From: Acidobacteriota bacterium
GTDB taxonomy: Bacteria; Actinomycetota; Acidimicrobiia; Spongiisociales; UBA11373
Length of the DNA: 64,000 nucleotides
Assembly: GCA_022571885.1 (NCBI GenBank)
Contig: JACZWZ010000001.1
Coordinates: forward strand, 156-64,155
Reading direction: 5' to 3'
Part shown: positions 1 through 64,000 of the stretch, piece after piece
How the letters are laid out: the number at the start of each line of letters is the position of its first letter
Numbering within the stretch: position 1 is the stretch's first letter
Notes under the pieces: generated by a model
Database searches by the model: none
What the model was told of the DNA's origin: nothing
What the model saw: the letters and a program-made list of their open reading frames with translations, nothing else
Position numbers and translations under genes: made by a program

Positions 1-922
1 TGTCCACCACTTCGGCTCCGCGGATCTCGCCGACGATCACCCGATCGGGGTTCTGGCGGAGGGTGGCCTTGACACAGTCGGCCAGGGTGGCCTCCCCCCG
101 GCCTTCGATGTTGGCGCCGCGACGCTCCCACATGACCTGATCGGGATGCAGGTCGAAGAACCGGTCCAGGCCGATCTCCAGGTTGTCCTCCACCGTCACC
201 ACCCGCTCTTGGGGTGGGATCTCGTTGAGGAGACAGCGCAGCATGGTGGTCTTGCCGGTGTTGGTGCCCCCGGCGACGATCAGGTTCAGCTTCGCCTTCA
301 CTGCCGCCTCCAAGAACGCAGAAAGCCCTCCGTCGATCACACCCAGGTCGACCAAATGCTTGAGCCGGTGAATCGAGAAGTCGTGGCGGCGGATCGTGAC
401 CGCCGGCCGTCCCGTCAACCCCATCACCGCGTGGAGACGTTCGCCGCCGGGAAGCTGAAGATTCAGTTCCCAGGAGACCTGGTCCCAACGCTTCTCCGAC
501 CGGCCCAGACGGCGCGCAGCAGCGGAGATCACCTCCACCAGCTCCCGATCCGAGTCCGCTACCGGTTCGCCGGCGACCTTGGTGCCGTCGCGGTAGACCA
601 GCCACACGTTGTCGAAGCCGTTGACGTGGATGTTGGCCAGTTCCGGGTCGTCGATGTAGGGCTGGAGTCGGCCCAGGCCGTGCAACCGGTCGAACACCGC
701 CTCAGCCAACTCGGCCTCCATCTGCGCGTCGGGGGGGTTATGTCCCTCCCGATACGCCTCCTCCGCCATCCGCTCCAGTTCTTCGGCGATCAGCGATCTG
801 GTCAGGGCCCGTTCGTCCCCAGAGCCCAGACCTCCGTTGCCGTCGACGGCTCGGAGACGCTCGGTGAGCCGCTCGGCCACCGCCTGGTGCAACCTGGCGG
901 TCACAGCACCGTCGACACTCAT
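1..922 (-). CDS. tadA: TadA/CpaF-family secretion ATPase (Tad/Flp pilus), partial: C-terminus runs off the window start
   Basis: Own minus-strand translation from ATG at 922: MSVDGAVTARL...NLIVAGGTNTGKTTMLRCL (Walker A)...LRQNPDRVIVGEIRGAEVVD (CpaF/VirB11-type motif). ATG overlaps TGA of the upstream ORF (ATGA). Absent from ORF track because there is no in-window stop; the + strand ORF 146..1234 is its antisense shadow. Confidence 0.8.
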   Translation of the reverse strand, partial: MSVDGAVTARLHQAVAERLTERLRAVDGNGGLGSGDERALTRSLIAEELERMAEEAYREGHNPPDAQMEAELAEAVFDRLHGLGRLQPYIDDPELANIHVNGFDNVWLVYRDGTKVAGEPVADSDRELVEVISAAARRLGRSEKRWDQVSWELNLQLPGGERLHAVMGLTGRPAVTIRRHDFSIHRLKHLVDLGVIDGGLSAFLEAAVKAKLNLIVAGGTNTGKTTMLRCLLNEIPPQERVVTVEDNLEIGLDRFFDLHPDQVMWERRGANIEGRGEATLADCVKATLRQNPDRVIVGEIRGAEVVD

Positions 923-1701
923 GGGCGTCCCTCCCCACCCACCTCGAATGCCGAGGGCGCCGGTGCGGCGCCGCTCCCATCGGCCACCACAGCGGGTAGT
1001 TCGACAGCCAGCCGCTGGGCCAGCGAAGCCGCCGACCGGACCAATGGTGAGCGGCGTAGATCCTTGCCACCAACCGCGCCGCACAGCGCCCCGGCTGTGC
1101 GGGGATCCCATGCCATCACCCCGGCCACCTCCACCGAGAGGCCCGAGGCCACCTCCGCGGCGTCATACGGAGAATCCCCGACCAGCAGCAGCCTCGCCCC
1201 CAGCCCCGAGACACCGAGCGTGGTGAGCCGGTAGGTGGCGGGGCGTAGCTGATCTGGGGTTGGACGCGTCAACAACAACACACCGTCGGCTTGTTGTAGG
1301 GCAACATCTGTGGATGACCCTGGGGTGAGGCGGCCGCAGTCGGCGATCACATCCACCTCCGTCGAGCCGGCACACCAGTCGGCCAGCGCCGAAGCGAGGT
1401 CCCGTAGCACGGCGTGGGCCTGGTCAGCCGACGGCGGTCCCACCAGCACCGTGACTCCTCCCGGAAGCTGCTGGGCGTGGCGCCACACCATGTCTCCATC
1501 GAGACCATTGCGCGACACCGCCGCCAAAGAGGCCAGGCCCGGCGTGTCTCGCAACCCGAAACGGGCCGCCAGCACCCCTCCGAACGGATCCGCCTCCACC
1601 AGCAGACACCGCCGACCCTCCGGCCACGCCCCGGCCAGGGCCAACGCCGTGGTGGTCACCCCCGGGGAGCCATGCACCGAACACAGACAGACCAGGCTCA
1701 T
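919..1701 (-). CDS. ParA/MinD-like ATPase with degenerate Walker A (Ssd/TadZ-like, like the protein encoded upstream of tadA in M. tuberculosis (Rv3660c))
   Basis: N-terminus LVCLCSVHGSPGVTTTALALAGAW resembles a deviant Walker A lacking the canonical K; sits immediately upstream of and translationally coupled to the TadA-like gene. Confidence 0.6.
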   Translation of the reverse strand: MSLVCLCSVHGSPGVTTTALALAGAWPEGRRCLLVEADPFGGVLAARFGLRDTPGLASLAAVSRNGLDGDMVWRHAQQLPGGVTVLVGPPSADQAHAVLRDLASALADWCAGSTEVDVIADCGRLTPGSSTDVALQQADGVLLLTRPTPDQLRPATYRLTTLGVSGLGARLLLVGDSPYDAAEVASGLSVEVAGVMAWDPRTAGALCGAVGGKDLRRSPLVRSAASLAQRLAVELPAVVADGSGAAPAPSAFEVGGEGRP

Positions 1702-2399
1702 CGTTGGTCCCCTGCCACCAGCACCAGCCGGATATCACCCGCGGCTGCTGCCCGGGCCACCGCTGCGGCGGCGTCGGCGGGTATCCGTAGCGACACGAAC
1801 CGCTGCCCCTGGGTGCCTAGTTCGGCCAGGTCGAACACCTCCGCCGCCGTCACCAACACCACCCCGCCATCGCCCGACGTCACCCCCGCGGGCTCCGCGG
1901 CGGTGCTGATCACGTCCACCAGATCGCCGGCAGTCAGACGCAGCGTCGGATACTCCCCGGCCGACAGCGCCAATCCCACCACCCCCTCGCCGACTTCGAG
2001 CAGGTTGCGGGCCACGAAATGGGCCCGAGTCACGATGGTGCCCGCTTCCAGATCGGCCACTGCGATCAGACCCGTCAACGTCCCCAGCTCGTCGACCGAC
2101 ATCGTGGCCACCGGGTCATCCGTCCCCACGTACACCACCTGGAAGTCACCGGCGTTGACCACCTGGCCACGCTGCACCTCATCGGCCAGCGCCAGTACCG
2201 GATCACGAGAAGCCGCCCCCGAGAACAACACCACCGCCGCCAACGCGCTCAACGCCACCAGCGTCACCGCCACCAGCAGCTGAGGAACCTGCACCCGACG
2301 GTGCGGCGGCTCCAGACGGAACGGGCTCAGGGTGCGCTCCCCATCACCCGACCCGCCGACGTGGCTAGTCGATGCCGGCTTTGCTGATCCTCGGTCCAT
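1698..2399 (-). CDS. CpaB/RcpC-like SAF-domain membrane protein (Flp pilus assembly)
   Basis: Single N-terminal TM (LLVAVTLVALSALAAVVLF) followed by a SAF/CpaB-like beta-rich domain; stop overlaps start of the ParA-like gene (ATGA). Start chosen at MDRG (2399), 1 nt after the upstream stop. Confidence 0.5.
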   Translation of the reverse strand: MDRGSAKPASTSHVGGSGDGERTLSPFRLEPPHRRVQVPQLLVAVTLVALSALAAVVLFSGAASRDPVLALADEVQRGQVVNAGDFQVVYVGTDDPVATMSVDELGTLTGLIAVADLEAGTIVTRAHFVARNLLEVGEGVVGLALSAGEYPTLRLTAGDLVDVISTAAEPAGVTSGDGGVVLVTAAEVFDLAELGTQGQRFVSLRIPADAAAAVARAAAAGDIRLVLVAGDQR

Positions 2400-2400
2400 G

Positions 2401-3297
2401 TCAGCCTCCCGTCTCCACCGCCTGGATCTCGCCCACCGCCACCACAAACGGGGTCGACAGATCCAGGGTGCCGAACACCCCCTGATAGGTGTCGTTGATC
2501 CACCACTCGAACTCCCAGCTCACCGTCACCCGGGCCGAGAAGCGGCCCCCCGGGTGGTCGTAGGAGCTGTGTAGGTAGGTGTAGGAGCAGTCGGTGCCGT
2601 TCTCCCCCAACCCTGACACCCACTCCACCCCCGGTCCCAAACAGGTGACCCCGCCACCGTCGCCCATCACCCACCGGGCATGCGTCGGTGTTGCCCACAC
2701 CGTGACTGTCGTCAACCCCCGGGTCTCCGACGCCTCCAGCAGCCCCCAGTCGGCCGGATCCAGCCACAGCCACGTCGGCACCCGCACAAACGCCTGCCGG
2801 GCCAGCGGCGGGCTCGTCTCAGGCACCGGCAGAGGAGGCTCCAACCGGGCCGACGCCACATCGCGGATCACCTCGAGCGGAACCGGCGGTGTCACCTCCA
2901 CCGCGAACTCATACGAATACGCAACCCAACCGTCCCGCCAACAGTTCGCACCCCACCACCAGTACTCGCCGGTCGGATCGAAACCGACATACGCGATGTC
3001 CCCCTCGGTCAAAGGATCCGACGGATACAGCTCCACCTCATCACCGTCCAGAAACTCCCCCACCACTCGGGCGCAGTGGATCTCCCACAATCGATCCACC
3101 GACCCGCTTCCCGGCTGACCCGGCGTCCGCCCGTGGCATTCCCCAAATACGTCGCCGCCCCTCTGATCAATGCGGCCCTCCCCCGAACAGTGGTTAGCGA
3201 GAGCCGGCGCGGCGGCCAGCGTCACCGCTGGCACAACCATGGCCAGGGCGACAGTCAGACCGAGGGCAACCCCCGCTCCGTTGGTGCGAACTCGCAT
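2401..3297 (-). CDS. secreted hypothetical protein (signal peptide, Trp-rich)
   Basis: N-terminal MRVRTNGAGVALGLTVALAMVVPAVTLAAAPALA signal-like sequence; no recognisable family. Confidence 0.45.
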   Translation of the reverse strand: MRVRTNGAGVALGLTVALAMVVPAVTLAAAPALANHCSGEGRIDQRGGDVFGECHGRTPGQPGSGSVDRLWEIHCARVVGEFLDGDEVELYPSDPLTEGDIAYVGFDPTGEYWWWGANCWRDGWVAYSYEFAVEVTPPVPLEVIRDVASARLEPPLPVPETSPPLARQAFVRVPTWLWLDPADWGLLEASETRGLTTVTVWATPTHARWVMGDGGGVTCLGPGVEWVSGLGENGTDCSYTYLHSSYDHPGGRFSARVTVSWEFEWWINDTYQGVFGTLDLSTPFVVAVGEIQAVETGG

Positions 3298-4294
3298 GCG
3301 AAATCCACCTGTCCTTGCAGATCAGCAACCTTCCACAGCCCACCTTCGAACACCATCACCGCTGATTCCAGATCACGCTGCCCCTCACGTACCGATGGTT
3401 CGTCTGTCAATCGTTCCCCCGTGTCGAGGTCGTACAGGCCATAGTCCGGATCGGCTTCCATGCAGCTGAAAACAACTAGTTCGGTCGGACTGCGGACCTC
3501 TATCACCTCAGCGTGTGTCTCGGGCCGACCTCGCAGCGCCACCCGGCGAGCCTCGTGCTCTTCGAGGAGGCCAACAATGAATCCCTGCTGGGGCTCAGAC
3601 AGCACAGCGTCGACAAGCGGATGATCCGGATCAGGCGGGTCCCAGAAGGTTTCCCGAGCGTCGTAGTAGGCGTCGTAACCAGCGATGGCCGCCTCGGCCA
3701 TCTGCTCTGGCACGCAACCACCACCACTCGGGATGAACAGAGAGACCACCACCCAACCCTGCGCGCCGTTCGCCAGGTCCGCCTGGTACCAGACCCCGAC
3801 GGTGTCCGTGAACGAAAGCGACAGGAGGACGCAATCCTCGATGGTGGCCTTATCCGACCCAAGGTCTGTCACCCTGGCCGAAGTCACCACGTCGGTCTCC
3901 ACAGGTCCCAGCCCCGACTCACGTTGCCGCTCGAACAGCGCAACCACGCCTTCAACCACGTCGGGATCCGCCACTCGCTGCAACGGGGCGGGATCAAGAT
4001 CCTTTGAGGCCCGCACCGCGGACCACGCCGCCCAGAAGGCATTCCAAGCGGCGAGCAGATCCTCCTCCAACGGATCAGGTGCCGTGGTGGTAGCGGTGGC
4101 AGTAGCAGTAGTCGACGAGGTTGGTGAAGTAGATGTCGATGGCGGTGCGGCAGAAGTTGACGTCGCAAGCGAATCAGAGGTTGTGGTCGGAGCGGCAGCC
4201 GGCGAGGCATTGCTGCAGGCCGCAAACACCAGAAACGAGGCCAGGACAGGCGCAAGGAGACTACGTGAAGAAGTCGGGGCTCCGAGCTCCGGCA
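3255..4294 (-). CDS. hypothetical lipoprotein with Ser/Thr/Ala-rich linker; start uncertain (ORF extends to 4445)
   Basis: ...SRSLLAPVLASFLVFAAC lipobox-like signal followed by an S/T/A low-complexity tract and a globular C-terminal domain. GTG at 4294 gives a plausible signal peptide; the first ATG is at 4445. Confidence 0.45.
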
Positions 4295-4452
4295 CCGCTT
4301 GCTGAGGTGCGGTCACGGGCAAGCCCCAACATCCTGTAGCCGAACCAACCCTGAGTATCGAATCACCTGCGGAGGGCGTGGCAACACGCGCGTCACGCCC
4401 CCACGAGTCATCGTCAATACCAGGGAGCGTGTCATCGCTCAACACGCCACAA

Positions 4453-4724
4453 CCCTTTCAGCATGGTGTCTCAGCAAAGTCTCAGCAATCCTTTCAAGCA
4501 CCGGCAGCGACCGCTCACCTCTAGCTACCCAGGGCCTCGACGATGCAGCCATAGGCGCACGATGAACTGCCACCCTTTCAACAGAGTCTCAGCAACCCTT
4601 TCAAACACCCTTGCAGCGGGCCAGCTCAGTCCGGAACAAACACCAGACCCAGCGCCGCATTAGTCAACAATCTCAGAACTCCTGCGTCGGCGCCGGCAAC
4701 AGGATGAGATCGTGTTGAAAGGGT
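4453..4724. promoter_or_regulatory. cluster of short direct and inverted repeats (CCTTTCARMCA and GTCTCAGCAA motifs) upstream of xis; candidate Int/Xis arm-type sites or xis promoter
   Basis: Read directly: ccctttcagca (4453), gtctcagcaa x2, cctttcaagca (4490), ccctttcaaca (4572), gtctcagcaa, ccctttcaaaca (4596), inverted tgttgaaaggg (4713) about 20 nt before the xis ATG. Confidence 0.4.
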
Positions 4725-4743
4725 CAGGACGCACGATCAGCAC

Positions 4744-4971
4744 ATGGATCAGCTCGACCACCTCCTGACCGCCCAGGACCTCGCGGCCTACCTCGACGTG
4801 CCCCTGACAACGCTGTACGCGTGGCGATACCGTGGAGAGGGTCCGGCTGGCTTTCGCGTCGGCAAGCACCTCCGGTATAGACGGAGTGACGTGGAACAGT
4901 GGATCCGAGAACGCGTCGGAGAGTCACAGCCCAATCGCCGACGACCGCCTTCTGCGCTGGACCATCCTTGA
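4744..4971 (+). CDS. xis: excisionase / HTH_17-family DNA-binding protein
   Basis: 75 aa; LTAQDLAAYLDVPLTTLYAWRYRGEGPAGFRVGKHLRYRRSDVEQWI matches excisionase-type winged HTH; sits directly upstream of the integrase. Confidence 0.75.
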   Translation: MDQLDHLLTAQDLAAYLDVPLTTLYAWRYRGEGPAGFRVGKHLRYRRSDVEQWIRERVGESQPNRRRPPSALDHP

Positions 4972-5038
4972 GAGCCACCGGTAGAGTCGCCGCCAAGGTG
5001 CCGACGTTACGGCAACCCATCACGCGGGGGGAAGCGCT

Positions 5039-6205
5039 ATGGCCAGCATTCAGAAACGACACACCGCGAGCAGTGAGATTCGTTGGGATGTCCGCTACCG
5101 GGACCCCGATCAGCGCCACAGGACGAGGACCTTTCATCGCAAGGTCGATGCACAGAAGTTCGCCAACCTTGTGGAGGCCGATCTCGCCCGAGGCGAATGG
5201 CTCGACCCTGGACTCGGCAAGGAAACCTTCGGAGAGTGGGCACGTCGCTGGCAGTCAACCATCGCGGGCCTCGCGCCCAAGACTCGGGAAAGCTACGAGT
5301 CGATCCTCCGCCGCCACCTGTTGCCCAGGTTTGAGAACACGCCGGTGTCGCGCATCGATCATCCGATGGTCCTGGCACTGATGGCTGAGCTCACCTCCAC
5401 CGGGTCCGGCGCAGGCACAGTACGAAACGTACGAGACGTGCTTCGCCTCATCCTCGAGCTGACGCGACGTTCAGGTGCTATTCGGACCAATCCCGTCGAA
5501 GGAGCGAAGGTCCCGAAGAAACCGCCCGCCCAAATGGTGTTCTTGAACGCCGATCAGATCATGACCCTCGCGCAGGAAGTAACCAACCCTCCGATCAGGA
5601 GGGGCGCCGGCGAACACCGACGCGCTGCTTATCCGGAGCGAGGACTCCTCGTGCGCTTTGCCGGCTTCACTGGTCTCCGCTCGGGCGAGATCGTGGCCCT
5701 GCGAGCCGAGGCCATCGATTTGATGCGAGGCCGCGTCCAGGTCCTGGCTTCAGCCAGCGAGGCCTACGGCAAACTCCAATTCGGGCCCCCGAAGACGTAC
5801 CAACGCCGGTCGGTGCCCCTCCCGAAGACTCTTCTCGACGAGTTGACGACCCACCTTGCAAGCAAGGACTCCTCGGACTTCGTGTTCGTGTCGGCGAGGG
5901 GTGGCCCGCTCCGGCACTCAAACTTCTACGCGCGGCACTTCAAACCGGCGGCGATCCGATTGGGCCTGCCACAGACAACCCGCTTTCACGACCTCCGACA
6001 CAGCTACGCGGCGATGCTCATCGCGGAAAACGCCCATCCCAGAGCCATCATGGAACGCCTCGGCCACAGCACGATCCAGGTCACCCTCGGTACGTACGGG
6101 CATCTGTTCCCAAGCCTCGAGGCTTCGCTGACCGAGGCCCTCGACGACGTGTACCGAGGAGCCAAGCCGACGCCGCCAGCCAAGGTGCGAGAAATCAAAG
6201 GCTAA
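5039..6205 (+). CDS. int: tyrosine-type site-specific recombinase/integrase (phage/ICE type with N-terminal arm-binding domain)
   Basis: N-terminus SIQKRHTASSEIRWDVRYRDPDQRHRTRTFHRKVDAQKFANLVEADLARGEWLDP is typical of actinobacterial element integrases; C-terminal catalytic R...HDLRHSYAAMLIAENAHPRAIMERLGHSTIQVTLGTYGHLF (His-x-x-Arg and Tyr). Confidence 0.9.
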   Translation: MASIQKRHTASSEIRWDVRYRDPDQRHRTRTFHRKVDAQKFANLVEADLARGEWLDPGLGKETFGEWARRWQSTIAGLAPKTRESYESILRRHLLPRFENTPVSRIDHPMVLALMAELTSTGSGAGTVRNVRDVLRLILELTRRSGAIRTNPVEGAKVPKKPPAQMVFLNADQIMTLAQEVTNPPIRRGAGEHRRAAYPERGLLVRFAGFTGLRSGEIVALRAEAIDLMRGRVQVLASASEAYGKLQFGPPKTYQRRSVPLPKTLLDELTTHLASKDSSDFVFVSARGGPLRHSNFYARHFKPAAIRLGLPQTTRFHDLRHSYAAMLIAENAHPRAIMERLGHSTIQVTLGTYGHLFPSLEASLTEALDDVYRGAKPTPPAKVREIKG

Positions 6206-6612
6206 TCAGTCACCCACTCATGGTCGGTAGGTGATCGATGCATTCGATGCAGGGTGCGAAAAGACCCGCTGCGTAGCATGTCGATAGCCGATCAGGAGCA
6301 ACCAGGATGGCCGAATCCCCCCGGACCCTGGTTGAGGACCTAGCCGGAAGTTTCAACCAGACCGTCCTCGACCATGACACCCTCACGAGCCACAGTGTCC
6401 TCGATGCCCTTGCGGGTCCCCCATCTCTCTGGTAGGGGATCCGGTCTCAGACAGCACACATACGTATCACGAATAACTTCAAGAAAGACCGGAACAGCGA
6501 CCAAAACCTGGCGAGGCATGACTCATCAGCGCAACGGCGGGTCAGTCGGCCCGCGCCATGGACGCGCGATGGAGCCTCTTCGCAGCTCGGAGCAGGACAA
6601 CCCAGAACTCCG

Positions 6613-6640
6613 AAAACCCTTGCGGTACAAGGGTTTTCGT
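6613..6640. terminator. hairpin between int and tRNA-Met (cgaaaacccttg cggt acaagggttttcg), possible bidirectional terminator
   Basis: Perfect 12-bp inverted repeat read directly, immediately 3' of the tRNA (minus strand) and downstream of int. Confidence 0.5.
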
Positions 6641-6643
6641 TCG

Positions 6644-6717
<74 letters not shown>

Positions 6718-6868
6718 TCGTTGGACCCGGAGCATACGGACCCCTCCACTCCTGTGCAAGGTCACGTAGCCTTTCGGCCCTGAACCCGATGTCCGCAGTC
6801 ACACAGGGACGTCGTGCGCCAGCTTCACCCGACCCGCGACTGAAGATCGACCCCTCTGACGCCGATGA

Positions 6869-7546
6869 GTGTTTATGGCCGTCGCACTACTGGAGGATGT
6901 CGGCAGCTCGCGGCGTAGCGATCTTCGCCGTGAGCTGATTGTGGTAGATCCGCGCCCTCTGTTTGCTGATGCCATCTCGGCCGGCTTCGACTCCGGCGAA
7001 TGGCTGGTCCACATCCTCGCCCCGGAGGTGGTGTCCGACATCCCGATTCGAACCGGCATCGGTGTGGTGGCGCTGGCCCGACCCGACCCGGCGGAAGTGG
7101 TGGCAATCCTCGCCGCTCGAGACAGACGGGTGATCGTGTACGGAAGTGACCAAGGGGCGATGTTTTTCGAGGCCGTCGAGGCGGGTGCAGTCGGATTCGT
7201 CTCCGATCGGGCCGAGGCCGGCGAGTTCGGACGGGCGGCGACGGCACTACGCAATGGGGCCCCGTCGGTGTTCCCGGAACACACCCGGCGCCGAATGTCG
7301 AGCCCCGGGTGGCCGGCTGCCGACAGCGGCGTTGTCGAACTGGAACGCCTGACCCGACGGGAACGAGAAGTGCTCAATGGGCTGGTCGCCGGGCTGAGTC
7401 CCGCCGCAATCGCCGAACGGGATTTCGTCTCGGTGATCACCGTGCGCAACCAGGTGCAAGCCATCCTCACCAAGCTGAACGTTCACTCGCAGCTCGAGGC
7501 GGTCGCCACCGTGCACCGCTACGGCTGGATGCTTCACACCGCGTAA
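6869..7546 (+). CDS. LuxR-family transcriptional regulator with atypical N-terminal receiver-like domain
   Basis: C-terminal LTRREREVLNGLVAGLSPAAIAERDFVSVITVRNQVQAILTKLNV is a LuxR/GerE-type HTH; N-terminal part resembles a degenerate REC. Same strand as flp and directly upstream. Confidence 0.6.
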   Translation: MFMAVALLEDVGSSRRSDLRRELIVVDPRPLFADAISAGFDSGEWLVHILAPEVVSDIPIRTGIGVVALARPDPAEVVAILAARDRRVIVYGSDQGAMFFEAVEAGAVGFVSDRAEAGEFGRAATALRNGAPSVFPEHTRRRMSSPGWPAADSGVVELERLTRREREVLNGLVAGLSPAAIAERDFVSVITVRNQVQAILTKLNVHSQLEAVATVHRYGWMLHTA

Positions 7547-7703
7547 GACCGCGCATCCTCCAAAACCTCCGCAAACGGTCACTCCCTTTGATGTATCTGC
7601 ATCATGACACGACCACAGAGATTGGTCAGGGTGAGGCAACGTACTAAGTCGCTGGGCACGAAATGACTAGTACGTCGAACGACAGATAGAGGAGGTAGCG
7701 CCC

Positions 7704-7874
7704 ATGTTGAAGCGTCTGTACATCGCCCTGCAAAGCAGGGACGACGGCGCAACGATGGTGGAGTACGGCCTGATGGTCGCGCTCATCGCCGTGGTTGCCC
7801 TGGTAGCCGTCACCGCCCTCGGGGGCAGTGTCAGCGGCATCTTCCAGAACGTCGCCAACACGCTGACGCCATGA
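7704..7874 (+). CDS. flp: Flp-family type IVb prepilin (56 aa), absent from ORF track because under 60 aa
   Basis: Own translation: MLKRLYIALQSRDDGATMVEYGLMVALIAVVALVAVTALGGSVSGIFQNVANTLTP. G/ATMVEYGL is the Flp processing motif followed by a hydrophobic helix; GAGGAGG RBS at 7689-7695; stop TGA at 7872-7874. Confidence 0.8.
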   Translation: MLKRLYIALQSRDDGATMVEYGLMVALIAVVALVAVTALGGSVSGIFQNVANTLTP

Positions 7875-7886
7875 AAACACCGTCTG

Positions 7887-7916
7887 GGTCTCGGGGGGTT
7901 CGAACCGCCCGAGACC
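7887..7916 (+). terminator. stem-loop just after flp (ggtctcggggggttcgaaccgcccgagacc); candidate partial terminator/attenuator
   Basis: 9-10 bp GC-rich stem read directly, 13 nt after the flp stop and 16 nt before tadE. Confidence 0.4.
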
Positions 7917-7931
7917 AGGACGGAGTCTCTT

Positions 7932-8294
7932 ATGAAACGCGACGACGGAGCAGCCCTCGTAGAATTTTCCCTGGTACTCACCCTGCTGGTGATGATCACC
8001 TTTGGGATCATCGGCTTCGGGCGGGCCTACAACGCTCAGGTGACACTCACCCACGCCACCCGTGAGGGTGTGAGGGTGCTGGCGATCACCGGCGATGCCG
8101 ACGCCGCCGCCGCCGCCACCAAGAACGCAGCCACCACTCTCGATCCGGCACTGCTCACGATCACCACCAGCGCCTGCTCTCCCGGATACCCCACCGAACT
8201 GACCGCCTCCTACCCCTTCGAGCTCGATATTCCGTTCTGGGGAACCCAGAACCTCGACCTCAACGCCACGGCGGTGATGAGATGCAGCGGCTGA
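7932..8294 (+). CDS. tadE: TadE-like pseudopilin
   Basis: N-terminus DDGAALVEFSLVLTLLVMITFGIIGFGRAY matches the TadE-like domain. Confidence 0.75.
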   Translation: MKRDDGAALVEFSLVLTLLVMITFGIIGFGRAYNAQVTLTHATREGVRVLAITGDADAAAAATKNAATTLDPALLTITTSACSPGYPTELTASYPFELDIPFWGTQNLDLNATAVMRCSG

Positions 8295-9244
8295 ACGGCG
8301 AACGCGGCGTCGTCGGGGTGTTCGTCGCCCTCTCGATGACCATTCTGATTGGCATGCTCGGCTTTGCCGTCGATATCGGGGCTCTCTACAACGAGCGACG
8401 CCAGCTGAGCAATGGAGCGGACGCCGCGGTGCTCGCCATCGCAGAAGACTGTGCTCTGGGTGTCGGGTCTTGCGACCCGGCCACCGCCACCGTGACCGCC
8501 CGGAACTTCGCCAACGCCAACGCCAACGACGGCTTCGCCTTCATCGAAGACGTTTCCCTCGACCTGAACGCCCGGACGGTGCGGGTCGAGGTGGGCACGC
8601 TCGAAACCGACGGGGGCCGGGTGCTCACTCCCTTCTTTGCCCAGGTGGTCGGGTGGGACGGATCCACCGTCCACGCCTCTGCCTCGGCACTCTGGGGGTA
8701 TCCCAGCTCGATGCGCGGCGTGCTGCCGTTGATCATCTCCGAATGCGAATTCCCGCTCGGCACTGCGGTTCCCACCGCCAACTTGATCCTCACATTCCAC
8801 GAGGGAAACAACACCGAAGAGTGCAACGCGGTCGCCGGCCAGGACATGGACGGCGACGGCAAGCTGGCGGGAGGGTTCGGCTGGCTCGCCACCAACGGGA
8901 ATTGCGGGTCCGACCTGTCCACCGGCAGCTGGATCTTCGCCGACACCGGCTCCTCGCCATCCAATGGATGCTCCCTGCCGGACCTCAGCGGGCTTATCGG
9001 CATTCCGACTCCGCTACCGATCTTCGACGACATCGCCGGTGTCGGAGCCAACGGGCAATACCACATCTCGGGCTTCGGGCTCTTCGTCATCACCGGTTAC
9101 AACTTCGGCGGTCAGTACAAGGTCAACCCGCCGTGCTCGGGGTCCACCCGCTGCGTGTCGGGCTACTTCACCCCGGGCACCGTCCACGACGGCGAGCCGG
9201 GCGGACCGAATCGTGGAATCGTCATCGTCAAGTTGACCGGATAG
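8282..9244 (+). CDS. tadG: TadG-like pilus assembly protein
   Basis: N-terminus GVVGVFVALSMTILIGMLGFAVDIGALYNERRQLSNGADAAVLAIA is the TadE/G-like membrane anchor; large Cys- and Gly-rich extracellular domain. Confidence 0.7.
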   Translation: MQRLNGERGVVGVFVALSMTILIGMLGFAVDIGALYNERRQLSNGADAAVLAIAEDCALGVGSCDPATATVTARNFANANANDGFAFIEDVSLDLNARTVRVEVGTLETDGGRVLTPFFAQVVGWDGSTVHASASALWGYPSSMRGVLPLIISECEFPLGTAVPTANLILTFHEGNNTEECNAVAGQDMDGDGKLAGGFGWLATNGNCGSDLSTGSWIFADTGSSPSNGCSLPDLSGLIGIPTPLPIFDDIAGVGANGQYHISGFGLFVITGYNFGGQYKVNPPCSGSTRCVSGYFTPGTVHDGEPGGPNRGIVIVKLTG

Positions 9245-9253
9245 GAGACGGAA

Positions 9254-10087
9254 ATGCGCAGAGCCATCGGAATCATCGGGGCCGTCGCCGTAGCCGCCCT
9301 CGGCACACTGCTGTTGGTCGGCTACGTACGCGGTGCCGAGGACCGCGCTCTGGCCGGCGAGGAACTCGCCGACGTGCTGGTGGTCGATTTACCGATCGCC
9401 CAGGGGACCCCGGCCAGCAATCTGACCCCATTCGTCCGCCTGGAGCAAGTCCCGATGAAGATCAGGGCCGAGGGCGGTATCGCCGACCTGGCCACCCTGT
9501 TCGACCTGGTGGCCGCCACCGACCTCCTCCCCGGAGAACAGCTGGTGGCAGCGCGCTTTGTGACCGCCGAGTCGCTCGAGAAACACGCCCGAATAGAAGT
9601 ACCCGCGGACGCCCTCGAGGTGACGATCTCGATTTCACCGGAGCGAGCGCTCGGCGGCCAGCTGGTTCCGGGTGACGTGGTGGCCGTGATCGCATCGTTC
9701 GACCCCTTCGACCTGAACACGTTCGAACCATCCGACCTGGGCCCGGGCGAGATCATCGACCCCAATGAGATCTTCCTGGGAGCATCCGACAACGATCCCG
9801 GTTCCTCTGTGCGATCACCCACCTCCACCGGTCTCATCCTGCACAGAGTGCTCGTAACTGCCGTGCAGTTGGAGCAGCTGCCCCGATTGGCCGGCGATGA
9901 CCTCCCCGAGGACACGCCGGAGCTGGCACCGACCGGCAACCTTCTGATAACGCTGGCAGCAGAGGTGGACGACGTCGAGCGAATAGTGTTTGCCGCCGAA
10001 CACGGATTCATCTGGCTGGCATCCGAAGGCACGGACGTCGTCGACTCGCCGACGCCGATCCAAACCCGGGAGACGGTCTACCGATGA
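9254..10087 (+). CDS. cpaB: CpaB/RcpC Flp pilus assembly protein (SAF + RcpC)
   Basis: N-terminal TM then SAF-like region (ADVLVVDLPIAQGTPASNLTPFVRLEQVP...GEQLVAARF) and C-terminal RcpC-like region. Confidence 0.75.
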   Translation: MRRAIGIIGAVAVAALGTLLLVGYVRGAEDRALAGEELADVLVVDLPIAQGTPASNLTPFVRLEQVPMKIRAEGGIADLATLFDLVAATDLLPGEQLVAARFVTAESLEKHARIEVPADALEVTISISPERALGGQLVPGDVVAVIASFDPFDLNTFEPSDLGPGEIIDPNEIFLGASDNDPGSSVRSPTSTGLILHRVLVTAVQLEQLPRLAGDDLPEDTPELAPTGNLLITLAAEVDDVERIVFAAEHGFIWLASEGTDVVDSPTPIQTRETVYR

Positions 10088-11265
10088 GACCGATAATCCT
10101 CGCCGGCTCGACCGACCCCTTCGCCCGCAAGGTGTACGAAGCGATCGGCGACGACCTGCGGGATCGGGTTCGTCTGTGGACCCAGCACCTCGCCGACCCG
10201 GGCGGGCTGGAGGCGCTGCTCGACACGCAACCGGCGGTGGTGGTCCTCGGCCCGGGACTGGTCGACGAGGTCTCACTCCGCTTCGCCCAACAGATCGATG
10301 CCGAGCGTGCCGAGGTCGGAGTAGTCGTCGTCCAGAACGCCGGGACCAACGTCGAGGCCGCGCTGGCCGCCGGGGTCCGCGGGATCCTCAGCCAGGACTC
10401 CGATGCCGATTCGATCAGGGCCGCCATCGAAGGGGCAGCCGCATCCGTCGATCGCTACGAAGAGAGAGCGCAGACTCAGCTACGCAAGCCGTCGGTCGGC
10501 CGGGCCAAGGTCACAACGGTGTTGTCTCCCAAGGGCGGAGCCGGCAAGACGGTCCTCAGCACCAACCTGGCGGTGGGGCTCGCCTCGGTGGCGCCGCGCG
10601 GCGTGGTGATCGTCGATCTCGATCTCCAATTCGGTGACGTGGCCTATGCCCTCGGTCTCAAGCCGCGCCACACCATGTACGACGTCGTATCGACCGCCGG
10701 GCCGCTCGACATCACGACCCTCAAGGTGTTCCTCACCCACCACTCCTCCGACCTCTACGTGATGTGCGCCCCCGATGAGCCGGCTCGAGGCGAAATGATC
10801 GGAGTGGAGGCCGTGCAGCAGATCATCAGTCTTCTCGCCGCCGACTTCGATCATGTTGTGGTGGATACCCCGGCGGGGCTCAGCGAACACACCCTGGCGA
10901 CGCTCGACCTGTCGACCGACGTGATCTTCCTGGCAGACATGGACGTTCCCAGCGTTCGCCATCTCACCAAGGTCATCAAGGCCTTCGATCGCCTGGGGAT
11001 GCGGAGCGCCGAGCGCCACTTCGTCTTGAACCGCGCCGATGCCCGGGTCGGCCTCACCATGATGAAGGTGGCCAACCAGGCGGGCCTGGCGATCGACATC
11101 AAGATCCCGTTGTCGAAGCAGGTCCCGATAGCTCTCAACGCGGGTTCCCCGATCATTCTCTCCCATCCGAAGAATCCGGTAAGCCGCAAGATCTGGGAGA
11201 TCGTGGAACGACTCGCCGGCCCACAGATGCGGGAGACCAGGCAACCGTTGAAATGGAGTGCGTAA
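10084..11265 (+). CDS. cpaE: CpaE/TadZ (receiver-like N-domain + ParA/MinD ATPase)
   Basis: VLSPKGGAGKTVLSTNLAVGLA Walker A (KGGxGKT) plus N-terminal pseudo-receiver; start overlaps cpaB stop. Confidence 0.85.
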   Translation: MRPIILAGSTDPFARKVYEAIGDDLRDRVRLWTQHLADPGGLEALLDTQPAVVVLGPGLVDEVSLRFAQQIDAERAEVGVVVVQNAGTNVEAALAAGVRGILSQDSDADSIRAAIEGAAASVDRYEERAQTQLRKPSVGRAKVTTVLSPKGGAGKTVLSTNLAVGLASVAPRGVVIVDLDLQFGDVAYALGLKPRHTMYDVVSTAGPLDITTLKVFLTHHSSDLYVMCAPDEPARGEMIGVEAVQQIISLLAADFDHVVVDTPAGLSEHTLATLDLSTDVIFLADMDVPSVRHLTKVIKAFDRLGMRSAERHFVLNRADARVGLTMMKVANQAGLAIDIKIPLSKQVPIALNAGSPIILSHPKNPVSRKIWEIVERLAGPQMRETRQPLKWSA

Positions 11266-12642
11266 ATGAAGTTGAGTGACCGGCTCCAGGCCATCGAACC
11301 CGACCAAACACCATCGTCGCCGGGTAACGGACAGGTCGGAGAGACGATTCCATCCAGTGATCCACTCGCCGAATTCAAGGGCATGGCCAAGCAGGCCCTG
11401 TACGGCAAGCTGGAATCCCAAGCATTTGGCAGCGCTCTGGGAGAGGGAGAACTCAAGGCCACGGTGATCAAGGAATTGGAGAGGTTGATCGCCGACACCG
11501 ACATCCCGCTCAGCGCCGCCGAACGGGAGCGCATCGCCGAGGAAATCAGTGAGGACATACTGGGGTACGGGCCGATCCAGCGCTTCCTCGATGACCGCGA
11601 GGTCACCGAGATAATGGTCAACTCCACCAACCCGATCTTTGTGGAGCGCGCCGGAAAGATCAGTCGCACCACATCCCGCTTCTCCAGCGAAGAACATCTG
11701 CGCCAGGTGATCGAACGGATCGTTGCCAGCGTCGGGCGCCGCGTCGACGAAGCGTCACCGATGGTCGACGCCAGGCTCCCGGACGGCTCACGGGTGAATG
11801 CGATCATTCCCCCCCTGGCAGTCGATGGACCGGCCCTGACCATCCGCAAGTTCGCCGCCGACCCGTATGGGGTCGACGATCTCATCCACTTCAAGACGAT
11901 GACCCGTCCGATGGCAACGCTGCTGGCGGCTTGTGTGGAGGGAAAGCTCAACATCCTCATCTCCGGTGGCACCGGTTCGGGGAAGACCACGCTGTTGAAC
12001 GTCATGTCGTCCTTCGTCCCTGCCAACGAGCGGATCGTGACCATCGAGGACTCGGTCGAATTGCAGCTTCTTCAGGAGCACGTGGTGCGGCTGGAAAGCC
12101 GACCCGCCAACATCGAGGGGAAAGGACTGGTGACCATCCGCGACCTGGTGCGAAACTCGCTGCGGATGCGCCCCGACCGGATCGTCGTCGGCGAGGTACG
12201 CGGAGCCGAGGCGTTGGACATGTTGCAGGCGATGAACACCGGCCATGAGGGCTCGATGTCCACGCTGCACGCCAACAGTCCGCGCGACGCGCTGAGCCGC
12301 CTCGAGACAATGGTGCTGATGGCGGGACTGGACATCCCGGTGTCTGCAGTGCGCGAGTACATCTCCTCGGCGCTGAGCGTGATAATCCAACTCTCCCGAA
12401 TGAGCGACGGCACCCGCCGCATCACCCAGGTGTCCGAGATCGTCGGCATGGAGGGCGAGGTGATCACGATGCAAGACGTGTTCCGCTTCCACCAGACCGG
12501 TGTGGACGACGAGGGCAAGGTCATCGGCGGCATTATCCCCACCGGCATCCGACCCCAGTTCGCCGAACAGCTCTCCAGAGCAGGCCTGAAGCTTCCGGCC
12601 GGGTTGTTCGGTGGTCCGACCGCCAAGGAGAAGGCTGCGTGA
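11266..12642 (+). CDS. cpaF: CpaF/TadA secretion ATPase
   Basis: [16 protein letters not shown] Walker [49 protein letters not shown]. Confidence 0.9.
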
Positions 12643-14543
12643 GACCGCTCGGCGCCATCGCAGTCGTCTTCGTAGCACTGGCGATATCGATCCCGGCATT
12701 GGCCGAAGAAGGCCTGGTGATCGAGTCCGTCGACATCACCAACGCGCCCGAAATGTCGCTGGTCATCTCGATCCCTGCTGAGGTGGTGGCGACAGATCCG
12801 GTGGCGTCGGACTTTGCGGTCCTGGTAGAAGGCATCCGGGTCTCGGCCGACGTGTTTGCCCTGGTGCGGGACCCGATGGAAGTGGTGATCGTGATCGATA
12901 CCTCCGGGAGCATGGCGGGTGAGCCGATGCAGGCGGCGACTTCTGCCGCCCTCGGGTTCATCGATTTGCTCCCCGAATCAGCCCTGGTGTCATTGGTCAC
13001 CTTCGGCGACGACGCGGTGGTCCGTAACGCCATGGGGGCGACTCGATCCGAGGTCGCCGAGTCTCTCTCAACCCTGATTGCCGAAGGGGAAACCGCTCTC
13101 TACGACGCCACGGTCACCGGCGCGTTGCAATTCACCGATGCCGACGCCAGACACGTCTTGGTGGTCCTCTCTGATGGAGCAGACACGGTGAGCACCGCCG
13201 GCCTCGACCAGGCGATCGCGGCTGCCGCAGAAGCAGACGCCGAGGTGCGGGCAGTCGCCCTGCAGACTTCTGAGAGCGCCCACGACGCTCTGTCGGCCCT
13301 GACCTCCACCGGCTCGATCACCACCGCGGTCGATGCCGCCGACCTGGCGGCCGCGTACCAGATCGTGGCACTCGAACTGACGGGCCGATATCGACTCACC
13401 TTCCAGGCGGCGTCGACCGGCTCGGTCCAGATCGATGTCTTCGTCAACGGACCGACGCGGGTGTTGTCATCCTCCCAGGTGGTCGATCTCGCCAGCGGAG
13501 TCGTCAGTCGAGGAGGTTCACCACAGCCGATTCCGGCGGGTTTCGGCCAAAACCCGGCGGCAGCGGTCCCGGTCGTCAAGGCCGAGCCGACCGGCCTCAG
13601 CTCGAGCTGGACCCTGCCGGCCGGGGTCGCCCTGGTGTTCGTCGGTGCGTTGACCATGCTGTGGCTGACGTCAAAGGATGACGAAAACCCACTGGCGTTC
13701 GAGGCTCCGGTCGAAGTCGATCAATCGATCGAGCGAGCCGGTTTCATCCCGGCCGTCGGAAGAAGGGCGAGGGCGATCGGGGAGCGAATCGCCGGGCGTA
13801 ACGATGCCGGGGCCATGGACCGCGCCCTGGATCGCGCCGGAGTCGCCCTGCGTCCCGGAGAATTCGTCATTGTCTCGGCAACCGGGGTGGTCGTCGGCGT
13901 GACCGCCGGACTCGTCATGGGCGGCACCATCGGCGCGGTATTCCTGGGAGCAGCAGCCGCGGCAGCGCCCCGAACCATTCTGCGCACACTGGCCAATCGG
14001 CGTCGGCGCGCCTTCGCCAACCAACTCGAAGGCAGTTTGCAGACGATCGCCGGGAGCCTGCGTGCCGGCTACGGGTTGGTGCAAGCGATGTCGACCGTCG
14101 CCGAAGAGTCGCCGTCGCCGACCTCAGACGAGTTCAACCGGGTTGTGGTCGAGTCACGCCTGGGGCGATCGATCGAAGATTCGCTGGCCGCGATGGCCGA
14201 GCGCCTCGAAAACGAGGATCTCGGCTGGGTGGTCGAAGCCATCGAGATCCAGCACGAGGTGGGCGGCAACCTGGCCGAGGTTCTCGACACCGTGACCAAC
14301 ACCATCCGCGAGCGCAACCAGCTCCGGCGCCAGGTGCAGGCACTCAGCGCCGAAGGCAAGATCTCCGCCATCATCCTGGTGTCGCTGCCGCTGGTGATCG
14401 CCTTCTTCATCGCGATAATCAGCCCCGACTATCTCGCCGAACTGACCGATACCGGCGTGGGCCGGATCATGATTGGAGTGGCGGCAATACTCATGCTCGC
14501 CGGCGCCGCCTGGATCAAAAAGATCATCAGGGTGGAATTCTGA
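12639..14543 (+). CDS. tadB: fusion: signal peptide + secreted von Willebrand factor A (VWA) domain + C-terminal TadB (T2SS-F family) membrane domain
   Basis: [22 protein letters not shown] signal; [13 protein letters not shown] (DxSxS MIDAS) ...[11 protein letters not shown] features in residues about 80-250; TM; then [16 protein letters not shown]... typical TadB/GspF-like region with C-terminal TMs. Confidence 0.75.
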
Positions 14544-15451
14544 TGCTGGGCGTACCTGTCTACGTCGTGGCGGCGGCCGGGATGGTGGTGGCAAGCTTGC
14601 CGCTGCTGGCGTGGTCGGTCGGCGGAAACCGGAGCAAGGTTGCTCCGACAGGTTTCGTCGATGGGCCGATCGATGAGCGGCAGGTGTACTTGCGGGTGGG
14701 GCCGCTCGATCGGGTCATCGTTCCGGTGGCCCGTTATCTGGGCCGTAAGGTCCGCCGAATCACCCCCGTGGGTTGGATCGATTCGCTGGAGCGGCGGATT
14801 CGACTCGCCGGATCTCCCGACGCCTGGCCGGTGGAGCGGGCACTGGCACTCAAGATGGTTCTCGGGATCGTGGGCGCCCTGGGGACTTGGGCCGCGAGAG
14901 GCAACGCTTTTGGCCTCTCCGACCTCGGGCTGAGCGCTCTCGGAGGTCTGGTTGGATACTTGCTGATCGATCTGATCCTCTACTCCCGCGGCAAGGAGCG
15001 TCAGAAGAAGATCCTCAAATCGCTTCCCGACACACTCGATCAACTCACCATCAGCGTGGAAGCGGGACTCGGATTCGACGCCGCCCTGATGAGAGTCACC
15101 TCCACCGGGACCGGCCCTCTCGCCGAGGAGCTGACCCGAGTGCTGGCCGAGATCAAGGTCGGCGTCCAACGGACCGACGCCCTGAAACACCTGATCGAAC
15201 GCACCGACGTCTACGAGCTGCGCCACTTCATCCTGGCGTTGAACCAGGCGGAGCAGTACGGGCTTCCGGTGGCCCGAGTGCTGCGTATCCAGTCCGGAGA
15301 CCTTCGGATCAAGCGGCGTCAGCGGGCCGAAGAAGAGGCCATGAAGATCCCGGTCAAGATCGTGTTCCCCCTCGTTTTCTGCATCTTCCCGGCGCTATTC
15401 GTGGTCCTGCTGGGACCGGCCATGATCCGGGTCTCGCGGGCTCTGCTCTAG
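14543..15451 (+). CDS. tadC: TadC (T2SS-F family) inner-membrane platform protein
   Basis: Three TM segments with cytoplasmic LPDTLDQLTISVEAGLGFDAALMRV...QAEQYGLPVARVL GspF-like domain. Confidence 0.8.
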   Translation: MLGVPVYVVAAAGMVVASLPLLAWSVGGNRSKVAPTGFVDGPIDERQVYLRVGPLDRVIVPVARYLGRKVRRITPVGWIDSLERRIRLAGSPDAWPVERALALKMVLGIVGALGTWAARGNAFGLSDLGLSALGGLVGYLLIDLILYSRGKERQKKILKSLPDTLDQLTISVEAGLGFDAALMRVTSTGTGPLAEELTRVLAEIKVGVQRTDALKHLIERTDVYELRHFILALNQAEQYGLPVARVLRIQSGDLRIKRRQRAEEEAMKIPVKIVFPLVFCIFPALFVVLLGPAMIRVSRALL

Positions 15452-15456
15452 CTAGA

Positions 15457-15830
15457 GGAAGTCACCAGTCTCCAGTCTCCAGTCTCCAGTCTCCAGTCAG
15501 AATTCAGATTCGGAGGGAGGCCATCCTGCTGAGTGGCTGACCAAAGAACTCCAGTCCCCACTTGAGAAGTCCCCGGTTTCCGGTCCCCAGTCGCTAGTCA
15601 GAATTCAGATTCGGAGAGAGGCCCCTCCTGATGACTGGCGGCTTAGAGGCCGCGCGGATAGGCGGGATGCGACCGCCGGTGCCTCGTGAGCCCTTGTGGA
15701 ATATCGCCCTGCGTGTGAAACATCCGTCCATGTTTCACCCAACCGCTGAGTCTCTTAGTACTGAAGTCTTGCTGGAGACTGGAGACTGACGACTGACGAC
15801 TGACGACTGACGACTGACGACTCCTCTACG
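15457..15830. repeat. heptamer tandem arrays as inverted arms ((CAGTCTC)x4 ... (GGAGACT)x2(GACGACT)x5) bounding about 270 nt with two 28-nt direct repeats (gtcagaattcagattcggagRgaggcc) and a 9-bp perfect hairpin (gtgaaacat ccgtcc atgtttcac)
   Basis: Read directly in the convergent tadC / UPF0182 intergenic region. Confidence 0.7.
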
Positions 15831-18789
15831 CGTTTTCTCCCGCCAGGGCTCCCTCGATCAACTCCCGGGCCTGGTCGATCAGCCGTTGTGCCTCAGCGAC
15901 CTGAGACTGATAGGTGGCGAGGTCGGCGTCGCGTAGTGCGGCATCTGCTCGGGTAAAGGCTGCATCCGCCCGGGCCAGCAGCTGTGACACCGCAGCAGTT
16001 ACATCCTCCGGCAATGGCTCCGTGGTCCCGTCGTCGGTGCCGTCATCGTCGACGATCGGACCCGCATCGCCGAACACTGCCTGGAGCGACTCGTCGAGGG
16101 TCGGTCGCATCACGATGCGATCGCCGAACACCACGATGACGAACTTCACCTCCGGTAGAGCTGCGATATCCGAAGCCGCCGCACTTCCCGCCGGGTCGGC
16201 AGACACATAGATCGGCTGCACGTACATGATCGACTCTGCGATCGGCACCACCAGCATGTTGCCCTGGATCACCTCGGACCCACCCTGGCTCAGCAGGCTG
16301 AACTCACGTGAGATATCGGGCTCCTGGTTGATCCGGGCACCGATCTGGCCGGGACCGTCTACAAAGGACTCGCGCGGCAACTCGAACGTGATCAGCCGTC
16401 CGTACTCATCCGGATCCGACTTCGCCACGATGAAGGCAACCATGTTTGGTCGAGTGGCGGCCGTAAACGGCTGCAGCAGCAAGTAGGAGAGATCGGTCTC
16501 ACCCGGAAGCTCCATCAGCAGGTAGTAGGGCACCATCGGTCGGTTTTCGGCCGGGAAGGACACTCGCTGTGCCTCGGAGCTGGTGGTCGACGGATCGCGG
16601 GCTATCTCCCAAGGGGCACCGTTGTTGAAGAACACCCGGGGGTCGGTGACGTGGTACTTGGTGTACACGTCGGACTGGACCCGGAACAGGTCTTCGGGAT
16701 AGCGGAGGTGGTTGAGGAGCTCCGGTGGCATCTCGTCGGCGTCGGAGAACAGCGACGGGAAAATACTCCGATAGGCCCGCACGATCGGATCGGTATCGTC
16801 GAAGAGGTAGAAAATGATCGTTCCATCGAAAGCATCGACGGTGGCCTTCACCGAATTCCGGATGTAGTTGAAGTCGCTGGGGAGCCCGGAGGCGACATTG
16901 AGCCGACCGGCAGCCGGGACACCACCGGCGGTGGACTGGGTGCTGTCGGCCGGCGTCGAATACGGGTACCGATCGGTCACCGTGTACATGTCCTGGACCC
17001 AGACAAGCTTCCCCTCGCTGCTGATCACCAGATACGGGTCGGTGTCGGCGGCCAGGAATGGTGCCGCCTTCTCGAGGCGGTCACGCAGGTTGCGCACCAT
17101 GAGCACCCTGCTGTCGCTGGTGATCTGACCCGAGATGAGGGTATTGATGTCGGCGAACCGGAGGGCGAACGCCGCCCTACGGAAGAACGAACCTATCTCC
17201 ACACCACCTTTACCGTCGTATGAGGTAAAGGCGAGCAACTCGCTCCCGTTGCCCTCGTCGGAGCTGGTCTCGATCGGGAAGTCGACCTCCTGCTCCTTGG
17301 TACCGACGACCACGAAGTCTGACGAAGCCACCGTTTCACCGAAGTAGATCCGTCCCTGGCTCACCTCGACGGTTGCCGGCACGCCCTCGTCAGGATTGAT
17401 GTCCTTCAGAATGAAGTCCGGCTGGCCCTGGGTCGTCACCGTGTTGGCCGGACTCAGCACGGCGCCGAACCCGTGGGTGTAGACCAGATGCTCGTTTACC
17501 CAGCCACCCCCGGGGATACCGGCGGTGTCGAGTTCGCGAGCGGCCAGCATCACCTGGGTCAGCTCACCATCCAGCATGTAGCGATCTACATCGACGTCAT
17601 CGAACTGATAGAACGGCTGCAGCTCCTGGAGCTGCCGATAGGTGGTGAGCAGCACCGACGGATCCCACAGCCGAATGTTGTCGATCGTCGGTGAATTGTT
17701 GGCGATATCTTCCGCATCGAGCGCATCGGAAGCTGCAAAGCCTTTGACTTCGACCGAATCGAGACCATATGCCGCGCGGGTGAATTCGATATTCCGGGTG
17801 ACAAACGGAAGCTCCTTGTTGATCTCGTCCGGCTGGACCGAAAAGCGCTGAACGGCAGCCGGCCAGATGCCGCCGAGCGCCACCGAAGTGACGAGCCACA
17901 GGCCGAAGGCCACTGCCGGCAGAGTCCACCCCCTGATCCGCGTATTCACCAGGAGCAAGATTGCCGCCACCACCGAAATCCCAATGAGCAGGTTGAGCGC
18001 AGGTAATTGGGCGTTGACATCGGTATGGGTCGCTCCGAATACGGCACCACGGGACGAATACAGCAGATCGAATCGGTCCAGCCAGTAGCCGGCGGCCTTG
18101 AAGAGAGCGATGATCGCCAGCAACACCGAGAGGTGAACCTTCACCCCGGCGGATACGCGCTGCACTCGCGGTTGTATCTGTACGCCGCCGTTGAGGTAAT
18201 GGATCGCGGCAATCACCAGGAAGGTGATCAGGAAGAACTGGAAGCCCCAACTAAAGAGGTCCCGATAGAACGGCACCGTGAAAACGTAGAAACCGACATC
18301 GTTGTTGAAGACCGGATCGACAATGCCAAACTTCTCGCTGTTCTGGAAGAGAAGCCAGTCCTCCCACCACGCCCCGGCACCGAGTCCGATGAGCAGACCA
18401 ATGAAACCGCTCACGGCGAGGCGGAACCGGAGACGCCGGGTCCGCACCCACTCCTGGAAACGCTCCACGATCTCCTCATCCGGGCTTCCGGCAACCAGGG
18501 ACTGGGGCGGCGAAAGCCGGTCGGCCACGACGAGGTTCAAGAACAGGAGCGAGAACGCCAGCAAGGTGGCGATGATGACGAGAATAATCCGAGTGAAGAT
18601 CAGCGTTCGCCAGACCGACCCGAACCCCAGCGAATCGAACCAGAGAAAATCGGTCCAGAAGTTCGCTATCCCGCGCAGCGACAGCAGCAGGATGAACAGA
18701 ACAACACCGGCCCCGATGAGCAGCCGCCGGCCGCGCGAGAAGGAACGGATCGGGATGGGAGTGGGTTCACGCTCAATCATTGAGGACAC
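15826..18789 (-). CDS. UPF0182-family large membrane protein (like M. tuberculosis Rv3193c)
   Basis: 987 aa; N-terminus RRLLIGAGVVLFILLLSLRGIANFWTDFLWFDSLGFGSVWRTLIFTRIIL matches UPF0182; multiple N-terminal TMs and a large extracytoplasmic domain. Confidence 0.75.
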   Translation of the reverse strand: MSSMIEREPTPIPIRSFSRGRRLLIGAGVVLFILLLSLRGIANFWTDFLWFDSLGFGSVWRTLIFTRIILVIIATLLAFSLLFLNLVVADRLSPPQSLVAGSPDEEIVERFQEWVRTRRLRFRLAVSGFIGLLIGLGAGAWWEDWLLFQNSEKFGIVDPVFNNDVGFYVFTVPFYRDLFSWGFQFFLITFLVIAAIHYLNGGVQIQPRVQRVSAGVKVHLSVLLAIIALFKAAGYWLDRFDLLYSSRGAVFGATHTDVNAQLPALNLLIGISVVAAILLLVNTRIRGWTLPAVAFGLWLVTSVALGGIWPAAVQRFSVQPDEINKELPFVTRNIEFTRAAYGLDSVEVKGFAASDALDAEDIANNSPTIDNIRLWDPSVLLTTYRQLQELQPFYQFDDVDVDRYMLDGELTQVMLAARELDTAGIPGGGWVNEHLVYTHGFGAVLSPANTVTTQGQPDFILKDINPDEGVPATVEVSQGRIYFGETVASSDFVVVGTKEQEVDFPIETSSDEGNGSELLAFTSYDGKGGVEIGSFFRRAAFALRFADINTLISGQITSDSRVLMVRNLRDRLEKAAPFLAADTDPYLVISSEGKLVWVQDMYTVTDRYPYSTPADSTQSTAGGVPAAGRLNVASGLPSDFNYIRNSVKATVDAFDGTIIFYLFDDTDPIVRAYRSIFPSLFSDADEMPPELLNHLRYPEDLFRVQSDVYTKYHVTDPRVFFNNGAPWEIARDPSTTSSEAQRVSFPAENRPMVPYYLLMELPGETDLSYLLLQPFTAATRPNMVAFIVAKSDPDEYGRLITFELPRESFVDGPGQIGARINQEPDISREFSLLSQGGSEVIQGNMLVVPIAESIMYVQPIYVSADPAGSAAASDIAALPEVKFVIVVFGDRIVMRPTLDESLQAVFGDAGPIVDDDGTDDGTTEPLPEDVTAAVSQLLARADAAFTRADAALRDADLATYQSQVAEAQRLIDQARELIEGALAGENA

Positions 18790-18954
18790 ATACTACGGGG
18801 CGTGCGCACCTTTCCCGACGGGCCAGCACCCGGCCTGATGCCGAGTGAGGTGGAGGGCGTATTTTCGAGGGTCGCGCCGAGTCGGCGTCGAGTATCCGGT
18901 ACCAGGCGTCGGACGTCTACAGGGGTCGACGCGCTTCGCAACCCTCGGTCGTCG

Positions 18955-19040
18955 TGCCGTCGAGTATCCAGTTCAGACTGGTTACTGGCTACTGGCTACT
19001 GGTTACTGGCTACTGGCTACTGGTTACTGGTTACTCTGCC
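18955..19040. repeat. (TACTGGY)x8 heptamer tandem array, preceded by two copies of gtcgagtatccRgt
   Basis: ggttactggctactggctactggttactggctactggctactggttactggttact read directly between the DivIVA-like stop and UPF0182 start. Confidence 0.8.
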
Positions 19041-20641
19041 GGGGTGATCGTGCAGGTACATGCCAGGCTGGCCGGCGGCACCGCCATCCCGTCCGGGGGC
19101 TCCCGCCCGGGTCGCCAGGAAAGGCCATCCGGTCCGGCACATTTCTCGCACAACGCGACATTCGACAGTGCCGTCACCTTGTCTATCCCACCGGAACGAA
19201 GGGCGGCCAGCAGACTGTCGTGGTAGGCCGCAGTGGCGATCGACCGCACCCACCGCTCTGCAGTGTCGTTGCGCCACGAGCGAAACACCCGCCCAATGGC
19301 TTCGGTCGCCAGCTCGGGACCACCAACATCTTCCAGCGACGCCGCCAACTGGCCGGCCAACGCCGCCGACATGGAGATCACCAGCCGACCGCCACGATTT
19401 CCGGGCTCAGACAGCGATCCGAACAGGCCGGCCAGCGGGCCGGCGGCGGTAGCACCGGCCGACCCTGCCTTGTGGATCAACGATTCGAGGACGAGCCCCA
19501 GCTCCCGGCCAATGTCGGGAGGGTGCGGTTCCCAACCCGAACTCCGTAGGCCGTCGAGCGCGACATTCTGCATCTCGACGATGAGCCGCTTCGTCTCACG
19601 TACTCCCGCGTTGATGATGGGCAGCAAGAGTTTGTCTTTCAGCTCAAAAGGGTCGGTTGGAAGCTGCTCCCCCACAGCAATCGTCTCGACTTCTCCGGTG
19701 GTGCGAAGCGCTTCGAACAGGGTGCCGACGTCATCCTCGGTCCCGAACACTTGAGCCGGGGGATCGACCCGAATCCGGATCGTCTCCGGATCCGACCTCA
19801 TTTCCTGTACCTCGGCCGCCAGCACATCGCTCAGATCTATGCCATCGGGTTCGAAGCCTTCGTCGGCCGGCTCGACATGGGCGGGCTTGGCCTGGGGCTC
19901 GTTGCCGAAGACCTTCACCGATTCGATCGAGCGCTGCAACCGGAGCCGCTCAATCTCCTCGAGCAGTTCCTCTCGACGAGCATCGGCGAGATCGGGAGGA
20001 ATCGACTCGCCGGAGGCCTCGAGGTGCTCGGGGCCGATGGCGCGATCGATTATCTGCTGTGCTATTTCGCGAGCCTGGTTGAGCCGACGATCGGCCTCGT
20101 ATCGGGCCTGTCGGATCAAGTCGCTTGCTTCGCGCTCGGAGCCGGAGATGTGGCGATGCGAATCCTTCTCCGCCTGAGCGCGAATCAGAAGGGCATCGTC
20201 CTTGCCGGCGCTGACGACCCGTTCCGCTTCGACCAATGCCGCGTCGAGCACATCCATGCCGGTCTCCCAGGCATCGCGGCGAAGATCGAAGGCCTGGCCC
20301 TCGGCCTCGGCGACCGCACCGGTAGCGGCCGCGGTCGATTCGACATCGATACGTTTGGCCTCTTCCTGAGACCTGGTGCGCATACCCTCGGCGGCCTGCT
20401 GGGCAGAAGACAGAATCTCGCCTACTTCGAGACCGACCGCACCCAATTCACGACCAAGGAATTCGAGTCCGCCGGATGCTTCGACGGTCGCTCTCAATTC
20501 CTCGTATCTATCTAGAAGGATCTGCCAGCGGTCCCGCGCCTCGGAGTGCAAGGCATCGATGACCCGTTTGTCGTAACCCCGCCGGGAAGAAGGTACGCCA
20601 CGCGCCGTCAGGTAATCGGGACCGATATCGTCGTCGGCCAT
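19031..20641 (-). CDS. DivIVA-domain coiled-coil protein
   Basis: MADDDIGPDYLTARGVPSSRRGYDKRVIDALHSEARDRW matches the DivIVA N-terminal domain; long charged coiled-coil region. Start taken at internal ATG (20641) rather than 20680. Confidence 0.55.
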   Translation of the reverse strand: MADDDIGPDYLTARGVPSSRRGYDKRVIDALHSEARDRWQILLDRYEELRATVEASGGLEFLGRELGAVGLEVGEILSSAQQAAEGMRTRSQEEAKRIDVESTAAATGAVAEAEGQAFDLRRDAWETGMDVLDAALVEAERVVSAGKDDALLIRAQAEKDSHRHISGSEREASDLIRQARYEADRRLNQAREIAQQIIDRAIGPEHLEASGESIPPDLADARREELLEEIERLRLQRSIESVKVFGNEPQAKPAHVEPADEGFEPDGIDLSDVLAAEVQEMRSDPETIRIRVDPPAQVFGTEDDVGTLFEALRTTGEVETIAVGEQLPTDPFELKDKLLLPIINAGVRETKRLIVEMQNVALDGLRSSGWEPHPPDIGRELGLVLESLIHKAGSAGATAAGPLAGLFGSLSEPGNRGGRLVISMSAALAGQLAASLEDVGGPELATEAIGRVFRSWRNDTAERWVRSIATAAYHDSLLAALRSGGIDKVTALSNVALCEKCAGPDGLSWRPGREPPDGMAVPPASLACTCTITPAE

Positions 20642-20682
20642 GGACCGAGAGTACCCGCCAGGCAGGTCTGAACGGTGCAATC

Positions 20683-21753
20683 TCAGCCCGAGGCAGCCAC
20701 CAGCGATGCCGGTTGGAGAGCGGCGAGGAAATCGAGCGCATCCTGCAGGGTGGCTACCGGGACGATCTCGATGCCGTCTCCGGCCGCGGTGAGCGCATCC
20801 TCGTAATTCGCCGTGGGCACGAACACCACGTCGGCCCCGATGCCACGGGCCGCAAACACCTTCTGGCGAACACCTCCCACGGCCCCCACCGTCTCGTCGA
20901 ATCTGATGGTCCCGGTACCTGCGATCACATGTCCCTTGGTGAGGTCATCCGGCGTGAGCAGGTTGATCACGCTCAGGGTGTAGGTCATCCCGGCCGAAGG
21001 TCCGCCGATGTTCCGCGAGTCCACATTGACAACCACCGGCAGGTCAAGGCTGAGGTTCACGGTGTCGAACACGACACCCACCATCGGCGCCCCCTCGATG
21101 TCGGGGTGCGGGCCCAAGGTGATCTCCACCTCGAACGGCTCCCCGGCTCGAATGCCGTTCAAGGTGATGGTGTCGCCGATCCCAAAGGAACGGATCACCT
21201 CGGCCGCCTGATCCGAGGTCTGGATCTCGACTCCAGCAATGATCGTATAGCGATCTCCCACCTCGAGCATTCCGTCGGCCGGGGCCCCTTCGACCACCTG
21301 GATGACTTCGACACCTTCACCGGCGAAGCCGACGTCATAGCCGAGTCGGCCCAACGCGACAAAGATCGCGGTGTCGATCGATTCGTCCATTGCCGCCAGA
21401 TTTGAGCGGGTCACATCCTCCTGGCTCACACCGGAAGGCCGGATCACTTCGCGGGCCACCAGATCGACCCGATCATCGAGGAACTGGGCCTCGAACCACT
21501 CGAAGGCATTGACTTCTCGCAGGCTCACCGTGAGCAGGAAAAATTCGCCATCCGATTCGAACGTCTCTACGTCGGAAGCGGTGACCAGGTCGGTGACGGC
21601 TTCGACGGGTCCGGGTGACATGGCGAAGTAGGGGAGCTTGACCGGCCAAAGCAGAAGTACCAGCAGCCCGATGGCCAGGAATCCGATCGCGAGACCATAC
21701 GGCCACCGTGCTCCGCGTTCCCTGGTCGCCTCGATCGTGGGTGTTTCGTTCAT
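20683..21753 (-). CDS. PDZ + Lon-protease C-terminal domain secreted protein (like M. tuberculosis Rv3194c)
   Basis: From MNETPTIE...: signal/TM, PDZ-like region (VIQVVEGAPADGMLEVGDRYTIIAGVEI) and Lon_C-like (VDSRNIGGPSAGMTYTLSVINLL...GHVIAGTGTI). Upstream 77-aa extension in the ORF track is not supported. Confidence 0.7.
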   Translation of the reverse strand: MNETPTIEATRERGARWPYGLAIGFLAIGLLVLLLWPVKLPYFAMSPGPVEAVTDLVTASDVETFESDGEFFLLTVSLREVNAFEWFEAQFLDDRVDLVAREVIRPSGVSQEDVTRSNLAAMDESIDTAIFVALGRLGYDVGFAGEGVEVIQVVEGAPADGMLEVGDRYTIIAGVEIQTSDQAAEVIRSFGIGDTITLNGIRAGEPFEVEITLGPHPDIEGAPMVGVVFDTVNLSLDLPVVVNVDSRNIGGPSAGMTYTLSVINLLTPDDLTKGHVIAGTGTIRFDETVGAVGGVRQKVFAARGIGADVVFVPTANYEDALTAAGDGIEIVPVATLQDALDFLAALQPASLVAASG

Positions 21754-21992
21754 GAGCCTCGTAGATGAAGGATCTGCTTGCTGAGTGATGCCGCTGCTCG
21801 ACGGCTTGCAGGATCGTAACCCCGGTGCACCGACCCGCAATCTAAGGGCTCGGGCGAACAAAGAGCCGGTCATGGCCTGTTGGTCCGACGCCGGGCCTTG
21901 CAGGGCAACGGCTTCGACCTCCACATACGACCTATCAGCTCGGCCTTCGAGCCAAACTCCGTCTGCCGTCCCGACCCCGTACACTGCTGCTC

Positions 21993-22859
21993 ATGAGCCG
22001 TATAAGCCGCACACTCGAACTCGCCGGATCATCCTGGCGAGTCCTCAAAGCCGACAAGGAACTGGTGCTCCTTCCTCTTCTGTCACTGATCGCAACGGTT
22101 GCCGTGGCCGTTTCGTTCCTGTGGCCGATCGTCAGCAGCTGCACCGAAACCATCGGATCAAAGAACGCCTGTGAGCTCGGTGGCGTCGACTACGTGATCC
22201 TCGCAGTCGCCTATCTCACTCTCGCCTTCATCACGATCTTCTTCAATGCAGCCCTCGTCCACGCCGCCAATGAGCGAATGGATGGCGGAGATCCCACGGT
22301 CGGCAGCGCCATCAGGGGAGCGTTGGGCAAGATCCACCGAATCCTGCCGTGGGCGATCGTCTCGGCGACGGTTTCGGTGATCCTCCGCAGCCTCGAGCAG
22401 AGGGCCGGCCTGGTGGGACGTATCGTGATCGGGTTCATCGGGTTGGCCTGGTCGCTGGTCACCTTCCTCATCGTCCCGGTGCTGGTCATCGAAGACATCG
22501 GAGTATTCGACGCCGTAAAACGCTCGGGAGCGTTGTTCAAGCGCACCTGGGGAGAGAACATGGCAGCACAGGTCGGCTTCGGACTCCTCGGAATCCTGGC
22601 TGCATTGCCGGGAATCGCAATCATCGTTCTCGGCTTCAACGCAGGCGGACCGGCCGCCGTGACCGCGATCGCCATCGGAATGGCGTGGATTCTGGCGTCA
22701 CTTTTGGTGCTATCCGCTCTCAATGGGATCTTCCAAACGGCTCTCTACCGGCATGCCACCGGTGTGGGAACCGGGGCGTTCGATGGGAATTTGACGACGG
22801 CGTTTGCGACGAAGACGCGGCGCGGATTCGGATCGACCCCCCGAGGGTTCGGAGGATAG
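21993..22859 (+). CDS. hypothetical polytopic membrane protein
   Basis: Six or more hydrophobic segments; no catalytic motif recognised. Confidence 0.5.
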   Translation: MSRISRTLELAGSSWRVLKADKELVLLPLLSLIATVAVAVSFLWPIVSSCTETIGSKNACELGGVDYVILAVAYLTLAFITIFFNAALVHAANERMDGGDPTVGSAIRGALGKIHRILPWAIVSATVSVILRSLEQRAGLVGRIVIGFIGLAWSLVTFLIVPVLVIEDIGVFDAVKRSGALFKRTWGENMAAQVGFGLLGILAALPGIAIIVLGFNAGGPAAVTAIAIGMAWILASLLVLSALNGIFQTALYRHATGVGTGAFDGNLTTAFATKTRRGFGSTPRGFGG

Positions 22860-22860
22860 G

Positions 22861-22925
22861 GGTTAGGTGTTAGGGATTAGGCGTTAGGAAGAATTTCTAA
22901 GACCTAATACCCAATACCTAACGCC
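22861..22925. repeat. TTAGG-heptamer inverted-arm palindrome (ggttaggtgttagggattaggcgttagg aagaatttct aagacctaatacccaatacctaacgcc)
   Basis: Read directly between convergent genes (membrane protein + / bioY -). Confidence 0.8.
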
Positions 22926-23493
22926 TGCCTACCGCCTTCCAGGCGGTAGGCAATGCCACCCCGGCCAGAGCTACCTTGACCAGATCGCCGATGATGAACG
23001 GCACCATGCCGAGTTCCATCGCCTCGGTGGTCCCGACTCCCACGCTGTGCGCCAGCCAGGTCACTCCGAACAGATAGATCACCGCGGTCCCGGCCAGGAA
23101 CGCAGGTATGGCGGTGGCGATGCTGCGGTCCTGCTCCCGCTCGGCCAGGTAGCCGATCAAGGCGGCGGCGGCGATGAACCCCACCAGATAGCCGCCGGTG
23201 GCGCCGGTGACCACCTCCCAGCCGCCGTTGGCTCCCGAATAGAACGGCAGACCTATGGCACCGAGCCCGACGTAGAGAGCCTGGGAGGCGAAGCCGGCAC
23301 GCCAACCCAACGCGGCACCGGTGAGAAGTACCGCAAAGGTCTGGCCGGTGATCGGCACCGGCGTAAACCAGAGCGGGAACTCGATCTGGGCCATGAGGGC
23401 GGTGAAGAGCGCAAAACCTACAACAAGGACCGCAGTGACGTTGCGGGTCTGGGGCAGAACGCGGGAGCTGAGTACGGCGGGGGCGGTGGTCAT
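22918..23493 (-). CDS. bioY: biotin transporter BioY (ECF S-component)
   Basis: 191 aa, 5-6 TM, ...VPITGQTFAVLLTGAALGWRAG...GYLVGFIAAA typical BioY. Confidence 0.8.
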   Translation of the reverse strand: MTTAPAVLSSRVLPQTRNVTAVLVVGFALFTALMAQIEFPLWFTPVPITGQTFAVLLTGAALGWRAGFASQALYVGLGAIGLPFYSGANGGWEVVTGATGGYLVGFIAAAALIGYLAEREQDRSIATAIPAFLAGTAVIYLFGVTWLAHSVGVGTTEAMELGMVPFIIGDLVKVALAGVALPTAWKAVGRR

Positions 23494-23651
23494 GGGTGAG
23501 AAACCTAGCCGGGTCGTGTCGTGGAGGGTTAGGAGTCAGGATGCAATTAGCGATTCGCAATACGCTCAGAGTCGCGCAGCAGCCCAGCGTCGCGTTCTTG
23601 CGAATTGCAGGGAGGCGGCGCCAAACGACGACCACTTGCGAATTGCGAACC

Positions 23652-23684
23652 AGAAGCGGGGCGGCCATCGGCCGCCCCGCTTCT
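23652..23684. terminator. perfect 15-bp GC hairpin (agaagcggggcggcc atc ggccgccccgcttct)
   Basis: Read directly about 20 nt downstream of the minus-strand ABC substrate-binding gene stop; nearby repeats gcaattagcgattcgcaat / cttgcgaattgc x2. Confidence 0.55.
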
Positions 23685-23706
23685 GCTAGTCAGATTGGCG
23701 TAACCG

Positions 23707-25122
23707 TTACCCGACGAAGCAAGGTGCTACCAGATTGAAGTCGGCAGCAATCTCGCTCACGAACGCGTCCGTGACCGGGGTGAGACCGTCCGAGGCCTCG
23801 GCCGATGCTTGGGCGATGATCGTGGAGCGTTCCACAATCTCGTTCGGCGTCCCGTTGTAGGAACCGGTCGGCAGGATGCCCTGGAAGTCGATGCCATCGA
23901 GATCGAGTGCCAGCGACGCCAGATTGGCGCGTGTCAGGTCACCCGAAGCAATCGCCTCGGTCAGCAACGTCAGCCACGGGTACTGCCACGTCCAGCCGGC
24001 GATGTAGGCGTTGTGCGGACCTTGACCGCCTGCCTCAGCCGCGGCACGCATTGCGGCATGGCCTGCGCTGTCGGTGTCCCAGCCACCCCATGATTGCGTG
24101 GTGAAGTACACAGCCTCCAGCAGCGGCATCAGGTCGGCGTTGCCCTTGAGCGCAACGTTCCACGACGGACCGGCACCGAGGACCTGGAAGGTCTGATGGC
24201 CGGTTCCGAACAGGCCGGCTGTGATCTGAGCCATCTCGGTCGGCCCGGTCACCATGAGGACCACGTCCGGCGTGAGTGCGGCCAGCGCTCCGACCGTCTC
24301 GGCGACGTCGCCACCGAAGGACACCGGGATCTGGAAGAGCTCAGCAACCGGAGCCGGCATACCGAGCAGAGCCGCGCCGATCTTGGCACCGGCAAGATAG
24401 TCGCCGCCGTAGTCGCCGGGGAAGTACACGATCGCCCACGAGAAGTCGGTGCCGCGCGTCTGTGCGAGGAACGACATTCCGTTCATGGCTTCCATGCAGT
24501 AGGAGGCACCGACCTCCATTACGAGTCCGTTGTCGATGTCGTCGAACGCCCACCCGGAGAACCAGGAAGCCGGTGACACCACCATGTCGTTCTCGATAAA
24601 GGTGGGAAGCGCCGCCTGGGTCTGCGGGGTTCCGAGCGACTGTGCCAGGCCCACCACACGATTGGCGAGCGACACTGCGCCCTCGACATGCTGAGCACCG
24701 TCGTAGTGCGCATCGAAGGTGTTGTCCGCCGTGATGATCACGTCGAATCCGCCCAGGCCACCATCAGCGTTGACGACTCCCCAGAAGTCCTCCTGAGCTT
24801 GGGTCAGCGGCACCCCGAGCGGTGCAAACGGACCATCGGTCAGGTCCGAGATAATGCCCAGATAGATGCAACCATTGCCCTCGTTCACGGCGTCGCTACA
24901 CGGCGCAGGCGTCACACCTACGTCGAAAGCGATGTCAGAACCCTCATCGGGTGCTGCCGTGGTAGCGGGGGCTGCAGTGGTCGCTGGAGCCGCGGTCGAC
25001 GCCGTCGTTGCCGCCGTGGGCGCTGCCGTAGTGGTGTCGGACGTATCGTCGTCGCCACAGGCTGCGATCACGAGGGAAAACGCGGCGAGAAGGGTCACAA
25101 GACCGAGCCACCGTTTCTTCAT
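23707..25122 (-). CDS. ABC transporter substrate-binding lipoprotein (branched-chain amino acid/Liv-type family)
   Basis: MKKRWLGLVTLLAAFSLVIAAC lipobox, T/A-rich linker, type I periplasmic binding fold; heads an operon with LivHMGF-like genes. Start at internal ATG 25122 with RBS. Confidence 0.65.
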   Translation of the reverse strand: MKKRWLGLVTLLAAFSLVIAACGDDDTSDTTTAAPTAATTASTAAPATTAAPATTAAPDEGSDIAFDVGVTPAPCSDAVNEGNGCIYLGIISDLTDGPFAPLGVPLTQAQEDFWGVVNADGGLGGFDVIITADNTFDAHYDGAQHVEGAVSLANRVVGLAQSLGTPQTQAALPTFIENDMVVSPASWFSGWAFDDIDNGLVMEVGASYCMEAMNGMSFLAQTRGTDFSWAIVYFPGDYGGDYLAGAKIGAALLGMPAPVAELFQIPVSFGGDVAETVGALAALTPDVVLMVTGPTEMAQITAGLFGTGHQTFQVLGAGPSWNVALKGNADLMPLLEAVYFTTQSWGGWDTDSAGHAAMRAAAEAGGQGPHNAYIAGWTWQYPWLTLLTEAIASGDLTRANLASLALDLDGIDFQGILPTGSYNGTPNEIVERSTIIAQASAEASDGLTPVTDAFVSEIAADFNLVAPCFVG

Positions 25123-25196
25123 TGGGTTCCTCCCTGTATTTCGTTCTGGTGTAGGGGTTTCGCCGGGCGAAACATCCGACACACTAATCCGACCAT

Positions 25197-26399
25197 TCAA
25201 TAGCTGAACGGCCAAGCCTTCCAATAGTTTCGCACACGAATCCAGATCCCGTAGAAGCCGAGCGGCTCGAGAATCAGGAACATGATGATCAACCCGCCAA
25301 AAAGAATCTGTTCCATCTGAGCCAGATTCACAAATCCACCGGTCGGTGAATCAGAAATAAACCCGAACATCCAAAAGCCTGCCAGCCACTTGACGATCCG
25401 GGGCAGGAACGTGATGAAGAATGCCCCCATGATCGAACCGGAGACGGTGGCAACGCCTCCGATGAGAATCATTGCGATGTATTCGATCGACAACAGGAGA
25501 TTGAACGACAGCGGTTCCACCCGACCGATCACGGCAAACAGCAAGCCGCCAGCGACCCCGGCGTAGAACGAGGAGACGACAAAGGCGATCATCTTGTATC
25601 GAGCCAGCGGGATCCCCATCATCTCGGCGGCGATGTCCCGGTCCCGGACCGCAGCCAATGCTCTCCCCACCTTCGACCTCGCCATGTTCTTGGCGGCTAT
25701 TCCAAGGACGATCAGCAGCCCCAGCCCGAGGAAGAAGAGCTTCTGGTTCTTGGCGAGGAAGACGCCGAACACCTCTCCCGGCTCATCAAAACGGAAGCCA
25801 AACAACGATGGCACGCCCGAAGCACGCCCCACACCGACACCGCCGGTGACCACCTTTGCCTCCCGGAACACGTGCTCGCCGAGGAACACCAGGCCCAGGG
25901 TGACGAATGCCAGATAGAGGCCTCGCAATCGGAAGGCCAGCGGAGCGACGATCAAGCCCATCAGCGCCGCCACAAGCCCCGCCGCCGGAAGCCAGATGAT
26001 CAGATCGAGACCGAATCCGTACACCAGCGTCTTCTCGACGAATTGGCCGGTGTCGAGATCCACCACCTGGCGGGTCACCTCGACACCCCCCACCAGCGCC
26101 CCGGTGAAGGCGCCGATCCCCAGGAAGAAGGCATGGCCCAAGGACACCTGCCCGGCGTAGCCGGTGACGATGTTGAGGCCGATCGCTCCGATCGAGGCGA
26201 ACATCGCGGTGGTGCCGATCAGCAGCAGATCGGTTTGCAACGAAAAGTCGACCAACCCCGGGATGAGCGGGATGGTTCCGCCGAGACCTAGCACCACAAC
26301 CGCCACCAGCAACACCGAGAACCAGAACCGCTGGACGTTGGATTTGAAGATCGCGGCATCCGACTGGTAGTCGGCGACGAGGCCGGGGCGGTACCTCAT
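25197..26399 (-). CDS. ABC permease (LivM-like)
   Basis: Polytopic; AGQVSLGHAFFLGIGAF LivM-type motif; start at MRYRPG (26399). Confidence 0.75.
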   Translation of the reverse strand: MRYRPGLVADYQSDAAIFKSNVQRFWFSVLLVAVVVLGLGGTIPLIPGLVDFSLQTDLLLIGTTAMFASIGAIGLNIVTGYAGQVSLGHAFFLGIGAFTGALVGGVEVTRQVVDLDTGQFVEKTLVYGFGLDLIIWLPAAGLVAALMGLIVAPLAFRLRGLYLAFVTLGLVFLGEHVFREAKVVTGGVGVGRASGVPSLFGFRFDEPGEVFGVFLAKNQKLFFLGLGLLIVLGIAAKNMARSKVGRALAAVRDRDIAAEMMGIPLARYKMIAFVVSSFYAGVAGGLLFAVIGRVEPLSFNLLLSIEYIAMILIGGVATVSGSIMGAFFITFLPRIVKWLAGFWMFGFISDSPTGGFVNLAQMEQILFGGLIIMFLILEPLGFYGIWIRVRNYWKAWPFSY

Positions 26400-27295
26400 A
26401 CCCGCTCCACCTCCTTGGTACCAAATAGTCCGTAGGGGCGGAACAGGAGCACGATGAACATCACCAGATACGGCACCACCGACGAGAATCCCTGGCCGAG
26501 CCAACTGAGCCAGGCAAACTGGGATTGATAGGTGGCGGTGAGCATCTCGGCCTGAGCGACGATCACGGCCCCGACCAGGGCACCGGTGATCGAATCGAGA
26601 CCACCGACGATGACCACCGGGAGCGCCTTGAGTGCCGACACCGCAGCCGACCGCTCAAAGCCGATGCCCGAGCCGAGAAAGATCCCCCCGAACAGCGCCA
26701 ACACCGCGGCTATCGCCCATGAGATGGCAAACACCGAACGCACCGACACCCCCTGGGTCAGCGCCACCTCCTGGTCGAACGCGGCCGCCCGCATCGCCAG
26801 CCCCATTCGGGAATACTTGAAGAAGGCAAGCAGCAGACTCACCAACACGATCACCGTCACGATTGCCGCGATCTGGCGATGGGCAATGGTGACCCCGCCG
26901 ATCAGAACGGTCTTCAGCCCCCACGGGTCCCCCATCTGGCGGATTTCGACCCCCATCAGATCGAGGGCGATGATCGTTATGACGGTATTGAGTCCGATGG
27001 TGACGATTGCCACCGCAAAGACCGGCTTTCCCACCATCGGCCTCAGAGTCGTCCGCTCGATGATGATCCCGGTGACCGCGGCAAACACCGCCCCGGCGAG
27101 GATGGCGAATTCGAATGGCCAGCCCCAAACGGTGCCGAAGTAGAGGACCCAGTACCCGCCCAGCAGCAGCAGGGCCGGCTGGGCGAAATTGAACACCTGG
27201 GTGGACTTGTAGATGATCACGAACCCGAGCGCGATGAGGGCGTAGATCGCCGCCAGCGAGAACCCGTTCGTGATCGCCTGCAAGAACTGGTTCAT
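26396..27295 (-). CDS. ABC permease (LivH-like)
   Basis: MNQFLQAITNGFSLAAIYALIALGFVIIYKSTQVFNFAQ typical LivH N-terminus; start 27295. Confidence 0.8.
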   Translation of the reverse strand: MNQFLQAITNGFSLAAIYALIALGFVIIYKSTQVFNFAQPALLLLGGYWVLYFGTVWGWPFEFAILAGAVFAAVTGIIIERTTLRPMVGKPVFAVAIVTIGLNTVITIIALDLMGVEIRQMGDPWGLKTVLIGGVTIAHRQIAAIVTVIVLVSLLLAFFKYSRMGLAMRAAAFDQEVALTQGVSVRSVFAISWAIAAVLALFGGIFLGSGIGFERSAAVSALKALPVVIVGGLDSITGALVGAVIVAQAEMLTATYQSQFAWLSWLGQGFSSVVPYLVMFIVLLFRPYGLFGTKEVERV

Positions 27296-29139
27296 GTATA
27301 CATCGACTCGATGAGATCCTCGAAGCGCTCGCCGATGGTGGAGCGCTTCACCTTCTGGGTGGCGGTCAGTTCGCCGTCCTCGTGATCGAGTTCCTTGGTG
27401 AGCATTTGGAACTTCTTGATCTGCTCCACTCGGGAGAACTTCTCGTTGGTCTCGTCGACCGCCCGCTGCACCAGCTTGCGAACCTCCGGTTTCTCGGAGA
27501 GATCGCGATAAGTGGTGTGGGGAAGGCGCTTGCGCTGCGCCCACTCGCTGGTCACCTCGAAGTCGATCCCGATGAGACACGTCAGGTATTTGCGCCGGTC
27601 CCCAATGACGATTACTTCCTTGATGAAGGGCGAAGCCTTGAGGCTGTTCTCGATCTCAGAGGGTGAGACGTTCTTGCCCCCTGCGGTGATGATGATGTCC
27701 TTGATCCGATCGATGATCTTGATGTGGGTACCGTCGACCCACTCCCCCACATCGCCGGTATGCAACCACCCCTCGGCATCGATAGTGTCGGCCGTCGCCT
27801 GGGGCATGTTCCAATACCCGACGAACACCGCCGGATGCCGGATGAGTATCTCTCCGGTCTGTTCGTCGAGCCTTATCTCGCAGCCCGGATAGACCTCCCC
27901 GACGGTACCCACCTTGACCGCCCCCGGTCTGTTGGCGGTAGCCACACCGGAGTTCTCCGTCATCCCGTAGGCCTCGTACAGCGGCACTCCGATCGACATG
28001 AAGAACTCAAGAATCTCGGGAGCGATGGGCGCAGCCGCCGTCACCCCGAACCGGAGGCGCCGCAGGCCCATCCGATCTTTGAGCGACCGATACAGGAAGA
28101 CGTTGCCGAGAACGGCCAGAACACGGCTCACCGGGGTGTGATTGCCGTCACGCCTGACCAGAGTACGCCCGATATGGCCGGCCGCCTTCATCCAGATAGC
28201 AGTGTTGATCCGCTTGAGGCGAGAAGCCGAAGCCATCCGCACCAACGCTCCGGCGTGAATCCGTTCCCAGATCCGCGGCACGCCCTGCAGGATGGTCGGC
28301 TGGACGTCACGGAGGTCGGCGACGAGCGTGTCGAGCGATTCGCCGAAGTGGACCACCGTGCCGCGGGTCACACTGAACAGCACCGAGAAGAGCTTCTCGT
28401 AGATGTGACACAGCGGCAGATACGACACCAGAAGGTCGTCGGGTCCGGCTCCCGGTTGGACTATTCCGTTGTCGCCGGTGATCTCCTCACCCGCAAAATG
28501 CAGGTTGGCCAGGCTGAGCATCGCACCTTTCGGCGGACCGGTCGTGCCCGAGGTGTACACCAGATATGCGAGATCCTCGGGTGCGGCCGATGCCATCCGG
28601 TCGGCCACTGCATTGGGATGTGCCTGGCGGTGATCTCGGCCCGCTTGCATGAATGCATCCCAGGATTCGAGCCTCGGATCGTCGTAGGCGTCGACTCCCC
28701 GATGCTCCAAGTAGATGATCTTGGCAAGATCGGGAAGGTCTACCGGAGGGATTCCCAATACCTTGTCGGCCTGTTCTTGATCTTCGACTATGAGTATCCG
28801 GGAGCCGGAATTGGTGAGTAGGTACCCCACTTCGGACATCGGGTTGGTGGGATAGAGGCCTATGCAGATCGCGCCGGCCGCAATCGAGCCGATGTCGGTG
28901 AACAACCACTCGGGTCGGTTTTCGGAGTGGATGGCAACCCGCTCGCCCTTCTCGACACCATGCGCCAGCAGCGCGTGAGCAAACGTCTCCGCTCCGTCCC
29001 AGTACTGGCGCCACGAGATCTCGCGCCAAACGCCGCGGTTCTTCTCCCGAAGAGCGATCACATCGCCCATCGACGCGGCACGGTCCCGCACCAGACTGGC
29101 CGGGCTGGCAAAGCCGGTGATCTCAGTGGTAACGGTCAT
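27292..29139 (-). CDS. AMP-dependent acyl-CoA synthetase/ligase (long-chain fatty acid-CoA ligase-like)
   Basis: YTSGTTGPPKGAMLS AMP-binding motif; 615 aa; embedded in the ABC operon. Confidence 0.8.
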   Translation of the reverse strand: MTVTTEITGFASPASLVRDRAASMGDVIALREKNRGVWREISWRQYWDGAETFAHALLAHGVEKGERVAIHSENRPEWLFTDIGSIAAGAICIGLYPTNPMSEVGYLLTNSGSRILIVEDQEQADKVLGIPPVDLPDLAKIIYLEHRGVDAYDDPRLESWDAFMQAGRDHRQAHPNAVADRMASAAPEDLAYLVYTSGTTGPPKGAMLSLANLHFAGEEITGDNGIVQPGAGPDDLLVSYLPLCHIYEKLFSVLFSVTRGTVVHFGESLDTLVADLRDVQPTILQGVPRIWERIHAGALVRMASASRLKRINTAIWMKAAGHIGRTLVRRDGNHTPVSRVLAVLGNVFLYRSLKDRMGLRRLRFGVTAAAPIAPEILEFFMSIGVPLYEAYGMTENSGVATANRPGAVKVGTVGEVYPGCEIRLDEQTGEILIRHPAVFVGYWNMPQATADTIDAEGWLHTGDVGEWVDGTHIKIIDRIKDIIITAGGKNVSPSEIENSLKASPFIKEVIVIGDRRKYLTCLIGIDFEVTSEWAQRKRLPHTTYRDLSEKPEVRKLVQRAVDETNEKFSRVEQIKKFQMLTKELDHEDGELTATQKVKRSTIGERFEDLIESMYT

Positions 29140-29987
29140 TGGTCGTCTCCCTGGTCGGCGATGGCGTGCTCCTGTCCGAGATAGGCGCGGATCACATCCG
29201 GATTCCGCTGGACCTCCTCTGGGACACCGATTGTGATCGACTTCCCGAAATCGATCACCAGAACCCGGTCGGCGAGATCCATTACCAGACGCATGTCGTG
29301 ATCCACCAGGATGATCCCGATCTTCAACTCGCGTCGAATGTCGGTGATGAAGCGGGCCATATCCTCGGTCTCTTCCAGATTCATCCCGGCTGTCGGTTCG
29401 TCCAGGAGCAGCAACGTGGGCTCCATGGCGAGAGCTCGGCCCAGCTCGATACGCTTCTGGATTCCGTACGGGAGCATCGCAACGAACGACCTGCGGAACT
29501 GTGCGATGTCGAGGAACTCGATGATTCCCTCGACGATCTCCCGATTGCGGGCCTCCTCACGGGAGGCCTTGCCGATACGCAGCATCGCCGCCGGGGTCCC
29601 GTACCGGATGTGCTGGTGCCTTCCCAGCATGAGATTGTCCAGCACCGTCAGCTGAGGGAAGAGTTCGATGTTCTGGAAGGTACGAGCAACACCGAGATCG
29701 GCGATCTTGTTCGGCTTCAAGCCGAGAAGTGTCTGACCCTCGAACTCGATCGATCCCGCCTCGGGATGGTAGGCGCCGGAGATGCAGTTGAAGATCGAGG
29801 TCTTGCCGGCGCCGTTGGGTCCGATTATCGCAAACAGCTCCCCGGCCTTCACCGAAAATGAAACCCCGTCGATGGCCTTGATACCGGCGAACGAGAGGTG
29901 GACCTCATCGAACTCGAGGATGGCAGGTCCGTCCCGGTCGCCCGGCGGAAGGAACTCATTGAGCATCCGCGCTCTCATGACAACCAC
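29136..29987 (-). CDS. ABC ATP-binding protein (LivG-like)
   Basis: GPNGAGKTS Walker A, LLLDEPTAGMN. Confidence 0.85.
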   Translation of the reverse strand: MVVMRARMLNEFLPPGDRDGPAILEFDEVHLSFAGIKAIDGVSFSVKAGELFAIIGPNGAGKTSIFNCISGAYHPEAGSIEFEGQTLLGLKPNKIADLGVARTFQNIELFPQLTVLDNLMLGRHQHIRYGTPAAMLRIGKASREEARNREIVEGIIEFLDIAQFRRSFVAMLPYGIQKRIELGRALAMEPTLLLLDEPTAGMNLEETEDMARFITDIRRELKIGIILVDHDMRLVMDLADRVLVIDFGKSITIGVPEEVQRNPDVIRAYLGQEHAIADQGDDQ

Positions 29988-30760
29988 CGCTTCTTCCGGC
30001 GGTAGTGCTTGGCGTCGGCAAACGACTTGATCTCGCCCTCACCGCCGAGTCCGAGATAGAACTCTCGCACATCGTCATCGGCAAGGAGGGCTGCTGCCGC
30101 CTTGTCCATCACGACCTTGCCGGTCTCCAAGACGTAGCCGTGTGAGGCGATCGACAGCGCCATCGTCGCGTTCTGTTCGACCAGCAAGACTCCGGTGCCT
30201 TGCCGATTGATCTCAACCACGATGTCGCGAATCTGGTCCACCAGCAGAGGAGCAAGGCCGAGGCTGGGCTCATCGAGCAGCAGGTAGCGAGGCGCCGACA
30301 TCAGAGCCCGACCGATCGCCAACATCTGTTGTTCACCCCCGCTGAGGTATCCGGCGGTGAACTTGGGACGATCCCGCAGCGGGGGAAACAGGCTGTAGAC
30401 CCGCTCGAGGCTCTCGTCCATCTGCTTGCGAGCGGTGTGGGCGCCGAGTTTGAGGTTTTCCTCAACGGTCATCTCGGCGAGGATGCGACGGCCCTCCATC
30501 ACCTGCGAGATTCCGAGCTTGACGATCTTGGCGGCGGAGGCGGCATGAATCGGGTCGCCGTCGAGGAGGATCTCACCCTTGGTGAGATCCCCGTTGTGGA
30601 TATCCATCAGTCCTGATATAGCTCTCAGCACCGTGGTTTTACCCGCACCGTTGGCACCGAGCAGCGCCACAATCTCTCCATCCGGAACCTGGAGAGAGAT
30701 GCCGCGCAATACGAGGATCACGTCGCTGTAAACGACCTCGACGTTCTTCAGCACCAACAC
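29975..30760 (-). CDS. ABC ATP-binding protein (LivF-like)
   Basis: GANGAGKTT, LSGGEQQMLAIGRALM, LLLDEPSLGLAP. Confidence 0.85.
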   Translation of the reverse strand: MLVLKNVEVVYSDVILVLRGISLQVPDGEIVALLGANGAGKTTVLRAISGLMDIHNGDLTKGEILLDGDPIHAASAAKIVKLGISQVMEGRRILAEMTVEENLKLGAHTARKQMDESLERVYSLFPPLRDRPKFTAGYLSGGEQQMLAIGRALMSAPRYLLLDEPSLGLAPLLVDQIRDIVVEINRQGTGVLLVEQNATMALSIASHGYVLETGKVVMDKAAAALLADDDVREFYLGLGGEGEIKSFADAKHYRRKKRWLS

Positions 30761-30962
30761 CCGGCCGCGCCCTCCCTGATCTGGCGCGGGAGGCTACCAA
30801 GTGCTTCGCCCACCTGTCGGGCGGGCGAAGCACTGTCTCCAGTTCCAGATGTTGTCGCGCTCGAGCCATCGAACGCTTCTACCGGTCTTTCCCCAACACG
30901 CCGTCGAGTCCCCAGTCTCCAGCCAGCACGCGTGCAAACTCCGACTGGTGATTGGTGACTTC

Positions 30963-31412
30963 CTAGTGGGTGTCTTCTCGCACCCACTCGGCACCGCCCG
31001 GCCAGTGCTCCTTCTTCCAGATCGGCGCCCGTCGTTTCAACTGGTCGATCAGGTATTGACCGGCCGGAAAGGCGTCGGTCCGGTGTGGTGAGGAAACTGC
31101 AACGGCGACAGAAATTGCACCTACGTCGAGCGAACCGGTGCGATGGACCACCGCCACCCGAATCACTTCCGGCCAGTTGGAACGAACTTCGGCCACAATC
31201 TCACCGATCTTCGTCTCGACCACTCCGCCGTAGGCCTCGTATTCGAGGTGAGTGACCCCCGCACGACCCTGAGAGTGATCACGGACCGTGCCCAGGAACA
31301 GAACCACCGCTCCTGCCGTTGGCACCGACACCGACGAGATGAGGCGTCCAGGGTCTATTGCCCGTTCGGAGACCTCGATGAGATCATCAGTCGTCAACGC
31401 CCTACCACCCAT
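30963..31412 (-). CDS. moaE: molybdopterin synthase catalytic subunit MoaE
   Basis: From MGGRALTTDD...: THLEYEAYGG...VHRTGSLDVGAISVAVAVSSPHRTDAF...APIWKKE. The 216-aa upstream extension in the ORF track is antisense to htrA and rejected. Confidence 0.8.
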   Translation of the reverse strand: MGGRALTTDDLIEVSERAIDPGRLISSVSVPTAGAVVLFLGTVRDHSQGRAGVTHLEYEAYGGVVETKIGEIVAEVRSNWPEVIRVAVVHRTGSLDVGAISVAVAVSSPHRTDAFPAGQYLIDQLKRRAPIWKKEHWPGGAEWVREDTH

Positions 31413-31431
31413 CCGTCCATAGAATCGACCC

Positions 31432-32673
31432 GTGCCCGAGACTACCTCTCCACCCGGCGACCCACTCCCCGATCCGGCATCCCAACGGCGGGAGACCGCA
31501 CCACACCGCCTCCCAGAGCGACCTCCCACTTCGGAGTTCGAGGTGGAAGACCCTTGGTCTCGCCGCGCCCCCCGACGCCGCCAACCCGCGCCGAGGTTCT
31601 TCTGGCGGTCGGTGGGAGTCGTCGTTGCCTCCGCCCTGGTCGGAGCGGCGTCCGCTTCTGCGGTCTTCCTGCTGCGGGGCGACACTGCACCGTTGCCGAG
31701 TGCCGTCGTCGAACTGGTCGAAACGCAGATCATCACCACTGAGTTTTCGGCAGCACCGGCGGCGGCGGTGGCGCTGAAGGTGCTCCCCTCGATCGTCACG
31801 GTTGAGATCGGAATCATCGACGGAGCCGACTTCATCGTCACCGGCTCGGGTTCGGGTGTGGTCATCGACATCGACGGAACCCTGGTCACCAATGAACACG
31901 TGGTCGGTGGGGCGGCTGCCGTCCGGGTCGTCTTCGCCGATGGGCGTTCATACGATGCCGAAGTCGTCGGAACCGATTCGCTCACCGATCTGGCGGTCAT
32001 CACCATCGATGCCCTCGGGCTCACCGCCATCGAACTCGGAACCAGCGTCGACATGGCCATCGGCGACCCCGCAATCGCGATCGGTAGCCCGCTCGGACTC
32101 GCCGGCGGACCCTCCGTGACCGTGGGCGTACTCTCGGCATTTGATCGAAGGGTTCAGGTCGCTGGCGATGTCGAACTCTTCGGCATGCTGCAAACCGATG
32201 CCCCCATCACTCGCGGTTCGTCGGGCGGCGCCCTGGTCGACTCGAAGGGCCGACTCATCGGTATCACGTCGGCGATCGGCGTCAGCGACGTGGGGGCCGA
32301 GGGGCTCGGCTTCGCCATCCCGGTCGAGATGATGACGCGCATCACCCAGGACATACTCGAATTTGGGGGAGCCCGACACGCCTTCCTCGGCATTACCGGC
32401 TCGACTCACTTCGAAATCGAGATAGATGGAGCGGTTGCCCCCGCCGGCGTCGCAGTGGCATCTGTGATCGAAGACACCGCCGCCGACGCCGCCGGCCTGC
32501 TGGTCGGTGACATCATCGAATCCGTTGATGGACAGCAGGTGACGACAATGGACGGTCTCGTCGTGCGACTGCGGTTCTATCGCGTCGGCGACGTCGCAAA
32601 ACTCCAGATCTTGCGCAATGGAGAAATCGTGCTCCTCGACATGGAGCTCCTGGAACGTCCGGAGGGAGTGTGA
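31432..32673 (+). CDS. htrA: HtrA/DegP-family serine protease with PDZ domain
   Basis: TNEHVV (His), DLAVI (Asp), GSSGGALV (Ser) triad context; C-terminal PDZ; N-terminal Pro-rich region plus TM. Confidence 0.85.
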   Translation: MPETTSPPGDPLPDPASQRRETAPHRLPERPPTSEFEVEDPWSRRAPRRRQPAPRFFWRSVGVVVASALVGAASASAVFLLRGDTAPLPSAVVELVETQIITTEFSAAPAAAVALKVLPSIVTVEIGIIDGADFIVTGSGSGVVIDIDGTLVTNEHVVGGAAAVRVVFADGRSYDAEVVGTDSLTDLAVITIDALGLTAIELGTSVDMAIGDPAIAIGSPLGLAGGPSVTVGVLSAFDRRVQVAGDVELFGMLQTDAPITRGSSGGALVDSKGRLIGITSAIGVSDVGAEGLGFAIPVEMMTRITQDILEFGGARHAFLGITGSTHFEIEIDGAVAPAGVAVASVIEDTAADAAGLLVGDIIESVDGQQVTTMDGLVVRLRFYRVGDVAKLQILRNGEIVLLDMELLERPEGV

Positions 32674-33749
32674 TGGAGAGCGACAACCTGTTCGACCGTC
32701 TCGCCGATCTCTTTCGCTCCAATGGGTCGGTCAATTGGCGGCTCGCCCGCGAGATCGCCGAGAGCGTCGCAGGGGAATCGGAACCGGTCGATCCGTGGCT
32801 TGCCGAGGAATACCGCGAGCTGGCAGCCACGGCAGGAATGCGGATAGCAGCGACATCACCACTGGATCCGACCGGGAAGACCATCGATGTGCTGGCAGTC
32901 GATCGCCGTACCTGGGCCGGGAACAACGTCGAGGCGTTCTCCTATTTGGCCGAACCGGTGGCCGAGAAGATGGCCGGTGGCGAGGGGTTCGGATCCCCGC
33001 TCCAGCCACTCGGGCCTGCACTGATCGGCATGCAGATGGGGTCGGTAGTCGGCTTTATGAGCCACCGTATCCTCGGTCAATTCGACGTGGGAATCCCCGC
33101 CGGCACCGAGACGCCGATCTCGTTCGTTGTCCCCAACATCGAGGCCTTTGCAGTAGATCACGACCTGGATCTCCGTCAGACGCGGCTCTGGGTAGCGCTA
33201 CACGAAGTCACCCACCATGCAGAGTTCGCAGTCCCCTGGGTCAAAGAGCACTTCCTGATGCTCATGCACGCCTTCGTCGAAGGGCTCGAGATCGACCCGG
33301 ATGAGATCTCCCGCCGGATGGAGACCCTCCAGGACCCGGAGTCGCTGCAGCGCATGCTCGACGATCCATCTGGCTTCTCCGGTCTACTCGCCAGCGAGGC
33401 CCAGCAGGGCCCCCTCGAAGACGTCCGGGCATTCATGGCGGTGATGGAGGGATATGGTGAGTACCTGATCGAACGGGCCGCACCGGGTCTCATCCCCGAA
33501 GCACCGCGGATACGCCAGGCGATCGATGACAGGCGTGAGGAGCCATCACAGGGCGAGCAAATCCTGCAGCAGGTTCTGGGCCTCGACCTCAAACACCAGC
33601 AGTACCGGCTGGGAGCCGAATTCTGCGAAGAGGTGGACGGCCGCTGGGGCGATGACACCCTGGCCAAGATGTGGGACGGCCCCCAGATGCTGCCGACCCT
33701 GGGCGAACTGGAAGATGTGGTCGGGTGGGCAGCGCGGGTTCTTCTCTAG
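32670..33749 (+). CDS. zinc-dependent metalloprotease (HExxH), actinobacterial DUF2342-like
   Basis: LHEVTHHAEF HExxH motif; overlaps htrA stop (operon). Confidence 0.6.
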   Translation: MMESDNLFDRLADLFRSNGSVNWRLAREIAESVAGESEPVDPWLAEEYRELAATAGMRIAATSPLDPTGKTIDVLAVDRRTWAGNNVEAFSYLAEPVAEKMAGGEGFGSPLQPLGPALIGMQMGSVVGFMSHRILGQFDVGIPAGTETPISFVVPNIEAFAVDHDLDLRQTRLWVALHEVTHHAEFAVPWVKEHFLMLMHAFVEGLEIDPDEISRRMETLQDPESLQRMLDDPSGFSGLLASEAQQGPLEDVRAFMAVMEGYGEYLIERAAPGLIPEAPRIRQAIDDRREEPSQGEQILQQVLGLDLKHQQYRLGAEFCEEVDGRWGDDTLAKMWDGPQMLPTLGELEDVVGWAARVLL

Positions 33750-33934
33750 GAAGCACCCGATCTAAACGTGGCCTCGCGGAATCCCATCAACGCGCCTGCC
33801 GGACTCGCCTCCGAGTTCCGTCGAGCTGCCCGTTCCACACGTAGCGGCCTCCGACATCAGAAACGCGTCTGCAGCGCTCGTGATTGCGACCCTGTCGAGA
33901 TACCCGATCAGAGCGCGCCTGACCTGTCTCTGCG

Positions 33935-34020
33935 TTCTGACTGGAGACTGGTGACTGGTGACTGAGGACTGGCGACCGGACTCCTTCGGGAGTCGGGCAT
34001 CGGGCATCGGGGTTACGCTG
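33935..34020. repeat. heptamer tandem repeats (GACTGGT/GGAGACT-type, then GGGCATC x2)
   Basis: ctgactggagactggtgactggtgactgaggactggcgacc...gggcatcgggcatcggg read directly. Confidence 0.7.
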
Positions 34021-34046
34021 AAGACCCCCGACCACAGGATCTACTC

Positions 34047-34505
34047 ATGCCCATCGACATCGGACAGCCCGCTCCCGACTTCGAACTGCGCAACGTCGAT
34101 GGGGAAACCGTGTCCCTCACCGACCTCGCCGGTCGTAAGAGCCTGATCGTCTTCATCCCGTTCCCGTTCACCGGAACCTGCGAAGGCGAACTGTGCACCA
34201 TCCGCGATCGGATGGAAGAACTCAACGAGATCGACGCCAACGTGGTGGCGATCACCACCGACACCCTGTTCTCCAACAAGGTCTGGGCGGAGCAGAACGG
34301 ATTCAAATTCCCGGTGCTCAGCGATTTCTGGCCGCACGGGTCCGTCACCGATGCCTACGGAACCTTTGATCCGAAGGTGGGAGCGGCCAACCGGAGCAGC
34401 TTCGTCCTCGACAAAGAAGGTGTCGTACGCGCCGTCATCGCCACCGAAAGCCGCGGGGTCGCCCGGGACTACGACGACTACCTGGCTGCACTCAACGCCA
34501 TCTAG
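34047..34505 (+). CDS. 1-Cys/2-Cys peroxiredoxin (AhpE/Bcp-like)
   Basis: FIPFPFTGTCEGELC peroxidatic Cys motif; 152 aa. Confidence 0.8.
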   Translation: MPIDIGQPAPDFELRNVDGETVSLTDLAGRKSLIVFIPFPFTGTCEGELCTIRDRMEELNEIDANVVAITTDTLFSNKVWAEQNGFKFPVLSDFWPHGSVTDAYGTFDPKVGAANRSSFVLDKEGVVRAVIATESRGVARDYDDYLAALNAI

Positions 34506-34555
34506 CCATTTAGGTATTAGGTATTAGGCGTTAGGTATTAGGTATCTGGGCTTGG
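34505..34555. repeat. (TTAGGTA)x5 tandem array followed by a dispersed 30-nt motif (acccacggctcttcg...ctcatc) at 34577-34612
   Basis: ccatttaggtattaggtattaggcgttaggtattaggtatctggg read directly. Confidence 0.8.
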
Positions 34556-34734
34556 ACCACCTTTGACACGCCCTCTGTACCCACGGCTCTTCGCCATACA
34601 GCTCATCGCGGCGTGACCGGAGCCCCAACCCCAGGCCACCGAGTCCACGCCTATGAGGCACGAACTCTCAGCCGCCGACAGCACCCAGAACGCGAAAATC
34701 GCAGATGAGGACTGCGTCCCTATAGTGCGATGAC

Positions 34735-35964
34735 GTGGACATGATCACCGTGATCGCCCTTGCGGTCGCCGTCGTCTCGACCGGGCTCGCCCTTCTCTTC
34801 TTCAACAGGGCAAGAGGGCTGAGTCACGCTGTGGATGCCGCCCGACGACGCATCGGCGGCAACCCACCCAAGCGATCGTGGCACCGCGAGGCGGCTCTGG
34901 AGGAAGCGCTGCAGACGCTCGAACGCTCGACCTCCCATGCCCAAAGGGAGCGAGCGCAGCTGGCAGGAGCGCTACAAGCGGCTCGGCTCGGAATCATCAT
35001 CACCGACGACCACGGAATGGTGACCTTCGCCAATCAGCCCGCCGATCAGTACCTGGGGGCACAACAAGGCGAGGCCATCGCAGAAGCAAGGCTCAGGGAG
35101 GCCATCGAACAGGCGATTCTCAACCGAACCACGATCTCGACCGAGGTCGAATCAGGCGCGCCGATTGGACGCTCTGTCGAAATAGTGGTCGTGCCTCTCG
35201 ACTTCGGGGTGGAGAGCGTCGGTGCCGTCACCTACTTGGAGGACATCACCGAACGGCGTCGAATGAGTGAGACACGGCGCGATTTCATCGCCAACGTGGG
35301 TCACCAACTCACCACGCCGCTGTCTGCTCTGGCGGCGCTGTGCGAGACGGTTGCCGACAGTCTTGACGACGCTGAAGTGGCACGACGGCTGGCGTCCCGC
35401 CTCGGACAGGAATCAACTCGCCTGGGTGCAATGGTGGACAGCATCCTCCAGTTGAGCCAGGCCGAAGCCCAGAAGGCACGAACCCAAGCTGTTCAGGCCT
35501 CAGAGCTGACAGAATCTGCAGCCGACGAGATGGGCCGAGCCGTCACCGAACGCGGGGCTGAACTCATCGTGGAAGCGGCACCGCCCGGCGTCTGCATCGC
35601 CGGGGATGAACGACAGCTTCGCTCATTGCTTGTCGGTCTCATCGACAACGCCGCCAAGTTCTCGAACTTGCCAGAGGGAAGTCCGCCGTCCCGTATCTGG
35701 CTTCGGACCTCGGTCCAGGGCGAGTCGGTGGTCTTCACCGTGCAAGATGAGGGAATCGGAATAGCCAAGGATCAAACCGATCGCATCTTCGAGCGGTTCT
35801 ATCGGGTCGATCGTTCCGAGCCCGGCACCGGACTCGGCCTCAGCATCGCGCGCCACATAGCCCGCGACCACGGCGGTGACGTAACCGTGATCAGCAAGCC
35901 GCAGGAGGGATCGATCTTTACCGTGACACTGCCGCTGTGGCGGGAGGAAGGGGTTAGGCGTTAG
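34735..35964 (+). CDS. sensor histidine kinase (TM - PAS-like - HisKA - HATPase), no adjacent response regulator
   Basis: FIANVGHQLTTPLSAL H-box; NLPEGSPPSRIWL...QDEGIGI...GTGLGLSIARHIARDHGGDV N/G boxes. Confidence 0.8.
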   Translation: MDMITVIALAVAVVSTGLALLFFNRARGLSHAVDAARRRIGGNPPKRSWHREAALEEALQTLERSTSHAQRERAQLAGALQAARLGIIITDDHGMVTFANQPADQYLGAQQGEAIAEARLREAIEQAILNRTTISTEVESGAPIGRSVEIVVVPLDFGVESVGAVTYLEDITERRRMSETRRDFIANVGHQLTTPLSALAALCETVADSLDDAEVARRLASRLGQESTRLGAMVDSILQLSQAEAQKARTQAVQASELTESAADEMGRAVTERGAELIVEAAPPGVCIAGDERQLRSLLVGLIDNAAKFSNLPEGSPPSRIWLRTSVQGESVVFTVQDEGIGIAKDQTDRIFERFYRVDRSEPGTGLGLSIARHIARDHGGDVTVISKPQEGSIFTVTLPLWREEGVRR

Positions 35965-36020
35965 GCGTTAGGAAGACTCTGCCTAGTACCTAATCCCTAA
36001 TGCCTAATTCCTTCCTACCT
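35945..36020. repeat. TTAGG inverted-arm palindrome (gggttaggcgttaggcgttagg aagactctg cctagtacctaatccctaatgcctaattcc)
   Basis: Read directly between convergent genes; overlaps the last codons of the kinase. Confidence 0.8.
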
Positions 36021-36952
36021 CACCCAAACAGTCGGAACAAGAGCCTCATGATCACGCCACGAAACCCCGGCTTCGGCAAGCGTCTGAGAACTTCTTCGAT
36101 GTGGTCCGGCGGAAGATCCCCGACCAGTACATAGGAACGGTCAGGCGTGCTCCAGGCCACCCACACATTGCTGGGGGTGACTATCCGGCTGTAGGCGACC
36201 CCGTCGACTTCGAACCGGGTTGCGGAATCGAACTCCGCAGGCCTGGTGCCCAGTCCCGCCTCGAACACGGAAAACGAGAACAGACCATCGGTGTAGAAGG
36301 CCTGAGTACCGGTATCCCCCATGGCATAAGTGTCGGTTCGGGAGTAGCCGAAGGCCGCGCCGGGAAGCCTCGGTGAGGGCACATCCGACATCAGCATCTC
36401 ATGTTCCATGAACCCTTCAGGCATCTCCAACTCGGTCACCGGAGCCGCTATGAACTCCACCAATGCGGCGAACCGGAAGACGTCTCCGTTGCCGTCGAAT
36501 ACCTCGGTCAAAAGCGGAACCGTGCTCTCGTCGTCGATCACGAGGCGAGCTCGCTTTCGCTCGCCTTCCATCACGATCACTTCCGTGGCGGGCCTGCCGA
36601 GACGGGTAGTCGCCACGCGGTCACCAAGCGAGTACCGCTCCGACAGATTCCAAGCCGACCATTCGCCGACTTCGAGCGCATACCAATCGGCCCCGGACTG
36701 CGTGGCGATGAGCGAGCCCGAGAGGATGAAGTCGCCGGCGGGTCCACTCACCATCGACATACCGTCTGAACGGGTGACCTCGTAGGTGGTCGCCGCCGAG
36801 TCCTGACCCCACCTGCACATGACCACACCCGAACCGTGGAAATCGGCGTCCATCGCCGACTCCAGGACATCGGCGAGGCCCTCATCGGCGTACGTCGCTG
36901 TCGGCAGCAAGATCAACCCGGCCAGCGCGAGTGGTATCGAATATCGAATCAC
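36020..36952 (-). CDS. secreted hypothetical protein co-transcribed after the anti-sigma factor (GTG start overlapping its stop)
   Basis: From GTG at 36952: (M)IRYSIPLALAGLILLPTATYADEG signal peptide; GTGA overlap with the anti-sigma stop. The ATG-based ORF (to 37237) overlaps the anti-sigma gene in another frame and is rejected. Confidence 0.55.
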   Translation of the reverse strand: MIRYSIPLALAGLILLPTATYADEGLADVLESAMDADFHGSGVVMCRWGQDSAATTYEVTRSDGMSMVSGPAGDFILSGSLIATQSGADWYALEVGEWSAWNLSERYSLGDRVATTRLGRPATEVIVMEGERKRARLVIDDESTVPLLTEVFDGNGDVFRFAALVEFIAAPVTELEMPEGFMEHEMLMSDVPSPRLPGAAFGYSRTDTYAMGDTGTQAFYTDGLFSFSVFEAGLGTRPAEFDSATRFEVDGVAYSRIVTPSNVWVAWSTPDRSYVLVGDLPPDHIEEVLRRLPKPGFRGVIMRLLFRLFG

Positions 36953-37326
36953 GGTCCACCCACTGGGCCTCTGATCGAAGAAATACCGGGAGCAACCACC
37001 ACTCGCGCCGTGTGCTGACCAGCAAGCGTGTCCAGGTCGAACACCTCTGGCCGAGCCGGCGAAACCACCAGGCCGATGGCTAGAACCGCAGCAGCAGCCG
37101 AGGCGGCAGCCCAGATCCAACGGGGCGGCCGACGTAGAGCAGGGACCAGCGGAACCGGCGGTTCCTGCTCCGGCAGCGCCCGGACCCAGCTCCTCACTCG
37201 GGCAAGGCCGGCGAGGTCCGCAGAACATGCGGCACAACCTTCGAGATGGGAGGTGACCGTGGAATGTTCCTCCGGCGACAACTCGTCGTCGAGCAAGGCC
37301 GAGAGGATGTCGATCGGATGGGTCAT
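36949..37326 (-). CDS. zinc-finger anti-sigma factor (RseA-like) with C-terminal TM
   Basis: HLEGCAACSADL (HxxxCxxC ZAS motif), TM AAASAAAAVLAIGLVV; directly follows the ECF sigma with overlapping stop/start. Confidence 0.7.
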   Translation of the reverse strand: MTHPIDILSALLDDELSPEEHSTVTSHLEGCAACSADLAGLARVRSWVRALPEQEPPVPLVPALRRPPRWIWAAASAAAAVLAIGLVVSPARPEVFDLDTLAGQHTARVVVAPGISSIRGPVGGP

Positions 37327-37823
37327 TCGAGCATACCCCTCAACATTTTGCGGCCGCGGTGAATCCGGCTGCGAACCGTGCCCACCGGAATCGCAGTCGC
37401 CTCGGCGATCTCGTCATAGGTGAGCCCGACGACATCACACATCACGACCGCCTCGCGGAAATCGAATGGGAGGGCAAGAAGGGCCTGCTGGAGGTGTTCC
37501 GGGAGCCGAGTCTCGGCCAGAACATCCTCGGGTTCGGACACCGAACCGAAAGCAGTTCGGTCGTCCTCGGGAAGCGCCACCGTCGGCCGGCGCTTCCTGC
37601 GCCGAACATCATCGAGGAAGGCATTTCGGGTGATCCGCCACAGCCAGCCTTCGAATGAGCCAGGCGTGTAGCCGGCGAGCCCGCGTCGGACCCGCAGGAG
37701 CACCTCCTGCATGAGATCGCTGGCGTCATCGGGGTTCCCGGTGAGCCGATATGCGAAGTTGTAGATCCGACGTCCATGGTCGCGAGCCACCTCTTCCCAA
37801 GTGGGTATGGCGTGGTCAGGCAT
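37323..37823 (-). CDS. sigE: ECF RNA polymerase sigma factor (SigE-like)
   Basis: Region 2 (YNFAYRLTGNPDDASDLMQEVLLRV) and region 4 (LTYDEIAEATAIPVGTVRSRIHRGR). Confidence 0.8.
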   Translation of the reverse strand: MPDHAIPTWEEVARDHGRRIYNFAYRLTGNPDDASDLMQEVLLRVRRGLAGYTPGSFEGWLWRITRNAFLDDVRRRKRRPTVALPEDDRTAFGSVSEPEDVLAETRLPEHLQQALLALPFDFREAVVMCDVVGLTYDEIAEATAIPVGTVRSRIHRGRKMLRGMLE

Positions 37824-37879
37824 CCGCCATTGTCACTAACGCCTCCAGGTGAGACAGCGTTCCTTCAATGAGCCCGGAC

Positions 37880-38818
37880 TCACTCCACGGCAAGCGCGTC
37901 GATGAACCCCTGCACCCGCTCCCGGGTGATGAACCGCATCCGGGGCTCGCGGCGTTCCCGATCGTAGATTTCGAACGGAGAAAACTTCTCTGTGATGAGC
38001 AAGCCGCGATCGGCACCCGAGGAGATGAAATCGACCACGAAGCGACCGACCTGACTCTCCGGCAACTCCGGATGATCGAGGCCGACCTGACACACGGTTC
38101 GCAAGAAGATTCGCTGCCCGAACCGGACCGCATCCATGGTATCGGCCGAACGCTCGGTGATGGCGTACCCCGAAAGACGCATCACTCCGAGTACCAGGAC
38201 GCAGGCATCGACCGAATCGGGATCCAATCCTTGGGCACGAATACCGGCCTCGACGGCCTGCGACAGCTTGATCGTCGGAACCAGGGGACTCAGCGTCTCG
38301 GCCGTAGCCGTGTTGGCCAGTCCCGGCGGACTCTGCGGTAGGTCGGAGATTCTGTCAAATGGATCAAAACCGGGACGCGATGCGTGAGGAAGCAACTCGG
38401 GGACCATCGGAGGAGGGAGAGTCCCGGGGGTGTCGAGCTCGACTCTGCCGATCTCGATCCAATCTCCATCGCGCCTACCGAATGCGATGACCCGGTTGAC
38501 CTCATCCAGCGGGAGGGTGCGCCGCTTCTCTCGAACAACCTCCACCGCCTCTGCGATGAGGAGATCCGCCAGCACCGAATCGACCTTGCCGGCGGCAATC
38601 GGAACCTCGAAATAGACCAGGGCCGAACCTTCCGAGACGTGGAAGTCCGCAACCTGAGGGCCCGACGGTTTGGTCTCGACGGACACCGATCCGGTGTCGG
38701 CGCCACCGGAAGAATGGCTTCGGCGAGCGAAGAAGAGCGCGGCGACACCGACGAGCACGGCCACAGCCACAACGATCACGACTACCAAGGCAACCACTCC
38801 ATTCGGCGACTGGTCCAT
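37880..38818 (-). CDS. hypothetical membrane-anchored protein (N-terminal TM)
   Basis: VVALVVVIVVAVAVLVGVAALFF TM then soluble domain; no family recognised. Confidence 0.5.
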   Translation of the reverse strand: MDQSPNGVVALVVVIVVAVAVLVGVAALFFARRSHSSGGADTGSVSVETKPSGPQVADFHVSEGSALVYFEVPIAAGKVDSVLADLLIAEAVEVVREKRRTLPLDEVNRVIAFGRRDGDWIEIGRVELDTPGTLPPPMVPELLPHASRPGFDPFDRISDLPQSPPGLANTATAETLSPLVPTIKLSQAVEAGIRAQGLDPDSVDACVLVLGVMRLSGYAITERSADTMDAVRFGQRIFLRTVCQVGLDHPELPESQVGRFVVDFISSGADRGLLITEKFSPFEIYDRERREPRMRFITRERVQGFIDALAVE

Positions 38819-38856
38819 TGTACGAGAGAGCGATTCGGTGGGTTACTGGCCGTGGG

Positions 38857-38886
38857 CAATTCACAATTCGCAATTCGCAATTCGAC
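38857..38886. repeat. (CAATTCG/CAATTCA)x4 heptamer array
   Basis: caattcacaattcgcaattcgcaattcgac read directly. Confidence 0.8.
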
Positions 38887-38915
38887 TCGACGATGGGCGC
38901 TTGGCCATCCGTGCC

Positions 38916-39108
38916 CCGGCGCCGAGCCCTACGAAACCCTCCGCGCAGCAGCAATCTGACGCTCCTTACGCACCCGGCGCTGCACCCACGGCTCTTCGGC
39001 TAACACCTCATCACAATGTCGGCCGGGTCCCTACCCAGCCGACCGGCGCCGAGCCCTACGAAACCTTCCGCGCAGCAGCAATCTGACGCTCCTTACGCAC
39101 CCGGCGCC
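38916..39108. repeat. 65-nt direct duplication of the whiB 3' terminus (38916-38980 and 39043-39108, 1 mismatch), 62 nt apart
   Basis: ccggcgccgagccctacgaaaccYtccgcgcagcagcaatctgacgctccttacgcacccggcgc occurs twice; the upstream copy overlaps the real whiB C-terminus and stop. The spacer contains the dispersed motif acccacggctcttcggctaacacctcatcac also seen at 34577. Confidence 0.75.
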
Positions 39109-39337
39109 TTTCGCGTTCGGACATCCCGCCCCAGATGCCGAACTTCTCGCCGGTCGTGATTGCGAATTCCAGGCATTCCACCCGAACCTGACACTCGCGA
39201 CAGATCCCCTTGGCCGTCCTCGTCGAGGCGCCGCGCTCGGGGAAAAAGAGATTGGCATTGGCCCCCGTGCAGTTCGCCTTGTCCTGCCACTCGAGGTCGT
39301 AGCCGGTGGCTAAAGCTTGCTTGAGTTGCTCGAGCAT
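39056..39337 (-). CDS. whiB: WhiB-family transcriptional regulator (WhiB1-like)
   Basis: 93 aa; CTGANANLFFPERG...CRECQVRVECLEFA...GIWGG four-Cys WhiB signature and C-terminal basic tail. Confidence 0.85.
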   Translation of the reverse strand: MLEQLKQALATGYDLEWQDKANCTGANANLFFPERGASTRTAKGICRECQVRVECLEFAITTGEKFGIWGGMSERERRRVRKERQIAAARKVS

Positions 39338-39375
39338 TGCAGTTCCTTACACAGCTGTAATTACGGCAGTGACAT

Positions 39376-39600
39376 TATGCGCGCGGAGCGCGCGTGCGTC
39401 AAATGCTTTTCGCATAACAGCTCACTACCGCGCGCGGCCTTATGAGTGGCAGGAGGGAACCTTGACAGTGCGCGCGGAGCGCGCGCACTGTTAGTCCTTA
39501 GCCTTTAGTCGTTAGTCCTTAGGAAAGAAAAGACGAAGACAGGAGACAGCCGACAGCCCCGCCTCTGACCTAATGACTAAGGACTAATGACTAACGCCTC
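39376..39600. promoter_or_regulatory. whiB upstream region with GC-rich palindromes (gcgcgcg gag cgcgcg at 39379; perfect cagtgcgcgcg gag cgcgcgcactg at 39466-39490) and TTAGTCC inverted-arm repeats (39491-39600)
   Basis: Read directly; between the whiB start and sdhB stop. Confidence 0.45.
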
Positions 39601-39615
39601 CGAGCGAAGCGAGGC

Positions 39616-40377
39616 TCAGCGCTGCGCGGCGAGTCTCCCGTTGCGCCACTTGGCCTTGATGTAGTCACGGTTGAGGAGTGCGATGAAGTCGATCGAGATA
39701 TTCTTCGGACACGCTTCCTCACACTCTGCGTGATTGGTGCACGACCCGAAGAAAGACTCCATGGTGTCGACCATGGCTTCGGCTCGGATGTACCGCTCCG
39801 CTTGGCCTTGGGGCAGGAGATTCAGGTGGGCCAACTTGGCGGCAGTAAACAATTGGGCAGCACTGTTCGGACAGGCAGCCACACAGGCGCCGCAGCCAAT
39901 ACACACGGCGGCATCCATCGATGCCTCGGCGGCCTCCTGCGCTATTGGGACAAGATTGGCGTCCGGTGCGCTCCCGGTGTCGACGGTGATGTAACCACCA
40001 GCCTCAACGATCCGATCGAAGGCGCTCCGATCCACCACTAGATCCTTGAGAACCGGAAATCCGGCGGCCCGCCACGGTTCGATGATGATCACCGCCCCAT
40101 CGCGGAACTTTCGCATGTGCAGCTGGCAGGTAGCAGTCCCCTGCTGCGGGCCGTGGGCCTGCCCGTTGATCATCATCCCACAGGCACCGCAGATTCCCTC
40201 TCGGCAGTCGTGCTCGAAGGCGATCGGCTCCCGGTTGTCGAGCGTGAGGCGATCGTTGACGATATCGAGCATCTCGAGGAACGAAGCGTGCGAACTGATG
40301 CCGGGAGCGAAGTACTCCTCGAAAGCTCCCGGACGGTTCGGCCCGTCTTGACGCCAGACGCGAAGTGTTACATCCAC
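39616..40377 (-). CDS. sdhB: succinate dehydrogenase/fumarate reductase iron-sulfur subunit
   Basis: [15 protein letters not shown] 2Fe-2S and [12 protein letters not shown] / CxxxxxCP 4Fe-4S/3Fe-4S cysteine clusters. Confidence 0.85.
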
Positions 40378-42317
40378 TACTTATAGCTCCTCGTCGTCAG
40401 CTCCACATTCTCGAATTCGAGTATCTCCTTGGTGAGGCTTGGCTCGGCACCATCACCCTCGAAGCTCCACGCCGACACGAATGTGAACTCGTCGTCGTTG
40501 CGCTTTGCTTCGCCGTCATCGGTGACGTGTTCCACCCTGAAATGGCCACCGCAGGATTCCTCGCGATGCAGGGCATCTCGGCACATGAGTTCGGCGAGCT
40601 CGAAGTAGTCGGCGACCCGACCGGCCTTCTCCAGCGTCTGGTTCAGAGAATCGCCTTCGCCCATGATCTTGACATCGGCGAAGAACTCCTCCTTGAGCGC
40701 AGGAATCTCACTGATCGCCTTAGTGAGACCTTCGGCACTGCGAGCCATCCCGCAGTGCTCCCAGACGATCTTGCCGAGCTCGCGGTGGAACCAGTCGACG
40801 GTGCGGGAACCGTTGGCGTCCAACAGCCGGTCCATGCGTTTGATGACATCCGTCTCCACCTGCTTGAAAGCAGGCTCGGCGGTAGACATCGGATCGACGC
40901 CGAGCGACTCCGACAGGTACGCCGCGATCGTGTTGGGAAGGATGAAGTAACCGTCGGCGAGAGCCTGCATCAGCGCACTGGCTCCGAGTCGGTTCGCACC
41001 ATGATCCGAGAAGTTGGCCTCACCAATCGAGTACAGGCCGGGGACCGTTGTCATGAGGTTGTAGTCCACCCAGAGGCCACCCATCGTGTAGTGGGGAGCC
41101 GGGTAGATCCGCATCGGCACCTGGTACGGATCTTCATCCGTGATCCGCTGGTACATCTCGAACAAGTTCCCGTACCTTGCCTCTACCGTGTCACGACCCA
41201 GCCGACCGATCGCCTCGGCAAAGTCGAGGTATACCCCGTTTTTCATCGGACCGGCGCCCTTGCCCGAGTCGACTTCCTTCTTGGCAGCACGGGAGGCCAC
41301 ATCGCGCGGAACCAGATTGCCGAAAGCCGGGTACCGCCGTTCCAGGAAGTAGTCGCGCTGATCCTCCGGCACGTCGGCAGCCGGCCGAGCCTCATCGACC
41401 TCGGCCGGGACCCAAATGCGTCCGTCGTTGCGCAGCGACTCCGACATCAAGGTCAACTTCGATTGGAACTCGTCCGCCGCCGGAATGCAGGTCGGGTGGA
41501 TCTGGGTAAAGCAGGGATTGGCGAACAATCCTCCTTTGCGATGGGCTCGCCAGATCGCGGTGCCGTTGCACGCCTTGGCATTGGTCGACAAAAAGTAGGC
41601 GTTCGAATAGCCGCCGGTGGCCAATACCACGGCGTGGGCACTGTGAGAACTGATCTCGCCGGTGAGCATGTCACGTACGACGACACCGACCGCCCGGCCG
41701 TCGGCCACCACAATGTCGAGCATCTCGCATCGGGTGTAGGCGTTCACCGTGCCGGCCTTTATTTGACGCGCCAGCGCTTGATACGCCCCCAGCAACAACT
41801 GCTGACCCGTCTGACCCCTGGCGTAGAAGGTGCGCGATACCTGCGCCCCTCCAAACGAGCGGTTGGCAAGTAGACCGCCGTACTCCCTCCCGAATGGGAC
41901 TCCTTGAGCGGTCGCCTGGTCGATGATCTCGCCACTGACCTGGGCCAGGCGATACACATTGGCCTCCCGGGACCGGTAGTCCCCACCCTTGATGGTGTCG
42001 TAGAACAACCGGTAGTCACTGTCACCGTCGTTCCGGTAGTTCTTGGAAGCATTGATGCCCCCCTGCGCCGCGATGCTGTGAGCGCGTCGATTGCTGTCGT
42101 GATAGGTGAAAGTCCTGACCCGATATCCGAGTTCTCCCATCGTGGCAGCAGCAGCGGCACCGGCCAGGCCCGTGCCGATGACGATCACCTCGAACTTGCG
42201 GCGGTTGGACGGCGCAACCAGTGGGGTCGAGAACCGGTGGGAATCCCACTTCTCGGAGAGAGCGCCCTCAGGGATCTTTGCATCGAGTTGCACTGGTGCC
42301 TCCGACTCAGATCTCAA
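40377..42317 (-). CDS. sdhA: succinate dehydrogenase/fumarate reductase flavoprotein subunit
   Basis: [17 protein letters not shown]-binding; HYTMGG; ...[11 protein letters not shown] active-site region. Confidence 0.85.
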
Positions 42318-43059
42318 GGATTCCGACTTGCACCGCGATCGGGAACGACAGGTTGACGAGCACGATTGCTGCGGTCAGTCCGGCGGCCAAGCCCTTGCGC
42401 CACCTGTTGAACCGGGGATGGCTGTAGCCGAGGCTCTGAAAGAGGCTCCAGGTGCCGTGATAGATGTGTACACCCAACGCCAGGTTGGCGACGATGTACA
42501 GGATCGCCACGGGAAGGCGCTCGAAGCTGGCGACGAGATTCGCATATACGTCGCCCCGGAAGAACTCGTCCGGCGCCACCGGTGCGGTTCCCCAAGTGAG
42601 GTCTGCCAGATGGAAGACGATGAAGAACAACACCACGGTCCCGGTGAAGCGCATCGAGCGGCTGGCATAGGTCACGGCGACGTAGTCCCGTTGGCGGTAT
42701 CGGCCGCCCCGAGCTTTCCAGTTGGTGTAGGTGAGGCTGTAAGCCGCATGGACGTGCAGCAACGCCGCGCCCAACAGCCCGATCCGCAAAGCCCACAACA
42801 GAGAGGTGCGCGGCACCAGGTCACCACCGAGGTCGCGTAGCGCCTCGCCATAATGATTGAAATCCTCCGGGCCGAAGTAGACCTTGAGGTTGCCGATCAT
42901 GTGCGCCACCACGAATCCGAGCAGTGCGATGCCCGTCAGCGCCATCACCCATTTCTTCCCCACTGCCGATCGGTAGAACTCGATCGGCCATGGATATCGG
43001 CGCCGCGTCGGCGCTTCCTCAGTGGTCGCCACGGACCATCTCCTTGTAAGCCGTCCCAA
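42307..43059 (-). CDS. sdhC: succinate dehydrogenase cytochrome b membrane anchor (single-anchor, 5 TM type)
   Basis: 250 aa, 5 TM, conserved His residues; no separate sdhD, so a three-subunit sdhCAB operon. Confidence 0.7.
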
Positions 43060-43286
43060 TCAGCATTCTCGCGCGTTGCAGAGCACAGAGCGAAGGCCGT
43101 AAGACCCATGAATTCGTTTCCCGTTCCTGACCTGATTTCGTCACACCTGATGCGACGCGCCGGCCGCCATCCGGACGAGCCTTCGTCGAGTCCCCCGATT
43201 CCCGAATGCATCCCGACCATCCGCAGAATTCGGGAAAGGGGAAACGGGAAACGAATTCAGCCCAATCAGCGAATACTCTTCCCCAG

Positions 43287-44165
43287 ATGCGTTCCCTCCC
43301 CCCTGTCATGCCGGCTCTGATCACTCCGTTCACCCGTACCGGTGAACTCGACCTCGAGGCACACCGCCACAACGTCGCACGAATGTGGGATCTCGGGTTG
43401 CGAGGACACCTCATCGCAGGCAGCACCGGGGAAGGCCCCTACCTCGAATCCGGAGAGCGGCGCATCCTCATCGCCGCGGCTCGCGAGGTCTCTCCGCGGT
43501 CCTTCCTCCTGTGCGGGATTCACGCTGAAACGGTTCGCTCTGCGATCGCGGCGATGCACGAGGCCGGTGAAGGCGGCGCCGATGCGGCCCTTGTGGTGAC
43601 CCCGACGACGCTCGTTCGCCACCGGCCCGACCTGATCGAGGCATTCTTCGTCGAGGTCACCGAGGCGGCACAGTTGCCGGTGCTCCTCTACTCGGTGCCG
43701 AAGGTGACTGGTGTCGAACTCGCCGAGTCGAGCGTCGCCTCACTCTCGTCGCATCCACGCATCGTGGGGATGAAGGATTCGGGAGGTGATCCGATCCGTT
43801 CATCCCGCCTGGTGAGAGCAATACCAGACCGTTTCAAATTGTACGTAGGTGCCACCCCCGCCATCAGTCTGTCGATCGCCGGCGGAGCTCACGGCGCCAT
43901 AACCGCCAGCACCAACTACGCCCCGCGGCTGGTTGGCGACACAGTGATCGCAGCGCGTCGATCGTTGCGCGCGGCCGAAACTCTCCAATCCAGGCTTTCG
44001 GTACTGTCGATCGCAATCGAGGGTCACGGCATCCCGGGCGTCAAGTACGCCGCCGGTCGTGCCGGCTTGGCGGCGGGCCACAGCCGCGCTCCCCTCGACT
44101 CACCTTCGCCTGAAGTGAAGCGCTTCGTCCGTCGTGTCATGGCGACGGCGGAGTTGGGGGATTAG
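43287..44165 (+). CDS. dihydrodipicolinate synthase/N-acetylneuraminate lyase family protein (DapA-like)
   Basis: LITPFTRTGELDLEAHRHNV...GSTGEGPYLESGER...GMKDSGGD (Schiff-base Lys region). Start at 43287 or 43308 preferred over 43206. Confidence 0.65.
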   Translation: MRSLPPVMPALITPFTRTGELDLEAHRHNVARMWDLGLRGHLIAGSTGEGPYLESGERRILIAAAREVSPRSFLLCGIHAETVRSAIAAMHEAGEGGADAALVVTPTTLVRHRPDLIEAFFVEVTEAAQLPVLLYSVPKVTGVELAESSVASLSSHPRIVGMKDSGGDPIRSSRLVRAIPDRFKLYVGATPAISLSIAGGAHGAITASTNYAPRLVGDTVIAARRSLRAAETLQSRLSVLSIAIEGHGIPGVKYAAGRAGLAAGHSRAPLDSPSPEVKRFVRRVMATAELGD

Positions 44166-44650
44166 GGATTAGCAATACGCCAGTGCGTAGGCAGGTCCCG
44201 GAGTCGGAGGACCCCCCTCCAACGACCTACGGTCGTTGACTCCCCCTCAAGGGTGTCGGGTTGCGCGATAGGGCCGACGGTTCTGTTCTGAATACTCTCC
44301 CCTTTGGGGGGAGTCAGCGAGCGAAGCGAGCTGGTGGGGGGTACCTGGTCTTCGTCTCCGTCAGGCCAACACGTCTTGTATGTCGTAGTGGCCTTTCACC
44401 GGGTGGTTGCGCCAGGTTGGGTAGCCACTCGATCATGCGTCTTGTGGGTCAGTTCGCCGAGTCGGTGTGTGGTCAGATAGGCAGCGGGATTGCCGCGACT
44501 TGGTGAGTCCCCCCACCAATCGGCCTGCGGCCGATTGACTCCCCCCAGAGGGGAGAGTGATCCAACCAACCGTCGGGCACTAACCGCGACAGATCACCCT
44601 CAAGGGGGGAGTGGTTCCCTATTGCTAATCGCTAATTGCTAATTGCGGGA
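44155..44650. mobile_element. copy A of a repeated structured element of about 500 bp (MITE-like): outer GATTAG/GCAAT arms, 14-bp TIR-like ends (ccccctcaagggtg ... caccctcaaggggg, core 44242-44608), internal GC hairpins
   Basis: Aligns by eye at roughly 90-95% identity with 56745-57290; no conserved ORF between the copies. Confidence 0.7.
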
Positions 44651-44695
44651 GGCGGCGCAGCCGCCGACCTCTTGCGAACAAAGAGGTAGTCTCGG

Positions 44696-45106
44696 ATGAG
44701 AGACGAGAAAGGAAAGGTCTTGGCCCAGTTCCTCACCCAGGATTGGCTGTCGGCGCTCACCGAGGCGGTGAACGCCCACGACGGCTTCAAGAACGCGATC
44801 GCCGAAATCGACCTCACCCTCCAGTTCGAGGTCACAGATGCACCGGAGGCGTCGGAGACCCGCTATTACGTCGCCATAAGCGATGGCTCAGCCGAGGCGG
44901 GAGCCGGTGACGCCGAAGATCCGGATGCCTCGATCACCAACGACTACGAGACGGCCACCGCCATCAGCAAGGGCGACCTCAACACGCAGATGGCGTTCAT
45001 GACCGGCAAGCTCAAGGTCACCGGCAACATGGCAAAGCTCATGATGAATCAGGCGGTGCTCACACAGTTCGCCGAGGCAGCCTCCAGCATCGACGTCGAA
45101 TACTGA
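44696..45106 (+). CDS. SCP2 sterol-carrier-like domain protein
   Basis: 136 aa; LTQDWLSAL...GDLNTQMAFMTGKLKVTGNMAKLMMNQAVL is the SCP2 C-terminal signature. Confidence 0.6.
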   Translation: MRDEKGKVLAQFLTQDWLSALTEAVNAHDGFKNAIAEIDLTLQFEVTDAPEASETRYYVAISDGSAEAGAGDAEDPDASITNDYETATAISKGDLNTQMAFMTGKLKVTGNMAKLMMNQAVLTQFAEAASSIDVEY

Positions 45107-45128
45107 TCGACCGGCTGTCGAGAATTGA

Positions 45129-45156
45129 CAACGGGCGCCCGAATGGGCGCCCGTTG
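45129..45156. terminator. perfect hairpin caacgggcgccc gaat gggcgcccgttg between convergent genes (bidirectional terminator candidate)
   Basis: 12-bp GC stem read directly between the SCP2 gene (+) and hup (-). Confidence 0.6.
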
Positions 45157-45176
45157 TTCGCGTTCGAGAGATCCGG

Positions 45177-45449
45177 CTAGTTGACGGCTTCCTTGAGTGC
45201 CTTGCTGGACTTGAAGGCCGGCGCGTTGCTTGCCTTGATCTGGACCGGCTCACCGGTACGAGGGTTACGCCCCATACGAGCCTCGCGGTGACGGACTTCG
45301 AATGATCCGAAACCGGTGACCTGAATCTTCTCGCCATTGGCAAGGGCTTCAGTGAGTGCCCCGAATACGGCATCGAGCGCGGCGGCGCCCATCGTCTTGT
45401 TGCCGCCGAATGAGGTTCCTACCGCCTCGGCGAGCTCGCTCTTGTTCAT
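45177..45449 (-). CDS. hup: DNA-binding protein HU
   Basis: From internal ATG 45449: MNKSELAEAVG...KIQVTGFGSFEVRHREARMGRNPRTGEPVQIKASNAPAFKSSKALKEAVN canonical HU; upstream 37 codons of the ORF-track call rejected. Confidence 0.85.
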   Translation of the reverse strand: MNKSELAEAVGTSFGGNKTMGAAALDAVFGALTEALANGEKIQVTGFGSFEVRHREARMGRNPRTGEPVQIKASNAPAFKSSKALKEAVN

Positions 45450-45657
45450 ACTTCCACTCCTCCTCGGGGAATAACATCGGTGTAACTCTAACAACACCAG
45501 TTGACGAAATACTAGACATTCGCCAGAAAAACCCTTGAATTTCAACAAGTCGCCGACCAATCGGTTCGATCGACCCCAGATCAGTCACCATCCGGTTCGG
45601 CTCCGGGACCACCCATCGACTCGTGTGTAGAGTGACGCCGCATCGACTCCTGGAGCA

Positions 45658-46536
45658 ATGGTGAGGAAGTTCCTGAAGAACCGGCCGTTGTCGTTGACCG
45701 TCATCGGCATGGCCATCATGGCCCAGTCGATCGCGTGGGAGTACGTTCGAGTCAAACCCACTTTCCGCTTTCTCATCGAGCCCTGGTCGTTTCGCGGCTA
45801 TGAGGTGACTCAGGGAGCCGTGATCGCTGCTACCGCGCTCGTCATTGCCGTTCTCGCCGTCCTGCTCTCGTACGGCATCCTCAAGGAGACCTTGGCACAC
45901 TCGATCATCGCGGTCGCGGTGCTCGTCGGGTTCGGCGTCGCGGTAGCCATCATCACCGATACCAACGATGTGAAGACCCCTTTCATCATCCACGTCTTCC
46001 TTTCGATCGTGGGCGGGATCGTGGTCAGGTCTCTGCTCGAAGATTCCATCCCCGAGTCGTGGAACAGGCGGCGCAGGGCGACTCGGATCGGAATCTGGCT
46101 GGCCGGATTCCTGGTGACCCTGTTCGCGATCACAGGTCCTCTCCTCAAGAACGAGCAGCCGCTCTGGGTGTTGGTCGCGGTAGCCGGGTCGATCATCGGC
46201 GCGCTCGCCCTCTCCCGGCCTCCGCGGGCACTCGCTGGTTGGCGCATGGTGATCAACGGAATAGTGGCCATATGGGTGATATCGATGACCATGTCTGCGG
46301 CGTTGCGGGTGACGCTCGATCAAGCCCAACTCGACCGCACCGGCCTGGCAGCAGAAATCAAGAACCTCCAGATCACCTCCGGGGTGATGTGGGCATGGTT
46401 CGGCGGGCTGGTCGCATTCGTCGGGGCCGTCGGCCTGTGGGCACAACGTCGCGACGAGATCATCGCCGTCGAACGTGCCCGCAAACAACAGGAAGCCGCT
46501 CGCCAATCCGAGTCTCAGCTATCGGTCACCGGCTGA
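45658..46536 (+). CDS. hypothetical polytopic membrane protein
   Basis: Seven or more hydrophobic segments; no motif recognised. Confidence 0.5.
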   Translation: MVRKFLKNRPLSLTVIGMAIMAQSIAWEYVRVKPTFRFLIEPWSFRGYEVTQGAVIAATALVIAVLAVLLSYGILKETLAHSIIAVAVLVGFGVAVAIITDTNDVKTPFIIHVFLSIVGGIVVRSLLEDSIPESWNRRRRATRIGIWLAGFLVTLFAITGPLLKNEQPLWVLVAVAGSIIGALALSRPPRALAGWRMVINGIVAIWVISMTMSAALRVTLDQAQLDRTGLAAEIKNLQITSGVMWAWFGGLVAFVGAVGLWAQRRDEIIAVERARKQQEAARQSESQLSVTG

Positions 46537-46658
46537 CCCGGCCGGCATCTCGGCCTAATCCAAGGGAATTCCACCGGGCGACTGAGGGCCTGGCGCCAAC
46601 CATCTCGGGAAGAACGCTGCGGGCGGATCGGCCCGCACGCCACCGATTGCAGGCTCCC

Positions 46659-47594
46659 TCAAACATCTAGAGAGTGGAGTTCCTCCACCTTCTCCTGCAC
46701 CGCGGCCGCGGCCGCACGCAGCTCCATCAGCTCGTCGTCGGTGAGATCCAACTCGGTTATCGCGGTAACACCTCCGGCTCCGACCTTCGCCGGAACCCCC
46801 AGATAGACGTCGCTGATGCCGTACTCGCCGCCGGTCCAAGCGCACACCGGCATCTGCTCATTGGAGTCCTTCAGCACCGCTCGCACCATCTTTGCTGCAG
46901 CAGCTGAAGGTGCGTAGTAGGCGCTTCCGGTCTTGAGCAGGCTCACGATCTCCGCCCCACCGTTGCGCGTCCGTTCGACGAGTTCCTCTATCTCTTGGGC
47001 GTCGAGGACTTCGGTAAGAGGCTTGCCTGCGACCCAGCACTGGGACGGGATGGGCACCATCGTTGCCCCGTGGCTGCCGAGCGTGAGTGCCTCCACTTCG
47101 AGGATGTCGGCACCGGTCCTCTCTGCAATGAAGTGGGTGAAACGAGCGGTGTCGAGGTTGCCTGCCTGCCCCATGACCCGCGCCTTGGCAAAGCCCGACA
47201 CCTCGGCGGCAAGCGTCGTCATGTGATCGAGCGGATTGGTGACTATGACGAGGACAGCATCCGGCGATGCGGTGGCGATCTGCTCGGTCACGTCCTTGAC
47301 GATCTTGGCATTGACCTCGAGCAGGTCCATCCGGCTCATCCCCGGTTTGCGGGGCAACCCGGCGGTGATCACGACGACGTCGCTGCCGGCTGTGTCGACA
47401 TAGTCGTTGGTGCCGATCACCTTGGTCCGGTAGCGCTCGACCGAACGTGACTGGTTCATGTCGAGTGCCAAACCTTGCGGAAGACCCTCAACGATGTCGA
47501 TCATCACGACCTCGTCTGCGAGATCGGCGCCGGCCAGTCGCTGAACGGTGGTCGACCCGTATTTGCCGGCGCCGACAACGGTGATCTTGCTCAC
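46659..47594 (-). CDS. mdh: malate dehydrogenase (LDH-like MDH family)
   Basis: From GTG 47594 with RBS: (M)SKITVVGAGKYGSTT Rossmann; ...ITAGLPRKPGMSRMDLL; catalytic His/Arg context. Confidence 0.8.
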   Translation of the reverse strand: MSKITVVGAGKYGSTTVQRLAGADLADEVVMIDIVEGLPQGLALDMNQSRSVERYRTKVIGTNDYVDTAGSDVVVITAGLPRKPGMSRMDLLEVNAKIVKDVTEQIATASPDAVLVIVTNPLDHMTTLAAEVSGFAKARVMGQAGNLDTARFTHFIAERTGADILEVEALTLGSHGATMVPIPSQCWVAGKPLTEVLDAQEIEELVERTRNGGAEIVSLLKTGSAYYAPSAAAAKMVRAVLKDSNEQMPVCAWTGGEYGISDVYLGVPAKVGAGGVTAITELDLTDDELMELRAAAAAVQEKVEELHSLDV

Positions 47595-47659
47595 TTGACC
47601 TCCAGTGGTGTGTTGATCTGACGTTAGTGAGGCATTGCAATGAGAAATCAGGGGCGAAA

Positions 47660-47725
47660 GCACCCAGTACCCAGTACCTCGGAGGCTCCTTCTACTGGTT
47701 ACTGGCTACTGGCTACTGGCTACCC
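47660..47725. repeat. (CCAGTAC)x2 ... (TACTGGY)x5 heptamer array, same family as 18955-19040
   Basis: cagtacccagtacc...ctactggttactggctactggctactggctaccc read directly between the mdh start and icd stop. Confidence 0.8.
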
Positions 47726-47733
47726 TTACCGGT

Positions 47734-48936
47734 TCAGAGCCGCTCAATGACCGCGTCGGCGAATTCGCTGGTCTTGACCTCGGTTGCATCGTCCATGAGT
47801 CGGGCAAAGTCGTAGGTGACTATCCGGTCTCCGATGGCAGCCTCTATCGCGGCCTCGATGCGGTCCGCCGCCTCGATCCATCCCATGTAGCGCAGCATCA
47901 ACATCCCGCTCAGCGTCAATGAACCCGGATTCACCTTGTCCTGACCCGTGTATTTGGGTGCGGTGCCATGGGTAGCTTCGAACACGGCGTGACCAGTCTC
48001 GTAGTTGATGTTTCCTCCGGGAGCTATACCGATACCGCCGACCTGAGCCGCCAGAGCGTCGCTGATGTAATCCCCGTTGAGGTTCATCGTTGCGATGACG
48101 TCGTAGTTTTCGGCTCGGGTGAGGATCTGCTGCAAGAAGGCATCGGCGATTACATCCTGGATCAACATCCTGTCGCCCGGGTCCCCACCGCTCTCCTCCC
48201 ACGACACGGTCCGATCCCCAAATTCATCCTTGGCCAATTCGTAACCCCACTCCCGAAAAGCACCTTCGGTGAACTTCATGATGTTCCCCTTGTGCACCAG
48301 CGTGACGTTGTTGCGGCCGTTGTCCAGAGCAAACTTGATCGCCGCTCGGATGAGCCGCTTCGAACCTGTCTCAGAAATCGGCTTGATCCCGATTCCGCTG
48401 TCCGACCGGATCTCCCAGCCGTACTCGGATTTGAGGAATTCGAGCAGCTTTCTCGCCTCGGCGCTGCCGGCGCGCAACTCCTTGCCCGCATAGACATCCT
48501 CGGTGTTCTCGCGATAGATGACCATGTCGATCCTCTCGGGGTGCTTGACCGGAGAAGGGACCCCCTGATACCAGCGAATCGGTCGCACGCAGGCATAGAG
48601 GTCCATGATCTGGCGGATGGCGACGTTGAGGCTTCGAATTCCGCCACCGACCGGCGTGGTGAGCGGACCCTTGATCCCAACGATGTGCGACTCGAGACTC
48701 TCGATGGTGTCGGTGGGAAGCCACTCACCCGTCTCGTCGAACGCCTTCTGGCCGGCCAGCACTTCCGTCCAAGTGATAGTTCGGGTGCCTCCGTACGCCG
48801 CGTCGACGGCGGCATCGAAAATGCGGTGGGACGCAGACCAGATATCGGGTCCTATCCCATCGCCTTCGATGAAGGGAATGATCGGCTCATCCGGAACCTG
48901 GAGCCCATCGGGACCCATCGTGATCTTGTCGGCCAT
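47734..48936 (-). CDS. icd: NADP-dependent isocitrate dehydrogenase (dimeric type)
   Basis: From [33 protein letters not shown]...; [10 protein letters not shown]. Start at 48936. Confidence 0.9.
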
Positions 48937-49035
48937 CTTCGCTCCTAGGAGTGGTGTGCGGAGGTGATTATCGCGGAATGGGACTGCCGGATAGCAATTG
49001 GCGACTGTTGCTGACCCGGAAACTGGAGTCCCCAC

Positions 49036-49683
49036 CTACCGGCCTCGCAGCACCTCGCGTATCGCCGAAATCACCGTGCCGACCGCCCCCAGGTTGTATC
49101 CCTCCGGTATCACGATGTCGGCGTACCGCTTCGACGGCTCCACGAACTGAAGGTGCATCGGTCTCACCGTCGTCAGGTACTGATCCCGCACCGAGTCGAA
49201 GGTACGACCGCGGTCCTTCATGTCGCGCTCCCACCGCCGAACAAGCCGCAGATCGGCATCGGTATCAACGTAGACCTTGAGATCCATCAGATCCCGCAAC
49301 GCCGACTCGTACAGGACGAGGATTCCCTCGATGATGATCGCCGGCCTCGGCTCGACCCGGATGGTCTTTTCGGCACGATTGTGGATGGTGAAGTCGTAGA
49401 CCGGGCGATCTATGGCACTCCCGGCCACCAGGCTACGAATGTGCTCCACCAGCAGATCACTCTCCATCGAATCCGGATGGTCGTAGTTGATCTTGGCGCG
49501 CTCTTCGAGCGGAAGGTGCTTCAGATCGCGGTAGTAGGCGTCGTGCTGGATGAGAGCGACGTCGTCATGACCGATCGCCTCCACGATCGACTGCGCGATG
49601 GTGGTCTTACCGGAGCCTGATCCGCCGGCAATGCCGATGACCAGGGGACCGGCTGTGGGCCACGAGGCGCCGTTCGGTGACAT
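49036..49683 (-). CDS. udk: uridine kinase
   Basis: VIGIAGGSGSGKTT P-loop; YDFTIHNR; 215 aa. Confidence 0.85.
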   Translation of the reverse strand: MSPNGASWPTAGPLVIGIAGGSGSGKTTIAQSIVEAIGHDDVALIQHDAYYRDLKHLPLEERAKINYDHPDSMESDLLVEHIRSLVAGSAIDRPVYDFTIHNRAEKTIRVEPRPAIIIEGILVLYESALRDLMDLKVYVDTDADLRLVRRWERDMKDRGRTFDSVRDQYLTTVRPMHLQFVEPSKRYADIVIPEGYNLGAVGTVISAIREVLRGR

Positions 49684-49742
49684 ATCTCGACGGTAGCGGG
49701 CAATCGGAGTCTGCCCGGTGCCTCCCGGCGTCCCAGGCGTCG

Positions 49743-50615
49743 TCAGAGCAGCGCTGCAACTGCTTCCCCGATCGAGGTAGGGTCGTCCACCACCGTCACT
49801 CCGACTGCGCGCAACGCACTCTGCTTTGCTTGAGCCGTCCCACTCGAACCCGAGATGATCGCCCCGGCATGACCCATCTTCTTGCCGGGCGGCGCGGTTA
49901 CTCCCGCCACGTATCCGACAACGGGCTTGGTGAGATGCTGCTCGATGAACCGAGCGGCTTGCTCCTCGGCATCCCCTCCGATCTCACCGATCATCACGAT
50001 CGCCTCGGTGTCGTCATCGGCCTGGAAGCGCTCCAGAACGTCAATGAAAGAAATGCCCGGCACCGGGTCGCCTCCGATTCCGACACAAGTGGTTTGCCCG
50101 ATGCCGCGCGACGTGAGTTCGTGGATCGCCTGATAGGTGAGCGTGCCCGATCGCGAAACGACGCCGACCGAGCCCTCGAGTGCAATCTCCGGAGGTGTGA
50201 TACCGACGTTCGCCTTTCCGGGGGACAAGACACCGGGGCAATTCGGGCCGATGAGGACCGAACTCGACGTCTGCTTCACGTAGTTGTAGACACGAGCCTC
50301 GTCCTGGGCAGGAATTCCCTCGGTGATCGCAACGATGATCTCGATCCCATCGGCGGCCGCAGCTTCGAGGATGCCGTCGGCGGCGAAGGCCGGCGGCACG
50401 AACACCATCGAAGTGTTGGCACCCGTCGCGGCGACCGCCTCGGCAACCGAGTCGAAGATGGGCACGCCGTCGAGATCGGTTCCGCCCTTGCCTGGTGTCA
50501 CTCCGGCAACGAGGTTGGTCCCGTAAGCCTTGTTGCGAAACCCATGGAATCGTCCCTGGGATCCGGTGAGGCCCTGAACGACCAGGCGGGTGTTGTGATC
50601 GATGTAGATCGCCAT
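49743..50615 (-). CDS. sucD: succinate--CoA ligase subunit alpha
   Basis: [13 protein letters not shown]..., GEIGG, catalytic-His region. Confidence 0.9.
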
Positions 50616-50616
50616 A

Positions 50617-51762
50617 TCAGCCCTTCCCCGCCAGCTCGACGGCCTTCTCGGCTGCTTCTCTCATGGTCTCGACCGGTATCACTGCGTCGGACACGACACC
50701 CCGGAGAATCTCGCGTCCCTCGACGGCGTTGGTCCCATCGAGGCGCACCACGATCGGCCACTGCAGCTCCAGGCCCTCGAGAGCCTCCACTATCCCCTGG
50801 GCGACGAGATCGCAACGAGTGATGCCGCCGAAAATGTTGATCAGCACGCTCTTGACCGTCGGATCATTGGTGAGCACCTCCAGAGCATTGGTGATCGTGT
50901 CCGCTCCGGCACCACCGCCGACGTCGAGGAAATTCGACGCGGCTCCTCCCACCAGCGCCACAACATCGATGGTCGACATCACCAGGCCGGCACCGTTGCC
51001 GATGATTCCCACCGAACCATCCAGCTTGATGAAGTTGAGACCTCGCTGACGGGCCATCTTTTCCATCGGGTCCTCGGTGAAGGCCGACCGGAAGTCCTCG
51101 AAATCGGGGTGACGGAAGAAGGCGTTCGAGTCGAGAGTCACTTTGGAGTCGAGCGCGACGATTTCCCCGTCGTCGGTGAGTATCAGCGGGTTCACCTCGA
51201 CCAGGTCGCAGTCCAGTGAGACGAACGCCTCATAGAGTTTGCGGAGTGCCGCCGCCGATTTTCTGGCGGTTGCTCGGTCCAACTTCGCTCGATACACCAG
51301 CTCGGACGCTTGCCAATTGGTGAGTCCGACGACCGGGTCGATGTGCATCTTGACGACGGCCTCCGGCGTATCTGCAGCAACGGCCTCAATATCCATCCCA
51401 CCTTGAGCCGAAACGATGGCGAGATGCTTCTTGACGCTGCGATCCAACGTGAATGACACGTAGTACTCGGCGGCAATATTCGAGGCTTGCTCCAACCACA
51501 CGATGTCGACGGTGTGACCCTTGATGTCCATGCCGAGAATGTCTGTGGCATGGGCGAAGGCCTGGTCCGGACCATCGGCGAGTTTGATGCCTCCAGCCTT
51601 GCCGCGACCGCCCACTTGTACCTGAGCCTTGACAACAACCTTGCCGCCGATCTCCTCGGCAGCGGTCCTGGCCTCTTCGGGGGTGCGGGCCACTCGACCT
51701 TCGGGAACCGGCACGCCCAGACGGGCGAACAGGGACTTCCCCTGATATTCGAACAGATCCAC
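50617..51762 (-). CDS. sucC: succinate--CoA ligase subunit beta
   Basis: [23 protein letters not shown]-grasp N-terminus; stop/start adjacent to sucD. Confidence 0.9.
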
Positions 51763-51772
51763 CGGACTCCTT

Positions 51773-52165
51773 TCAACGCTCCGAGATGTGGTCGTTGACC
51801 CAGGTCACCACATCAGCGAGCGGAGTCCCAGGCGTGAAGATCTCTGCCAGCCCCACCTTCTTCAGCGCCTCTATGTCGACGGCCGGGATAATGCCGCCAC
51901 CGAACACGACGATGTCGGTCGCCTCCCTCTCGACAAGCAACTCAACGACCTTCGGGAACAGAGTCATGTGGGCACCGCTCAAAACGGAGAGTCCGATACC
52001 GGCGACGTCCTCCTGTAGCGCGGTCTCGACGATCTGTTCTGGAGTCTGATGCAGGCCGCTGTAAATCACCTCGCAGCCGGCGTCACGAAGTGCTCTGGCG
52101 ATGACCTTGGCACCTCGGTCGTGACCATCGAGGCCGGGCTTGGCGATGAGGATGCGACGCGGCAT
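51773..52165 (-). CDS. cobalamin (B12)-binding domain protein, methylmalonyl-CoA mutase C-terminal-like
   Basis: [23 protein letters not shown] (DxHxxG B12-binding motif). Confidence 0.8.
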
Positions 52166-52204
52166 GAGAACGCGAGGTTAGTGAGTCGGGAGATAGTGAG
52201 GTCC

Positions 52205-52310
52205 AGGGGTCAAGAGATCGTTTCCCGTTCCCAGTTCCCCGTTTCCCGAATCTCGGCGCGACCTGATTCGGGAAACGGGACACGGGAAGCGGGAAACGAT
52301 CAGTTGGCCG
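52205..52310. repeat. GTTTCCC/GGGAAAC heptamer inverted-arm palindrome with spacer
   Basis: tttcccgttcccagttccccgtttcccgaatctcggcgcgacctgattcgggaaacgggacacgggaagcgggaaac read directly; related GGGAAAC repeats at 43228-43260. Confidence 0.75.
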
Positions 52311-52338
52311 GATGCGGTCTCGACTCTCGACCCCTCAG

Positions 52339-54534
52339 TCACGCTCTCTCCAGCGGAGCCCAGGCGAGGAGCAGCCGCTTCTCACCCTGTCCCTCGAAAG
52401 AGACGGTCGCCTCGGCCCGATCTCCGCTGCCGATGACCGCCACCACCACACCGAGACCCCAATGCTGGTGTCGAACCCTGTCGCCAACAGCCACGCTCGA
52501 TCCGTCGAGGGTGGGACGCGGTTTGACCGCCTCGCGCTCGGGCACCCGTTGGCGTTTTTCTGCTTCCTTCAGCAGGCCGTCCGGGATCTCACCGAGGAAG
52601 CGGCTCGGCGAGTTGTAGTTGGTCGCCCCAAACAGATTCCGGGTGGTGGCATGGGTGAGATACAGCTGTTGCTGCGCTCGCGTGATCCCCACATACGCCA
52701 GTCGACGCTCCTCTTCGAGTTGCTCGGGGTCGCCCAACGACCTCATGTGAGGAAAGACGCCTTCCTCCATCCCGGCGATGAAGATCACCGGATACTCGAG
52801 GCCCTTGGCGTTGTGAAGCGTCATCAGCGTCACCGCACCGGTTTCCTCCATCCCATCGACGTCCGAGACCAGCGATGTCGCCTCGAGGAAGAGCTCGAGG
52901 CGGCGACTCCCGCTGAGTTCCTCCCACCTCTCGTCGCCGAGATCTGTCATCGGTCCGTTCTCTTCGAATTCGGCTGCGACCGACAGCAGCTCCTTGAGGT
53001 TCTCGGCCCGGCTGAGGGCCTCCAAACCACCGTCGGCCTCGAACTCGGCAAGGTATCCGGTGTCATCGAGCACCGACTGAAGCGCGGCGCGGGGTCCGGC
53101 AGCAGCCGCAACCCGCAGCACACCCAGCAACGCCACGAATTCAGCGATCTGCTTCGCCGCCCGGGCGGAGAGGCGAGTGTTTTCGCCGGCCCGTTCCAGA
53201 GCCTCGAAGTAGGTGATGCCCTTCGCCTCGGCGAACCGATCGACATGACCGATGCTGGTGGCTCCGATTCCGCGCTTCGGCACATTGACTATCCGCTTCA
53301 TCGCTACCTCATCCGACGGGTTGACCAACGCCCGCAAATACGCCATGACGTCCTTGACCTCGCGCCGGTCGTAGAACTTGGGACCGCCGATCACCTGATA
53401 CGGGATGGCGTATCTGACGAGAACCTCTTCGAGAACCCGGCTCTGAGCATGGGTGCGGTAGAAGACGGCGGCATCGGACAGGCGCCGGCCGACATCCTCG
53501 AGAGCTCCGAGACGTTCGGCGATGAAGGCGGCCTCGTCATGTTCGTCCTCGGCCTGATACACGGTGACCGGTTCACCGGTGCCGAGGTCGGTCCAGAGAT
53601 GCTTCGGGGTCCGCCCCCGGTTGTTTGCAATCACGGCATTGGCAGCGTCCAGGATCGTCTGAGTCGATCGGTAGTTACGGTCGAGCACGACCACTCGGGC
53701 ATCTCGATAGTCCTTTTCGAACTCGAGGATGTTGCGCACATCGGCGCCACGGAACGAATAGATGCTCTGGTCGGAATCGCCGACGACGCACAGGTTGCGA
53801 TGTTTGGCCGCCAATAGTTGCACCAACCGATATTGGGCATGGTTGGTGTCCTGGTATTCGTCCACCAGTACATACCGGAATCGGTCCTGATACTCATCGA
53901 GGACTGGGGGGAACGCTCCCAGCAACTCAACGGTCACCATCAACAGATCGTCGAAATCCATGGCCGACGCCTCCAGCAGCCGCTGCTGGTAGAGCCGATA
54001 GACATCGGCAACCTTCTCGTGATAGAACCCACTCCCCTGTTGGGCGAACGACTCGTAGTCGATCAGCTCGTTCTTGGCGTTACTGATTGCCGCTCGTATC
54101 CCCTTGGGGGGGAACCGCTTCGGATCGAGGTCGAGATCCCGAACGCAGTATTGGACGAGACGACGGGCGTCGATGTCGTCGTATATGGAAAACGCGTTGC
54201 GATAACCAAGCATCGAAGCGTGCCGACGGAGAATCCGCACGCAAGCGCTGTGGAATGTCGAGACCCACATCCCGCGGGAAACCGCGCCCACTAGTAGGCC
54301 GACGCGCTCTTTCATCTCGTTGGCGGCCTTGTTGGTGAAAGTGATGGCCAGGATGCTGTACGGAGAGACTCCCAGCTCGCGAATGAGGTAGGCGATCCGA
54401 TAGGTGAGCACCCTGGTCTTGCCTGAACCTGCCCCGGCCACGACGAGCAACGGGCCTTCCGTCGCCGCAACCGCCTCGCGTTGCGAGGGGTTGAGTTCGT
54501 CGAATAGAGGGGATTCGGTCACCAGACGATCCAT
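52339..54534 (-). CDS. pcrA: ATP-dependent DNA helicase PcrA/UvrD
   Basis: LNPSQREAV...LLVVAGAGSGKTRVLTYRIAYLI (motifs I/Ia), TFHS, VDEYQDTN, C-terminal Tudor-like tail. Confidence 0.9.
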   Translation of the reverse strand: MDRLVTESPLFDELNPSQREAVAATEGPLLVVAGAGSGKTRVLTYRIAYLIRELGVSPYSILAITFTNKAANEMKERVGLLVGAVSRGMWVSTFHSACVRILRRHASMLGYRNAFSIYDDIDARRLVQYCVRDLDLDPKRFPPKGIRAAISNAKNELIDYESFAQQGSGFYHEKVADVYRLYQQRLLEASAMDFDDLLMVTVELLGAFPPVLDEYQDRFRYVLVDEYQDTNHAQYRLVQLLAAKHRNLCVVGDSDQSIYSFRGADVRNILEFEKDYRDARVVVLDRNYRSTQTILDAANAVIANNRGRTPKHLWTDLGTGEPVTVYQAEDEHDEAAFIAERLGALEDVGRRLSDAAVFYRTHAQSRVLEEVLVRYAIPYQVIGGPKFYDRREVKDVMAYLRALVNPSDEVAMKRIVNVPKRGIGATSIGHVDRFAEAKGITYFEALERAGENTRLSARAAKQIAEFVALLGVLRVAAAAGPRAALQSVLDDTGYLAEFEADGGLEALSRAENLKELLSVAAEFEENGPMTDLGDERWEELSGSRRLELFLEATSLVSDVDGMEETGAVTLMTLHNAKGLEYPVIFIAGMEEGVFPHMRSLGDPEQLEEERRLAYVGITRAQQQLYLTHATTRNLFGATNYNSPSRFLGEIPDGLLKEAEKRQRVPEREAVKPRPTLDGSSVAVGDRVRHQHWGLGVVVAVIGSGDRAEATVSFEGQGEKRLLLAWAPLERA

Positions 54535-54589
54535 GGCGGGAAGTATACGGAGGGGTCCACCGGTGAATCTCAGTGGTGTTATTTTGAAA

Positions 54590-54665
54590 GGGAGTTAGGG
54601 CTAGGAGTTAGGAACCAGGAAGAGACCGTCTACCTAATACCTAATGCCTAATACCTAACTCCTAC
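54590..54665. repeat. TTAGG inverted-arm palindrome (gggagttagggctaggagttagg ... cctaatacctaatgcctaatacctaactcc)
   Basis: Read directly between the pcrA start and the cheA-like stop. Confidence 0.8.
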
Positions 54666-56713
54666 TCGATCAGCTCTCGGAGTAGCGTCGCGAGTGCACC
54701 TTCGCGGACATCGTCCTTGTCGAGGTATGCGTTGGCTCCTGCTGCCAGGGCCTTCTCCTGATCCTCGACGGTGGCGGCCCCGGACAGGACCACGATCGGA
54801 GCAGTGATCCCGAGATCACGGACTCGAGCGACAAGGGTCGCGCCGTCCATAGTCGGGAGGACGTAGTCGACGACGATCGCATCGAATTCCTGCTCGGCCA
54901 GCACCGACAGCGCCTCGGTCGGACTGCCTGCCAGGTCGACCTCGAAGCCTGCCGAACCAAGAGCACCCCCGACCACCTGTCGGGCTCCGCGTGAGTCGTC
55001 CACAATGAACACTCGTCGACGCGGGGCGTCGGGATCAGGCACCTTCCGAGTCCGCTCGGCAAGCTTGGCCGCATCCACCAGCACGACGATGTCCCCTCCA
55101 CCCAGCAGCGCGGCTCCTGTGAGGTGAGGCACTCCGTCGAGCACAGGTCCGAGTTCACGGGCTGCGACCTGCCTCCGGCCGAGATCTTCCTCCACCGAGA
55201 ACCCGACCGGTCCCACCGGGCTGGACACGACCAGAACGCTTGTTGGCTGGCCGAGGGCACGCAAACCGACGGTCTCGGCGAACGACGTCACCGGTATTGT
55301 GGTCCCGTTCCAGAACATCTCGGTACGGCTCGGAGTCTCGACGAATTCGGCACCGTCGATCGGTACCCGATCGATCACCGCGATCTCAGGGATCCCCCAC
55401 ATCTGCCCGGCGGCGCGGATGATTACCGCGTCCTGGAGAGCGTGGCTGGTGGGCACCGTGATCGTTAGACGGGTTCCGGACCCGGACTCGCTCTTGAGCA
55501 CCAACGTCCCATGAAGTGCTTCCACAGCCTCGGCGACTGTGGCGAGGCCCGTACCGTCGCCGACCAGCTCACCCGGCTGCGCGGTCGAGAAATGGGGTGA
55601 GAACAGCACCCCCCGCAACGCATCCAGGTCCCCCGAATCAGGCTCATCGAGCAGTCCTTGCTGCGTCGCCATCTCTCGCACAGCCCCCCAATCGATCCCA
55701 GAGCCATCGTCTTCGACAGATATGGTCAGTCGATGGTCCACCACGTCGAAGCCGACCGCCAGTGTTGCCGTCGGCGGCTTCCCGAGCGCCTCGCGTTCTG
55801 CCGGCAGTTCGACTCCGTGATTGATGGCGTTGACGAGTAGATGCCGCAGCGGATCGCTGAGCCGTTCGATTACCTGGCGATCGACCCGATGATGATCCCC
55901 GATAATCTCGAACCGAACGTCCTTGCCGGCCTTTCGTGCCAAGTACCTGACGAATTGGGGGTAGGTGCTGGTGATGTCGCTCAACGGAGCGGCAGCTAGG
56001 TCGACGGCCCGATCCTGCACATCGACCACGGCCTTCTCAGCCGTGGCGATGAGGTCGGTGAGAGTGGTCATCGACACCGCCAACTCCGCCCTATCGTCAA
56101 TCGAATCCTCCACCTGTTCAACCGCGCCGTAAAGCGCTTCGGCGTCGACTCGAAGCGAGCAAATCTCGTTGATGAGCCTGAAGAGAGCAGCAGCGTTCAC
56201 CCGGATGGTCTCGCCGAAACCTTCGGAGTCGAGTGTTCCGAGCAGACCGCCGAGATCGCTCGGCTCGGATACTGTTTTGGTCGGCGGTTGGTCAAGCGGA
56301 ATCGCATCGCCTCGCATCGCCTGACGTACCGCCCTCATACCTTCAGCCAGCGCGGGAGTGCCGGTAGCCGGATCGGCAGCTAGGGCAGGCAGTAGTTCAA
56401 GACTGAGCGCTTCGAGTGCATCGGCGAGCGCCTGATCCGGATTCTGCTCTCCGTCGCGCAACTCCCTCCAGGCGTCTTCGAGCAGCTTGCCGGCATCGGA
56501 TACGGCCGAGAAGCCCATCATTCGAGCGGTGCCCTTGATGGTGTGCCCTTCGCGGCACATGTCCTGAAGCAGTCCATCTGCGAAGTCGCCGGTAGCAAGA
56601 GCGCGGGCTCCGTTGGCAAGCAGGCCCGACCGCTCTTCCACTTCACCGCCGAACAGGCGCTCCAGCTCAAGATCTCCAGAAAGCTTCAAAGGCAACCCCT
56701 CGTAACCAGACAC
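54662..56713 (-). CDS. CheA-like hybrid histidine kinase (HPt - dimerisation - HATPase - CheW-like - C-terminal receiver), orphan
   Basis: HTIKGTARMMGF HPt; HATPase G-boxes (DDGSGID, GSGTRL); CheW-like block; C-terminal REC (FIVDDS...DAIVVDYVLPTMDG...K). No MCP/cheW/cheB/cheR in the window. Confidence 0.75.
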   Translation of the reverse strand: MSGYEGLPLKLSGDLELERLFGGEVEERSGLLANGARALATGDFADGLLQDMCREGHTIKGTARMMGFSAVSDAGKLLEDAWRELRDGEQNPDQALADALEALSLELLPALAADPATGTPALAEGMRAVRQAMRGDAIPLDQPPTKTVSEPSDLGGLLGTLDSEGFGETIRVNAAALFRLINEICSLRVDAEALYGAVEQVEDSIDDRAELAVSMTTLTDLIATAEKAVVDVQDRAVDLAAAPLSDITSTYPQFVRYLARKAGKDVRFEIIGDHHRVDRQVIERLSDPLRHLLVNAINHGVELPAEREALGKPPTATLAVGFDVVDHRLTISVEDDGSGIDWGAVREMATQQGLLDEPDSGDLDALRGVLFSPHFSTAQPGELVGDGTGLATVAEAVEALHGTLVLKSESGSGTRLTITVPTSHALQDAVIIRAAGQMWGIPEIAVIDRVPIDGAEFVETPSRTEMFWNGTTIPVTSFAETVGLRALGQPTSVLVVSSPVGPVGFSVEEDLGRRQVAARELGPVLDGVPHLTGAALLGGGDIVVLVDAAKLAERTRKVPDPDAPRRRVFIVDDSRGARQVVGGALGSAGFEVDLAGSPTEALSVLAEQEFDAIVVDYVLPTMDGATLVARVRDLGITAPIVVLSGAATVEDQEKALAAGANAYLDKDDVREGALATLLRELIE

Positions 56714-56744
56714 ATCAGAGGTATCGACGGAAGAGCGATCGGTC

Positions 56745-57290
56745 GTTAGCGATAAGTGGTAGCAATACGCAATGCGCCCAGCAGGCCACTTGCAGGCAAC
56801 GACCGCGTTGGAGTTCTCGGAGTCGGAGGGGCCCCTCCAATCGAGCTCCGCTCGATTGACTCCCCCTCGAGGGTGTCGGGTTGCGCGATAGGGCCGACGG
56901 TTCTGTTCTGAACACTCTCCCCTTTGGGGGGAGTCAGCGAGCGAAGCGAGCTGGTGGGGGGTACCCGGTCTTCGTCTCCGTCAGGCCAACACGTCGTGTA
57001 TGTCGTAATGGCCTTTCACCGGGTGGTCGCGCCAGGTTTGTGTAGCCACTCGAACATCCGTCTTGTGGGTCAGCTCGCCGAGCCGGTGTGCGTCCAATAG
57101 GCAGCGGGATTGCCGCGACTTGGTGAGTCCCCCCACCAATCGGCCTGCGGCCGATTGACTCCCCCCAGAGGGGAGAGTGATCCAACCAACCGTCGGGCAC
57201 CAACCGCGACAGATCACCCTCGAGGGGGGAGTGGTTCCTTATTGCTACTCGCTAATCGCCAATCGCGGAAGGCGCCGACGCATCTCTGAC
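56745..57290. mobile_element. copy B of the repeated structured element of about 500 bp (perfect 14-bp TIRs ccccctcgagggtg 56862-56875 / caccctcgaggggg 57215-57228), followed by (GGACTAA)x4 heptamers
   Basis: Same order of blocks as copy A; stem-loops differ by compensatory changes (A: aacgacc tac ggtcgtt; B: aatcgagc tcc gctcgatt). Confidence 0.7.
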
Positions 57291-57336
57291 CTGAGGACTA
57301 AGGACTAACGACTAAGGACTAACAACTGGCGAAGCC

Positions 57337-58881
57337 TCACTCCCACTCGATGGTGGCGGGCGGCTTCGAAGAGATGTCGTAGGCGACCCGGTTGATCCCT
57401 TCGACCTCGTTGATTATCCGTGACGAGATTCTCTCCAACAGATCGTGGGGCAACCGAGCCCAATCGGCCGTCATCGCGTCTTCGCTGGTGACGGCACGCA
57501 CGATGAGCGGGTAGGCGTAGGTGCGAATATCGCCCTGGACCCCGACCGTCTTGATTGCCGGCAGCACTCCGAATGCCTGCCAGATCTCCCGGTACAACCC
57601 GGCCCGCCGGATCTCTTCGAGGATGATGGTATCGGCGCGCCGTAGAATCTCGAGTCGCTCCCGAGTCACCTCTCCGATGATCCTCACAGCCAGACCGGGA
57701 CCTGGGAAGGGCTGCCGCCACACGATGTCGGGAGGCAGGCCGAGCTCCTCACCTATCGCACGTACCTCGTCCTTGAACAGATCGCGCAGCGGCTCCACCA
57801 GCTCGAAATCCATATCGTCGGGCAGTCCGCCGACGTTGTGATGACTCTTGATCTTGGCTGCATCCTTGGTCCCGGACTCGATGATGTCGGGATAGAGCGT
57901 CCCCTGCACCAAGTACTTGGCATCGTCGACATCGGCCGCGACATCCTCGAACACTCTGATAAAGGTTTCGCCGATGATCTTGCGCTTCTCCTCGGGGTCG
58001 GTCACACCCGTCAACGCGCTGAGAAACCGATCGGCGGCGCGGACGTGGATCAGGTCGATATCGAGCGTGGCACGAAAGGCCGCTTCCACCTGGTCTGCCT
58101 CACCCTGGCGCAGCAGGCCATGATCCACGAACACGCAGGTGAGCCTGTCTCCGATCGCTCGGTGAACCAGTGCCGCGGCAACGGCGGAATCGACGCCACC
58201 CGAGAGACCACAAATCACCCGACCCGCCGGGGCTGCCTCACGGATCCAACTCACCGCCTGCTCGATTATCCCGACGTGGGTCCACGTCGGTTTGGCCCCG
58301 CACACTTCATAGAGGAACCGTTGCAGCACCTCCTGGCCTCGCGGGGTGTGAGCCACCTCCGGGTGGAACTGCACGCCGCACATTTTGCGCTCGAGATCCT
58401 CCATCGCTGCCACCGGTGAAACCGCAGTCGATGCCGTCACCGTGAAACCCGGCGGAGCCTTCACGACCGCGTCGCGGTGGCTCATCCAGACCTCTTGATG
58501 ACCGGGCAGCTCGGCGAACAACACCGACTCGGGCGCGATCTCCAACTCGGTCCTTCCATACTCGGCTACCTCGACCCGCGCCACGTCACCGCCGAGGGCG
58601 CTCGCCAACACCTGATGGCCGTAACAGATGCCGAGAATCGGAACCCCCAAATCCAGGATCGCCGGATCGATCTCATAGGCGTCTTCGGCATACACCGATG
58701 CCGGGCCACCAGACAGGATGATCCCGACCGGCGACGCCGATCTCACCTGATCGGCCGTGACATCACGGGGCACGATCACCGAGTACACATGCGCCTGACG
58801 AACCCTGCGAGCGATCAGTTGGGCGTATTGCGCCCCGAAGTCGACGACGAGAACCCTGTCGAAGCCCTCGTCCATCGGCAT
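57337..58881 (-). CDS. guaA: GMP synthase (glutamine-hydrolysing)
   Basis: GATase (ILGICYGHQ), ATP-PPase SGGVDS motif, C-terminal dimerisation domain; 514 aa. Confidence 0.9.
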
Positions 58882-60038
58882 TAGCCCATGCCGATATGCT
58901 GGCTAATCTGGAGCGCTTTGCCTTCGGTCTTCAGCGCGGGCGCAACCATGACTTCGGCCTTCTGGAACGCCTTCAGATCGGCGTATCCGGTGGTCGCCAG
59001 CGAGACCGTCAACCCGCCGAACAGATTGCGCCGGCCGTCATTCTCATGCGCCGGGCCCCGAAGAATCTCTTCGAGCGATCCCAACTCCCCCACCTCCACC
59101 CGAGCGCCCCGCGGCAGGGTCGGATGGAAGGTGGCCATGCCCCAATGATGACCCCTACCCGGTGCCTCAGTGGCCGCCGCAATCGGAGACCCGAGCATGA
59201 CGGCGTCGGCTCCGCAGGCGATGGCCTTGGCGATGTCACCGCCGGTGCGCATTCCGCCGTCGGCGATCACATGCACGTAGCGTCCGCTCTCGTCGAGGTA
59301 CTGGATCCGGGCGCCGGCGGCGTCGGCGATGGCGGTGGCCTGTGGCACTCCGACCCCGAGGACACCGCGGGTGGTGCAGGCCGCCCCAGGACCCACGCCG
59401 ACAAGCACACCGACCGCACCGGTGCGCATCAAATGCAACGCTGTGGAATAGGAGGCACAGCCACCCACGATCACCGGTAGGTGGAACCCGGAGATGAATC
59501 TCTTGAGATCGAGAGGTTCGACTCGCGTCGACACGTGTTCGGCCGACACCACCGTCCCCTGGATCACCAGCATGTCGAGGCCCGCTTCGGCGGTGAGATC
59601 TGAGTACTTGGCGACGTGCTGGGGCGTGAGGCTGGCGGCAGTGGTGATTGCTGCCGACTTCATCTCCTCGATGCGAAGGCCGATCAGCTCCGGTTTGATC
59701 GGCTCGAGGTAGATCTCTTGCATCCGCCGCGTCGCCTTCTCCGCAGGCAGCGAGGCGATCTCCTCGAAATATGGGGTCGGATCCTGGTAGCGGGTCCACA
59801 GCCCTTCGAGGTTCAGGACGCCGATCCCACCAAGACGTCCGATCTCGATGGCAGTGGCAGGACTCACCGCCGAATCCATCGCAGAAGCGAGCAACGGGAG
59901 TTCCAGGTGATAGGCGTCGATCTCCCACGAGATGTCGACATCGTCGGGATCACGGGTACGCCGGCTGGGAACGATGGCGATGTCGTCGAGACCCCAGGCC
60001 CGGCGCCCGGTCTTACCGATCCCGATTTCGATGTCCAT
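58881..60038 (-). CDS. IMP dehydrogenase-family protein (GuaB3-like, no CBS pair)
   Basis: IMPDH TIM-barrel blocks (GIGVLNLEG..., [61 protein letters not shown]); 385 aa. Confidence 0.7.
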
Positions 60039-60100
60039 TTTTGTCCCGTGTGTGTGGTCGTGGGGAGAGTAGCCAGGCGAAGGATGGTGGTCGGGGAACA

Positions 60101-60551
60101 GGAGTTAGGTATTAGGAATTAGGCGTTAGGTGCCGGACCGCCAATGCTTGATCAGTGAACGCAACATCCTCTTGACCTCACCGATGTAACCAAGTGTGAC
60201 GTCGATCGGATCCTTGGTGTGACCCAGTCGGGCGGCAAGATCCAGCTGATATTCCAACTCGCTCGCCGATCCAGCCGCGATCGAAAGCAGCCGAGCAGCA
60301 TCCGGATCCGTGCTGCGTCCGGCCGCTTCTGCGATATTCGAAGCTACAGACACGGCAGCTCTCCTCATTTGAGCGACCAGCCCGAACCGTTCGTCAACGG
60401 GAAACTCGCCGGTGATCCGATAGATATCTAGGACCACCTCATCGGCCCGCTGCCACACCGTCAGTGACCGATAGTCGCGCATGACTCAACCGGTACACCG
60501 AAAGTCCAAGCGAAACAAGCCCCCTGCTAGTCCTACCTAATCCCTAATCCC
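60101..60551. mobile_element. TTAGG inverted-repeat cassette (left ggagttaggtattaggaattaggcgttagg; right ctagtcctacctaatccctaatccct) enclosing the four-helix-bundle gene
   Basis: Read directly; the cargo gene's TAA stop (60126-60128, minus strand) lies inside the left TTAGG unit; the right arm abuts the trpS stop. Confidence 0.6.
60126..60482 (-). CDS. four-helix-bundle protein (TIGR02436 / 23S rRNA intervening-sequence protein family, Avd-like fold)
   Basis: MRDYRSLTVWQRADEVVLDIYRITGEFPVDERFGLVAQMRRAAVSVASNIAEAAGR...ASELEYQLDLAARLGH matches the family consensus (KVWQKA...LxxQLRRAAxSIxxNIAEG...GSxxElEyhL). Confidence 0.85.
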   Translation of the reverse strand: MRDYRSLTVWQRADEVVLDIYRITGEFPVDERFGLVAQMRRAAVSVASNIAEAAGRSTDPDAARLLSIAAGSASELEYQLDLAARLGHTKDPIDVTLGYIGEVKRMLRSLIKHWRSGT

Positions 60552-60557
60552 TGAAGC

Positions 60558-61547
60558 TCAGCCTGCCAGCCCGACCCTCTTTCTGACCGCCTGCTGAAAC
60601 CCCTCTGCCCGCGTCCGGGCATCGAGAGCGCCTCGCTGCATCAGCCGGGCTACCTCGGCATCGTCCAGCTCCTTGTAGTTGCTCCGAAGCGGCGCCAATC
60701 CGGCGATCACAGCCTCGGCTACCGCTTCCTTGAAATTTCCGTATCCTCCACCGCCGAATTCGGCTTCGATCGACTCGACCGAAGCCCCGGTGAACAACGA
60801 CATGATCTCGATCAGATTCGATACGCCCGGCTTCTCCGCGCGGTCGTAGCGGACCTCGGTTTCCGAGTCGGTGACGGCGCCCTTGAGCCGCTGCCTGATG
60901 GTGTCGGGATCGTCGAGGATCAGGATTCGGCTGCTCTCGTCCGGCTCGAATTTCGACATCTTGGCGGTCGGGTCCTGCAGCGACATCACCCGGGCGCCCT
61001 TGTCGGGGATGATCGGTTCCGGCATCGGAAACTCATCGCCGAAGCGATGATTGAATCGCTCAACCAGGTCTCTGGTGAGTTCCAGATGCTGCTTCTGGTC
61101 CTCACCGACGGGAACCGCGTCGGCCCTGAACAGGAGAATGTCGGCGGCCATCAGCACCGGATACGAATACAGACCGAGGTTCGATCCCGCCCTATCCGCC
61201 TTGTCTTTGAACTGAGTCATGCGATTCAACTGCCCGGTACTGGTGATCGTCCCGAGGATCCATGCCAATTCGGTGTGTTGCGGTACCTGGCTCTGGTAGT
61301 AGAAGAGTGACCGCTCCGGATCGACACCGGCGGCGATGAGAACCTTGGCCGCCTCGAGACGATCTGTGTTGAATTCGACCGGGTCGAGCGGAACGGTGAT
61401 CGCGTGAAGGTCGACGACGCAGTAGATGCAGTCGTACTCCTCCTGGAGCTTCACCCAGTTCCGCAGGGCGCCCAGGTAATTGCCGATATGAAGGTTGCCC
61501 GAGGGCTGCAGCCCCGAGAAGACGGTCTTGCGTGTCATGGGAGCCAC
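60558..61547 (-). CDS. trpS: tryptophan--tRNA ligase
   Basis: FSGLQPSGNLHIGNYLGAL (HIGH), KMSKFEPDESS (KMSKS). Confidence 0.9.
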   Translation of the reverse strand: MAPMTRKTVFSGLQPSGNLHIGNYLGALRNWVKLQEEYDCIYCVVDLHAITVPLDPVEFNTDRLEAAKVLIAAGVDPERSLFYYQSQVPQHTELAWILGTITSTGQLNRMTQFKDKADRAGSNLGLYSYPVLMAADILLFRADAVPVGEDQKQHLELTRDLVERFNHRFGDEFPMPEPIIPDKGARVMSLQDPTAKMSKFEPDESSRILILDDPDTIRQRLKGAVTDSETEVRYDRAEKPGVSNLIEIMSLFTGASVESIEAEFGGGGYGNFKEAVAEAVIAGLAPLRSNYKELDDAEVARLMQRGALDARTRAEGFQQAVRKRVGLAG

Positions 61548-61549
61548 AA

Positions 61550-61665
61550 GTTAGTCACCAATCAACCAGTCACCAGTCAGACAGCAGATAGCAGACAACA
61601 GACAAGAGACAACAGACAGGTTCTCCAATCTGCAATCTGCAATCTGCACCCAGCACCCAGCACGC
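61550..61665. repeat. mixed heptamer tandem arrays ((CCAGTCA)x2, (CAGACAA)-like x5, (CAATCTG)x3, (CCCAGCA)x2)
   Basis: gtcaccagtcaccagtcagacagcagatagcagacaacagacaagagacaacagacagg...caatctgcaatctgcaatctgcacccagcacccagcac read directly. Confidence 0.8.
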
Positions 61666-61679
61666 TTACGCTCACGGCC

Positions 61680-62765
61680 ATGGACGAGACCCGCGCTGCT
61701 ATCCACGATCTGGGGCTCATCGGAATGGCATCGCAACATCTGACGAGCGAAATCGCCATGCACCTTCCCTTCGAGGAACTGGCGCCGTTCAAGGATGCCC
61801 TCAAAGTGTTCTTCTCTCATGCCAAGTGGACACCGGCCGACGAAGCCCGGCTATCCAAGCTCGTCACCGCCCACGTCTCAGAAGGAATGTGGGAGCACGA
61901 CCTGGGTGAGGGAATCACCCTCACCCACGGCATCGTCGACGGCACCTATCTCCTGCGGGTCGAAGGAGGGGCCAAGCCGGTCGAGTCCATCTTCGATCGC
62001 ATCTTCGAAGGACCGGTGACACCCGAATCGACCCCTCATCCGAGGAAAGTGAAGTTCCAGACCGGAGGCGAGCCCGCTCCCGGTGTGTGGCATCGACGCG
62101 GGGAGACGATAGATGACGAACGAGTCGCCTCGCTGTTCACCGATGAGGACATCACAGACGTGATGGTCGCCGGCGACTTCGTGACCGTCGGACTTGCCTC
62201 CCGCTCAACCTGGGAGGAGCGGCTCGACGCCGTGCTGGAGCAAGTCACCGAGCTGTTCTGGGACGGGCAGGGGTCACACCGCCCGGTGCGTACCCGAGAC
62301 GAACTGCTGGAAGAGGCAGGAAGGCTGAGCGTCAAGGAGGTGCGCGCCGAAGACCTTCATCTGATGGATCCCGACCGACCGGAACATCGGGCCCTCCTCA
62401 TCGCCGCGCTCGGAGCCGACGACCCTCGCCATCGGCGTGCCGCGGTAGCGACGCTGGCACTTGCAGGCGACGCCGAGGTGGCGATGGCAGCGGTGATAAC
62501 CGGCTATCGCGAAGAGTCACGGATCGTCAGACGGACGGCCATCGATGCCGCCGGCGACCTCGAGAGCGAGGCATACCGCCCACTGTTCGAGGAGGCAATC
62601 TTCGACGGTGATGCCTGGATCCGGTGGCGAGCCGTACGAGCAATCTCCGATATCGGCATCGGTCCCAGCGAGGAACAAGTCGTGCTGGCGACTGCCGACG
62701 AGGACTTTCAGGTGCGATTCGAAGCCAACGCCGTATGGCAGCGCCACGAGGCAAAAGACACCTGA
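61680..62765 (+). CDS. Nfu/NifU N-terminal-like scaffold domain + C-terminal HEAT (PBS-lyase type) repeats protein
   Basis: From MDETRAAIHDL: central KFQTGGEP...DITDVMVAGDFVTVGL resembles Nfu_N; C-terminus has repeated DPRHRRAAVATLALAGD / DAWIRWRAVRAISDIG HEAT-like units. The 92-aa upstream extension runs antisense over the trpS 5' end and the repeat array and is rejected. Confidence 0.5.
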   Translation: MDETRAAIHDLGLIGMASQHLTSEIAMHLPFEELAPFKDALKVFFSHAKWTPADEARLSKLVTAHVSEGMWEHDLGEGITLTHGIVDGTYLLRVEGGAKPVESIFDRIFEGPVTPESTPHPRKVKFQTGGEPAPGVWHRRGETIDDERVASLFTDEDITDVMVAGDFVTVGLASRSTWEERLDAVLEQVTELFWDGQGSHRPVRTRDELLEEAGRLSVKEVRAEDLHLMDPDRPEHRALLIAALGADDPRHRRAAVATLALAGDAEVAMAAVITGYREESRIVRRTAIDAAGDLESEAYRPLFEEAIFDGDAWIRWRAVRAISDIGIGPSEEQVVLATADEDFQVRFEANAVWQRHEAKDT

Positions 62766-62989
62766 GAGCAGGGTGCTCCCAACGACGTTTACGCTCGGCT
62801 GACTGCCGACACCACTCCGAGCCAATCAACCCCGCACCGACAAGAGCGGCTCCGACTCCAAGCCGAGCCCTGGTGGTTTGTGAGCCACGCCATCTCCACC
62901 CCAACCTCGATCCGCTGCCGGCCACGCCTTTCGATTCCTAATCGGCCTCGACAGCCTCCTGATGATGGACGACCCCTACGGGGTGGACT

Positions 62990-63697
62990 GTGTTCCGCGT
63001 ACCATCCCCTGCCATGCCGGTCGGAGTCATCGCCAACATCGCAACTGTGCTCGTGGGGACGACGATCGGCGCTGTTTCCGGTACCCGGTTTCCGGAGCGG
63101 ATCAGGGAAACGGTCATGGGCTCGCTCGGTCTCCTGACCGCCGCGGTGGGAGTCCGCCAGATCCTGCCCAGCAGCGAGTTCCCGCTGGTGCTCGGTGCGG
63201 TCCTGATCGGAGCCGTGATCGGAGAGCTACTTCGAATCGAAGGCGGACTCAAAGCCCTCGGCGAGCGTCTGCAGCGTCGCTTTGCGGGCGAGGGCGGCGA
63301 CTCCCGCTTCGGTGAGGGTTTCATCGTTGCCTCACTCGTCTTTTGCATCGGTCCGCTCACCATCATCGGGTCGATCGAAGACGGGCTGGGAGATCCCGAA
63401 TTGTTGCTGGTGAAATCGGGACTCGACGGTTTCGCCTCGATCGCCTTCGCCGCCGTCTACGGATGGGGCGTCGGCCTGTCGATCATCGCCATCGCAGTGA
63501 TTCAAGGTGGGTTGGCTTTAGCCGCCGGGACCCTCGATGGAGTGCTGACCGATCCGATGCTCGACGCTCTCGGCGCGGCAGGCGGCGTCCTGCTGCTCGG
63601 GATCTCACTGCGACTGCTCGACCTCAAGCAGATCCGGGTAGCCAATCTGCTGCCGGCGGTGGTGCTCGCCCCTCTATTCGTGTGGTGGTGGGGCTGA
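62990..63697 (+). CDS. DUF554-family membrane protein (YqgA-like)
   Basis: Polytopic, Gly-rich TM helices (GVIANIATVLVGTTIGA..., GIGPLTIIGSIEDGL...); start may be the internal ATG at 63014. Confidence 0.55.
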   Translation: MFRVPSPAMPVGVIANIATVLVGTTIGAVSGTRFPERIRETVMGSLGLLTAAVGVRQILPSSEFPLVLGAVLIGAVIGELLRIEGGLKALGERLQRRFAGEGGDSRFGEGFIVASLVFCIGPLTIIGSIEDGLGDPELLLVKSGLDGFASIAFAAVYGWGVGLSIIAIAVIQGGLALAAGTLDGVLTDPMLDALGAAGGVLLLGISLRLLDLKQIRVANLLPAVVLAPLFVWWWG

Positions 63698-64000
63698 GGC
63701 TCCGCCCATCACCCGTGACCCACTCCGGCGCCTCCTCGAAGGTCTCTCGCGCCCGCTTCGACGGCGTAGGCGATCGACGTCACCATGAGTGCGGTGGGCG
63801 ACGGGCGCCGCCAGGACCGTGAACCGAGTACGCATGGGTGTGGCTCCATTGCCTGATGTGGAACCACACCAGGGAGTCGGTGGCTCGATCCCGCAACGGA
63901 GCCGTTTCGGCTGCCAGATCGAATCCAACCCGATCACCCGGCGAAAAAGGCGGGCAGCACCGCGTCGTTGCCGAGGGCGAACAACGCTCCGACGATCAGA

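Follow-up and report, generated by a model that had tools for sequence, protein, structure and literature searches.

The window, a stretch of 64,000 nucleotides from an Acidimicrobiia bacterium, carries two Tad/Flp-type gene clusters on either side of excisionase, integrase and tRNA-Met genes, raising the questions of which cluster is mobile and what a pilus system would do on a mobile element. A sequence-only reading had proposed an integrative element as the carrier of one cluster at least, and the features it named in both clusters, together with xis, int and tRNA-Met, were all found where it had placed them. The analysis presented here indicates that positions 1-6642 are probably the integrase-proximal (attL side) end of a large integrative and conjugative element (ICE) that has inserted into initiator tRNA-Met at its 3' end, with host chromosome from 6643 onward. 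The Tad-like module of the ICE would, less certainly, be a core part of transfer. The features of the element side and junction are as follows, related contigs being denoted by L numbers.

1-922, minus strand: 5' part (307 codons) of a tadA/cpaF-like secretion ATPase gene running off the window (PF00437 T2SSE, E=1.5e-26)
919-1701, minus strand: ParA/Ssd-like protein, 260 aa (no Pfam match; TIGR03815 35 bits, cut-off 154)
1698-2399, minus strand: SAF-domain CpaB/RcpC-like protein (PF08666 SAF, E=1.3e-6; weak RcpC match; TIGR03177 28 bits)
2401-3297, minus strand: sec298, a secreted Cys/Trp-rich protein of 298 aa (signal peptide read from sequence)
3255-4445, minus strand: sec396, lipoprotein-like, first gene of the Tad-like operon (lipobox-like VFAAC read from sequence)
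4446-4743, no strand: control region from which the Tad-like operon and xis-int diverge; ACCCTTTCA occurs in it as four exact copies
4744-4971, plus strand: excisionase xis, HTH_17 family (PF12728, E=1.2e-15)
5039-6205, plus strand: tyrosine integrase of the element (PF00589, PF22022, PF14659)
6552-6642, no strand: conserved element end abutting the tRNA, kept with L009 and L015 and not with L042/L048
6643-6717, minus strand: initiator tRNA-Met (ARAGORN)

The left operon (1-4445, minus strand), divergent from xis-int, encodes a lipoprotein, a secreted protein, a SAF protein, a Walker-A-less ParA-like protein and TadA. A single secreted protein had been described at first, whereas there are two, encoded at 2401-3297 and, in the lipoprotein-like case, at 3255-4445. 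The genes had also been described as coupled throughout by ATGA overlaps, which holds for the tadA/parA and parA/SAF junctions but not for the next one, a 1-nt gap, with the SAF start at 2399 inferred from genes called in L043/L045 plus sequence. The match of the 1-922 translation to the TadA/CpaF HMM confirms the ATPase assignment; it represents the N-terminal 307 aa of a protein of 433 aa in the 99%-identical contig L046, where the full-length sequence scores 162 bits against Caulobacter CpaF. Identity between the left TadA and the CpaF of the right cluster is 35%. The degenerate Walker A motif of the ParA-like protein was borne out as HGSPGVTT, which is conserved in a family lacking the P-loop lysine throughout, and the protein is a probable non-catalytic TadZ/CpaE analogue. 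The search found 742 homologues, and among the relatives listed, leaving aside the two nearest clusters, identity is 58-77%. The sec298 protein has no match in Pfam or NCBIfam, is 60-71% identical in relatives and has a C-terminal domain matching 168 actinobacterial plasmids; it is a conserved member of the first half of the Tad-like module. For sec396 position 4322 is the probable true start and yields 355 aa, the length called for its orthologue in L045/L046, and identity in relatives is 55-66% (tblastn).

The left cluster had been likened to ssd-tadA of M. tuberculosis, and if it were a vertically inherited actinobacterial Tad locus of that type, int/xis would be a separate small phage or island remnant that landed between cluster and tRNA. 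Consistent with this, the order SAF, CpaE-like, TadA, TadB, TadC, pilin, TadE is similar to that of actinobacterial loci, no integrase match lies near the distant homologues from Pseudonocardia and Catenuloplanes (L019, L020), and inside the window there is no att repeat between cluster and element. However, HMM scores lie far below the NCBIfam cut-offs for the Rv3659c/Rv3660c families (for the L003 TadA orthologue, 213 bits with TIGR03819 against a cut-off of 373), so that the likeness does not extend to family membership; the right cluster is closer to these families than the left, yet neither reaches the cut-offs. Furthermore, L042 (89.5% nt identity) and L048 (87.7%) align with the window from 6637/6640 rightward, within an identity range of 86-90%, and share the tRNA, the LuxR gene, the whole right cluster and UPF0182, but are unrelated to the window left of this point and entirely lack int and the left cluster. 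The break in synteny with these element-free relatives coincides with the tRNA 3' end, on the element side of which the window has the L009/L015 sequence and L042 and L048 share a different one.

Relatives that do carry a left-type cluster point the same way. In each of the 10 distinct relatives whose upstream flank is visible, it directly adjoins a recombinase or relaxase, the opposite of vertical conservation without int/xis. Both the recombinase and the site vary among Acidimicrobiia relatives, which also have TrwC, coupling-protein and T4SS genes: the cluster is directly preceded by a W-type int/xis at tRNA-fMet in the window and L009 (a partial W-type int in L015 lies 5.5 kb from its tRNA-fMet), by a different int at tRNA-Asn in L017, by a third int type in L014 and by a large serine recombinase, adjoining housekeeping genes, in L003. 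Related TrwC elements are located at tRNA-Val and tRNA-Ala. Some relatives depart from the usual gene order, which counts against the ICE reading: in L005 and L016 TrwC lies directly upstream in inverted orientation, and in L034 and L035 TrwC adjoins int while the nearest 10 kb contain no Tad cluster. Vertical inheritance of the left cluster is largely refuted and must be considered highly improbable. The proposal that a Tad system arrived on an integrative element is therefore upheld for the left cluster, and identification of the right cluster as a resident chromosomal locus is likewise supported. The suggested comparison of base composition and codon usage gave a modest signal in favour of the ICE, left genes having 69-70% GC (backbone maximum 66.3%) and a codon-usage distance of 0.070, above all 500 of 500 backbone resamples.

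The xis product scores 30.9 bits against TIGR01764 'excise', over the cut-off of 28.8, and integrase orthologues 78-82% identical are present in L009, L012 and L015, adjoining the same Tad-like cluster. The integrase gene is transcribed toward the tRNA 3' end, which faces int. The initiator type was read from the tRNA sequence itself, in which C1 is mismatched with A72 and the anticodon stem has three G-C pairs, and a terminator-like hairpin at approximately 6603-6639 (-26.3 kcal/mol, z=-4.3) is followed by U's on the tRNA strand. The 3' 44-46 nt or so of the tRNA (about 6643-6688) form the attachment core (attL), and three additional direct copies of the tRNA 3' 44-54 nt in L042, at 272-317, 3139-3192 and 5979-6022, are att repeats. 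Inside the window there is no tRNA repeat longer than 12 bp, and hence no att repeat, because the far end of the element lies beyond the left edge.

From 6643 the chromosomal part comprises the tRNA, a LuxR gene, a canonical monoderm Tad/Flp pilus locus and UPF0182, the remainder of the window being housekeeping genes.

6869-7546, plus strand: LuxR/GerE-type regulator ahead of the resident Tad locus (PF00196, E=2.3e-12)
7704-7874, plus strand: Flp prepilin, 56 aa, motif G|ATMVEY (PF04964, E=2.2e-11)
7932-8294, plus strand: TadE pseudopilin (PF07811, E=9e-15)
8282-9244, plus strand: TadG-like pseudopilin (PF13400, E=1e-10)
9254-10087, plus strand: CpaB/RcpC (PF16976)
10084-11265, plus strand: CpaE/TadZ with intact KGGAGKT motif (ParA/AAA_31/CbiA)
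11266-12642, plus strand: CpaF/TadA (T2SSE 230 bits)
12639-14543, plus strand: VWA-TadB fusion (PF00092/PF13519 VWA plus PF00482 T2SSF)
14543-15451, plus strand: TadC (T2SSF)
15826-18789, minus strand: UPF0182 membrane protein, chromosomal flank marker (PF03699, 931 bits)

Heptamer tandem repeats flank the gap between tadC and UPF0182. The genes of the right-hand flp-to-tadC locus are present as first described, with the correction that TadB is fused to a VWA domain, a fusion also found in L042 and L049. Its designation as proteobacterial in style fits the gene order but not the components, the cluster having no secretin and its ATPase scoring 345 bits with the actinobacterial TIGR03819 model, alongside 427 bits against Caulobacter CpaF. 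The index of the contig collection lists the identical Flp protein in 66 blocks, and the 23 longest contigs were read. LuxR is also upstream of Flp in L042 and L048, and UPF0182 adjoins the cluster in L042, L047 and L049. Could this locus also, or instead, be an acquired island inserted between UPF0182 and tRNA-fMet? In L009 UPF0182 lies 87 bp from tRNA-fMet with no Tad locus between, codon usage of the right cluster is slightly off the backbone (distance 0.055, 95th percentile 0.050; GC3 0.80 vs 0.756), and the heptamer repeats could be viewed similarly. However, L009 is very distant, its UPF0182 being only 43% identical, and order and position with respect to tRNA and UPF0182 are kept in every relative of the lineage, with or without the ICE (L042, L047-L051). 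The locus also sits 5' of the tRNA, away from the integrase, and contains neither a recombinase nor an att repeat. Acquisition is accordingly unlikely, and the right-hand locus is regarded as an independent adhesion-type Tad pilus.

The flanks of relatives and the conjugation genes downstream in them indicate that approximately 6.6 kb of the window belong to an ICE, at its int-proximal end, the extent and completeness of its own copy being deduced from relatives because attR, the T4SS and the relaxase lie outside the window. The contigs closest to the window terminate in tadA or tadB. In related copies the layout runs from att through int and xis, the Tad-like operon, variable cargo (e.g. restriction-modification, toxin-antitoxin and defence genes), ArdC-primase/TrwC and more cargo to the T4SS operon and coupling protein. 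The full Tad-like operon encodes the lipoprotein, sec298, SAF and ParA-like proteins, TadA, TadB, TadC, a Flp-like prepilin, two TadE proteins, TadG and, last, a LysM/BTAD membrane protein of approximately 1100 aa. ArdC-primase, divergent from the TrwC (MOBF) relaxase in related elements, is found with it downstream in L021, L023, L024, L026-L028, L032, L036 and L037; L037 also has a DprA-like gene (DNA_processg_A). The Gram-positive-type T4SS operon encodes TcpC/VirB8-like and VirB4-like AAA_10 proteins, a 500-aa protein with no Pfam match and an M23/SLT hydrolase, with a VirD4-type coupling protein at the end; coupling protein, VirB4-like AAA_10, TcpC and hydrolase were all found in L040 and L041. 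On a 401-kb contig the element is approximately 58 kb and adjoins tatA/tatC.

Tad pili are classical adhesins that are often horizontally transferred, and the ICE-borne module could accordingly be adaptive cargo, an adhesion or biofilm pilus ('widespread colonization island') helping the host without a function in DNA transfer. A full Gram-positive-type T4SS is already present on the ICE, so that the module could be dispensable for transfer, and the tad locus on C. acnes plasmids has been discussed as a colonisation factor, its authors calling a link to conjugation unclear (PMC5696575). Against this, no other block of the element is as constant as the module and its position adjoining int/xis is fixed, while restriction-modification, toxin-antitoxin and defence genes differ per copy, and the host has a Tad locus of its own already. 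Between two elements compared, Tad-module proteins were 53-83% and T4SS-module proteins 51-75% identical, the genes between being unrelated. The ParA-like protein matches 59 PLSDB plasmids, and on all four actinobacterial plasmids inspected, from Streptomyces, Embleya, Microbacterium and Xylanimonas, the module lies beside or near T4SS genes, in one co-directional array with them in the Streptomyces plasmid. Finally, ACCCTTTCA has four matches in the window (0.22 expected), all inside 4452-4724 and one flanked by the inverted repeat GATCGTG...CACGATC, and in related elements its copies cluster ahead of the Tad operon, in the primase-TrwC interval and ahead of T4SS genes. This 9-mer appears operator-like and common to Tad, xis and transfer-gene promoter regions. 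The equal divergence of Tad and T4SS modules and this shared promoter motif underlie the reading of the module as core, leaving the cargo explanation a possible but less favoured one.

A role in DNA uptake or on the recipient side (transformation, entry or surface exclusion) is improbable. Natural transformation in M. luteus, unlike adherence, is described as requiring tad genes (PMC4322843, as cited in PMC5696575), but no competence genes (ComEA/ComEC) were seen adjoining the module, and its relaxase/T4SS linkage and common promoter motif point to donor functions.

By analogy with established ICE biology, Int and Xis would excise the element by recombining the core carried on the tRNA with a repeat outside the window, TrwC would nick oriT, probably in the primase-relaxase intergenic region, and the coupling protein would pass the DNA to the T4SS. 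The Tad-like module would, with less certainty, be a co-regulated part of this apparatus rather than ordinary cargo, building a short Flp-like filament through the thick wall to make or stabilise donor-recipient contact; the 72-aa Flp-like protein of the ICE has a processing-type motif (G|AMSTE, with E5) and a hydrophobic helix. An A24 prepilin peptidase is present on two of the four inspected plasmids, and as the Acidimicrobiia ICE parts examined contained none, the resident right-hand locus may supply this enzyme to the ICE. For such a mating-pilus role, IncI plasmids and PAPI-1 provide a parallel in their accessory type IV pili. The element falls into a little-studied actinobacterial conjugative group, always with a Tad-like pilus module beside its DNA-transfer genes.

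Gene and domain assignments confirmed that two Tad clusters lie around an int/xis/tRNA-Met junction, as the sequence-only reading had observed. A GC3-based ORF caller missed the parA-like and lipoprotein genes and was used for orientation only, beside tblastn and called genes.

Features of the two Tad clusters and the intervening junction
1-922, minus strand: CpaF/TadA-type ATPase, first 307 codons (PF00437, E=1.5e-26); the gene leaves the window
919-1701, minus strand: ParA/Ssd-like protein, 260 aa, without Pfam match
1698-2399, minus strand: SAF/CpaB-like protein
2401-3297, minus strand: secreted protein, 298 aa (sec298)
3255-4322/4445, minus strand: lipoprotein-like protein
Between the lipoprotein-like and excisionase genes: spacer, 298 bp
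4744-4971, plus strand: excisionase, HTH_17
5039-6205, plus strand: tyrosine integrase
6643-6717, minus strand: tRNA-Met, 3' end towards the integrase
6869-15451, plus strand: LuxR gene and complete Flp, TadE, TadG, CpaB, CpaE, CpaF, TadB, TadC locus
After the right cluster: UPF0182 gene

The tRNA-Met at 6643-6717 reads as the initiator type. The ATGA stop/start overlaps proposed to couple the left operon throughout were found at the tadA/parA and parA/SAF junctions. The window has a G+C content of approximately 63%, its nearest named relatives are Acidimicrobiia MAGs and its remaining genes are housekeeping genes, amid which a hybrid CheA-like kinase with Hpt, HATPase_c, CheW and receiver domains is encoded at 54662-56713. 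Three perfect or near-perfect intergenic heptamer tandem repeats were also observed on both sides of UPF0182: AGTCTCC x5.6 at 15460-15498, just 3' of tadC, GACTGAC x5.6 at 15784-15822, just before the UPF0182 stop codon, and ACTGGCT x8.4 at 18977-19035, upstream of UPF0182.

Base composition proved of limited use in deciding which cluster is mobile. The codon-usage distance of the left genes lay beyond all 500 resamples and their GC reached 70%, placing them off the backbone, but the right cluster was slightly off the backbone too, so that the comparison does not discriminate, and composition alone was set aside as a guide although the deviation was significant on the left. Related contigs were found by look-up of the exact 56-aa Flp sequence. 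From 6637/6640 rightwards, the nucleotide sequences of the element-free relatives L042 and L048 are 86-90% identical to the window, the alignment taking in the tRNA, LuxR, the entire right cluster and UPF0182. Left of the tRNA 3' end both are unrelated to the window and carry neither an integrase nor the left cluster. The break in synteny with these contigs therefore falls at window 6637/6640, the 3' end of the tRNA-fMet, as at an attachment site, and the border carries the site-specific recombinase characteristic of an ICE, the tyrosine integrase at 5039-6205 with the excisionase at 4744-4971. In an alignment of junctions the window groups on the element side with L009 and L015, contigs carrying the same integrase type, while L042 and L048 share the other flank. 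L042 contains three further direct copies of the tRNA 3'-terminal 44-54 nt at intervals of approximately 2.9 kb; these are att repeats of small tandem islands and define the core at this site. Three near-identical contigs (L047, L050 and L051) start within the tRNA, and breaks at this place, as expected of a polymorphic junction, hint that the junction is one. Taken together, the L042/L048 alignment, junction flanks, att copies and contig breaks indicate that the right cluster is part of the conserved backbone of the lineage and that everything left of 6643 is an insertion. An older acquisition of the right locus itself keeps a low probability, as UPF0182 lies next to tRNA-fMet in L009, a very distant relative. 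On the backbone reading it is the resident locus of this lineage.

A repeat search of the window found no copy of the tRNA or its flanks longer than 12 bp, which is chance level. The far end of the element lies outside the window; there the window copy would be bounded by a direct copy of the core, GTAGCGGGGGC[A/G]GGATTTGAACC[C/T]GCGACCTTCGGGTTATG. The T-arm of the tRNA is GCGGG/CCCGC in the window and L015 and GCAGG/CCTGC in the element-free L042 and L048, a compensatory pair. This difference would fit replacement of the tRNA 3' part by the attP copy of the element, the alternative being ordinary species divergence. At the same tRNA-fMet site in L042, from a related organism, positions 1-9042 hold three tandem islands of approximately 2.9 kb without integrases, delimited in each case by a repeat of 44-54 bp from the tRNA 3' end. 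The islands encode uncharacterised proteins of 585, 428 and 673 aa and a DUF732 protein, and may be mobilisable in cis by an ICE integrase. Two independent assemblies (L001 and L002) end at the same tadA base, approximately 155 bp beyond the left edge of the window, and a further assembly of the window locus ends in tadB, which suggests that the conserved tadA-tadB stretch is repeated or polymorphic in the communities.

Beyond the window, the module was rebuilt from the contexts of ParA-like matches and from two scans, one of genomes with sec298 as its anchor and one of metagenomes with the downstream giant protein as its anchor. There were 742 homologues of the ParA-like protein, listed relatives beyond the two nearest clusters being 58-77% identical. 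The gene order is lipoprotein, sec298, SAF, ParA-like, TadA, TadB, TadC, a 72-aa protein, TadE, TadE, TadG and a LysM/BTAD membrane protein of approximately 1100 aa. A recombinase or relaxase lies directly upstream of this module in all ten distinct loci with a visible upstream flank.

Recombinases and relaxases upstream of the Tad-like module
Window and L009: window-type integrase and xis at tRNA-fMet
L012: same int/xis, contig ending 1.1 kb past int, no tRNA on it
L015: partial window-type integrase, 5.5 kb from tRNA-fMet
L017, also L007: second integrase type, at tRNA-Asn
L014: third integrase type
L003: large serine recombinase abutting housekeeping genes
L005 and L016: TrwC directly before the module

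Downstream of the module in the relatives, past variable cargo, an ArdC-N/DnaG-Toprim primase gene is divergent from the gene for a 1030-aa TrwC relaxase, and after more cargo follows a T4SS operon encoding a TcpC/VirB8-like protein, an 840-aa AAA_10 (VirB4-family) ATPase, an M23/SLT hydrolase, a 500-aa protein without Pfam match and, as its last gene, a VirD4-type coupling protein. On a 401-kb contig the entire element spans approximately 58 kb and abuts tatA/tatC, and related TrwC elements were found at tRNA-Val and tRNA-Ala. The relaxase, coupling protein and VirB4-family ATPase were read in these relatives, on contigs that also carry the orthologous Tad-like cluster; the window and its closest contigs end in tadA/tadB, the 99%-identical contig L046 continuing the window copy through full tadA into tadB. 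On this gene content the insertion is classified as a T4SS-type, MOBF-relaxase ICE of Actinobacteria, a known class using tRNA 3' ends, and the window as carrying its integrase-proximal 6.6 kb; we infer the completeness and activity of the window copy. TrwC was considered and rejected as a fixed anchor, since homologues of approximately 72% identity also occur in elements of other layouts (L034 and L035), in which no Tad cluster was found within 10 kb of TrwC, and the TrwC family is therefore modular.

A search of the 401-kb relative contig, represented by L007 and L040, found no short identical att core. Patchy direct repeats, made up of stretches of 70 bp (84% identity), 28 bp (89%) and 18 bp (100%) spread over approximately 250 bp, were present at L040 2025-2275 and L007 5157-5385. 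They precede the T4SS operon as well as the xis-int operon of a single element and look regulatory. This copy also carries a remnant of a window-type integrase C-terminus beside its Tad-like operon (L007 6960-7091) and an IS110, and on account of both it appears to be composite. The Tad-like module at the tRNA-Asn of a 372-kb contig (L017 8800-20200) gave split tblastn matches in most genes, namely those for the lipoprotein, TadC, TadE, TadE, TadG and giant protein, which points either to decay of the element or to frameshift errors in assembling long reads.

The window holds the ATPase N-terminus and the upstream genes of the left cluster, and the other genes were read in relatives. Its ATPase matches T2SSE, with CpaF as best PDB match. 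TadB is seen in L046. In orthologous loci TadC matches T2SSF, the TadE genes match TadE and the TadG gene matches Tad; the TadB orthologue has no Pfam match and was assigned by its position and the 'type II secretion system F family' annotation of plasmid counterparts. The 72-aa protein has a Flp-like processing motif (G/AMSTE) with Glu5 and a hydrophobic helix, and is without Tyr6 or a Pfam match. By these assignments the cluster comprises the predicted Tad/Flp (type IVc) core set of ATPase, two T2SSF proteins, prepilin and TadE/TadG. Catalytically competent TadZ/CpaE proteins carry KGGxGK[ST] as their deviant Walker A; the ParA-like protein of the window departs from this and, like every homologue aligned with it, lacks the P-loop lysine ('HGSPGVTT'). 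BLASTP detected no similarity between this protein and the right CpaE, and no A24 prepilin peptidase was found in the parts of Acidimicrobiia ICEs that were seen. The sec298 C-terminal domain is covered by no family model. It occurs on 168 PLSDB actinobacterial plasmids, 133 of them from Streptomyces, and at L038 31142-32017, usually annotated 'ATP/GTP-binding protein' and sometimes without any Tad cluster. A 36-kb Streptomyces clavifer plasmid was accordingly discarded as a minimal model, having a sec298-like domain protein only and no Tad cluster, and the domain thus also occurs alone.

In the right cluster, Flp (G/XXXXEY), TadA/CpaF, TadB, TadC, TadZ/CpaE, TadE/TadG and CpaB/RcpC all score above Pfam gathering thresholds. 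It shares with the canonical Tad/Flp pilus of Aggregatibacter (tad) and Caulobacter (cpa) the Flp motif G/ATMVEY, TadE, TadG, CpaB/RcpC, CpaE/TadZ, CpaF/TadA, TadB and TadC, but differs in having no secretin or TadD, as expected in a monoderm, and in a TadB with an N-terminal VWA domain. No Peptidase_A24 (TadV/CpaA) was found among the 56 window ORFs scanned, and the peptidase serving this cluster may be encoded elsewhere in the genome. The TadB (12639-14543, 634 aa) is a fusion with an N-terminal von Willebrand A domain and signal/TM segment, which is kept in the related contigs L042 (629 aa) and L049 (634 aa). The left and right ATPases are 35% identical; the right CpaF is canonical, with 427 bits to the solved Caulobacter CpaF, whereas the left ATPase is divergent, with 162 bits, yet nearer to CpaF than to VirB11.

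The left cluster had been likened to M. tuberculosis ssd-tadA, and it does resemble Rv3654c-Rv3660c in its order of CpaE-like protein (degenerate Walker A), TadA, TadB, TadC, small pilin and TadE-like proteins. The likeness did not extend to family membership when scored against the NCBIfam models TIGR03815 (Ssd) and TIGR03819 ('TadA family conjugal transfer-associated ATPase'). TIGR03819 is the best-scoring model for the left ATPase, but the score was 213 against a cut-off of 373, and the ParA-like protein scored 35 against 154; membership was rejected, these scores being far below the cut-offs. The right cluster also fell short (CpaF 345 against 373, CpaE 54 against 154), so that both clusters stay below the Rv3659c/Rv3660c family cut-offs, with the right CpaF coming closer than the left ATPase. 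The M. tuberculosis 'helicase/secretion neighbourhood' further has a DEAH helicase neighbour, none of which was seen by the left cluster.

Whether the Tad-like module is carried as cargo or forms part of the transfer machinery can be addressed from its distribution. The module is more constant than any other block of the element, and each copy has its own intervening genes, among them restriction-modification, HipAB, DUF499/HEPN and REase genes. Divergence between two elements is equal for the Tad-module proteins (53-83% identity) and the T4SS-module proteins (51-75%). The 9-mer ACCCTTTCA occurs 4 times in the window against 0.22 expected, exclusively in the spacer that separates the Tad-like operon from xis. 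Its copies in related elements are grouped in three places, namely upstream of the Tad-like operon, in the primase-TrwC interval and upstream of the T4SS genes, often inside a unit of approximately 23 bp or a GATCGTG...CACGATC palindrome. This distribution across the promoter regions suggests a single putative regulator for excision, DNA processing, the T4SS and the Tad-like operon, for which the HTH_17 Xis and the BTAD/winged-helix C-terminus of the giant protein are candidates. In PLSDB, 59 Actinomycetota plasmids match the ParA-like protein. On all four plasmids inspected (L039, L052, L053 and L054) the SAF/ParA-like/TadA...LysM-protein module lies beside or near TcpC-like, VirB4-like and hydrolase genes, forming on the Streptomyces plasmid one co-directional array with the T4SS genes. 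Coupling-protein and relaxase genes are annotated only on the Embleya and Streptomyces plasmids of these four, and an A24 prepilin peptidase is present on two. The MOB-suite typing in PLSDB calls all four 'non-mobilizable', and this conjugation system seems to have been overlooked by standard typing. The constancy, equal divergence, shared 9-mer and plasmid pairing with T4SS genes point to the module being machinery rather than cargo, and a cargo adhesin is on this evidence the less probable, though still appreciable, alternative. As machinery, the module would provide a filament for mating contact, a role proposed by analogy with accessory pili.

The layout is consistent with that of known actinobacterial T4SS-type ICEs, which comprise Int, a MOBF/TrwC relaxase, a VirD4-like coupling protein and a VirB4-like protein (Ghinet et al. 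2011, PMC3218068; Bordeleau et al. 2012, PMC3429521). Common to both are a tyrosine integrase, integration in the 3' end of a tRNA, a TrwC relaxase, a VirD4-type coupling protein, a VirB4-like ATPase and a size of tens of kb (approximately 58 kb for the relative's element, 71 kb for Fcci3350). Unlike those published ICEs, the element described here has a Tad-like operon as a constant core block beside int/xis; the two texts contain neither 'Tad' nor 'CpaF', use 'pilus' generically only and mention no Tad/Flp module, and Acidimicrobiia are not represented among their element-carrying genomes. No literature description of a T4SS paired with a Tad-like module was found beyond the C. acnes linear tad plasmids p15.1.R1 and pIMPLE-HL096PA1 and related transferable plasmids, the only parallel, in which the tad locus adjoins a conjugation locus (FtsK/coupling-protein-like, VirB4, TcpC) and a pilin-like product was detected at the cell surface, and whose authors explicitly left open a link between Flp pili and conjugation (PMC5696575). 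These too are actinobacterial mobile elements combining a tad locus with conjugation genes, but they are linear plasmids rather than a tRNA-integrated ICE, and the likeness noted here is one of gene pairing. Hybrids of a T4SS with a type IV pilus are established for IncI plasmids (the R64/TP114 thin pilus) and PAPI-1, in which the accessory pilus acts through donor-recipient contact, promoting IncI liquid mating and being essential for PAPI-1 transfer (PMC9045228; PMC12857230). A type IV filament machine beside a T4SS on one element is the proposed working analogy: here, Tad-like genes are present on a conjugative element and the shared ACCCTTTCA suggests their co-regulation. The IncI and PAPI-1 pili belong to type IVb, occur in diderm Proteobacteria and have PilQ-type secretins and PilV adhesins, whereas the left module is Tad (type IVc)-like, comes from a monoderm and encodes a ParA-like pseudo-ATPase together with a SAF protein and a LysM/BTAD giant protein.

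The locus points to a group of elements that is coherent and seems not to have been studied, and that includes ICEs of uncultured Acidimicrobiia as well as Streptomyces, Embleya, Microbacterium and Xylanimonas plasmids. Throughout this group a divergent Tad-like pilus operon is constantly paired with a VirB4/VirD4/TcpC-type T4SS and a MOBF relaxase. To our knowledge, Gram-positive conjugation systems are generally described as pilus-less and dependent on surface adhesins, and how donors find and hold recipients in thick-walled Actinomycetota is poorly understood outside the Streptomyces TraB system. A bolder reading, offered tentatively and with the odds against it, is that a hybrid T4SS-Tad conjugation machine is widespread on Actinomycetota ICEs and plasmids and that the module is one of its obligatory structural components. 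The module would then be the first pilus, or wall-spanning filament, dedicated to conjugation in monoderms, co-controlled with excision and DNA processing via a putative ACCCTTTCA operator; this would explain the 'non-mobilizable' calls made by standard plasmid typing. For annotation, adjacent Tad loci need not be paralogous adhesion systems, one here belonging to the host and one to a mobile element. If the module works in mating, there would be an explanation for the old 'conjugal transfer-associated' label that actinobacterial TadA proteins bear, plasmids now typed non-mobilizable would be reclassified and conjugation in a major phylum would become directly testable in culturable hosts.

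Follow-up and report, generated by a model that had tools for sequence, protein, structure and literature searches.

The platform subunit of the Tad pilus encoded in the analysed window (the whole 64,000-nt stretch of contig JACZWZ010000001.1) is the product of a genuine, translationally coupled gene with an N-terminal extension that is predicted to be exported and contains a von Willebrand A (VWA) domain. This fused protein, termed VWA-TadB here, represents a conserved and common actinobacterial design and is the majority form among its closest relatives. The gene codes for 634 aa (12639..14543, stop included; this and all other features given below lie on the forward strand). Its GTG start overlaps the stop of tadA (GTGA); at the other end, the stop codon shares position 14543 with the ATG of tadC. 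A Shine-Dalgarno sequence, AAGGAG (12625..12630), was read directly 8 nt upstream of the GTG. We propose that the VWA modules might provide metal-dependent docking points at the base of the pilus.

Architecture of VWA-TadB and its Tad locus

The protein consists, in this order, of a signal peptide, a beta-sandwich/VWA part with a complete MIDAS, a Pro-rich tether and a TadB core with a single T2SSF domain. A sequence-only reading had described a single polypeptide with signal peptide, complete-MIDAS VWA domain and TadB, and the open reading frame lies exactly where that reading had placed it, with Pfam matches to both VWA and T2SSF above the cut-offs. VWA PF00092 covers residues 82-236 (E=4e-12, 47.1 bits versus a cut-off of 23.8), accompanied by VWA_2 (PF13519; E=1.4e-11, 45.4 versus 27) and PF13768 (31.3 versus 27), and T2SSF PF00482 matches residues 467-591 (E=7.2e-20, 71.6 bits versus 25.2). 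The AF2 model has a mean pLDDT of 80.9, with values of 90-95 in the VWA part. Membership in the acidobact_VWFA family TIGR03436 was rejected with 42.5 bits versus the curated NCBIfam cut-off of 81.25.

VWA-TadB is encoded within a full Tad operon of the monoderm type, flp-tadE-tadG-like-cpaB-tadZ-tadA-VWA·tadB-tadC, the order of which is conserved across 80 loci. Upstream are located the genes for a Flp prepilin of 56 aa (7704..7874) with the directly read motif G/ATMVEYGLMVALIAV and a position conserved in related loci, a TadE-like minor pilin (7932..8294; PF07811, E=9e-15), a TadG-like pseudopilin without VWA (8282..9244; PF13400 only), CpaB/RcpC (9254..10087; PF16976, E=2.8e-9), a TadZ/CpaE-like ParA-family ATPase (10084..11265; PF10609/PF13614/PF01656) and the secretion ATPase TadA/CpaF (11266..12642; PF00437, E=5e-68). 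Downstream follows the partner platform protein TadC (14543..15451; PF00482, E=8e-19), which has an N-terminal transmembrane (TM) helix without ectodomain. A secretin is absent from the locus, and cpaB is directly followed by tadZ in related loci.

Platform proteins of the Tad type are defined by a single T2SSF domain and a paralogous single-domain TadC, as opposed to the two T2SSF domains of PilC/GspF (PMC10191384). VWA-TadB and the adjoining TadC have one such domain each, and the T2SSF score, the TadC neighbour and the place downstream of TadA/CpaF in a flp/tad locus identify the protein as TadB-type. With TadB of A. actinomycetemcomitans and CpaG of C. crescentus it shares the single PF00482 domain, the gene position between tadA and a paralogous tadC in a flp locus, and the predicted succession of N-terminal TM, basic cytoplasmic helices, T2SSF bundle and C-terminal TMs; it differs from them by a predicted signal peptide and approximately 300 residues of probably extracytoplasmic beta-sandwich/VWA in front of TM1. 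In descriptions of characterised platform proteins, the large domains are cytoplasmic and an extracytoplasmic one is absent (PMC10191384).

The sequence-only reading had contrasted this arrangement with the usual place of VWA domains in Tad systems, on separate pseudopilin/TadG-like or accessory proteins. The contrast with characterised Tad and T4P systems, in which a pilin-like protein (TadG/CpaL, PilB) carries the VWA (PMC11870444, PMC12075869), was borne out by the TadG-like proteins of the loci investigated here, which have no VWA. In TadG/CpaL and S. sanguinis PilB, the VWA is grafted on a pilin-like module and predicted or shown to reside at the pilus tip, whereas in VWA-TadB it belongs to a membrane-bound platform without a pilin or Tad (PF13400) motif. 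Diderm Tad systems thus carry the VWA on the TadG/CpaL pseudopilin, while TadB is its carrier here. A VWA hidden in the TadG-like pseudopilin was ruled out: none of 26 orthologues contains the domain, and hhalign against the VWA-TadB profile gave a probability of 0.4%. TadB therefore bears the sole VWA of the locus. The VWA-TadB protein has no Pfam match to PF13400 or PF07811 and, lacking the N-terminal pilin-like/Tad module, is not a pseudopilin of the TadG/CpaL type, but it may still do a TadG-like job. Membrane-anchored VWA proteins of the BatA/BatB type and the VWA protein 4fx5 of Catenulispora acidiphila differ in being stand-alone proteins without T2SSF or pilus context.

Distribution of the fusion among related genomes

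The rarity implied by the sequence-only reading did not hold up. Long fused forms account for 119 of the 150 closest TadB cores (representatives of 50%-identity clusters), and at least 524 stretches in a collection with one genome per species encode a relative. The taxa concerned are mostly Acidimicrobiia, and also Nitriliruptoria, metagenome-assembled Coriobacteriia and the cultured genera Micromonospora and Catellatospora; both Pfam domains were found in proteins of the cultured species Micromonospora yasonensis and Catellatospora aurea.

A sequencing or frameshift error around 13650-13700 had also been considered in that reading, and a junction of two genes by frameshift, sequencing error or mis-assembly in this zone would turn the fusion into an artefact. 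Nothing in favour of such an artefact was found. The zone is clean; it codes for TM1 of the TadB core, a conserved helix with a W-TLPAG motif, and it is at this helix that unfused TadBs start. In all 75 related loci that carry both halves, each from a different species-level genome, the halves share one frame without a single stop, and VWA plus T2SSF occur together in proteins of about 630 aa from more than 100 independent 90%-identity clusters, drawn from NCBI, JGI, ENA and Logan assemblies. Frameshift and mis-assembly were thus rejected, the chance of an artefact being negligible, and there is hardly any doubt that VWA-TadB is a real fused gene.

Unfused forms occur in the same clade. Locus L072 consists of the same operon with an unfused TadB of 361 aa, and short TadB forms are scattered among fused neighbours on the TadB-core tree, a quick neighbour-joining tree of 50%-identity representatives in which several "short" proteins are evidently N-terminally truncated gene calls. 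A parsimony count of VWA losses yielded 21 changes, which is unreliable as a number and to be read as an upper bound because such truncation probably explains several of the short "unfused" representatives.

Ectodomain and membrane topology

The predicted Sec-type signal peptide (residues 1-22; 12639..12704), judged by inspection and charge counts, has a basic n-region, a 17-residue h-region and a predicted AxA-type cleavage site (...IPALA/EEG) with acidic residues after it. The pattern, including the AxA-type site and the subsequent acidic residues, is kept in the homologues, and the n-region has a mean net charge of +1.7 across the family. The adjoining ectodomain contains an N-terminal beta-strand segment (residues 23-78; 12705..12872; AF2 strands 27-74, pLDDT ~85), the VWA domain with the Rossmann-like alpha/beta fold (residues 79-248; 12873..13382) and a C-terminal beta-sandwich segment (residues 249-291; 13383..13511; AF2 strands 250-291, pLDDT ~86-90). 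For the N-terminal beta segment, extended PDB matches to the VWA plus beta-sandwich proteins ArnB, ITIH1 and 4fx5 were obtained. A disordered Pro/Ala/Thr/Gly-rich tether (residues 292-323; 13512..13607; pLDDT <55) connects the ectodomain with the TadB core; across the family it is the least conserved segment of all, with 16-51 residues (median 32) and 20% Pro. Variants with two tandem VWAs exist (P0085).

A MIDAS binds a divalent cation, the coordination of which is completed by a carboxylate from the ligand. The MIDAS motif quoted in the sequence-only reading is present at residues 82-93. Loop 1, D87-T-S89-G-S91 (12897..12911), aligns with the DTSGSM loop of solved ArnB, and the site further includes Thr152 in a GETALYD motif (13092..13094) and Asp179 in an LSDGxDTxS motif (13173..13175). 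All five residues (D87, S89, S91, T152, D179) are unchanged in 66/66 diverse homologues of 36-90% identity, as are D182, T183 and S185, and more distant family members show conservative DxTGS/DxSSS variants. The conserved residues indicate a complete MIDAS of the metal-binding type, and the MIDAS face is the sole strongly conserved surface of the ectodomain.

The TadB core begins with TM1 (residues 324-346; 13608..13676), which is predicted to run from outside to inside; the unfused relative P0203 starts exactly here with MNGTWTLPAG, and TadC and the unfused TadBs likewise start directly with an equivalent N-out TM. TM1 is followed by an Arg-rich, presumably cytoplasmic loop with two helices (residues 347-408; 13677..13862), to which the basic N-terminal helices of CpaG/CpaH correspond; the latter have been modelled against the CpaF ATPase (PMC12019362). 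A 36-residue hydrophobic segment with strongly basic flanks (residues 409-444; 13863..13970), in which G429 is conserved and accompanied by Pro430 in many homologues, probably forms a membrane hairpin. It leads to the putatively cytoplasmic T2SSF helical bundle (residues 445-574; 13971..14360; PF00482, E=7e-20; pLDDT 89-95), the most conserved segment with a mean column identity of 0.74, and to two C-terminal TM helices (residues 575-634; 14361..14543), whose short acidic loop is predicted to lie outside and whose basic tail is predicted to be cytoplasmic. By sequence, the TadB core has no match among solved structures.

An extracytoplasmic VWA, as claimed in the sequence-only reading, is supported by positive-inside analysis of 66 sequences, in which the ectodomain has a K+R density of 0.047 and a net charge of -29, the two loops flanking the hairpin have densities of 0.19 (residues 347-408) and 0.26, and the C-terminal outside loop and the tail have densities of 0.008 and 0.275, respectively. 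Hydropathy and positive-inside statistics agree with a polytopic protein with a cytoplasmic T2SSF bundle, but AF2 lacks the hairpin and draws residues 406-475 as one unbroken straight helix. Taken literally, this helix conflicts with the hairpin that a topology with the VWA outside requires. On the basis of charge statistics and motif inspection, we nevertheless consider it very probable that the VWA lies outside the cytoplasmic membrane.

The single AF2 helix would instead fit a VWA on the inside and loop 347-408 on the outside. The N-terminal helix would then be no signal peptide and the VWA an ArnB-like regulator of TadA, TadZ or a phospho-signalling partner. ArnB of Sulfolobus acidocaldarius (8s05), a regulator of the archaellum, is indeed the best Foldseek match (E=5e-11) and the best PDB match by sequence (E=1.5e-5; profile E=5e-18), and it resembles the VWA-TadB ectodomain in combining VWA and beta-sandwich and in its link to a type IV filament. 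However, this likeness is generic to VWA plus beta-sandwich proteins, because extracellular ITIH1/4 and 4fx5 score alike, and ArnB is a soluble cytoplasmic protein pairing with an FHA protein, whereas the VWA-TadB module follows a predicted signal peptide and has an extracytoplasmic charge signature. In all 66 sequences, a cytoplasmic VWA would place the 12 K+R among the 62 residues of loop 347-408 as well as the basic n-region outside and a domain with a net charge of -29 and 4.7% K+R inside. It is also at odds with the conserved AxA-type motifs followed by acidic residues and with the modelling of the equivalent CpaG/CpaH helices on a cytoplasmic ATPase (PMC12019362). A cytoplasmic, ArnB-like VWA is therefore disfavoured and appears very improbable from these sequence features.

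Possible roles of the platform VWA domain

Given an extracytoplasmic VWA, the signal peptide would drive approximately 300 residues, comprising the beta-sandwich and the VWA with its intact MIDAS, across the cytoplasmic membrane via Sec. The Pro-rich tether of ~32 residues would then lead to a normal TadB core, the path of which would comprise TM1 from outside to inside, the basic cytoplasmic loop, the membrane hairpin, a TadA-engaging cytoplasmic T2SSF bundle and two C-terminal TMs. Since the Tad motor is currently modelled as TadA6:TadB3:TadC3 (PMC12019362, PMC12307814), three tethered VWA modules per machine may surround the base of the growing Flp filament on the outside of the membrane. 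Through its metal ion, the MIDAS may capture a partner that is itself located at the membrane surface, by one of the partner's acidic side chains; metal-ion-mediated capture is the most likely mode because only the MIDAS face of the ectodomain surface is strongly conserved. The leading candidate for this partner would be the TadE/TadG-like minor-pilin priming complex, followed by the CpaB ring. That the MIDAS mediates binding to a partner at the pilus base is, in our view, an even chance, and we slightly favour, as a whole, the explanation that the tethered MIDAS modules are metal-dependent docking sites at this position. The clade also contains unfused TadBs, so the VWA module probably modulates assembly as an accessory without being essential to it. 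Against this explanation as a whole speaks the cytoplasmic location of the closest solved relatives by sequence (ArnB), and three tethered 30-kDa ectodomains docked to a static partner would be awkward for a platform that rotates inside the ATPase, as assumed in current models (PMC12019362).

Instead of a pilus protein, the MIDAS of the exported VWA may bind an anionic wall polymer, for example peptidoglycan stem-peptide carboxylates or polymers of the teichoic or teichuronic type, and thereby determine where the platform sits, or fix it in place, in a monoderm without secretin or a PilMNOP-type alignment complex. The absence of a secretin from the locus and the direct succession of cpaB and tadZ in related loci are consistent with such an envelope anchor, and it is acknowledged to be unsettled what keeps the Tad assembly subcomplex of monoderms together (PMC6916266). 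Furthermore, a tether of 16-51 residues keeps the VWA in the inner wall zone, and the tandem-VWA variants are as expected of an avidity-based binding module. On the other hand, the rotary model of the platform (PMC12019362) is in conflict with a static TadB, and operons that are otherwise the same work with an unfused TadB (L072), so that we regard an anchor as possible but not probable. Less credible still is a function in adhesion to, or sensing of, external ligands, comparable to that of VWA proteins at pilus tips, with a direct link from surface or metal sensing to the platform, given that a tether of ~32 residues to the cytoplasmic membrane, beneath the actinobacterial wall, leaves external surfaces out of reach and that VWA-TadB has no pilin module for entry into the fibre. 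The coupling of assembly to ligand or metal binding suggested in the sequence-only reading is plausible, but an external ligand is unlikely because the Pro-rich tether keeps the VWA at the membrane surface.

We attach little probability to some more far-reaching readings. At the outer face of the membrane, the platform VWAs might dock or sense the minor-pilin tip complex in a metal-dependent manner, holding the priming complex before extension and recapturing it at full retraction, with MIDAS occupancy gating TadA-driven extension and retraction; or TadB might be a wall-fixed stator, with a TadB/TadC platform that does not rotate in these monoderms.

A literature search for a VWA on TadB, CpaG or T2SSF proteins found no description of this architecture, and the VWA-bearing TadB is a common but unstudied variant of the known Tad system. 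The names that annotation pipelines give to such proteins are "tight adherence protein B" or "TadB", "type II secretion system F family protein" or "VWA domain-containing protein", none of which conveys the fusion. Platform proteins are key yet poorly characterised parts of type IV filament machines (Pelicic review, PMC10191384). No function is ascribed to any extracytoplasmic part of them, whereas in a large actinobacterial clade the outer side of TadB appears to bear an intact MIDAS-VWA. Should the VWA bind a component of the machine, a physical contact of the platform with the filament base or the alignment ring would be identified; if it binds the wall, platform rotation in monoderms would be challenged. 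The function of VWA-TadB can be tested in cultured carriers (Micromonospora, Catellatospora) and with the help of natural unfused variants, and if the docking-station or stator reading is true, this natural fusion would provide a direct handle on the communication between platform and filament base.

The VWA-TadB protein and its operon

VWA-TadB is encoded at 12639-14543 (+) by a single unbroken ORF of 634 codons. Its GTG start lies 8 nt behind an AAGGAG ribosome-binding site and overlaps, as GTGA, with the stop of the ATPase gene upstream; its own stop overlaps the ATG of the downstream gene at 14543. The sequence-only reading had described this ORF as a TadB fusing a MIDAS-bearing VWA domain to a T2SSF domain, and the domain search bore this out. 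PF00092 matched residues 82-236 (E=4e-12, 47.1 bits versus a cut-off of 23.8), VWA_2 and VWA_3 also scored above cut-off, and one T2SSF domain (PF00482, E=7e-20) was found at residues 467-591. The 12-residue motif quoted in that reading corresponds to residues 82-93.

The AlphaFold2 model built on a 66-sequence alignment (mean pLDDT 80.9) comprises a signal helix (residues 3-16), beta strands (27-74), an alpha/beta VWA (80-248; pLDDT 90-95), further beta strands (250-291), a disordered segment (292-322), a TM helix (325-345), a second disordered segment (346-368), two helices (369-400), a long helix (406-475), the T2SSF bundle (480-541) and long C-terminal helices (545-630). The MIDAS is complete as claimed: none of the 66 aligned sequences (36-90% identity) departs from D87, S89, S91, T152 and D179, nor from the nearby residues G90, G94, G150, D156, G180, D182, T183 and S185. 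The ectodomain outside this neighbourhood is far more variable; the MIDAS face is thus where selection acts. Ectodomain and first TM helix are joined by a tether (16-51 residues, median 32, 20% proline), the least conserved of all segments.

Judged by its gene content, the locus is a complete monoderm-type Tad operon, with the order kept across related loci. On the forward strand it encodes the Flp prepilin (7704-7874; motif G|ATMVEYGLM), TadE (7932-8294; PF07811), a TadG-like pseudopilin (8282-9244; PF13400 only), CpaB/RcpC (9254-10087; PF16976), a TadZ/CpaE-like ATPase (10084-11265; ParA-family models), TadA/CpaF (11266-12642; PF00437), VWA-TadB and TadC (14543-15451; PF00482). The Tad locus contains no secretin gene, and no prepilin peptidase gene (TadV/CpaA) is evident inside the operon (7704-15451). 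Directly 5' of flp, a LuxR/GerE-type HTH protein gene (6869-7546, +) is a candidate for the regulator of the Tad operon. Immediately to the left of the locus, a tyrosine (phage-type) integrase gene (5039-6205, +) adjoins a tRNA-Met gene (6643-6717, -), and the pair may mark an integrative-element boundary. GC content at 1-4000 is slightly raised (0.65-0.69 versus ~0.62). The gene of another T2SSE-family secretion ATPase (33% identity with TadA) extends past the left edge of the window (2-832, -), with a SAF-domain (CpaB-like) protein gene just upstream (1698-2447, -); these may belong to a second pilus-like cluster with platform genes beyond the window. On the other side, a tandem repeat at 18977-19035 (7-nt unit ACTGGCT x 8.4, or 21-nt unit x 2.8) sits between a UPF0182 gene (15826-18789, -) and an ORF at 19031-20680 (-).

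Authenticity and distribution of the fusion

The closest relatives come from Acidimicrobiia MAGs (P0002, a protein of 91% identity, and locus L001, 76%). Searching 5.8 billion proteins gave more than 100 independent clusters (90% identity) of ~630 aa, drawn from NCBI, JGI, ENA and Logan assemblies and nearly all with both Pfam domains down to 37% identity. A species-level scan (one genome per species) gave at least 600 pattern matches, and among the 600 listed at least 524 stretches encode a relative. Carriers among these matches are mostly Acidimicrobiia, further Nitriliruptoraceae, Coriobacteriia MAGs and Pseudonocardiales, and include the cultured Catellatospora coxensis, C. aurea and Micromonospora yasonensis, the proteins of the latter two being confirmed as VWA plus T2SSF. 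Some carrier MAGs (loci L008, L011, L018, L045, L046) bear the labels Burkholderiales, Kiloniellaceae, Gemmatimonadaceae or Eubacteriales; where the flank suffices, their gene order is of the secretin-less actinobacterial type, and the labels may stem from mis-binning or transfer.

To keep the VWA from influencing the ranking, residues 324-634 (the TadB core) were also compared on their own with 1.84 billion 50%-identity representatives. Among the best 150 matches, 119 were at least 550 aa long, 104 of these with the exact DxSGS motif and most others with DxTGS or DxSSS, while at least 5 of the 31 shorter matches were N-truncated fragments of fused proteins. The suspected frameshift at about 13650-13700 falls on a conserved first TM helix (W-TLPAG...), exactly where truly unfused relatives begin (e.g. 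protein P0203, MNGTWTLPAG), and in 75/75 fetched loci containing both halves these share one frame with zero intervening stops. Together with the independent clusters, this rules out an artefact. The proposed survey of TadB homologues thus found the fused form widely, and the architecture is not unusual in the sense of being rare.

Double and short variants also occur. P0085, an 898-aa Euzebyales protein, carries two Pfam-confirmed tandem VWAs before the TadB core, and two DxSGS motifs were present in 4 of the 150 nearest representatives of the core search. Relatives of ~900 aa with two tandem VWAs were also seen in loci L017, L029, L039, L041, L045-L047 and others. In locus L072, whose operon is otherwise identical, an unfused 361-aa TadB (5397-6482; 49% identical over the core) retains an N-terminus resembling a signal peptide and a ~12-residue stub before the first TM helix, as might be left by excision of the VWA module. 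In a quick TadB-core tree short forms are dispersed among fused neighbours, a scatter compatible with repeated VWA loss, the count of which is inflated by truncated gene calls.

Topology and possible role of the platform-borne VWA

The positive-inside rule, applied to K+R density and net charge over all 66 aligned sequences, places inside the n-region (net +1.7), the loop 347-408 (K+R density 0.19), the 20 residues after the 409-444 segment (0.26) and the C-terminal tail (0.275), and outside the 15 residues following the h-region (net -3.7), the ectodomain 22-322 (0.047, net -29) and the loop 598-608 (0.008). Homologues conserve AxA-type sites with acidic residues behind them; together with the charge distribution, these sites support the extracytoplasmic VWA of the sequence-only reading. 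The only consistent reading would be a signal peptide, an external VWA, a first TM helix oriented out-to-in, a cytoplasmic loop rich in basic residues, a membrane hairpin (409-444), a cytoplasmic T2SSF bundle, two C-terminal TMs and a cytoplasmic tail. AlphaFold2 drew residues 406-475 (13854-14063) as one unbroken 70-residue helix spanning the 36-residue hydrophobic segment and the next cytoplasmic helix; against this, the charge statistics and a conserved Gly-Pro (G429 conserved, Pro430 in many homologues) appear to require the hairpin. This topology agrees with published AlphaFold3 models (PMC12019362), where CpaG/CpaH touch the cytoplasmic ATPase through their positively charged N-terminal helices, and with TadC and unfused TadBs, which start directly with an N-out TM.

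As had been stated, VWAs of characterised systems are grafted on other, pilin-like proteins, namely CpaL/TadG, a minor pilin with a MIDAS-VWA predicted at the pilus tip (PMC11870444), and S. sanguinis PilB, a pilin-VWA, whereas here the platform protein TadB bears it. In 26 of 26 related loci the TadG-like pseudopilin carries the N-terminal Tad motif alone, without a VWA, so that the platform-borne VWA is the only one of the locus; the TadG-like and VWA-TadB profiles showed no similarity (hhalign probability 0.4%).

Given the modelled stoichiometry TadA6:TadB3:TadC3 (PMC12019362, PMC12307814), each machine would show three MIDAS modules, probably tethered within ~10 nm of the outer face of the membrane around the filament base. 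A tether of this length cannot span an actinobacterial wall, so the ligand is to be expected in the machine itself or in the inner wall, and the same geometry makes an external adhesin unlikely. The inferred topology speaks against a cytoplasmic, ArnB-like role. The main rival is a wall-anchor or stator role, which would conflict with platform rotation. We prefer metal-dependent docking, with the TadE/TadG-like priming or tip complex as the first candidate partner and CpaB as the next; if docking holds, the module would be the in-cis counterpart of the TadG/CpaL VWA of diderms.

Searches across 8 million full texts, and a reading of the main surveys and reviews, among them Denise 2019, Pelicic 2019 and 2023 and Imam 2011, turned up none that mentions a VWA on a platform protein, TadB and CpaG included, and databases give such proteins generic annotation only. 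The Tad pilus itself is known; its platform variant with a VWA is undescribed but widespread, and the protein studied here is an ordinary member of a large family. The fusion moves a domain to a new place in a machine that is already known, and public data hold it in abundance; it offers a testable handle on platform function.

Follow-up and report, generated by a model that had tools for sequence, protein, structure and literature searches.

The window, the 64-kb stretch of DNA analysed here, belongs to a genome of 62% GC that contains WhiB and UPF0182 and whose GuaA is 74-76% identical to that of Acidimicrobiia MAGs, in line with the actinobacterial-type host proposed in the initial annotation. 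It harbors ~28 period-7 arrays of 2-8 copies, which belong to more than ten unit families and occupy 17 intergenic sites in the interval 15.4-61.7 kb (Table 1). The arrays amount to 1,061 nt, or 1.66% of the whole window and 12% of the intergenic part, and the TTAGGNN family is found at six sites. They are heptanucleotide simple-sequence arrays of the STRR, Xanthomonas GGGAATC or 'LSSR' kind, located in a subclade of uncultured Acidimicrobiia. The survey covers the 64-kb window and a few related contigs.

Table 1. Heptamer arrays and associated features in the window (copy number follows the unit).
Feature	Position	Strand	Context
AGTCTCC x5.6, left arm of long-range inverted pair	15458..15502		6 nt past stop of T2SSF-operon gene 14543..15451(+); duplex with 15765-15830, dG -68 to -74
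Cargo between the arms 15458..15502 and 15771..15825	~270 nt		internal duplication within
GGAGACT x2 + GACTGAC x5.6, right arm	15771..15825		abuts stop of UPF0182 gene 15826..18780(-)
ACTGGYT x8.4, 21-nt super-period, single array	18975..19038		overlaps stop of Scy-like gene 19031..20641(-)
TTAGGNN x6 / NNCCTAA x4 hairpin	22845..22937		between convergent DUF6159 and bioY genes
GACTGGW x6 + TCGGGCA x2.7	33937..34015		31 nt upstream of redoxin gene start
TTAGGTA x5.1, single array	34507..34546		1 nt past redoxin gene stop
GTTAGGC x3.4 / CCTAATN x3.4 hairpin	35946..36013		between convergent genes
CAATTCG x4.1, single array	38855..38887		36 nt upstream of start of 37880..38818(-)
TTAGTCC x4.6 / GACTAAN x3.6 hairpin, GACAGCC x3 in loop	39491..39599		16 nt past sdhB stop; dG -42
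GGGAAAC x3.3 in loop of GAATTCG/CGAATTC stem	43230..43255		divergent sdhC-dapA region; no facing gene 3' end
GGGATTA x2 + GATTAGC/GCAATAC units, left arm	44158..44177		over dapA stop
ATTGCTA x3.7, right arm	44620..44648		around same structured element as 44158..44177
ACCCAGT x2.4 / CTACTGG x4.6 hairpin	47657..47726		7 nt past icd stop
GTTTCCC x4.3 / GGGAAAC x4.3 hairpin	52218..52298		40 nt past uvrD/pcrA stop
TTAGGNN x4 / TACCTAA x4 hairpin	54590..54664		overlaps cheA stop
GCTAATC x3.3 + AGGACTA x4.1	57242..57327		9 nt past guaA stop
TTAGGNN x4.5, 3' arm of IVP cassette	60100..60132		overlaps IVP gene stop
PF05635 / TIGR02436 'four helix bundle' protein gene	60126..60482	-	cargo between inverted heptamer arms
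CCTAATC x2.4, 5' arm of IVP cassette	60531..60557		abuts trpS/tyrS-like gene stop
AGTCACC x3.7, CAGACAA x5.9, CAATCTG x3.9, GCACCCA x2.6	61553..61667		four adjoining arrays

Tandem Repeats Finder, run over the window, returned 64 rows, 33 of them with period 7, and seven further rows read these period-7 arrays at 14 or 21 nt. The program recovers, with the same unit and within ~20 nt, every heptamer site that the initial annotation had listed. A strict detector found 11 period-7 arrays, with 0 expected from 20 third-order Markov simulations, and no arrays at periods 5 and 8-15 in the window, while a tolerant scan yielded 26 regions at period 7 and none at periods 8-12. Because the repeat period is 7, the earlier remark on the likeness of TTAGG to the insect telomere unit is beside the point; the nearest telomere look-alike, plant-type TTTAGGG, is absent from the window. 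TTTAGGG is common among inverted heptamer pairs in metagenomes.

The arrays avoid coding DNA, in which gain or loss of 7 nt would cause a frameshift, and cluster tightly at stop codons. Although ~86% of the window is coding, all regions of the tolerant scan are intergenic or reach at most 19 nt into a gene end, and 0 of the 26 lie inside a gene. An array is found within 16 nt of the gene end at 15 of 31 3' ends compared with 2 of 31 5' ends (p = 4e-4). The DUF6159 and bioY stop codons both lie within the arrays of the hairpin between them, and the TAG that ends the histidine-kinase gene at 35962 is part of a repeat unit of the 35946..36013 hairpin. The preference for gene and operon 3' ends claimed before is therefore supported, whereas the preference for convergent pairs as such is not, with arrays in three of seven convergent, 12 of 24 tandem and two of eight divergent intergenic regions. 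Both divergent sites (43231 and 61553-61667) are promoter regions without a facing gene 3' end, and the arrays of the latter fill the region between a tRNA-synthetase gene and an Nfu/HEAT gene. The first 15.4 kb is array-free (0 of 8 intergenic regions versus 17 of 31 later, p = 0.006). A similar placement is observed around 80 metagenomic TTAGG-type hairpins, none of which lies within an ORF of at least 150 aa: ORFs with the 3' end toward the hairpin abut it (median -3 nt), while those with the 5' end toward it lie at a median of 33 nt.

About half of the arrays form inverted pairs of the same family, giving rise to periodic stems of 24-44 bp, which agrees with the long imperfect hairpins of the initial annotation. 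Inverted pairs with short loops and stems of this length are present at seven sites, and three inverted pairs enclose a cargo of 270-440 nt. Such folds are predicted, for example, for 22840-22940 (dG -53, z -8.2), 35940-36020 (dG -46, z -7.9), 52205-52310 (dG -68, z -9.6) and 54580-54670 (dG -35, z -6.2). The arms at 44158..44177 and 44620..44648 are 94% complementary and enclose a structured element of ~440-470 nt, a second copy of which ends in the GCTAATC array at 57242..57327. Among the 11 pairs of neighbouring arrays, six or seven are same-family pairs, and every one of these is inverted. Roughly one array in three stands alone, with a predicted fold less stable than that of shuffled sequence (z +0.8 to +1.8).

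The heptamer stems have no U-tract on their 3' side, and canonical U-tract terminators are not above chance (10 against 12.1 expected, 9 against 11.6 expected). Ordinary perfect GC hairpins are also present at some gene ends of the genome. Sense and antisense strands do not differ in stability across 28 hairpins from metagenomes (14:13; G·U pairs 74 versus 82), so that selection at the RNA level and selection at the DNA level are not separated by the present analysis. An apparent excess of G·U pairs on the sense strand was rejected, two cases having been mis-assigned.

Array growth, shrinkage and turnover proceed by replication slippage in steps of 7 nt. Independent assemblies of this species in ENA, NCBI and Logan share the arrays with clean unit-length polymorphism, and the same arrays are found in at least 20 independent contigs whose flanks are 98.7-100% identical. 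This recurrence demonstrates that they are not assembly artefacts. Contigs of independent assemblies often terminate within arrays, and one strain contig begins inside the ACTGGYT array. Between strains 98.7-99.9% identical, eight of 16 distinct indel events fall inside the arrays, i.e. in 1.66% of the sequence, and six of these eight are exact unit multiples (7, 7, 7, 7, 14 and ~91 nt), the largest corresponding to 1 versus 14 copies of CAATACG; copy number thus varies between strains, a point the initial annotation had raised. Polymorphisms of 7 nt are located in the arrays at 33937..34015, in one arm of the 35946..36013 hairpin (+7), in the right arm at 44620..44648 (+7) and in the icd-end hairpin (-7), and one of 14 nt in the TTAGGTA array, while the CAATTCG array is unchanged among four strains. 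The arm-length polymorphisms occur without compensation on the opposite arm.

In addition, the heptamer hairpin is swapped for other sequence between strains at three gene ends, and in two of these cases the segment found instead is non-homologous and carries another heptamer family. The hairpin at 22845..22937 is swapped for a GATTAGC-type array/element in strain contig L224, and the icd-end hairpin for a CCCGATC/TCGGGCA hairpin in strain L092. At the uvrD end, the segment in strain L096 is non-homologous and carries a single array, CTGCAAG x4, next to an ordinary GC hairpin. Moreover, L092 carries (CAATACG) x14 at the dapA stop, without the ~440-470-nt element.

The arrays are not confined to the window and are present in related genera. 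Relatives L001-L005 (GuaA at least 74% identical) possess arrays, whereas L006-L009 (73-74% GuaA identity) lack them, and more distant loci contain 0-1. Heptamer arrays of three unrelated unit families lie within 2-10 nt of the guaA stop in the window, L001 and L002, as a single array in the window and as paired hairpins 2-3 nt past the stop in L001 and L002. Individual unit families are shared by several loci and by several genera. From genus to genus and from strain to strain, a given gene end retains its heptamer stem while switching unit family.

One inverted pair encloses a gene, 60126..60482(-), whose product is an Avd-like 23S rRNA intervening-sequence protein (IVP); its closest solved structure is Xanthomonas XCC0516 (PDB 2GSC). 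This cassette of 476 nt is located between the protein-coding genes trpS-like and guaB, and its arms (dG -33.6) close its MFE fold. Heptamer arrays adjoin the IVP gene at all 13 loci examined (the window and 12 more, from five phyla) and flank it on both sides at 12, the exception being L235, where the contig ends 21 nt past the ORF. The arms are inverted at most loci and direct at the Pseudanabaena ORF. One of the 12 further loci is a true 23S rRNA intervening sequence (IVS), and the Azospirillum 23S rRNA IVS has inverted GACAGAR heptamer arms. In the published repeat table for Xanthomonas, a GGGAATC x4 array overlaps the annotated start of XCC0516 (PMC4692102). In array-poor loci, 12 arrays were tallied within ~150 nt of IVP ORFs and at most five in the other ~36 kb. 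At the orthologous trpS-IVP-guaB site, the IVP gene is flipped between lineages, and in L002 an ORF-less heptamer hairpin takes its place. Most plasmid-borne IVP homologues reside on Nostocales plasmids, where long heptamer arrays flank the genes. Judged from sequence, the heptamer hairpins share their architecture with the stems enclosing IVP genes in the loci examined, across several phyla. Of the 17 array sites in the window, one is close to an IVP gene, and the 414 kb around the 80 metagenomic hairpins contain no IVP homologue.

Several known systems resemble these arrays. REP/BIME elements and the U-tract-less 'I-shaped' actinobacterial terminators are imperfect palindromes just 3' of genes, as are the stems in the window; they are thought to end or protect transcripts, bidirectionally between convergent genes, and to be rearrangement hot spots. 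Termination by I-shaped stems is disputed, and REPs constitute one conserved, RAYT-transposase-linked sequence family and are not tandem 7-mers. Bacterial heptamer repeats as such are already known from cyanobacterial STRRs, the Xanthomonas GGGAATC repeat and the heptanucleotide LSSRs of Mrázek. Short tandemly repeated repetitive sequences (STRRs) were reportedly described by Mazel et al. in 1990 from Calothrix/Nostocales. The window arrays resemble them in being tandem heptanucleotides, in having several families per genome and in their non-coding location, but the arrays of cyanobacteria often reach a much greater length, Nostoc is reported to have few paired inverted arrays, and the host here is a high-GC actinobacterium. 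The canonical STRR units CCCCAGT, TTGGTCA and CAACAGT are not found in tandem in the window. [quoted passage not shown]

The initial comparison with STRRs is thus appropriate, but the closest precedent is the GGGAATC repeat of Xanthomonas (Rehm et al. 2015; PMC4692102). In that system 89-93% of the repeats are intergenic, the mean distance to the upstream ORF is 28 nt, with frequent overlap of its stop codon, 70-75 convergent inverted pairs have stem-loop potential, and the species share the positions of the repeats but differ in their length and sequence. The window agrees with it in high GC, intergenic location, stop-codon adjacency, inverted pairs and conserved positions. Xanthomonas, however, belongs to a different phylum, and its repeats are dominated by a single G-rich unit that was taken to form G-quadruplexes, whereas the window has more than ten families, with units containing a G3 run (GGGAAAC, GGGATTA) in the minority. 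Mrázek, Guo & Shah (2007), as cited in PMC4679880 and PMC4692102, found heptamers dominant in genomes rich in 5-11 nt repeats, which tend to high GC and include three Actinobacteria; the survey as represented there is statistical, without inverted pairing, stop-codon adjacency or strain-level turnover. Dispersed, mostly intergenic tandem heptamers of 2-6 copies, several paired on opposite strands, are also found in Beggiatoaceae (TAACTGA, just upstream of start codons; PMC4679880), Geobacter metallireducens (GGGACCG x4, MTYCTGA x5; PMC2700814) and Chloroflexus ((GATAGRA)n; PMC6749651), but one or two units dominate each of these genomes. The IVP cassette has the same layout as the 23S rRNA IVS of Coxiella and Leptospira, a terminal-inverted-repeat stem around a PF05635 (S23p/IVP) ORF (PMC4990558), with 2-3 strain-variable GACAGAT heptamers in Coxiella (PMC4990558). 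It differs in lying between protein-coding genes instead of in rRNA, and most window stems are ORF-less. Our literature search found no paper joining Acidimicrobiia with intergenic tandem repeats.

An assembly artefact or eukaryotic telomere-like contamination has next to no probability. The TTAGG core is telomere-like and short-read assemblies break at arrays, but the arrays are embedded between actinobacterial genes, some of which take their stop codon from them, their period is 7 and not 5 or 6, and their presence in the independent contigs refutes the artefact. The arrays might instead be functionless, a neutral by-product of a lineage-specific slippage bias of replication or repair that makes 7-nt arrays wherever selection permits. 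We consider this only tentatively, and likewise its extension, in which arrays would occupy 3' flanks as the least constrained DNA and inverted pairs would arise through template switching at existing terminator hairpins. Such an origin is in line with the dominance of unit indels between strains, the unstructured single arrays, the lack of sense/antisense asymmetry, the uncompensated arm-length changes, the sharp phylogenetic boundary between L001-L005 and L006-L009, and the polymerase slippage that Mrázek et al., as cited in PMC4679880, proposed as the cause. However, the inverted orientation of all six or seven same-family pairs is far above the expectation for independent arrays from more than ten families. 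The hairpins of unrelated families found past icd and, in L001 and L002, at the guaA stop, the abutting of stop codons instead of scattering over intergenic space, and the constant association with IVP genes also argue against it.

That association raises the question of an IVS-like element family, in which an inverted-array stem, with or without cargo (the Avd-like IVP gene or the ~440-470-nt element), spreads or is exchanged between gene ends; we find this doubtful, and equally doubtful that the short-loop hairpins would be its ORF-less members or remnants, as MITEs are to full transposons. Heptamer arrays bracket the IVP gene of the window and those of 11 of the 12 further loci, including the true 23S rRNA IVS; the XCC0516 overlap, the concentration of arrays near IVP ORFs in array-poor loci, the flipped or missing trpS-guaB gene, the whole-cassette replacement and the presence or absence of the ~440-470-nt element between strains, and the recurrence of unit families across loci and genera all fit. 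On the other hand, a transposase, a target-site duplication and a conserved terminal sequence are all absent, more than ten unit families speak against a single recognition site, most arrays are far from IVP genes, slippage alone can explain the length changes, and IVP cassettes could have been inserted into pre-existing hairpin loops. It is very improbable that the arrays serve a sequence-specific regulator as DNA or RNA targets, the function put forward for Beggiatoa TAACTGA and the Geobacter heptamer elements (PMC4679880, PMC2700814). A few unit families do recur, such as TTAGGNN, and two sites (43231 and 61553-61667) fall within promoter or 5'-UTR DNA, but the families within 64 kb are numerous and unrelated, the family at one gene end varies between strains and genera, copy number drifts freely, and most arrays follow the stops of functionally unrelated genes.

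On balance, we infer that the most likely role of the arrays is that of a slippage-built RNA stem-loop at transcript ends. The Xanthomonas repeats, which abut stop codons at conserved positions with varying lengths (PMC4692102), are consistent with such a role. The unpaired single arrays and the two promoter-region sites probably arose by slippage and lack a partner arm, or have yet to acquire one. The stems would act in RNA at the ends of transcripts, with no U-tract and, in many cases, able to function in either direction, where they may terminate transcription or block 3' exonucleases. In Coxiella, RNase III cuts the IVS at the first of the strain-variable GACAGAT repeats (PMC4990558). Being long double-stranded RNA, the stems of the window would likewise be RNase III processing sites, similar to the heptamer-array stems of the 23S rRNA intervening sequences.

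The heptamer arrays in the window are real and specific to a period of 7 nt. Tandem Repeats Finder, proposed as a check in the initial annotation, returns 64 rows: 33 of period 7, plus seven that read these same arrays with a 14- or 21-nt unit. Under a strict detector, 11 period-7 arrays stand against none in 20 third-order Markov simulations, with nothing in the window at period 5 or at periods 8–15; a tolerant one picks up 26 period-7 regions and, at periods 8–12, none. By these simulations and the Tandem Repeats Finder output, the arrays resemble long simple sequence repeats (LSSRs; Mrázek 2007), in which tandem units of 5–11 nt form runs exceeding the length expected from composition. In the window the arrays add up to 1,061 nt (1.66% of its length, 12% of its intergenic DNA) and comprise more than ten unit families. 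Reading the sequence at each site listed in the initial annotation confirms the units and coordinates, with an offset of at most ~20 nt. Exact-protein look-ups lead to more than 20 conspecific contigs, 98.7–100% identical, in ENA, NCBI (GCA_022561315.1) and Logan, and the independence of these assemblies excludes an assembly artefact. Contigs of independent assemblies frequently terminate within arrays, which in practice calls for care in judging MAG quality and in filtering contamination by telomere motifs.

The window has a GC content of 61–67% and encodes WhiB, UPF0182 and a Scy/DivIVA-like protein, and its GMP synthase (57337..58881, - strand) is 74–76% identical to Acidimicrobiia MAG proteins. 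The genome was thus rightly described as actinobacterial-type. The arrays are not limited to the window and are common to related genera. The closest relatives are rich in period-7 arrays (8 in 16.8 kb of locus L002; also in L001 and L003–L005), whereas in remoter Acidimicrobiia and other Actinomycetota loci they are rare or absent, so that they represent a trait of a subclade. In one Acidimicrobiia MAG (L230, 3943–4049), a (GACATCG) x14 array precedes an inverted TCTGAGA-type one, which lies at the contig end; the clade therefore has arrays far longer than those of the window. A metagenome scan for three TTAGGNN units followed by two CCTAANN units yields at least 120 contigs. The 80 metagenomic TTAGG-type loci analysed span 30–70% GC and share their placement, and the architecture is therefore widespread rather than peculiar to the window's lineage. 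Many inverted heptamer pairs on the metagenome contigs (L101–L180) consist of the plant-type telomere unit, as (TTTAGGG)n/(CCCTAAA)n, and the contigs concerned have 30–60% GC. Telomere-motif contamination filters could misfire on bacterial heptamer hairpins, or vice versa.

The arrays are confined to non-coding DNA, where they abut stop codons. With gene models taken from called genes on strain contigs and from Pfam, none of the 26 array regions lies inside a gene, even though coding sequence fills ~86% of the window, and overlap with gene ends is at most 19 nt; as in LSSRs, units that are not a multiple of three occur only in non-coding DNA. Of 31 gene 3' ends, 15 have an array at -19 to +16 nt from the stop codon, whereas the count for gene 5' ends is 2 of 31 (p = 4e-4); these arrays abut or overlap the stop of the upstream ORF in the Xanthomonas manner. 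The 3'-end bias claimed in the initial annotation stands, but the accompanying preference for convergent genes does not. Among intergenic stretches 30 nt or longer (table), convergent and tandem regions together (15/31) do not differ significantly from divergent ones (2/8; p = 0.43). The bias shows solely as distance to stop codons, not as region type. Several stop codons, such as the TAG codons at 22857 and 35962, are supplied by the repeat units themselves. Among the 80 metagenomic hairpins none lies inside a long ORF; ORF 3' ends facing the hairpin abut it (median -3 nt), and 5' ends facing it lie at a median of 33 nt. Within the first 15.4 kb of the window, 0 of 8 intergenic regions (~2.3 kb) carry arrays versus 17 of 31 elsewhere (p = 0.006), and the first 4 kb have a higher GC content (0.67). 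This array-free stretch (1–15400) could be an island, a local heterogeneity or a different expression class.

Features of the heptamer arrays and neighbouring intergenic DNA (for loci with an IVP, or intervening-sequence protein, gene, the unit families of the flanking arrays are given)
Feature	Locus or window position	Host or setting	Detail
IVP gene	L226–L229	related Acidimicrobiia	GGGATTA / CCCTAAT
IVP gene	L230	Acidimicrobiia MAG	CATCAGA / TCTGAGA
IVP gene	L235	relative, same trpS site	GGGGCGA upstream
IVP gene	L231	619-kb contig	TTAGGTA / CCTAATA
IVP gene	L232/L233	Thiocapsa	AGCTATC / GATAGCT
IVP gene	L234	Desulfobacterales MAG	TTAGCNN / NNGCTAA
IVP gene	L236	Pseudanabaena	AAAAGCT x15 upstream, AAAAGCC x12 downstream (direct)
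IVP gene	L237	Calothrix PCC 7716	TTAGCNN / NNGCTAA
IVP gene	L238	Anabaena sp. 90	GACAGGT x35 / CTGTCAC x4
IVP gene	L239	Nostoc edaphicum	GGGAGTA x8 / CCCTACT x5
IVP gene	L241	Picosynechococcus	GGAGATA / TATCTCC
IVP gene	L240	Azospirillum lipoferum, true 23S rRNA IVS	inverted GACAGAR arms
Tandem intergenic regions		window	12/24 with arrays
Convergent intergenic regions		window	3/7 with arrays
Divergent intergenic regions		window	2/8 with arrays
7-nt indels	33946, 35953, 44621, 47717	between strains	
14-nt indel	34517	between strains	
CAATACG copy number	3' of dapA	between strains	1 copy vs 14 copies
~470-nt element	44185–44654, 56805–57274	window	two copies, 92% identity
270-nt cargo	15503–15770	between AGTCTCC/GGAGACT arms	internal ~96-nt duplication: degenerate older array, then AGTCAGAATTCAGATTCGGAGRGAGGCC (seen at 15494 and 15590)
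~65–75-nt direct repeat	38916–39108	upstream of whiB (39056..39337 -)	spacing ~118 nt

Between strains, the arrays change by slippage and get swapped. Eight of the 16 distinct indel events fall in arrays, and six of these array indels are exact unit multiples (7, 14 or about 91 nt). The strain comparison suggested in the initial annotation thus reveals a unit-step polymorphism, with whole-unit shifts in copy number of the LSSR type. Whole arrays are exchanged as well. In the 3' site of icd, the ACCCAGT/CTACTGG hairpin of the window corresponds to CCCGATC/TCGGGCA (dG -51) in strain contig L092; at the uvrD 3' site, strain contig L096 carries a non-homologous segment with CTGCAAG x4; and 3' of the DUF6159 gene, a GATTAGC-type array of strain contig L224 replaces the TTAGG hairpin. 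Between genera, heptamer arrays of three unrelated families are found within 2–10 nt of the guaA stop, as a single array in the window and as paired hairpins in L001 and L002. At icd, and at guaA of L001/L002, structure and position are kept and sequence is not. Array-poor Acidimicrobiia (L006–L009, L025) have a recurring conserved motif, roughly TGCCGATAAGGA...GGCCAGGGAA, ~40–110 nt 3' of guaA, which may be a promoter or small RNA element.

Tandem heptamers have been noted repeatedly since 1990, in cyanobacteria, Xanthomonas, Burkholderia, Geobacter, Beggiatoa and Chloroflexus; to our knowledge, what they do and why the period is 7 nt have so far gone unexplained. The window arrays belong to this known, functionally unexplained kind of repeat and add a case from Acidimicrobiia, for which we found no literature on such repeats. 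Mrázek et al. 2007, as summarised in PMC4679880 and PMC4692102, report a heptanucleotide repeat excess in high-GC genomes including Actinobacteria, with slippage proposed. The closest precedent is the GGGAATC repeat of Xanthomonas, which is intergenic, abuts stop codons and forms 70–75 inverted pairs, with positions kept and lengths varying (PMC4692102). Xanthomonas uses a single G-rich unit whose four or more G3 tracts give it G-quadruplex potential, whereas the many families of the window lack this feature and have G3 runs confined to GGGAAAC and GGGATTA arrays. Similar arrays occur in Nostocales (STRR), Beggiatoaceae (PMC4679880), Geobacter (PMC2700814) and Chloroflexus (PMC6749651). The likeness to cyanobacterial STRR seen in the initial annotation holds, since both consist of tandem heptanucleotides of several families dispersed in non-coding DNA, but the host is a member of Acidimicrobiia rather than a (heterocyst-forming) cyanobacterium. 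The STRR1-3 units (CCCCAGT, TTGGTCA, CAACAGT) have no tandem occurrence in the window, where the related cores ACTGG and AGTCCCC are present. REP/BIME or MITE elements form one conserved family with TIR and target-site duplication, or with RAYT or another transposase; in contrast, the window arrays fall into unrelated unit families with no shared flanks, and the window has no transposase-like gene.

A separate REP/BIME/MITE-type candidate, apart from the arrays, is a structured element of ~470 nt, enclosed by inverted heptamer arms. Its RNA fold has a dG of -256 (z -8.1); it matches no Rfam family, and its 78-aa ORF has no Pfam hit. The element is missing at the dapA-SCP2 site of strain L092, and a partial third copy adjoins the DUF6159 stop codon on L224; the impression is of an intergenic module that moves or recombines. 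The largest copy-number difference seen lies here: window 44150–44700 has one GCAATAC unit plus the element, and the equivalent L092 segment (GCA_022561315.1, 13480–13720) has (CAATACG) x14 with the element missing. Upstream of cheA (window ~56773, L092 1290–1520), synteny breaks, an amidohydrolase gene taking the place of guaBA, and the break coincides with one edge of the element and a (CAATACG)n array, suggesting a role of arrays or elements as break points in recombination. Elsewhere, the cargo at 15503–15770 also has GC-rich hairpins and no ORF, and a direct repeat detected by BLAST against strain contigs flanks the whiB 3' end and the region downstream.

Pairing builds long stems from many of the arrays. 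At seven sites a short loop separates inverted arms of one unit family, and the resulting periodic stems measure 24–44 bp, with dG of -30 to -68 kcal/mol and z down to -9.6, in agreement with the long imperfect hairpins originally described. Three more pairs, with arms 270–440 nt apart, retain strong pairing, so that a large share of the arrays (7 short-loop and 3 long-loop pairs, 17 sites) forms convergent inverted pairs as in Xanthomonas. Single arrays, which have no partner arm, show no folding advantage over shuffled sequence. Among known RNA families, one tRNA only is found at the gathering threshold, and relaxed-threshold scans of 44100–45700 and 61500–63000 give sub-threshold hits only.

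Our analysis leads us to lean towards a role of the heptamer stems as RNA stem-loops at transcript ends, where they would signal termination or hold off exonucleases and, after the manner of IVS stems, serve as RNase III sites. The main rival reading, which regards the arrays as a neutral by-product of slippage, draws support from the whole-unit indels, while the stop-codon placement and the structure kept at icd speak against it; we consider it possible, if unlikely. Canonical intrinsic terminators share the stable stem-loop directly 3' of the stop codon, but we reject this identity because the U-tract is missing (no T runs 3' of the stems) and scan hits are not above chance: the consensus scan has no match at any array, and its overall matches are at chance level. 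A few other gene ends carry ordinary perfect GC hairpins. Single arrays are also rejected as C-rich Rho-loading sites, since their unit composition in the sense strand is not consistent. By sequence inspection, a role as six-frame stop signals holds for TTAGGNN/CCTAANN and fails for AGTCTCC, GGGAAAC, CAATTCG and CAGACAA. The loop-start 'AGGAAGA' shared by TTAGG hairpins might suggest copies of one dispersed element; this reading is rejected because the loops and flanks of the 80 metagenomic TTAGG hairpins are unrelated, and 'AGGAAGA' reads as a degenerate unit. An excess of G·U pairs on the sense strand (34 vs 12), which would have indicated selection on RNA, is withdrawn because the second arm of one hairpin is part of the duplicated 470-nt element and another hairpin sits in a divergent region where 'sense' is undefined; an unbiased set of 28 metagenomic hairpins has no sense/antisense asymmetry.

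One long-loop pair, at window 60100–60557, encloses a gene for a 'four helix bundle' protein of PF05635/TIGR02436. This Avd-like protein, the IVP, was originally discovered within 23S rRNA intervening sequences (IVS). Like an IVS, the window cassette has terminal inverted repeats that form a stem around the PF05635 ORF, the arms (dG -33.6) closing the MFE fold. An IVS sits in 23S rRNA helix 9, 25 or 45; the window has no rRNA, and its cassette lies between a trpS-like gene and guaB, whereas the Azospirillum homologue does lie in 23S rRNA. The closest solved structure to the window protein is Xanthomonas XCC0516, whose annotated start is overlain by a GGGAATC x4 array in the published Xanthomonas repeat table (PMC4692102). 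Heptamer arrays adjoin the IVP gene at all 12 further loci with flanking DNA, from five phyla, and lie on both ORF sides in 11; the contig of the remaining one, L235, stops 21 nt past the ORF. The two-sided arms are inverted copies of one family, except in Pseudanabaena. In six array-poor IVP loci, 12 arrays fall within ~150 nt of the ORF versus at most five in the other ~36 kb, as tallied from array lists. Excision by RNase III is a literature finding on the Coxiella IVS, where the enzyme cuts at GACAGAT heptamers that vary between strains (PMC4990558). Twenty-five of 72,556 plasmids have an IVP homologue, and 21 of the 25 are cyanobacterial, mostly from Nostocales, the STRR taxa. The two main papers on heptamer repeats do not mention the IVP protein. 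At the orthologous trpS-IVP-guaB site, lineages differ in arm family and some have the IVP gene in the opposite orientation; in relative L002 the place is taken by a heptamer hairpin with no ORF.

Several IVP genes lie inside operons, on cyanobacterial plasmids (L236, L238, L241) and in Thiocapsa (L232) and Nostoc (L239), at cas6/cas4 (type I-D), cas10/cmr3 (type III-B), cbbQ/cbbO and nrdB/nrdA; a selfish intergenic insert would be expected to show such a placement. The Xanthomonas IVP gene adjoins bccP (XCC0517).

Intergenic heptamer hairpins (STRR, Xanthomonas GGGAATC, the window) and ORF-carrying 23S IVS stems may be the same kind of element. Such an element would be a stem of inverted 7-nt arrays able to carry an Avd-like TIGR02436/PF05635 gene; hairpins at gene ends that have no ORF, which are far commoner, would be relatives of it without cargo, and the Avd-like protein would be a trans factor recognising, maintaining or spreading heptamer-periodic stems. 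That ORF-less hairpins and IVP-carrying cassettes form one system with this protein as its factor is, in our judgement, rather unlikely. Most arrays have no adjacent IVP gene, so that any role of the protein would be in trans, or else cassettes may do no more than insert into pre-existing hairpin loops. By tblastn, no IVP homologue lies beside other arrays in any other fetched locus; the protein is therefore not needed in cis. Structures of Avd-like proteins have five chains per entry, and typical arrays have 4–5 units.

With more than 20 strain contigs, the window adds a well-sampled natural population whose repeat dynamics are directly readable as unit-step slippage, whole-hairpin family swaps at one gene end and repeat-supplied stop codons. 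The IVP link, spanning five phyla and the published Xanthomonas table, makes the old heptamer question experimentally approachable. If the one-system view is true, an Avd-like trans factor would account for the period of 7.
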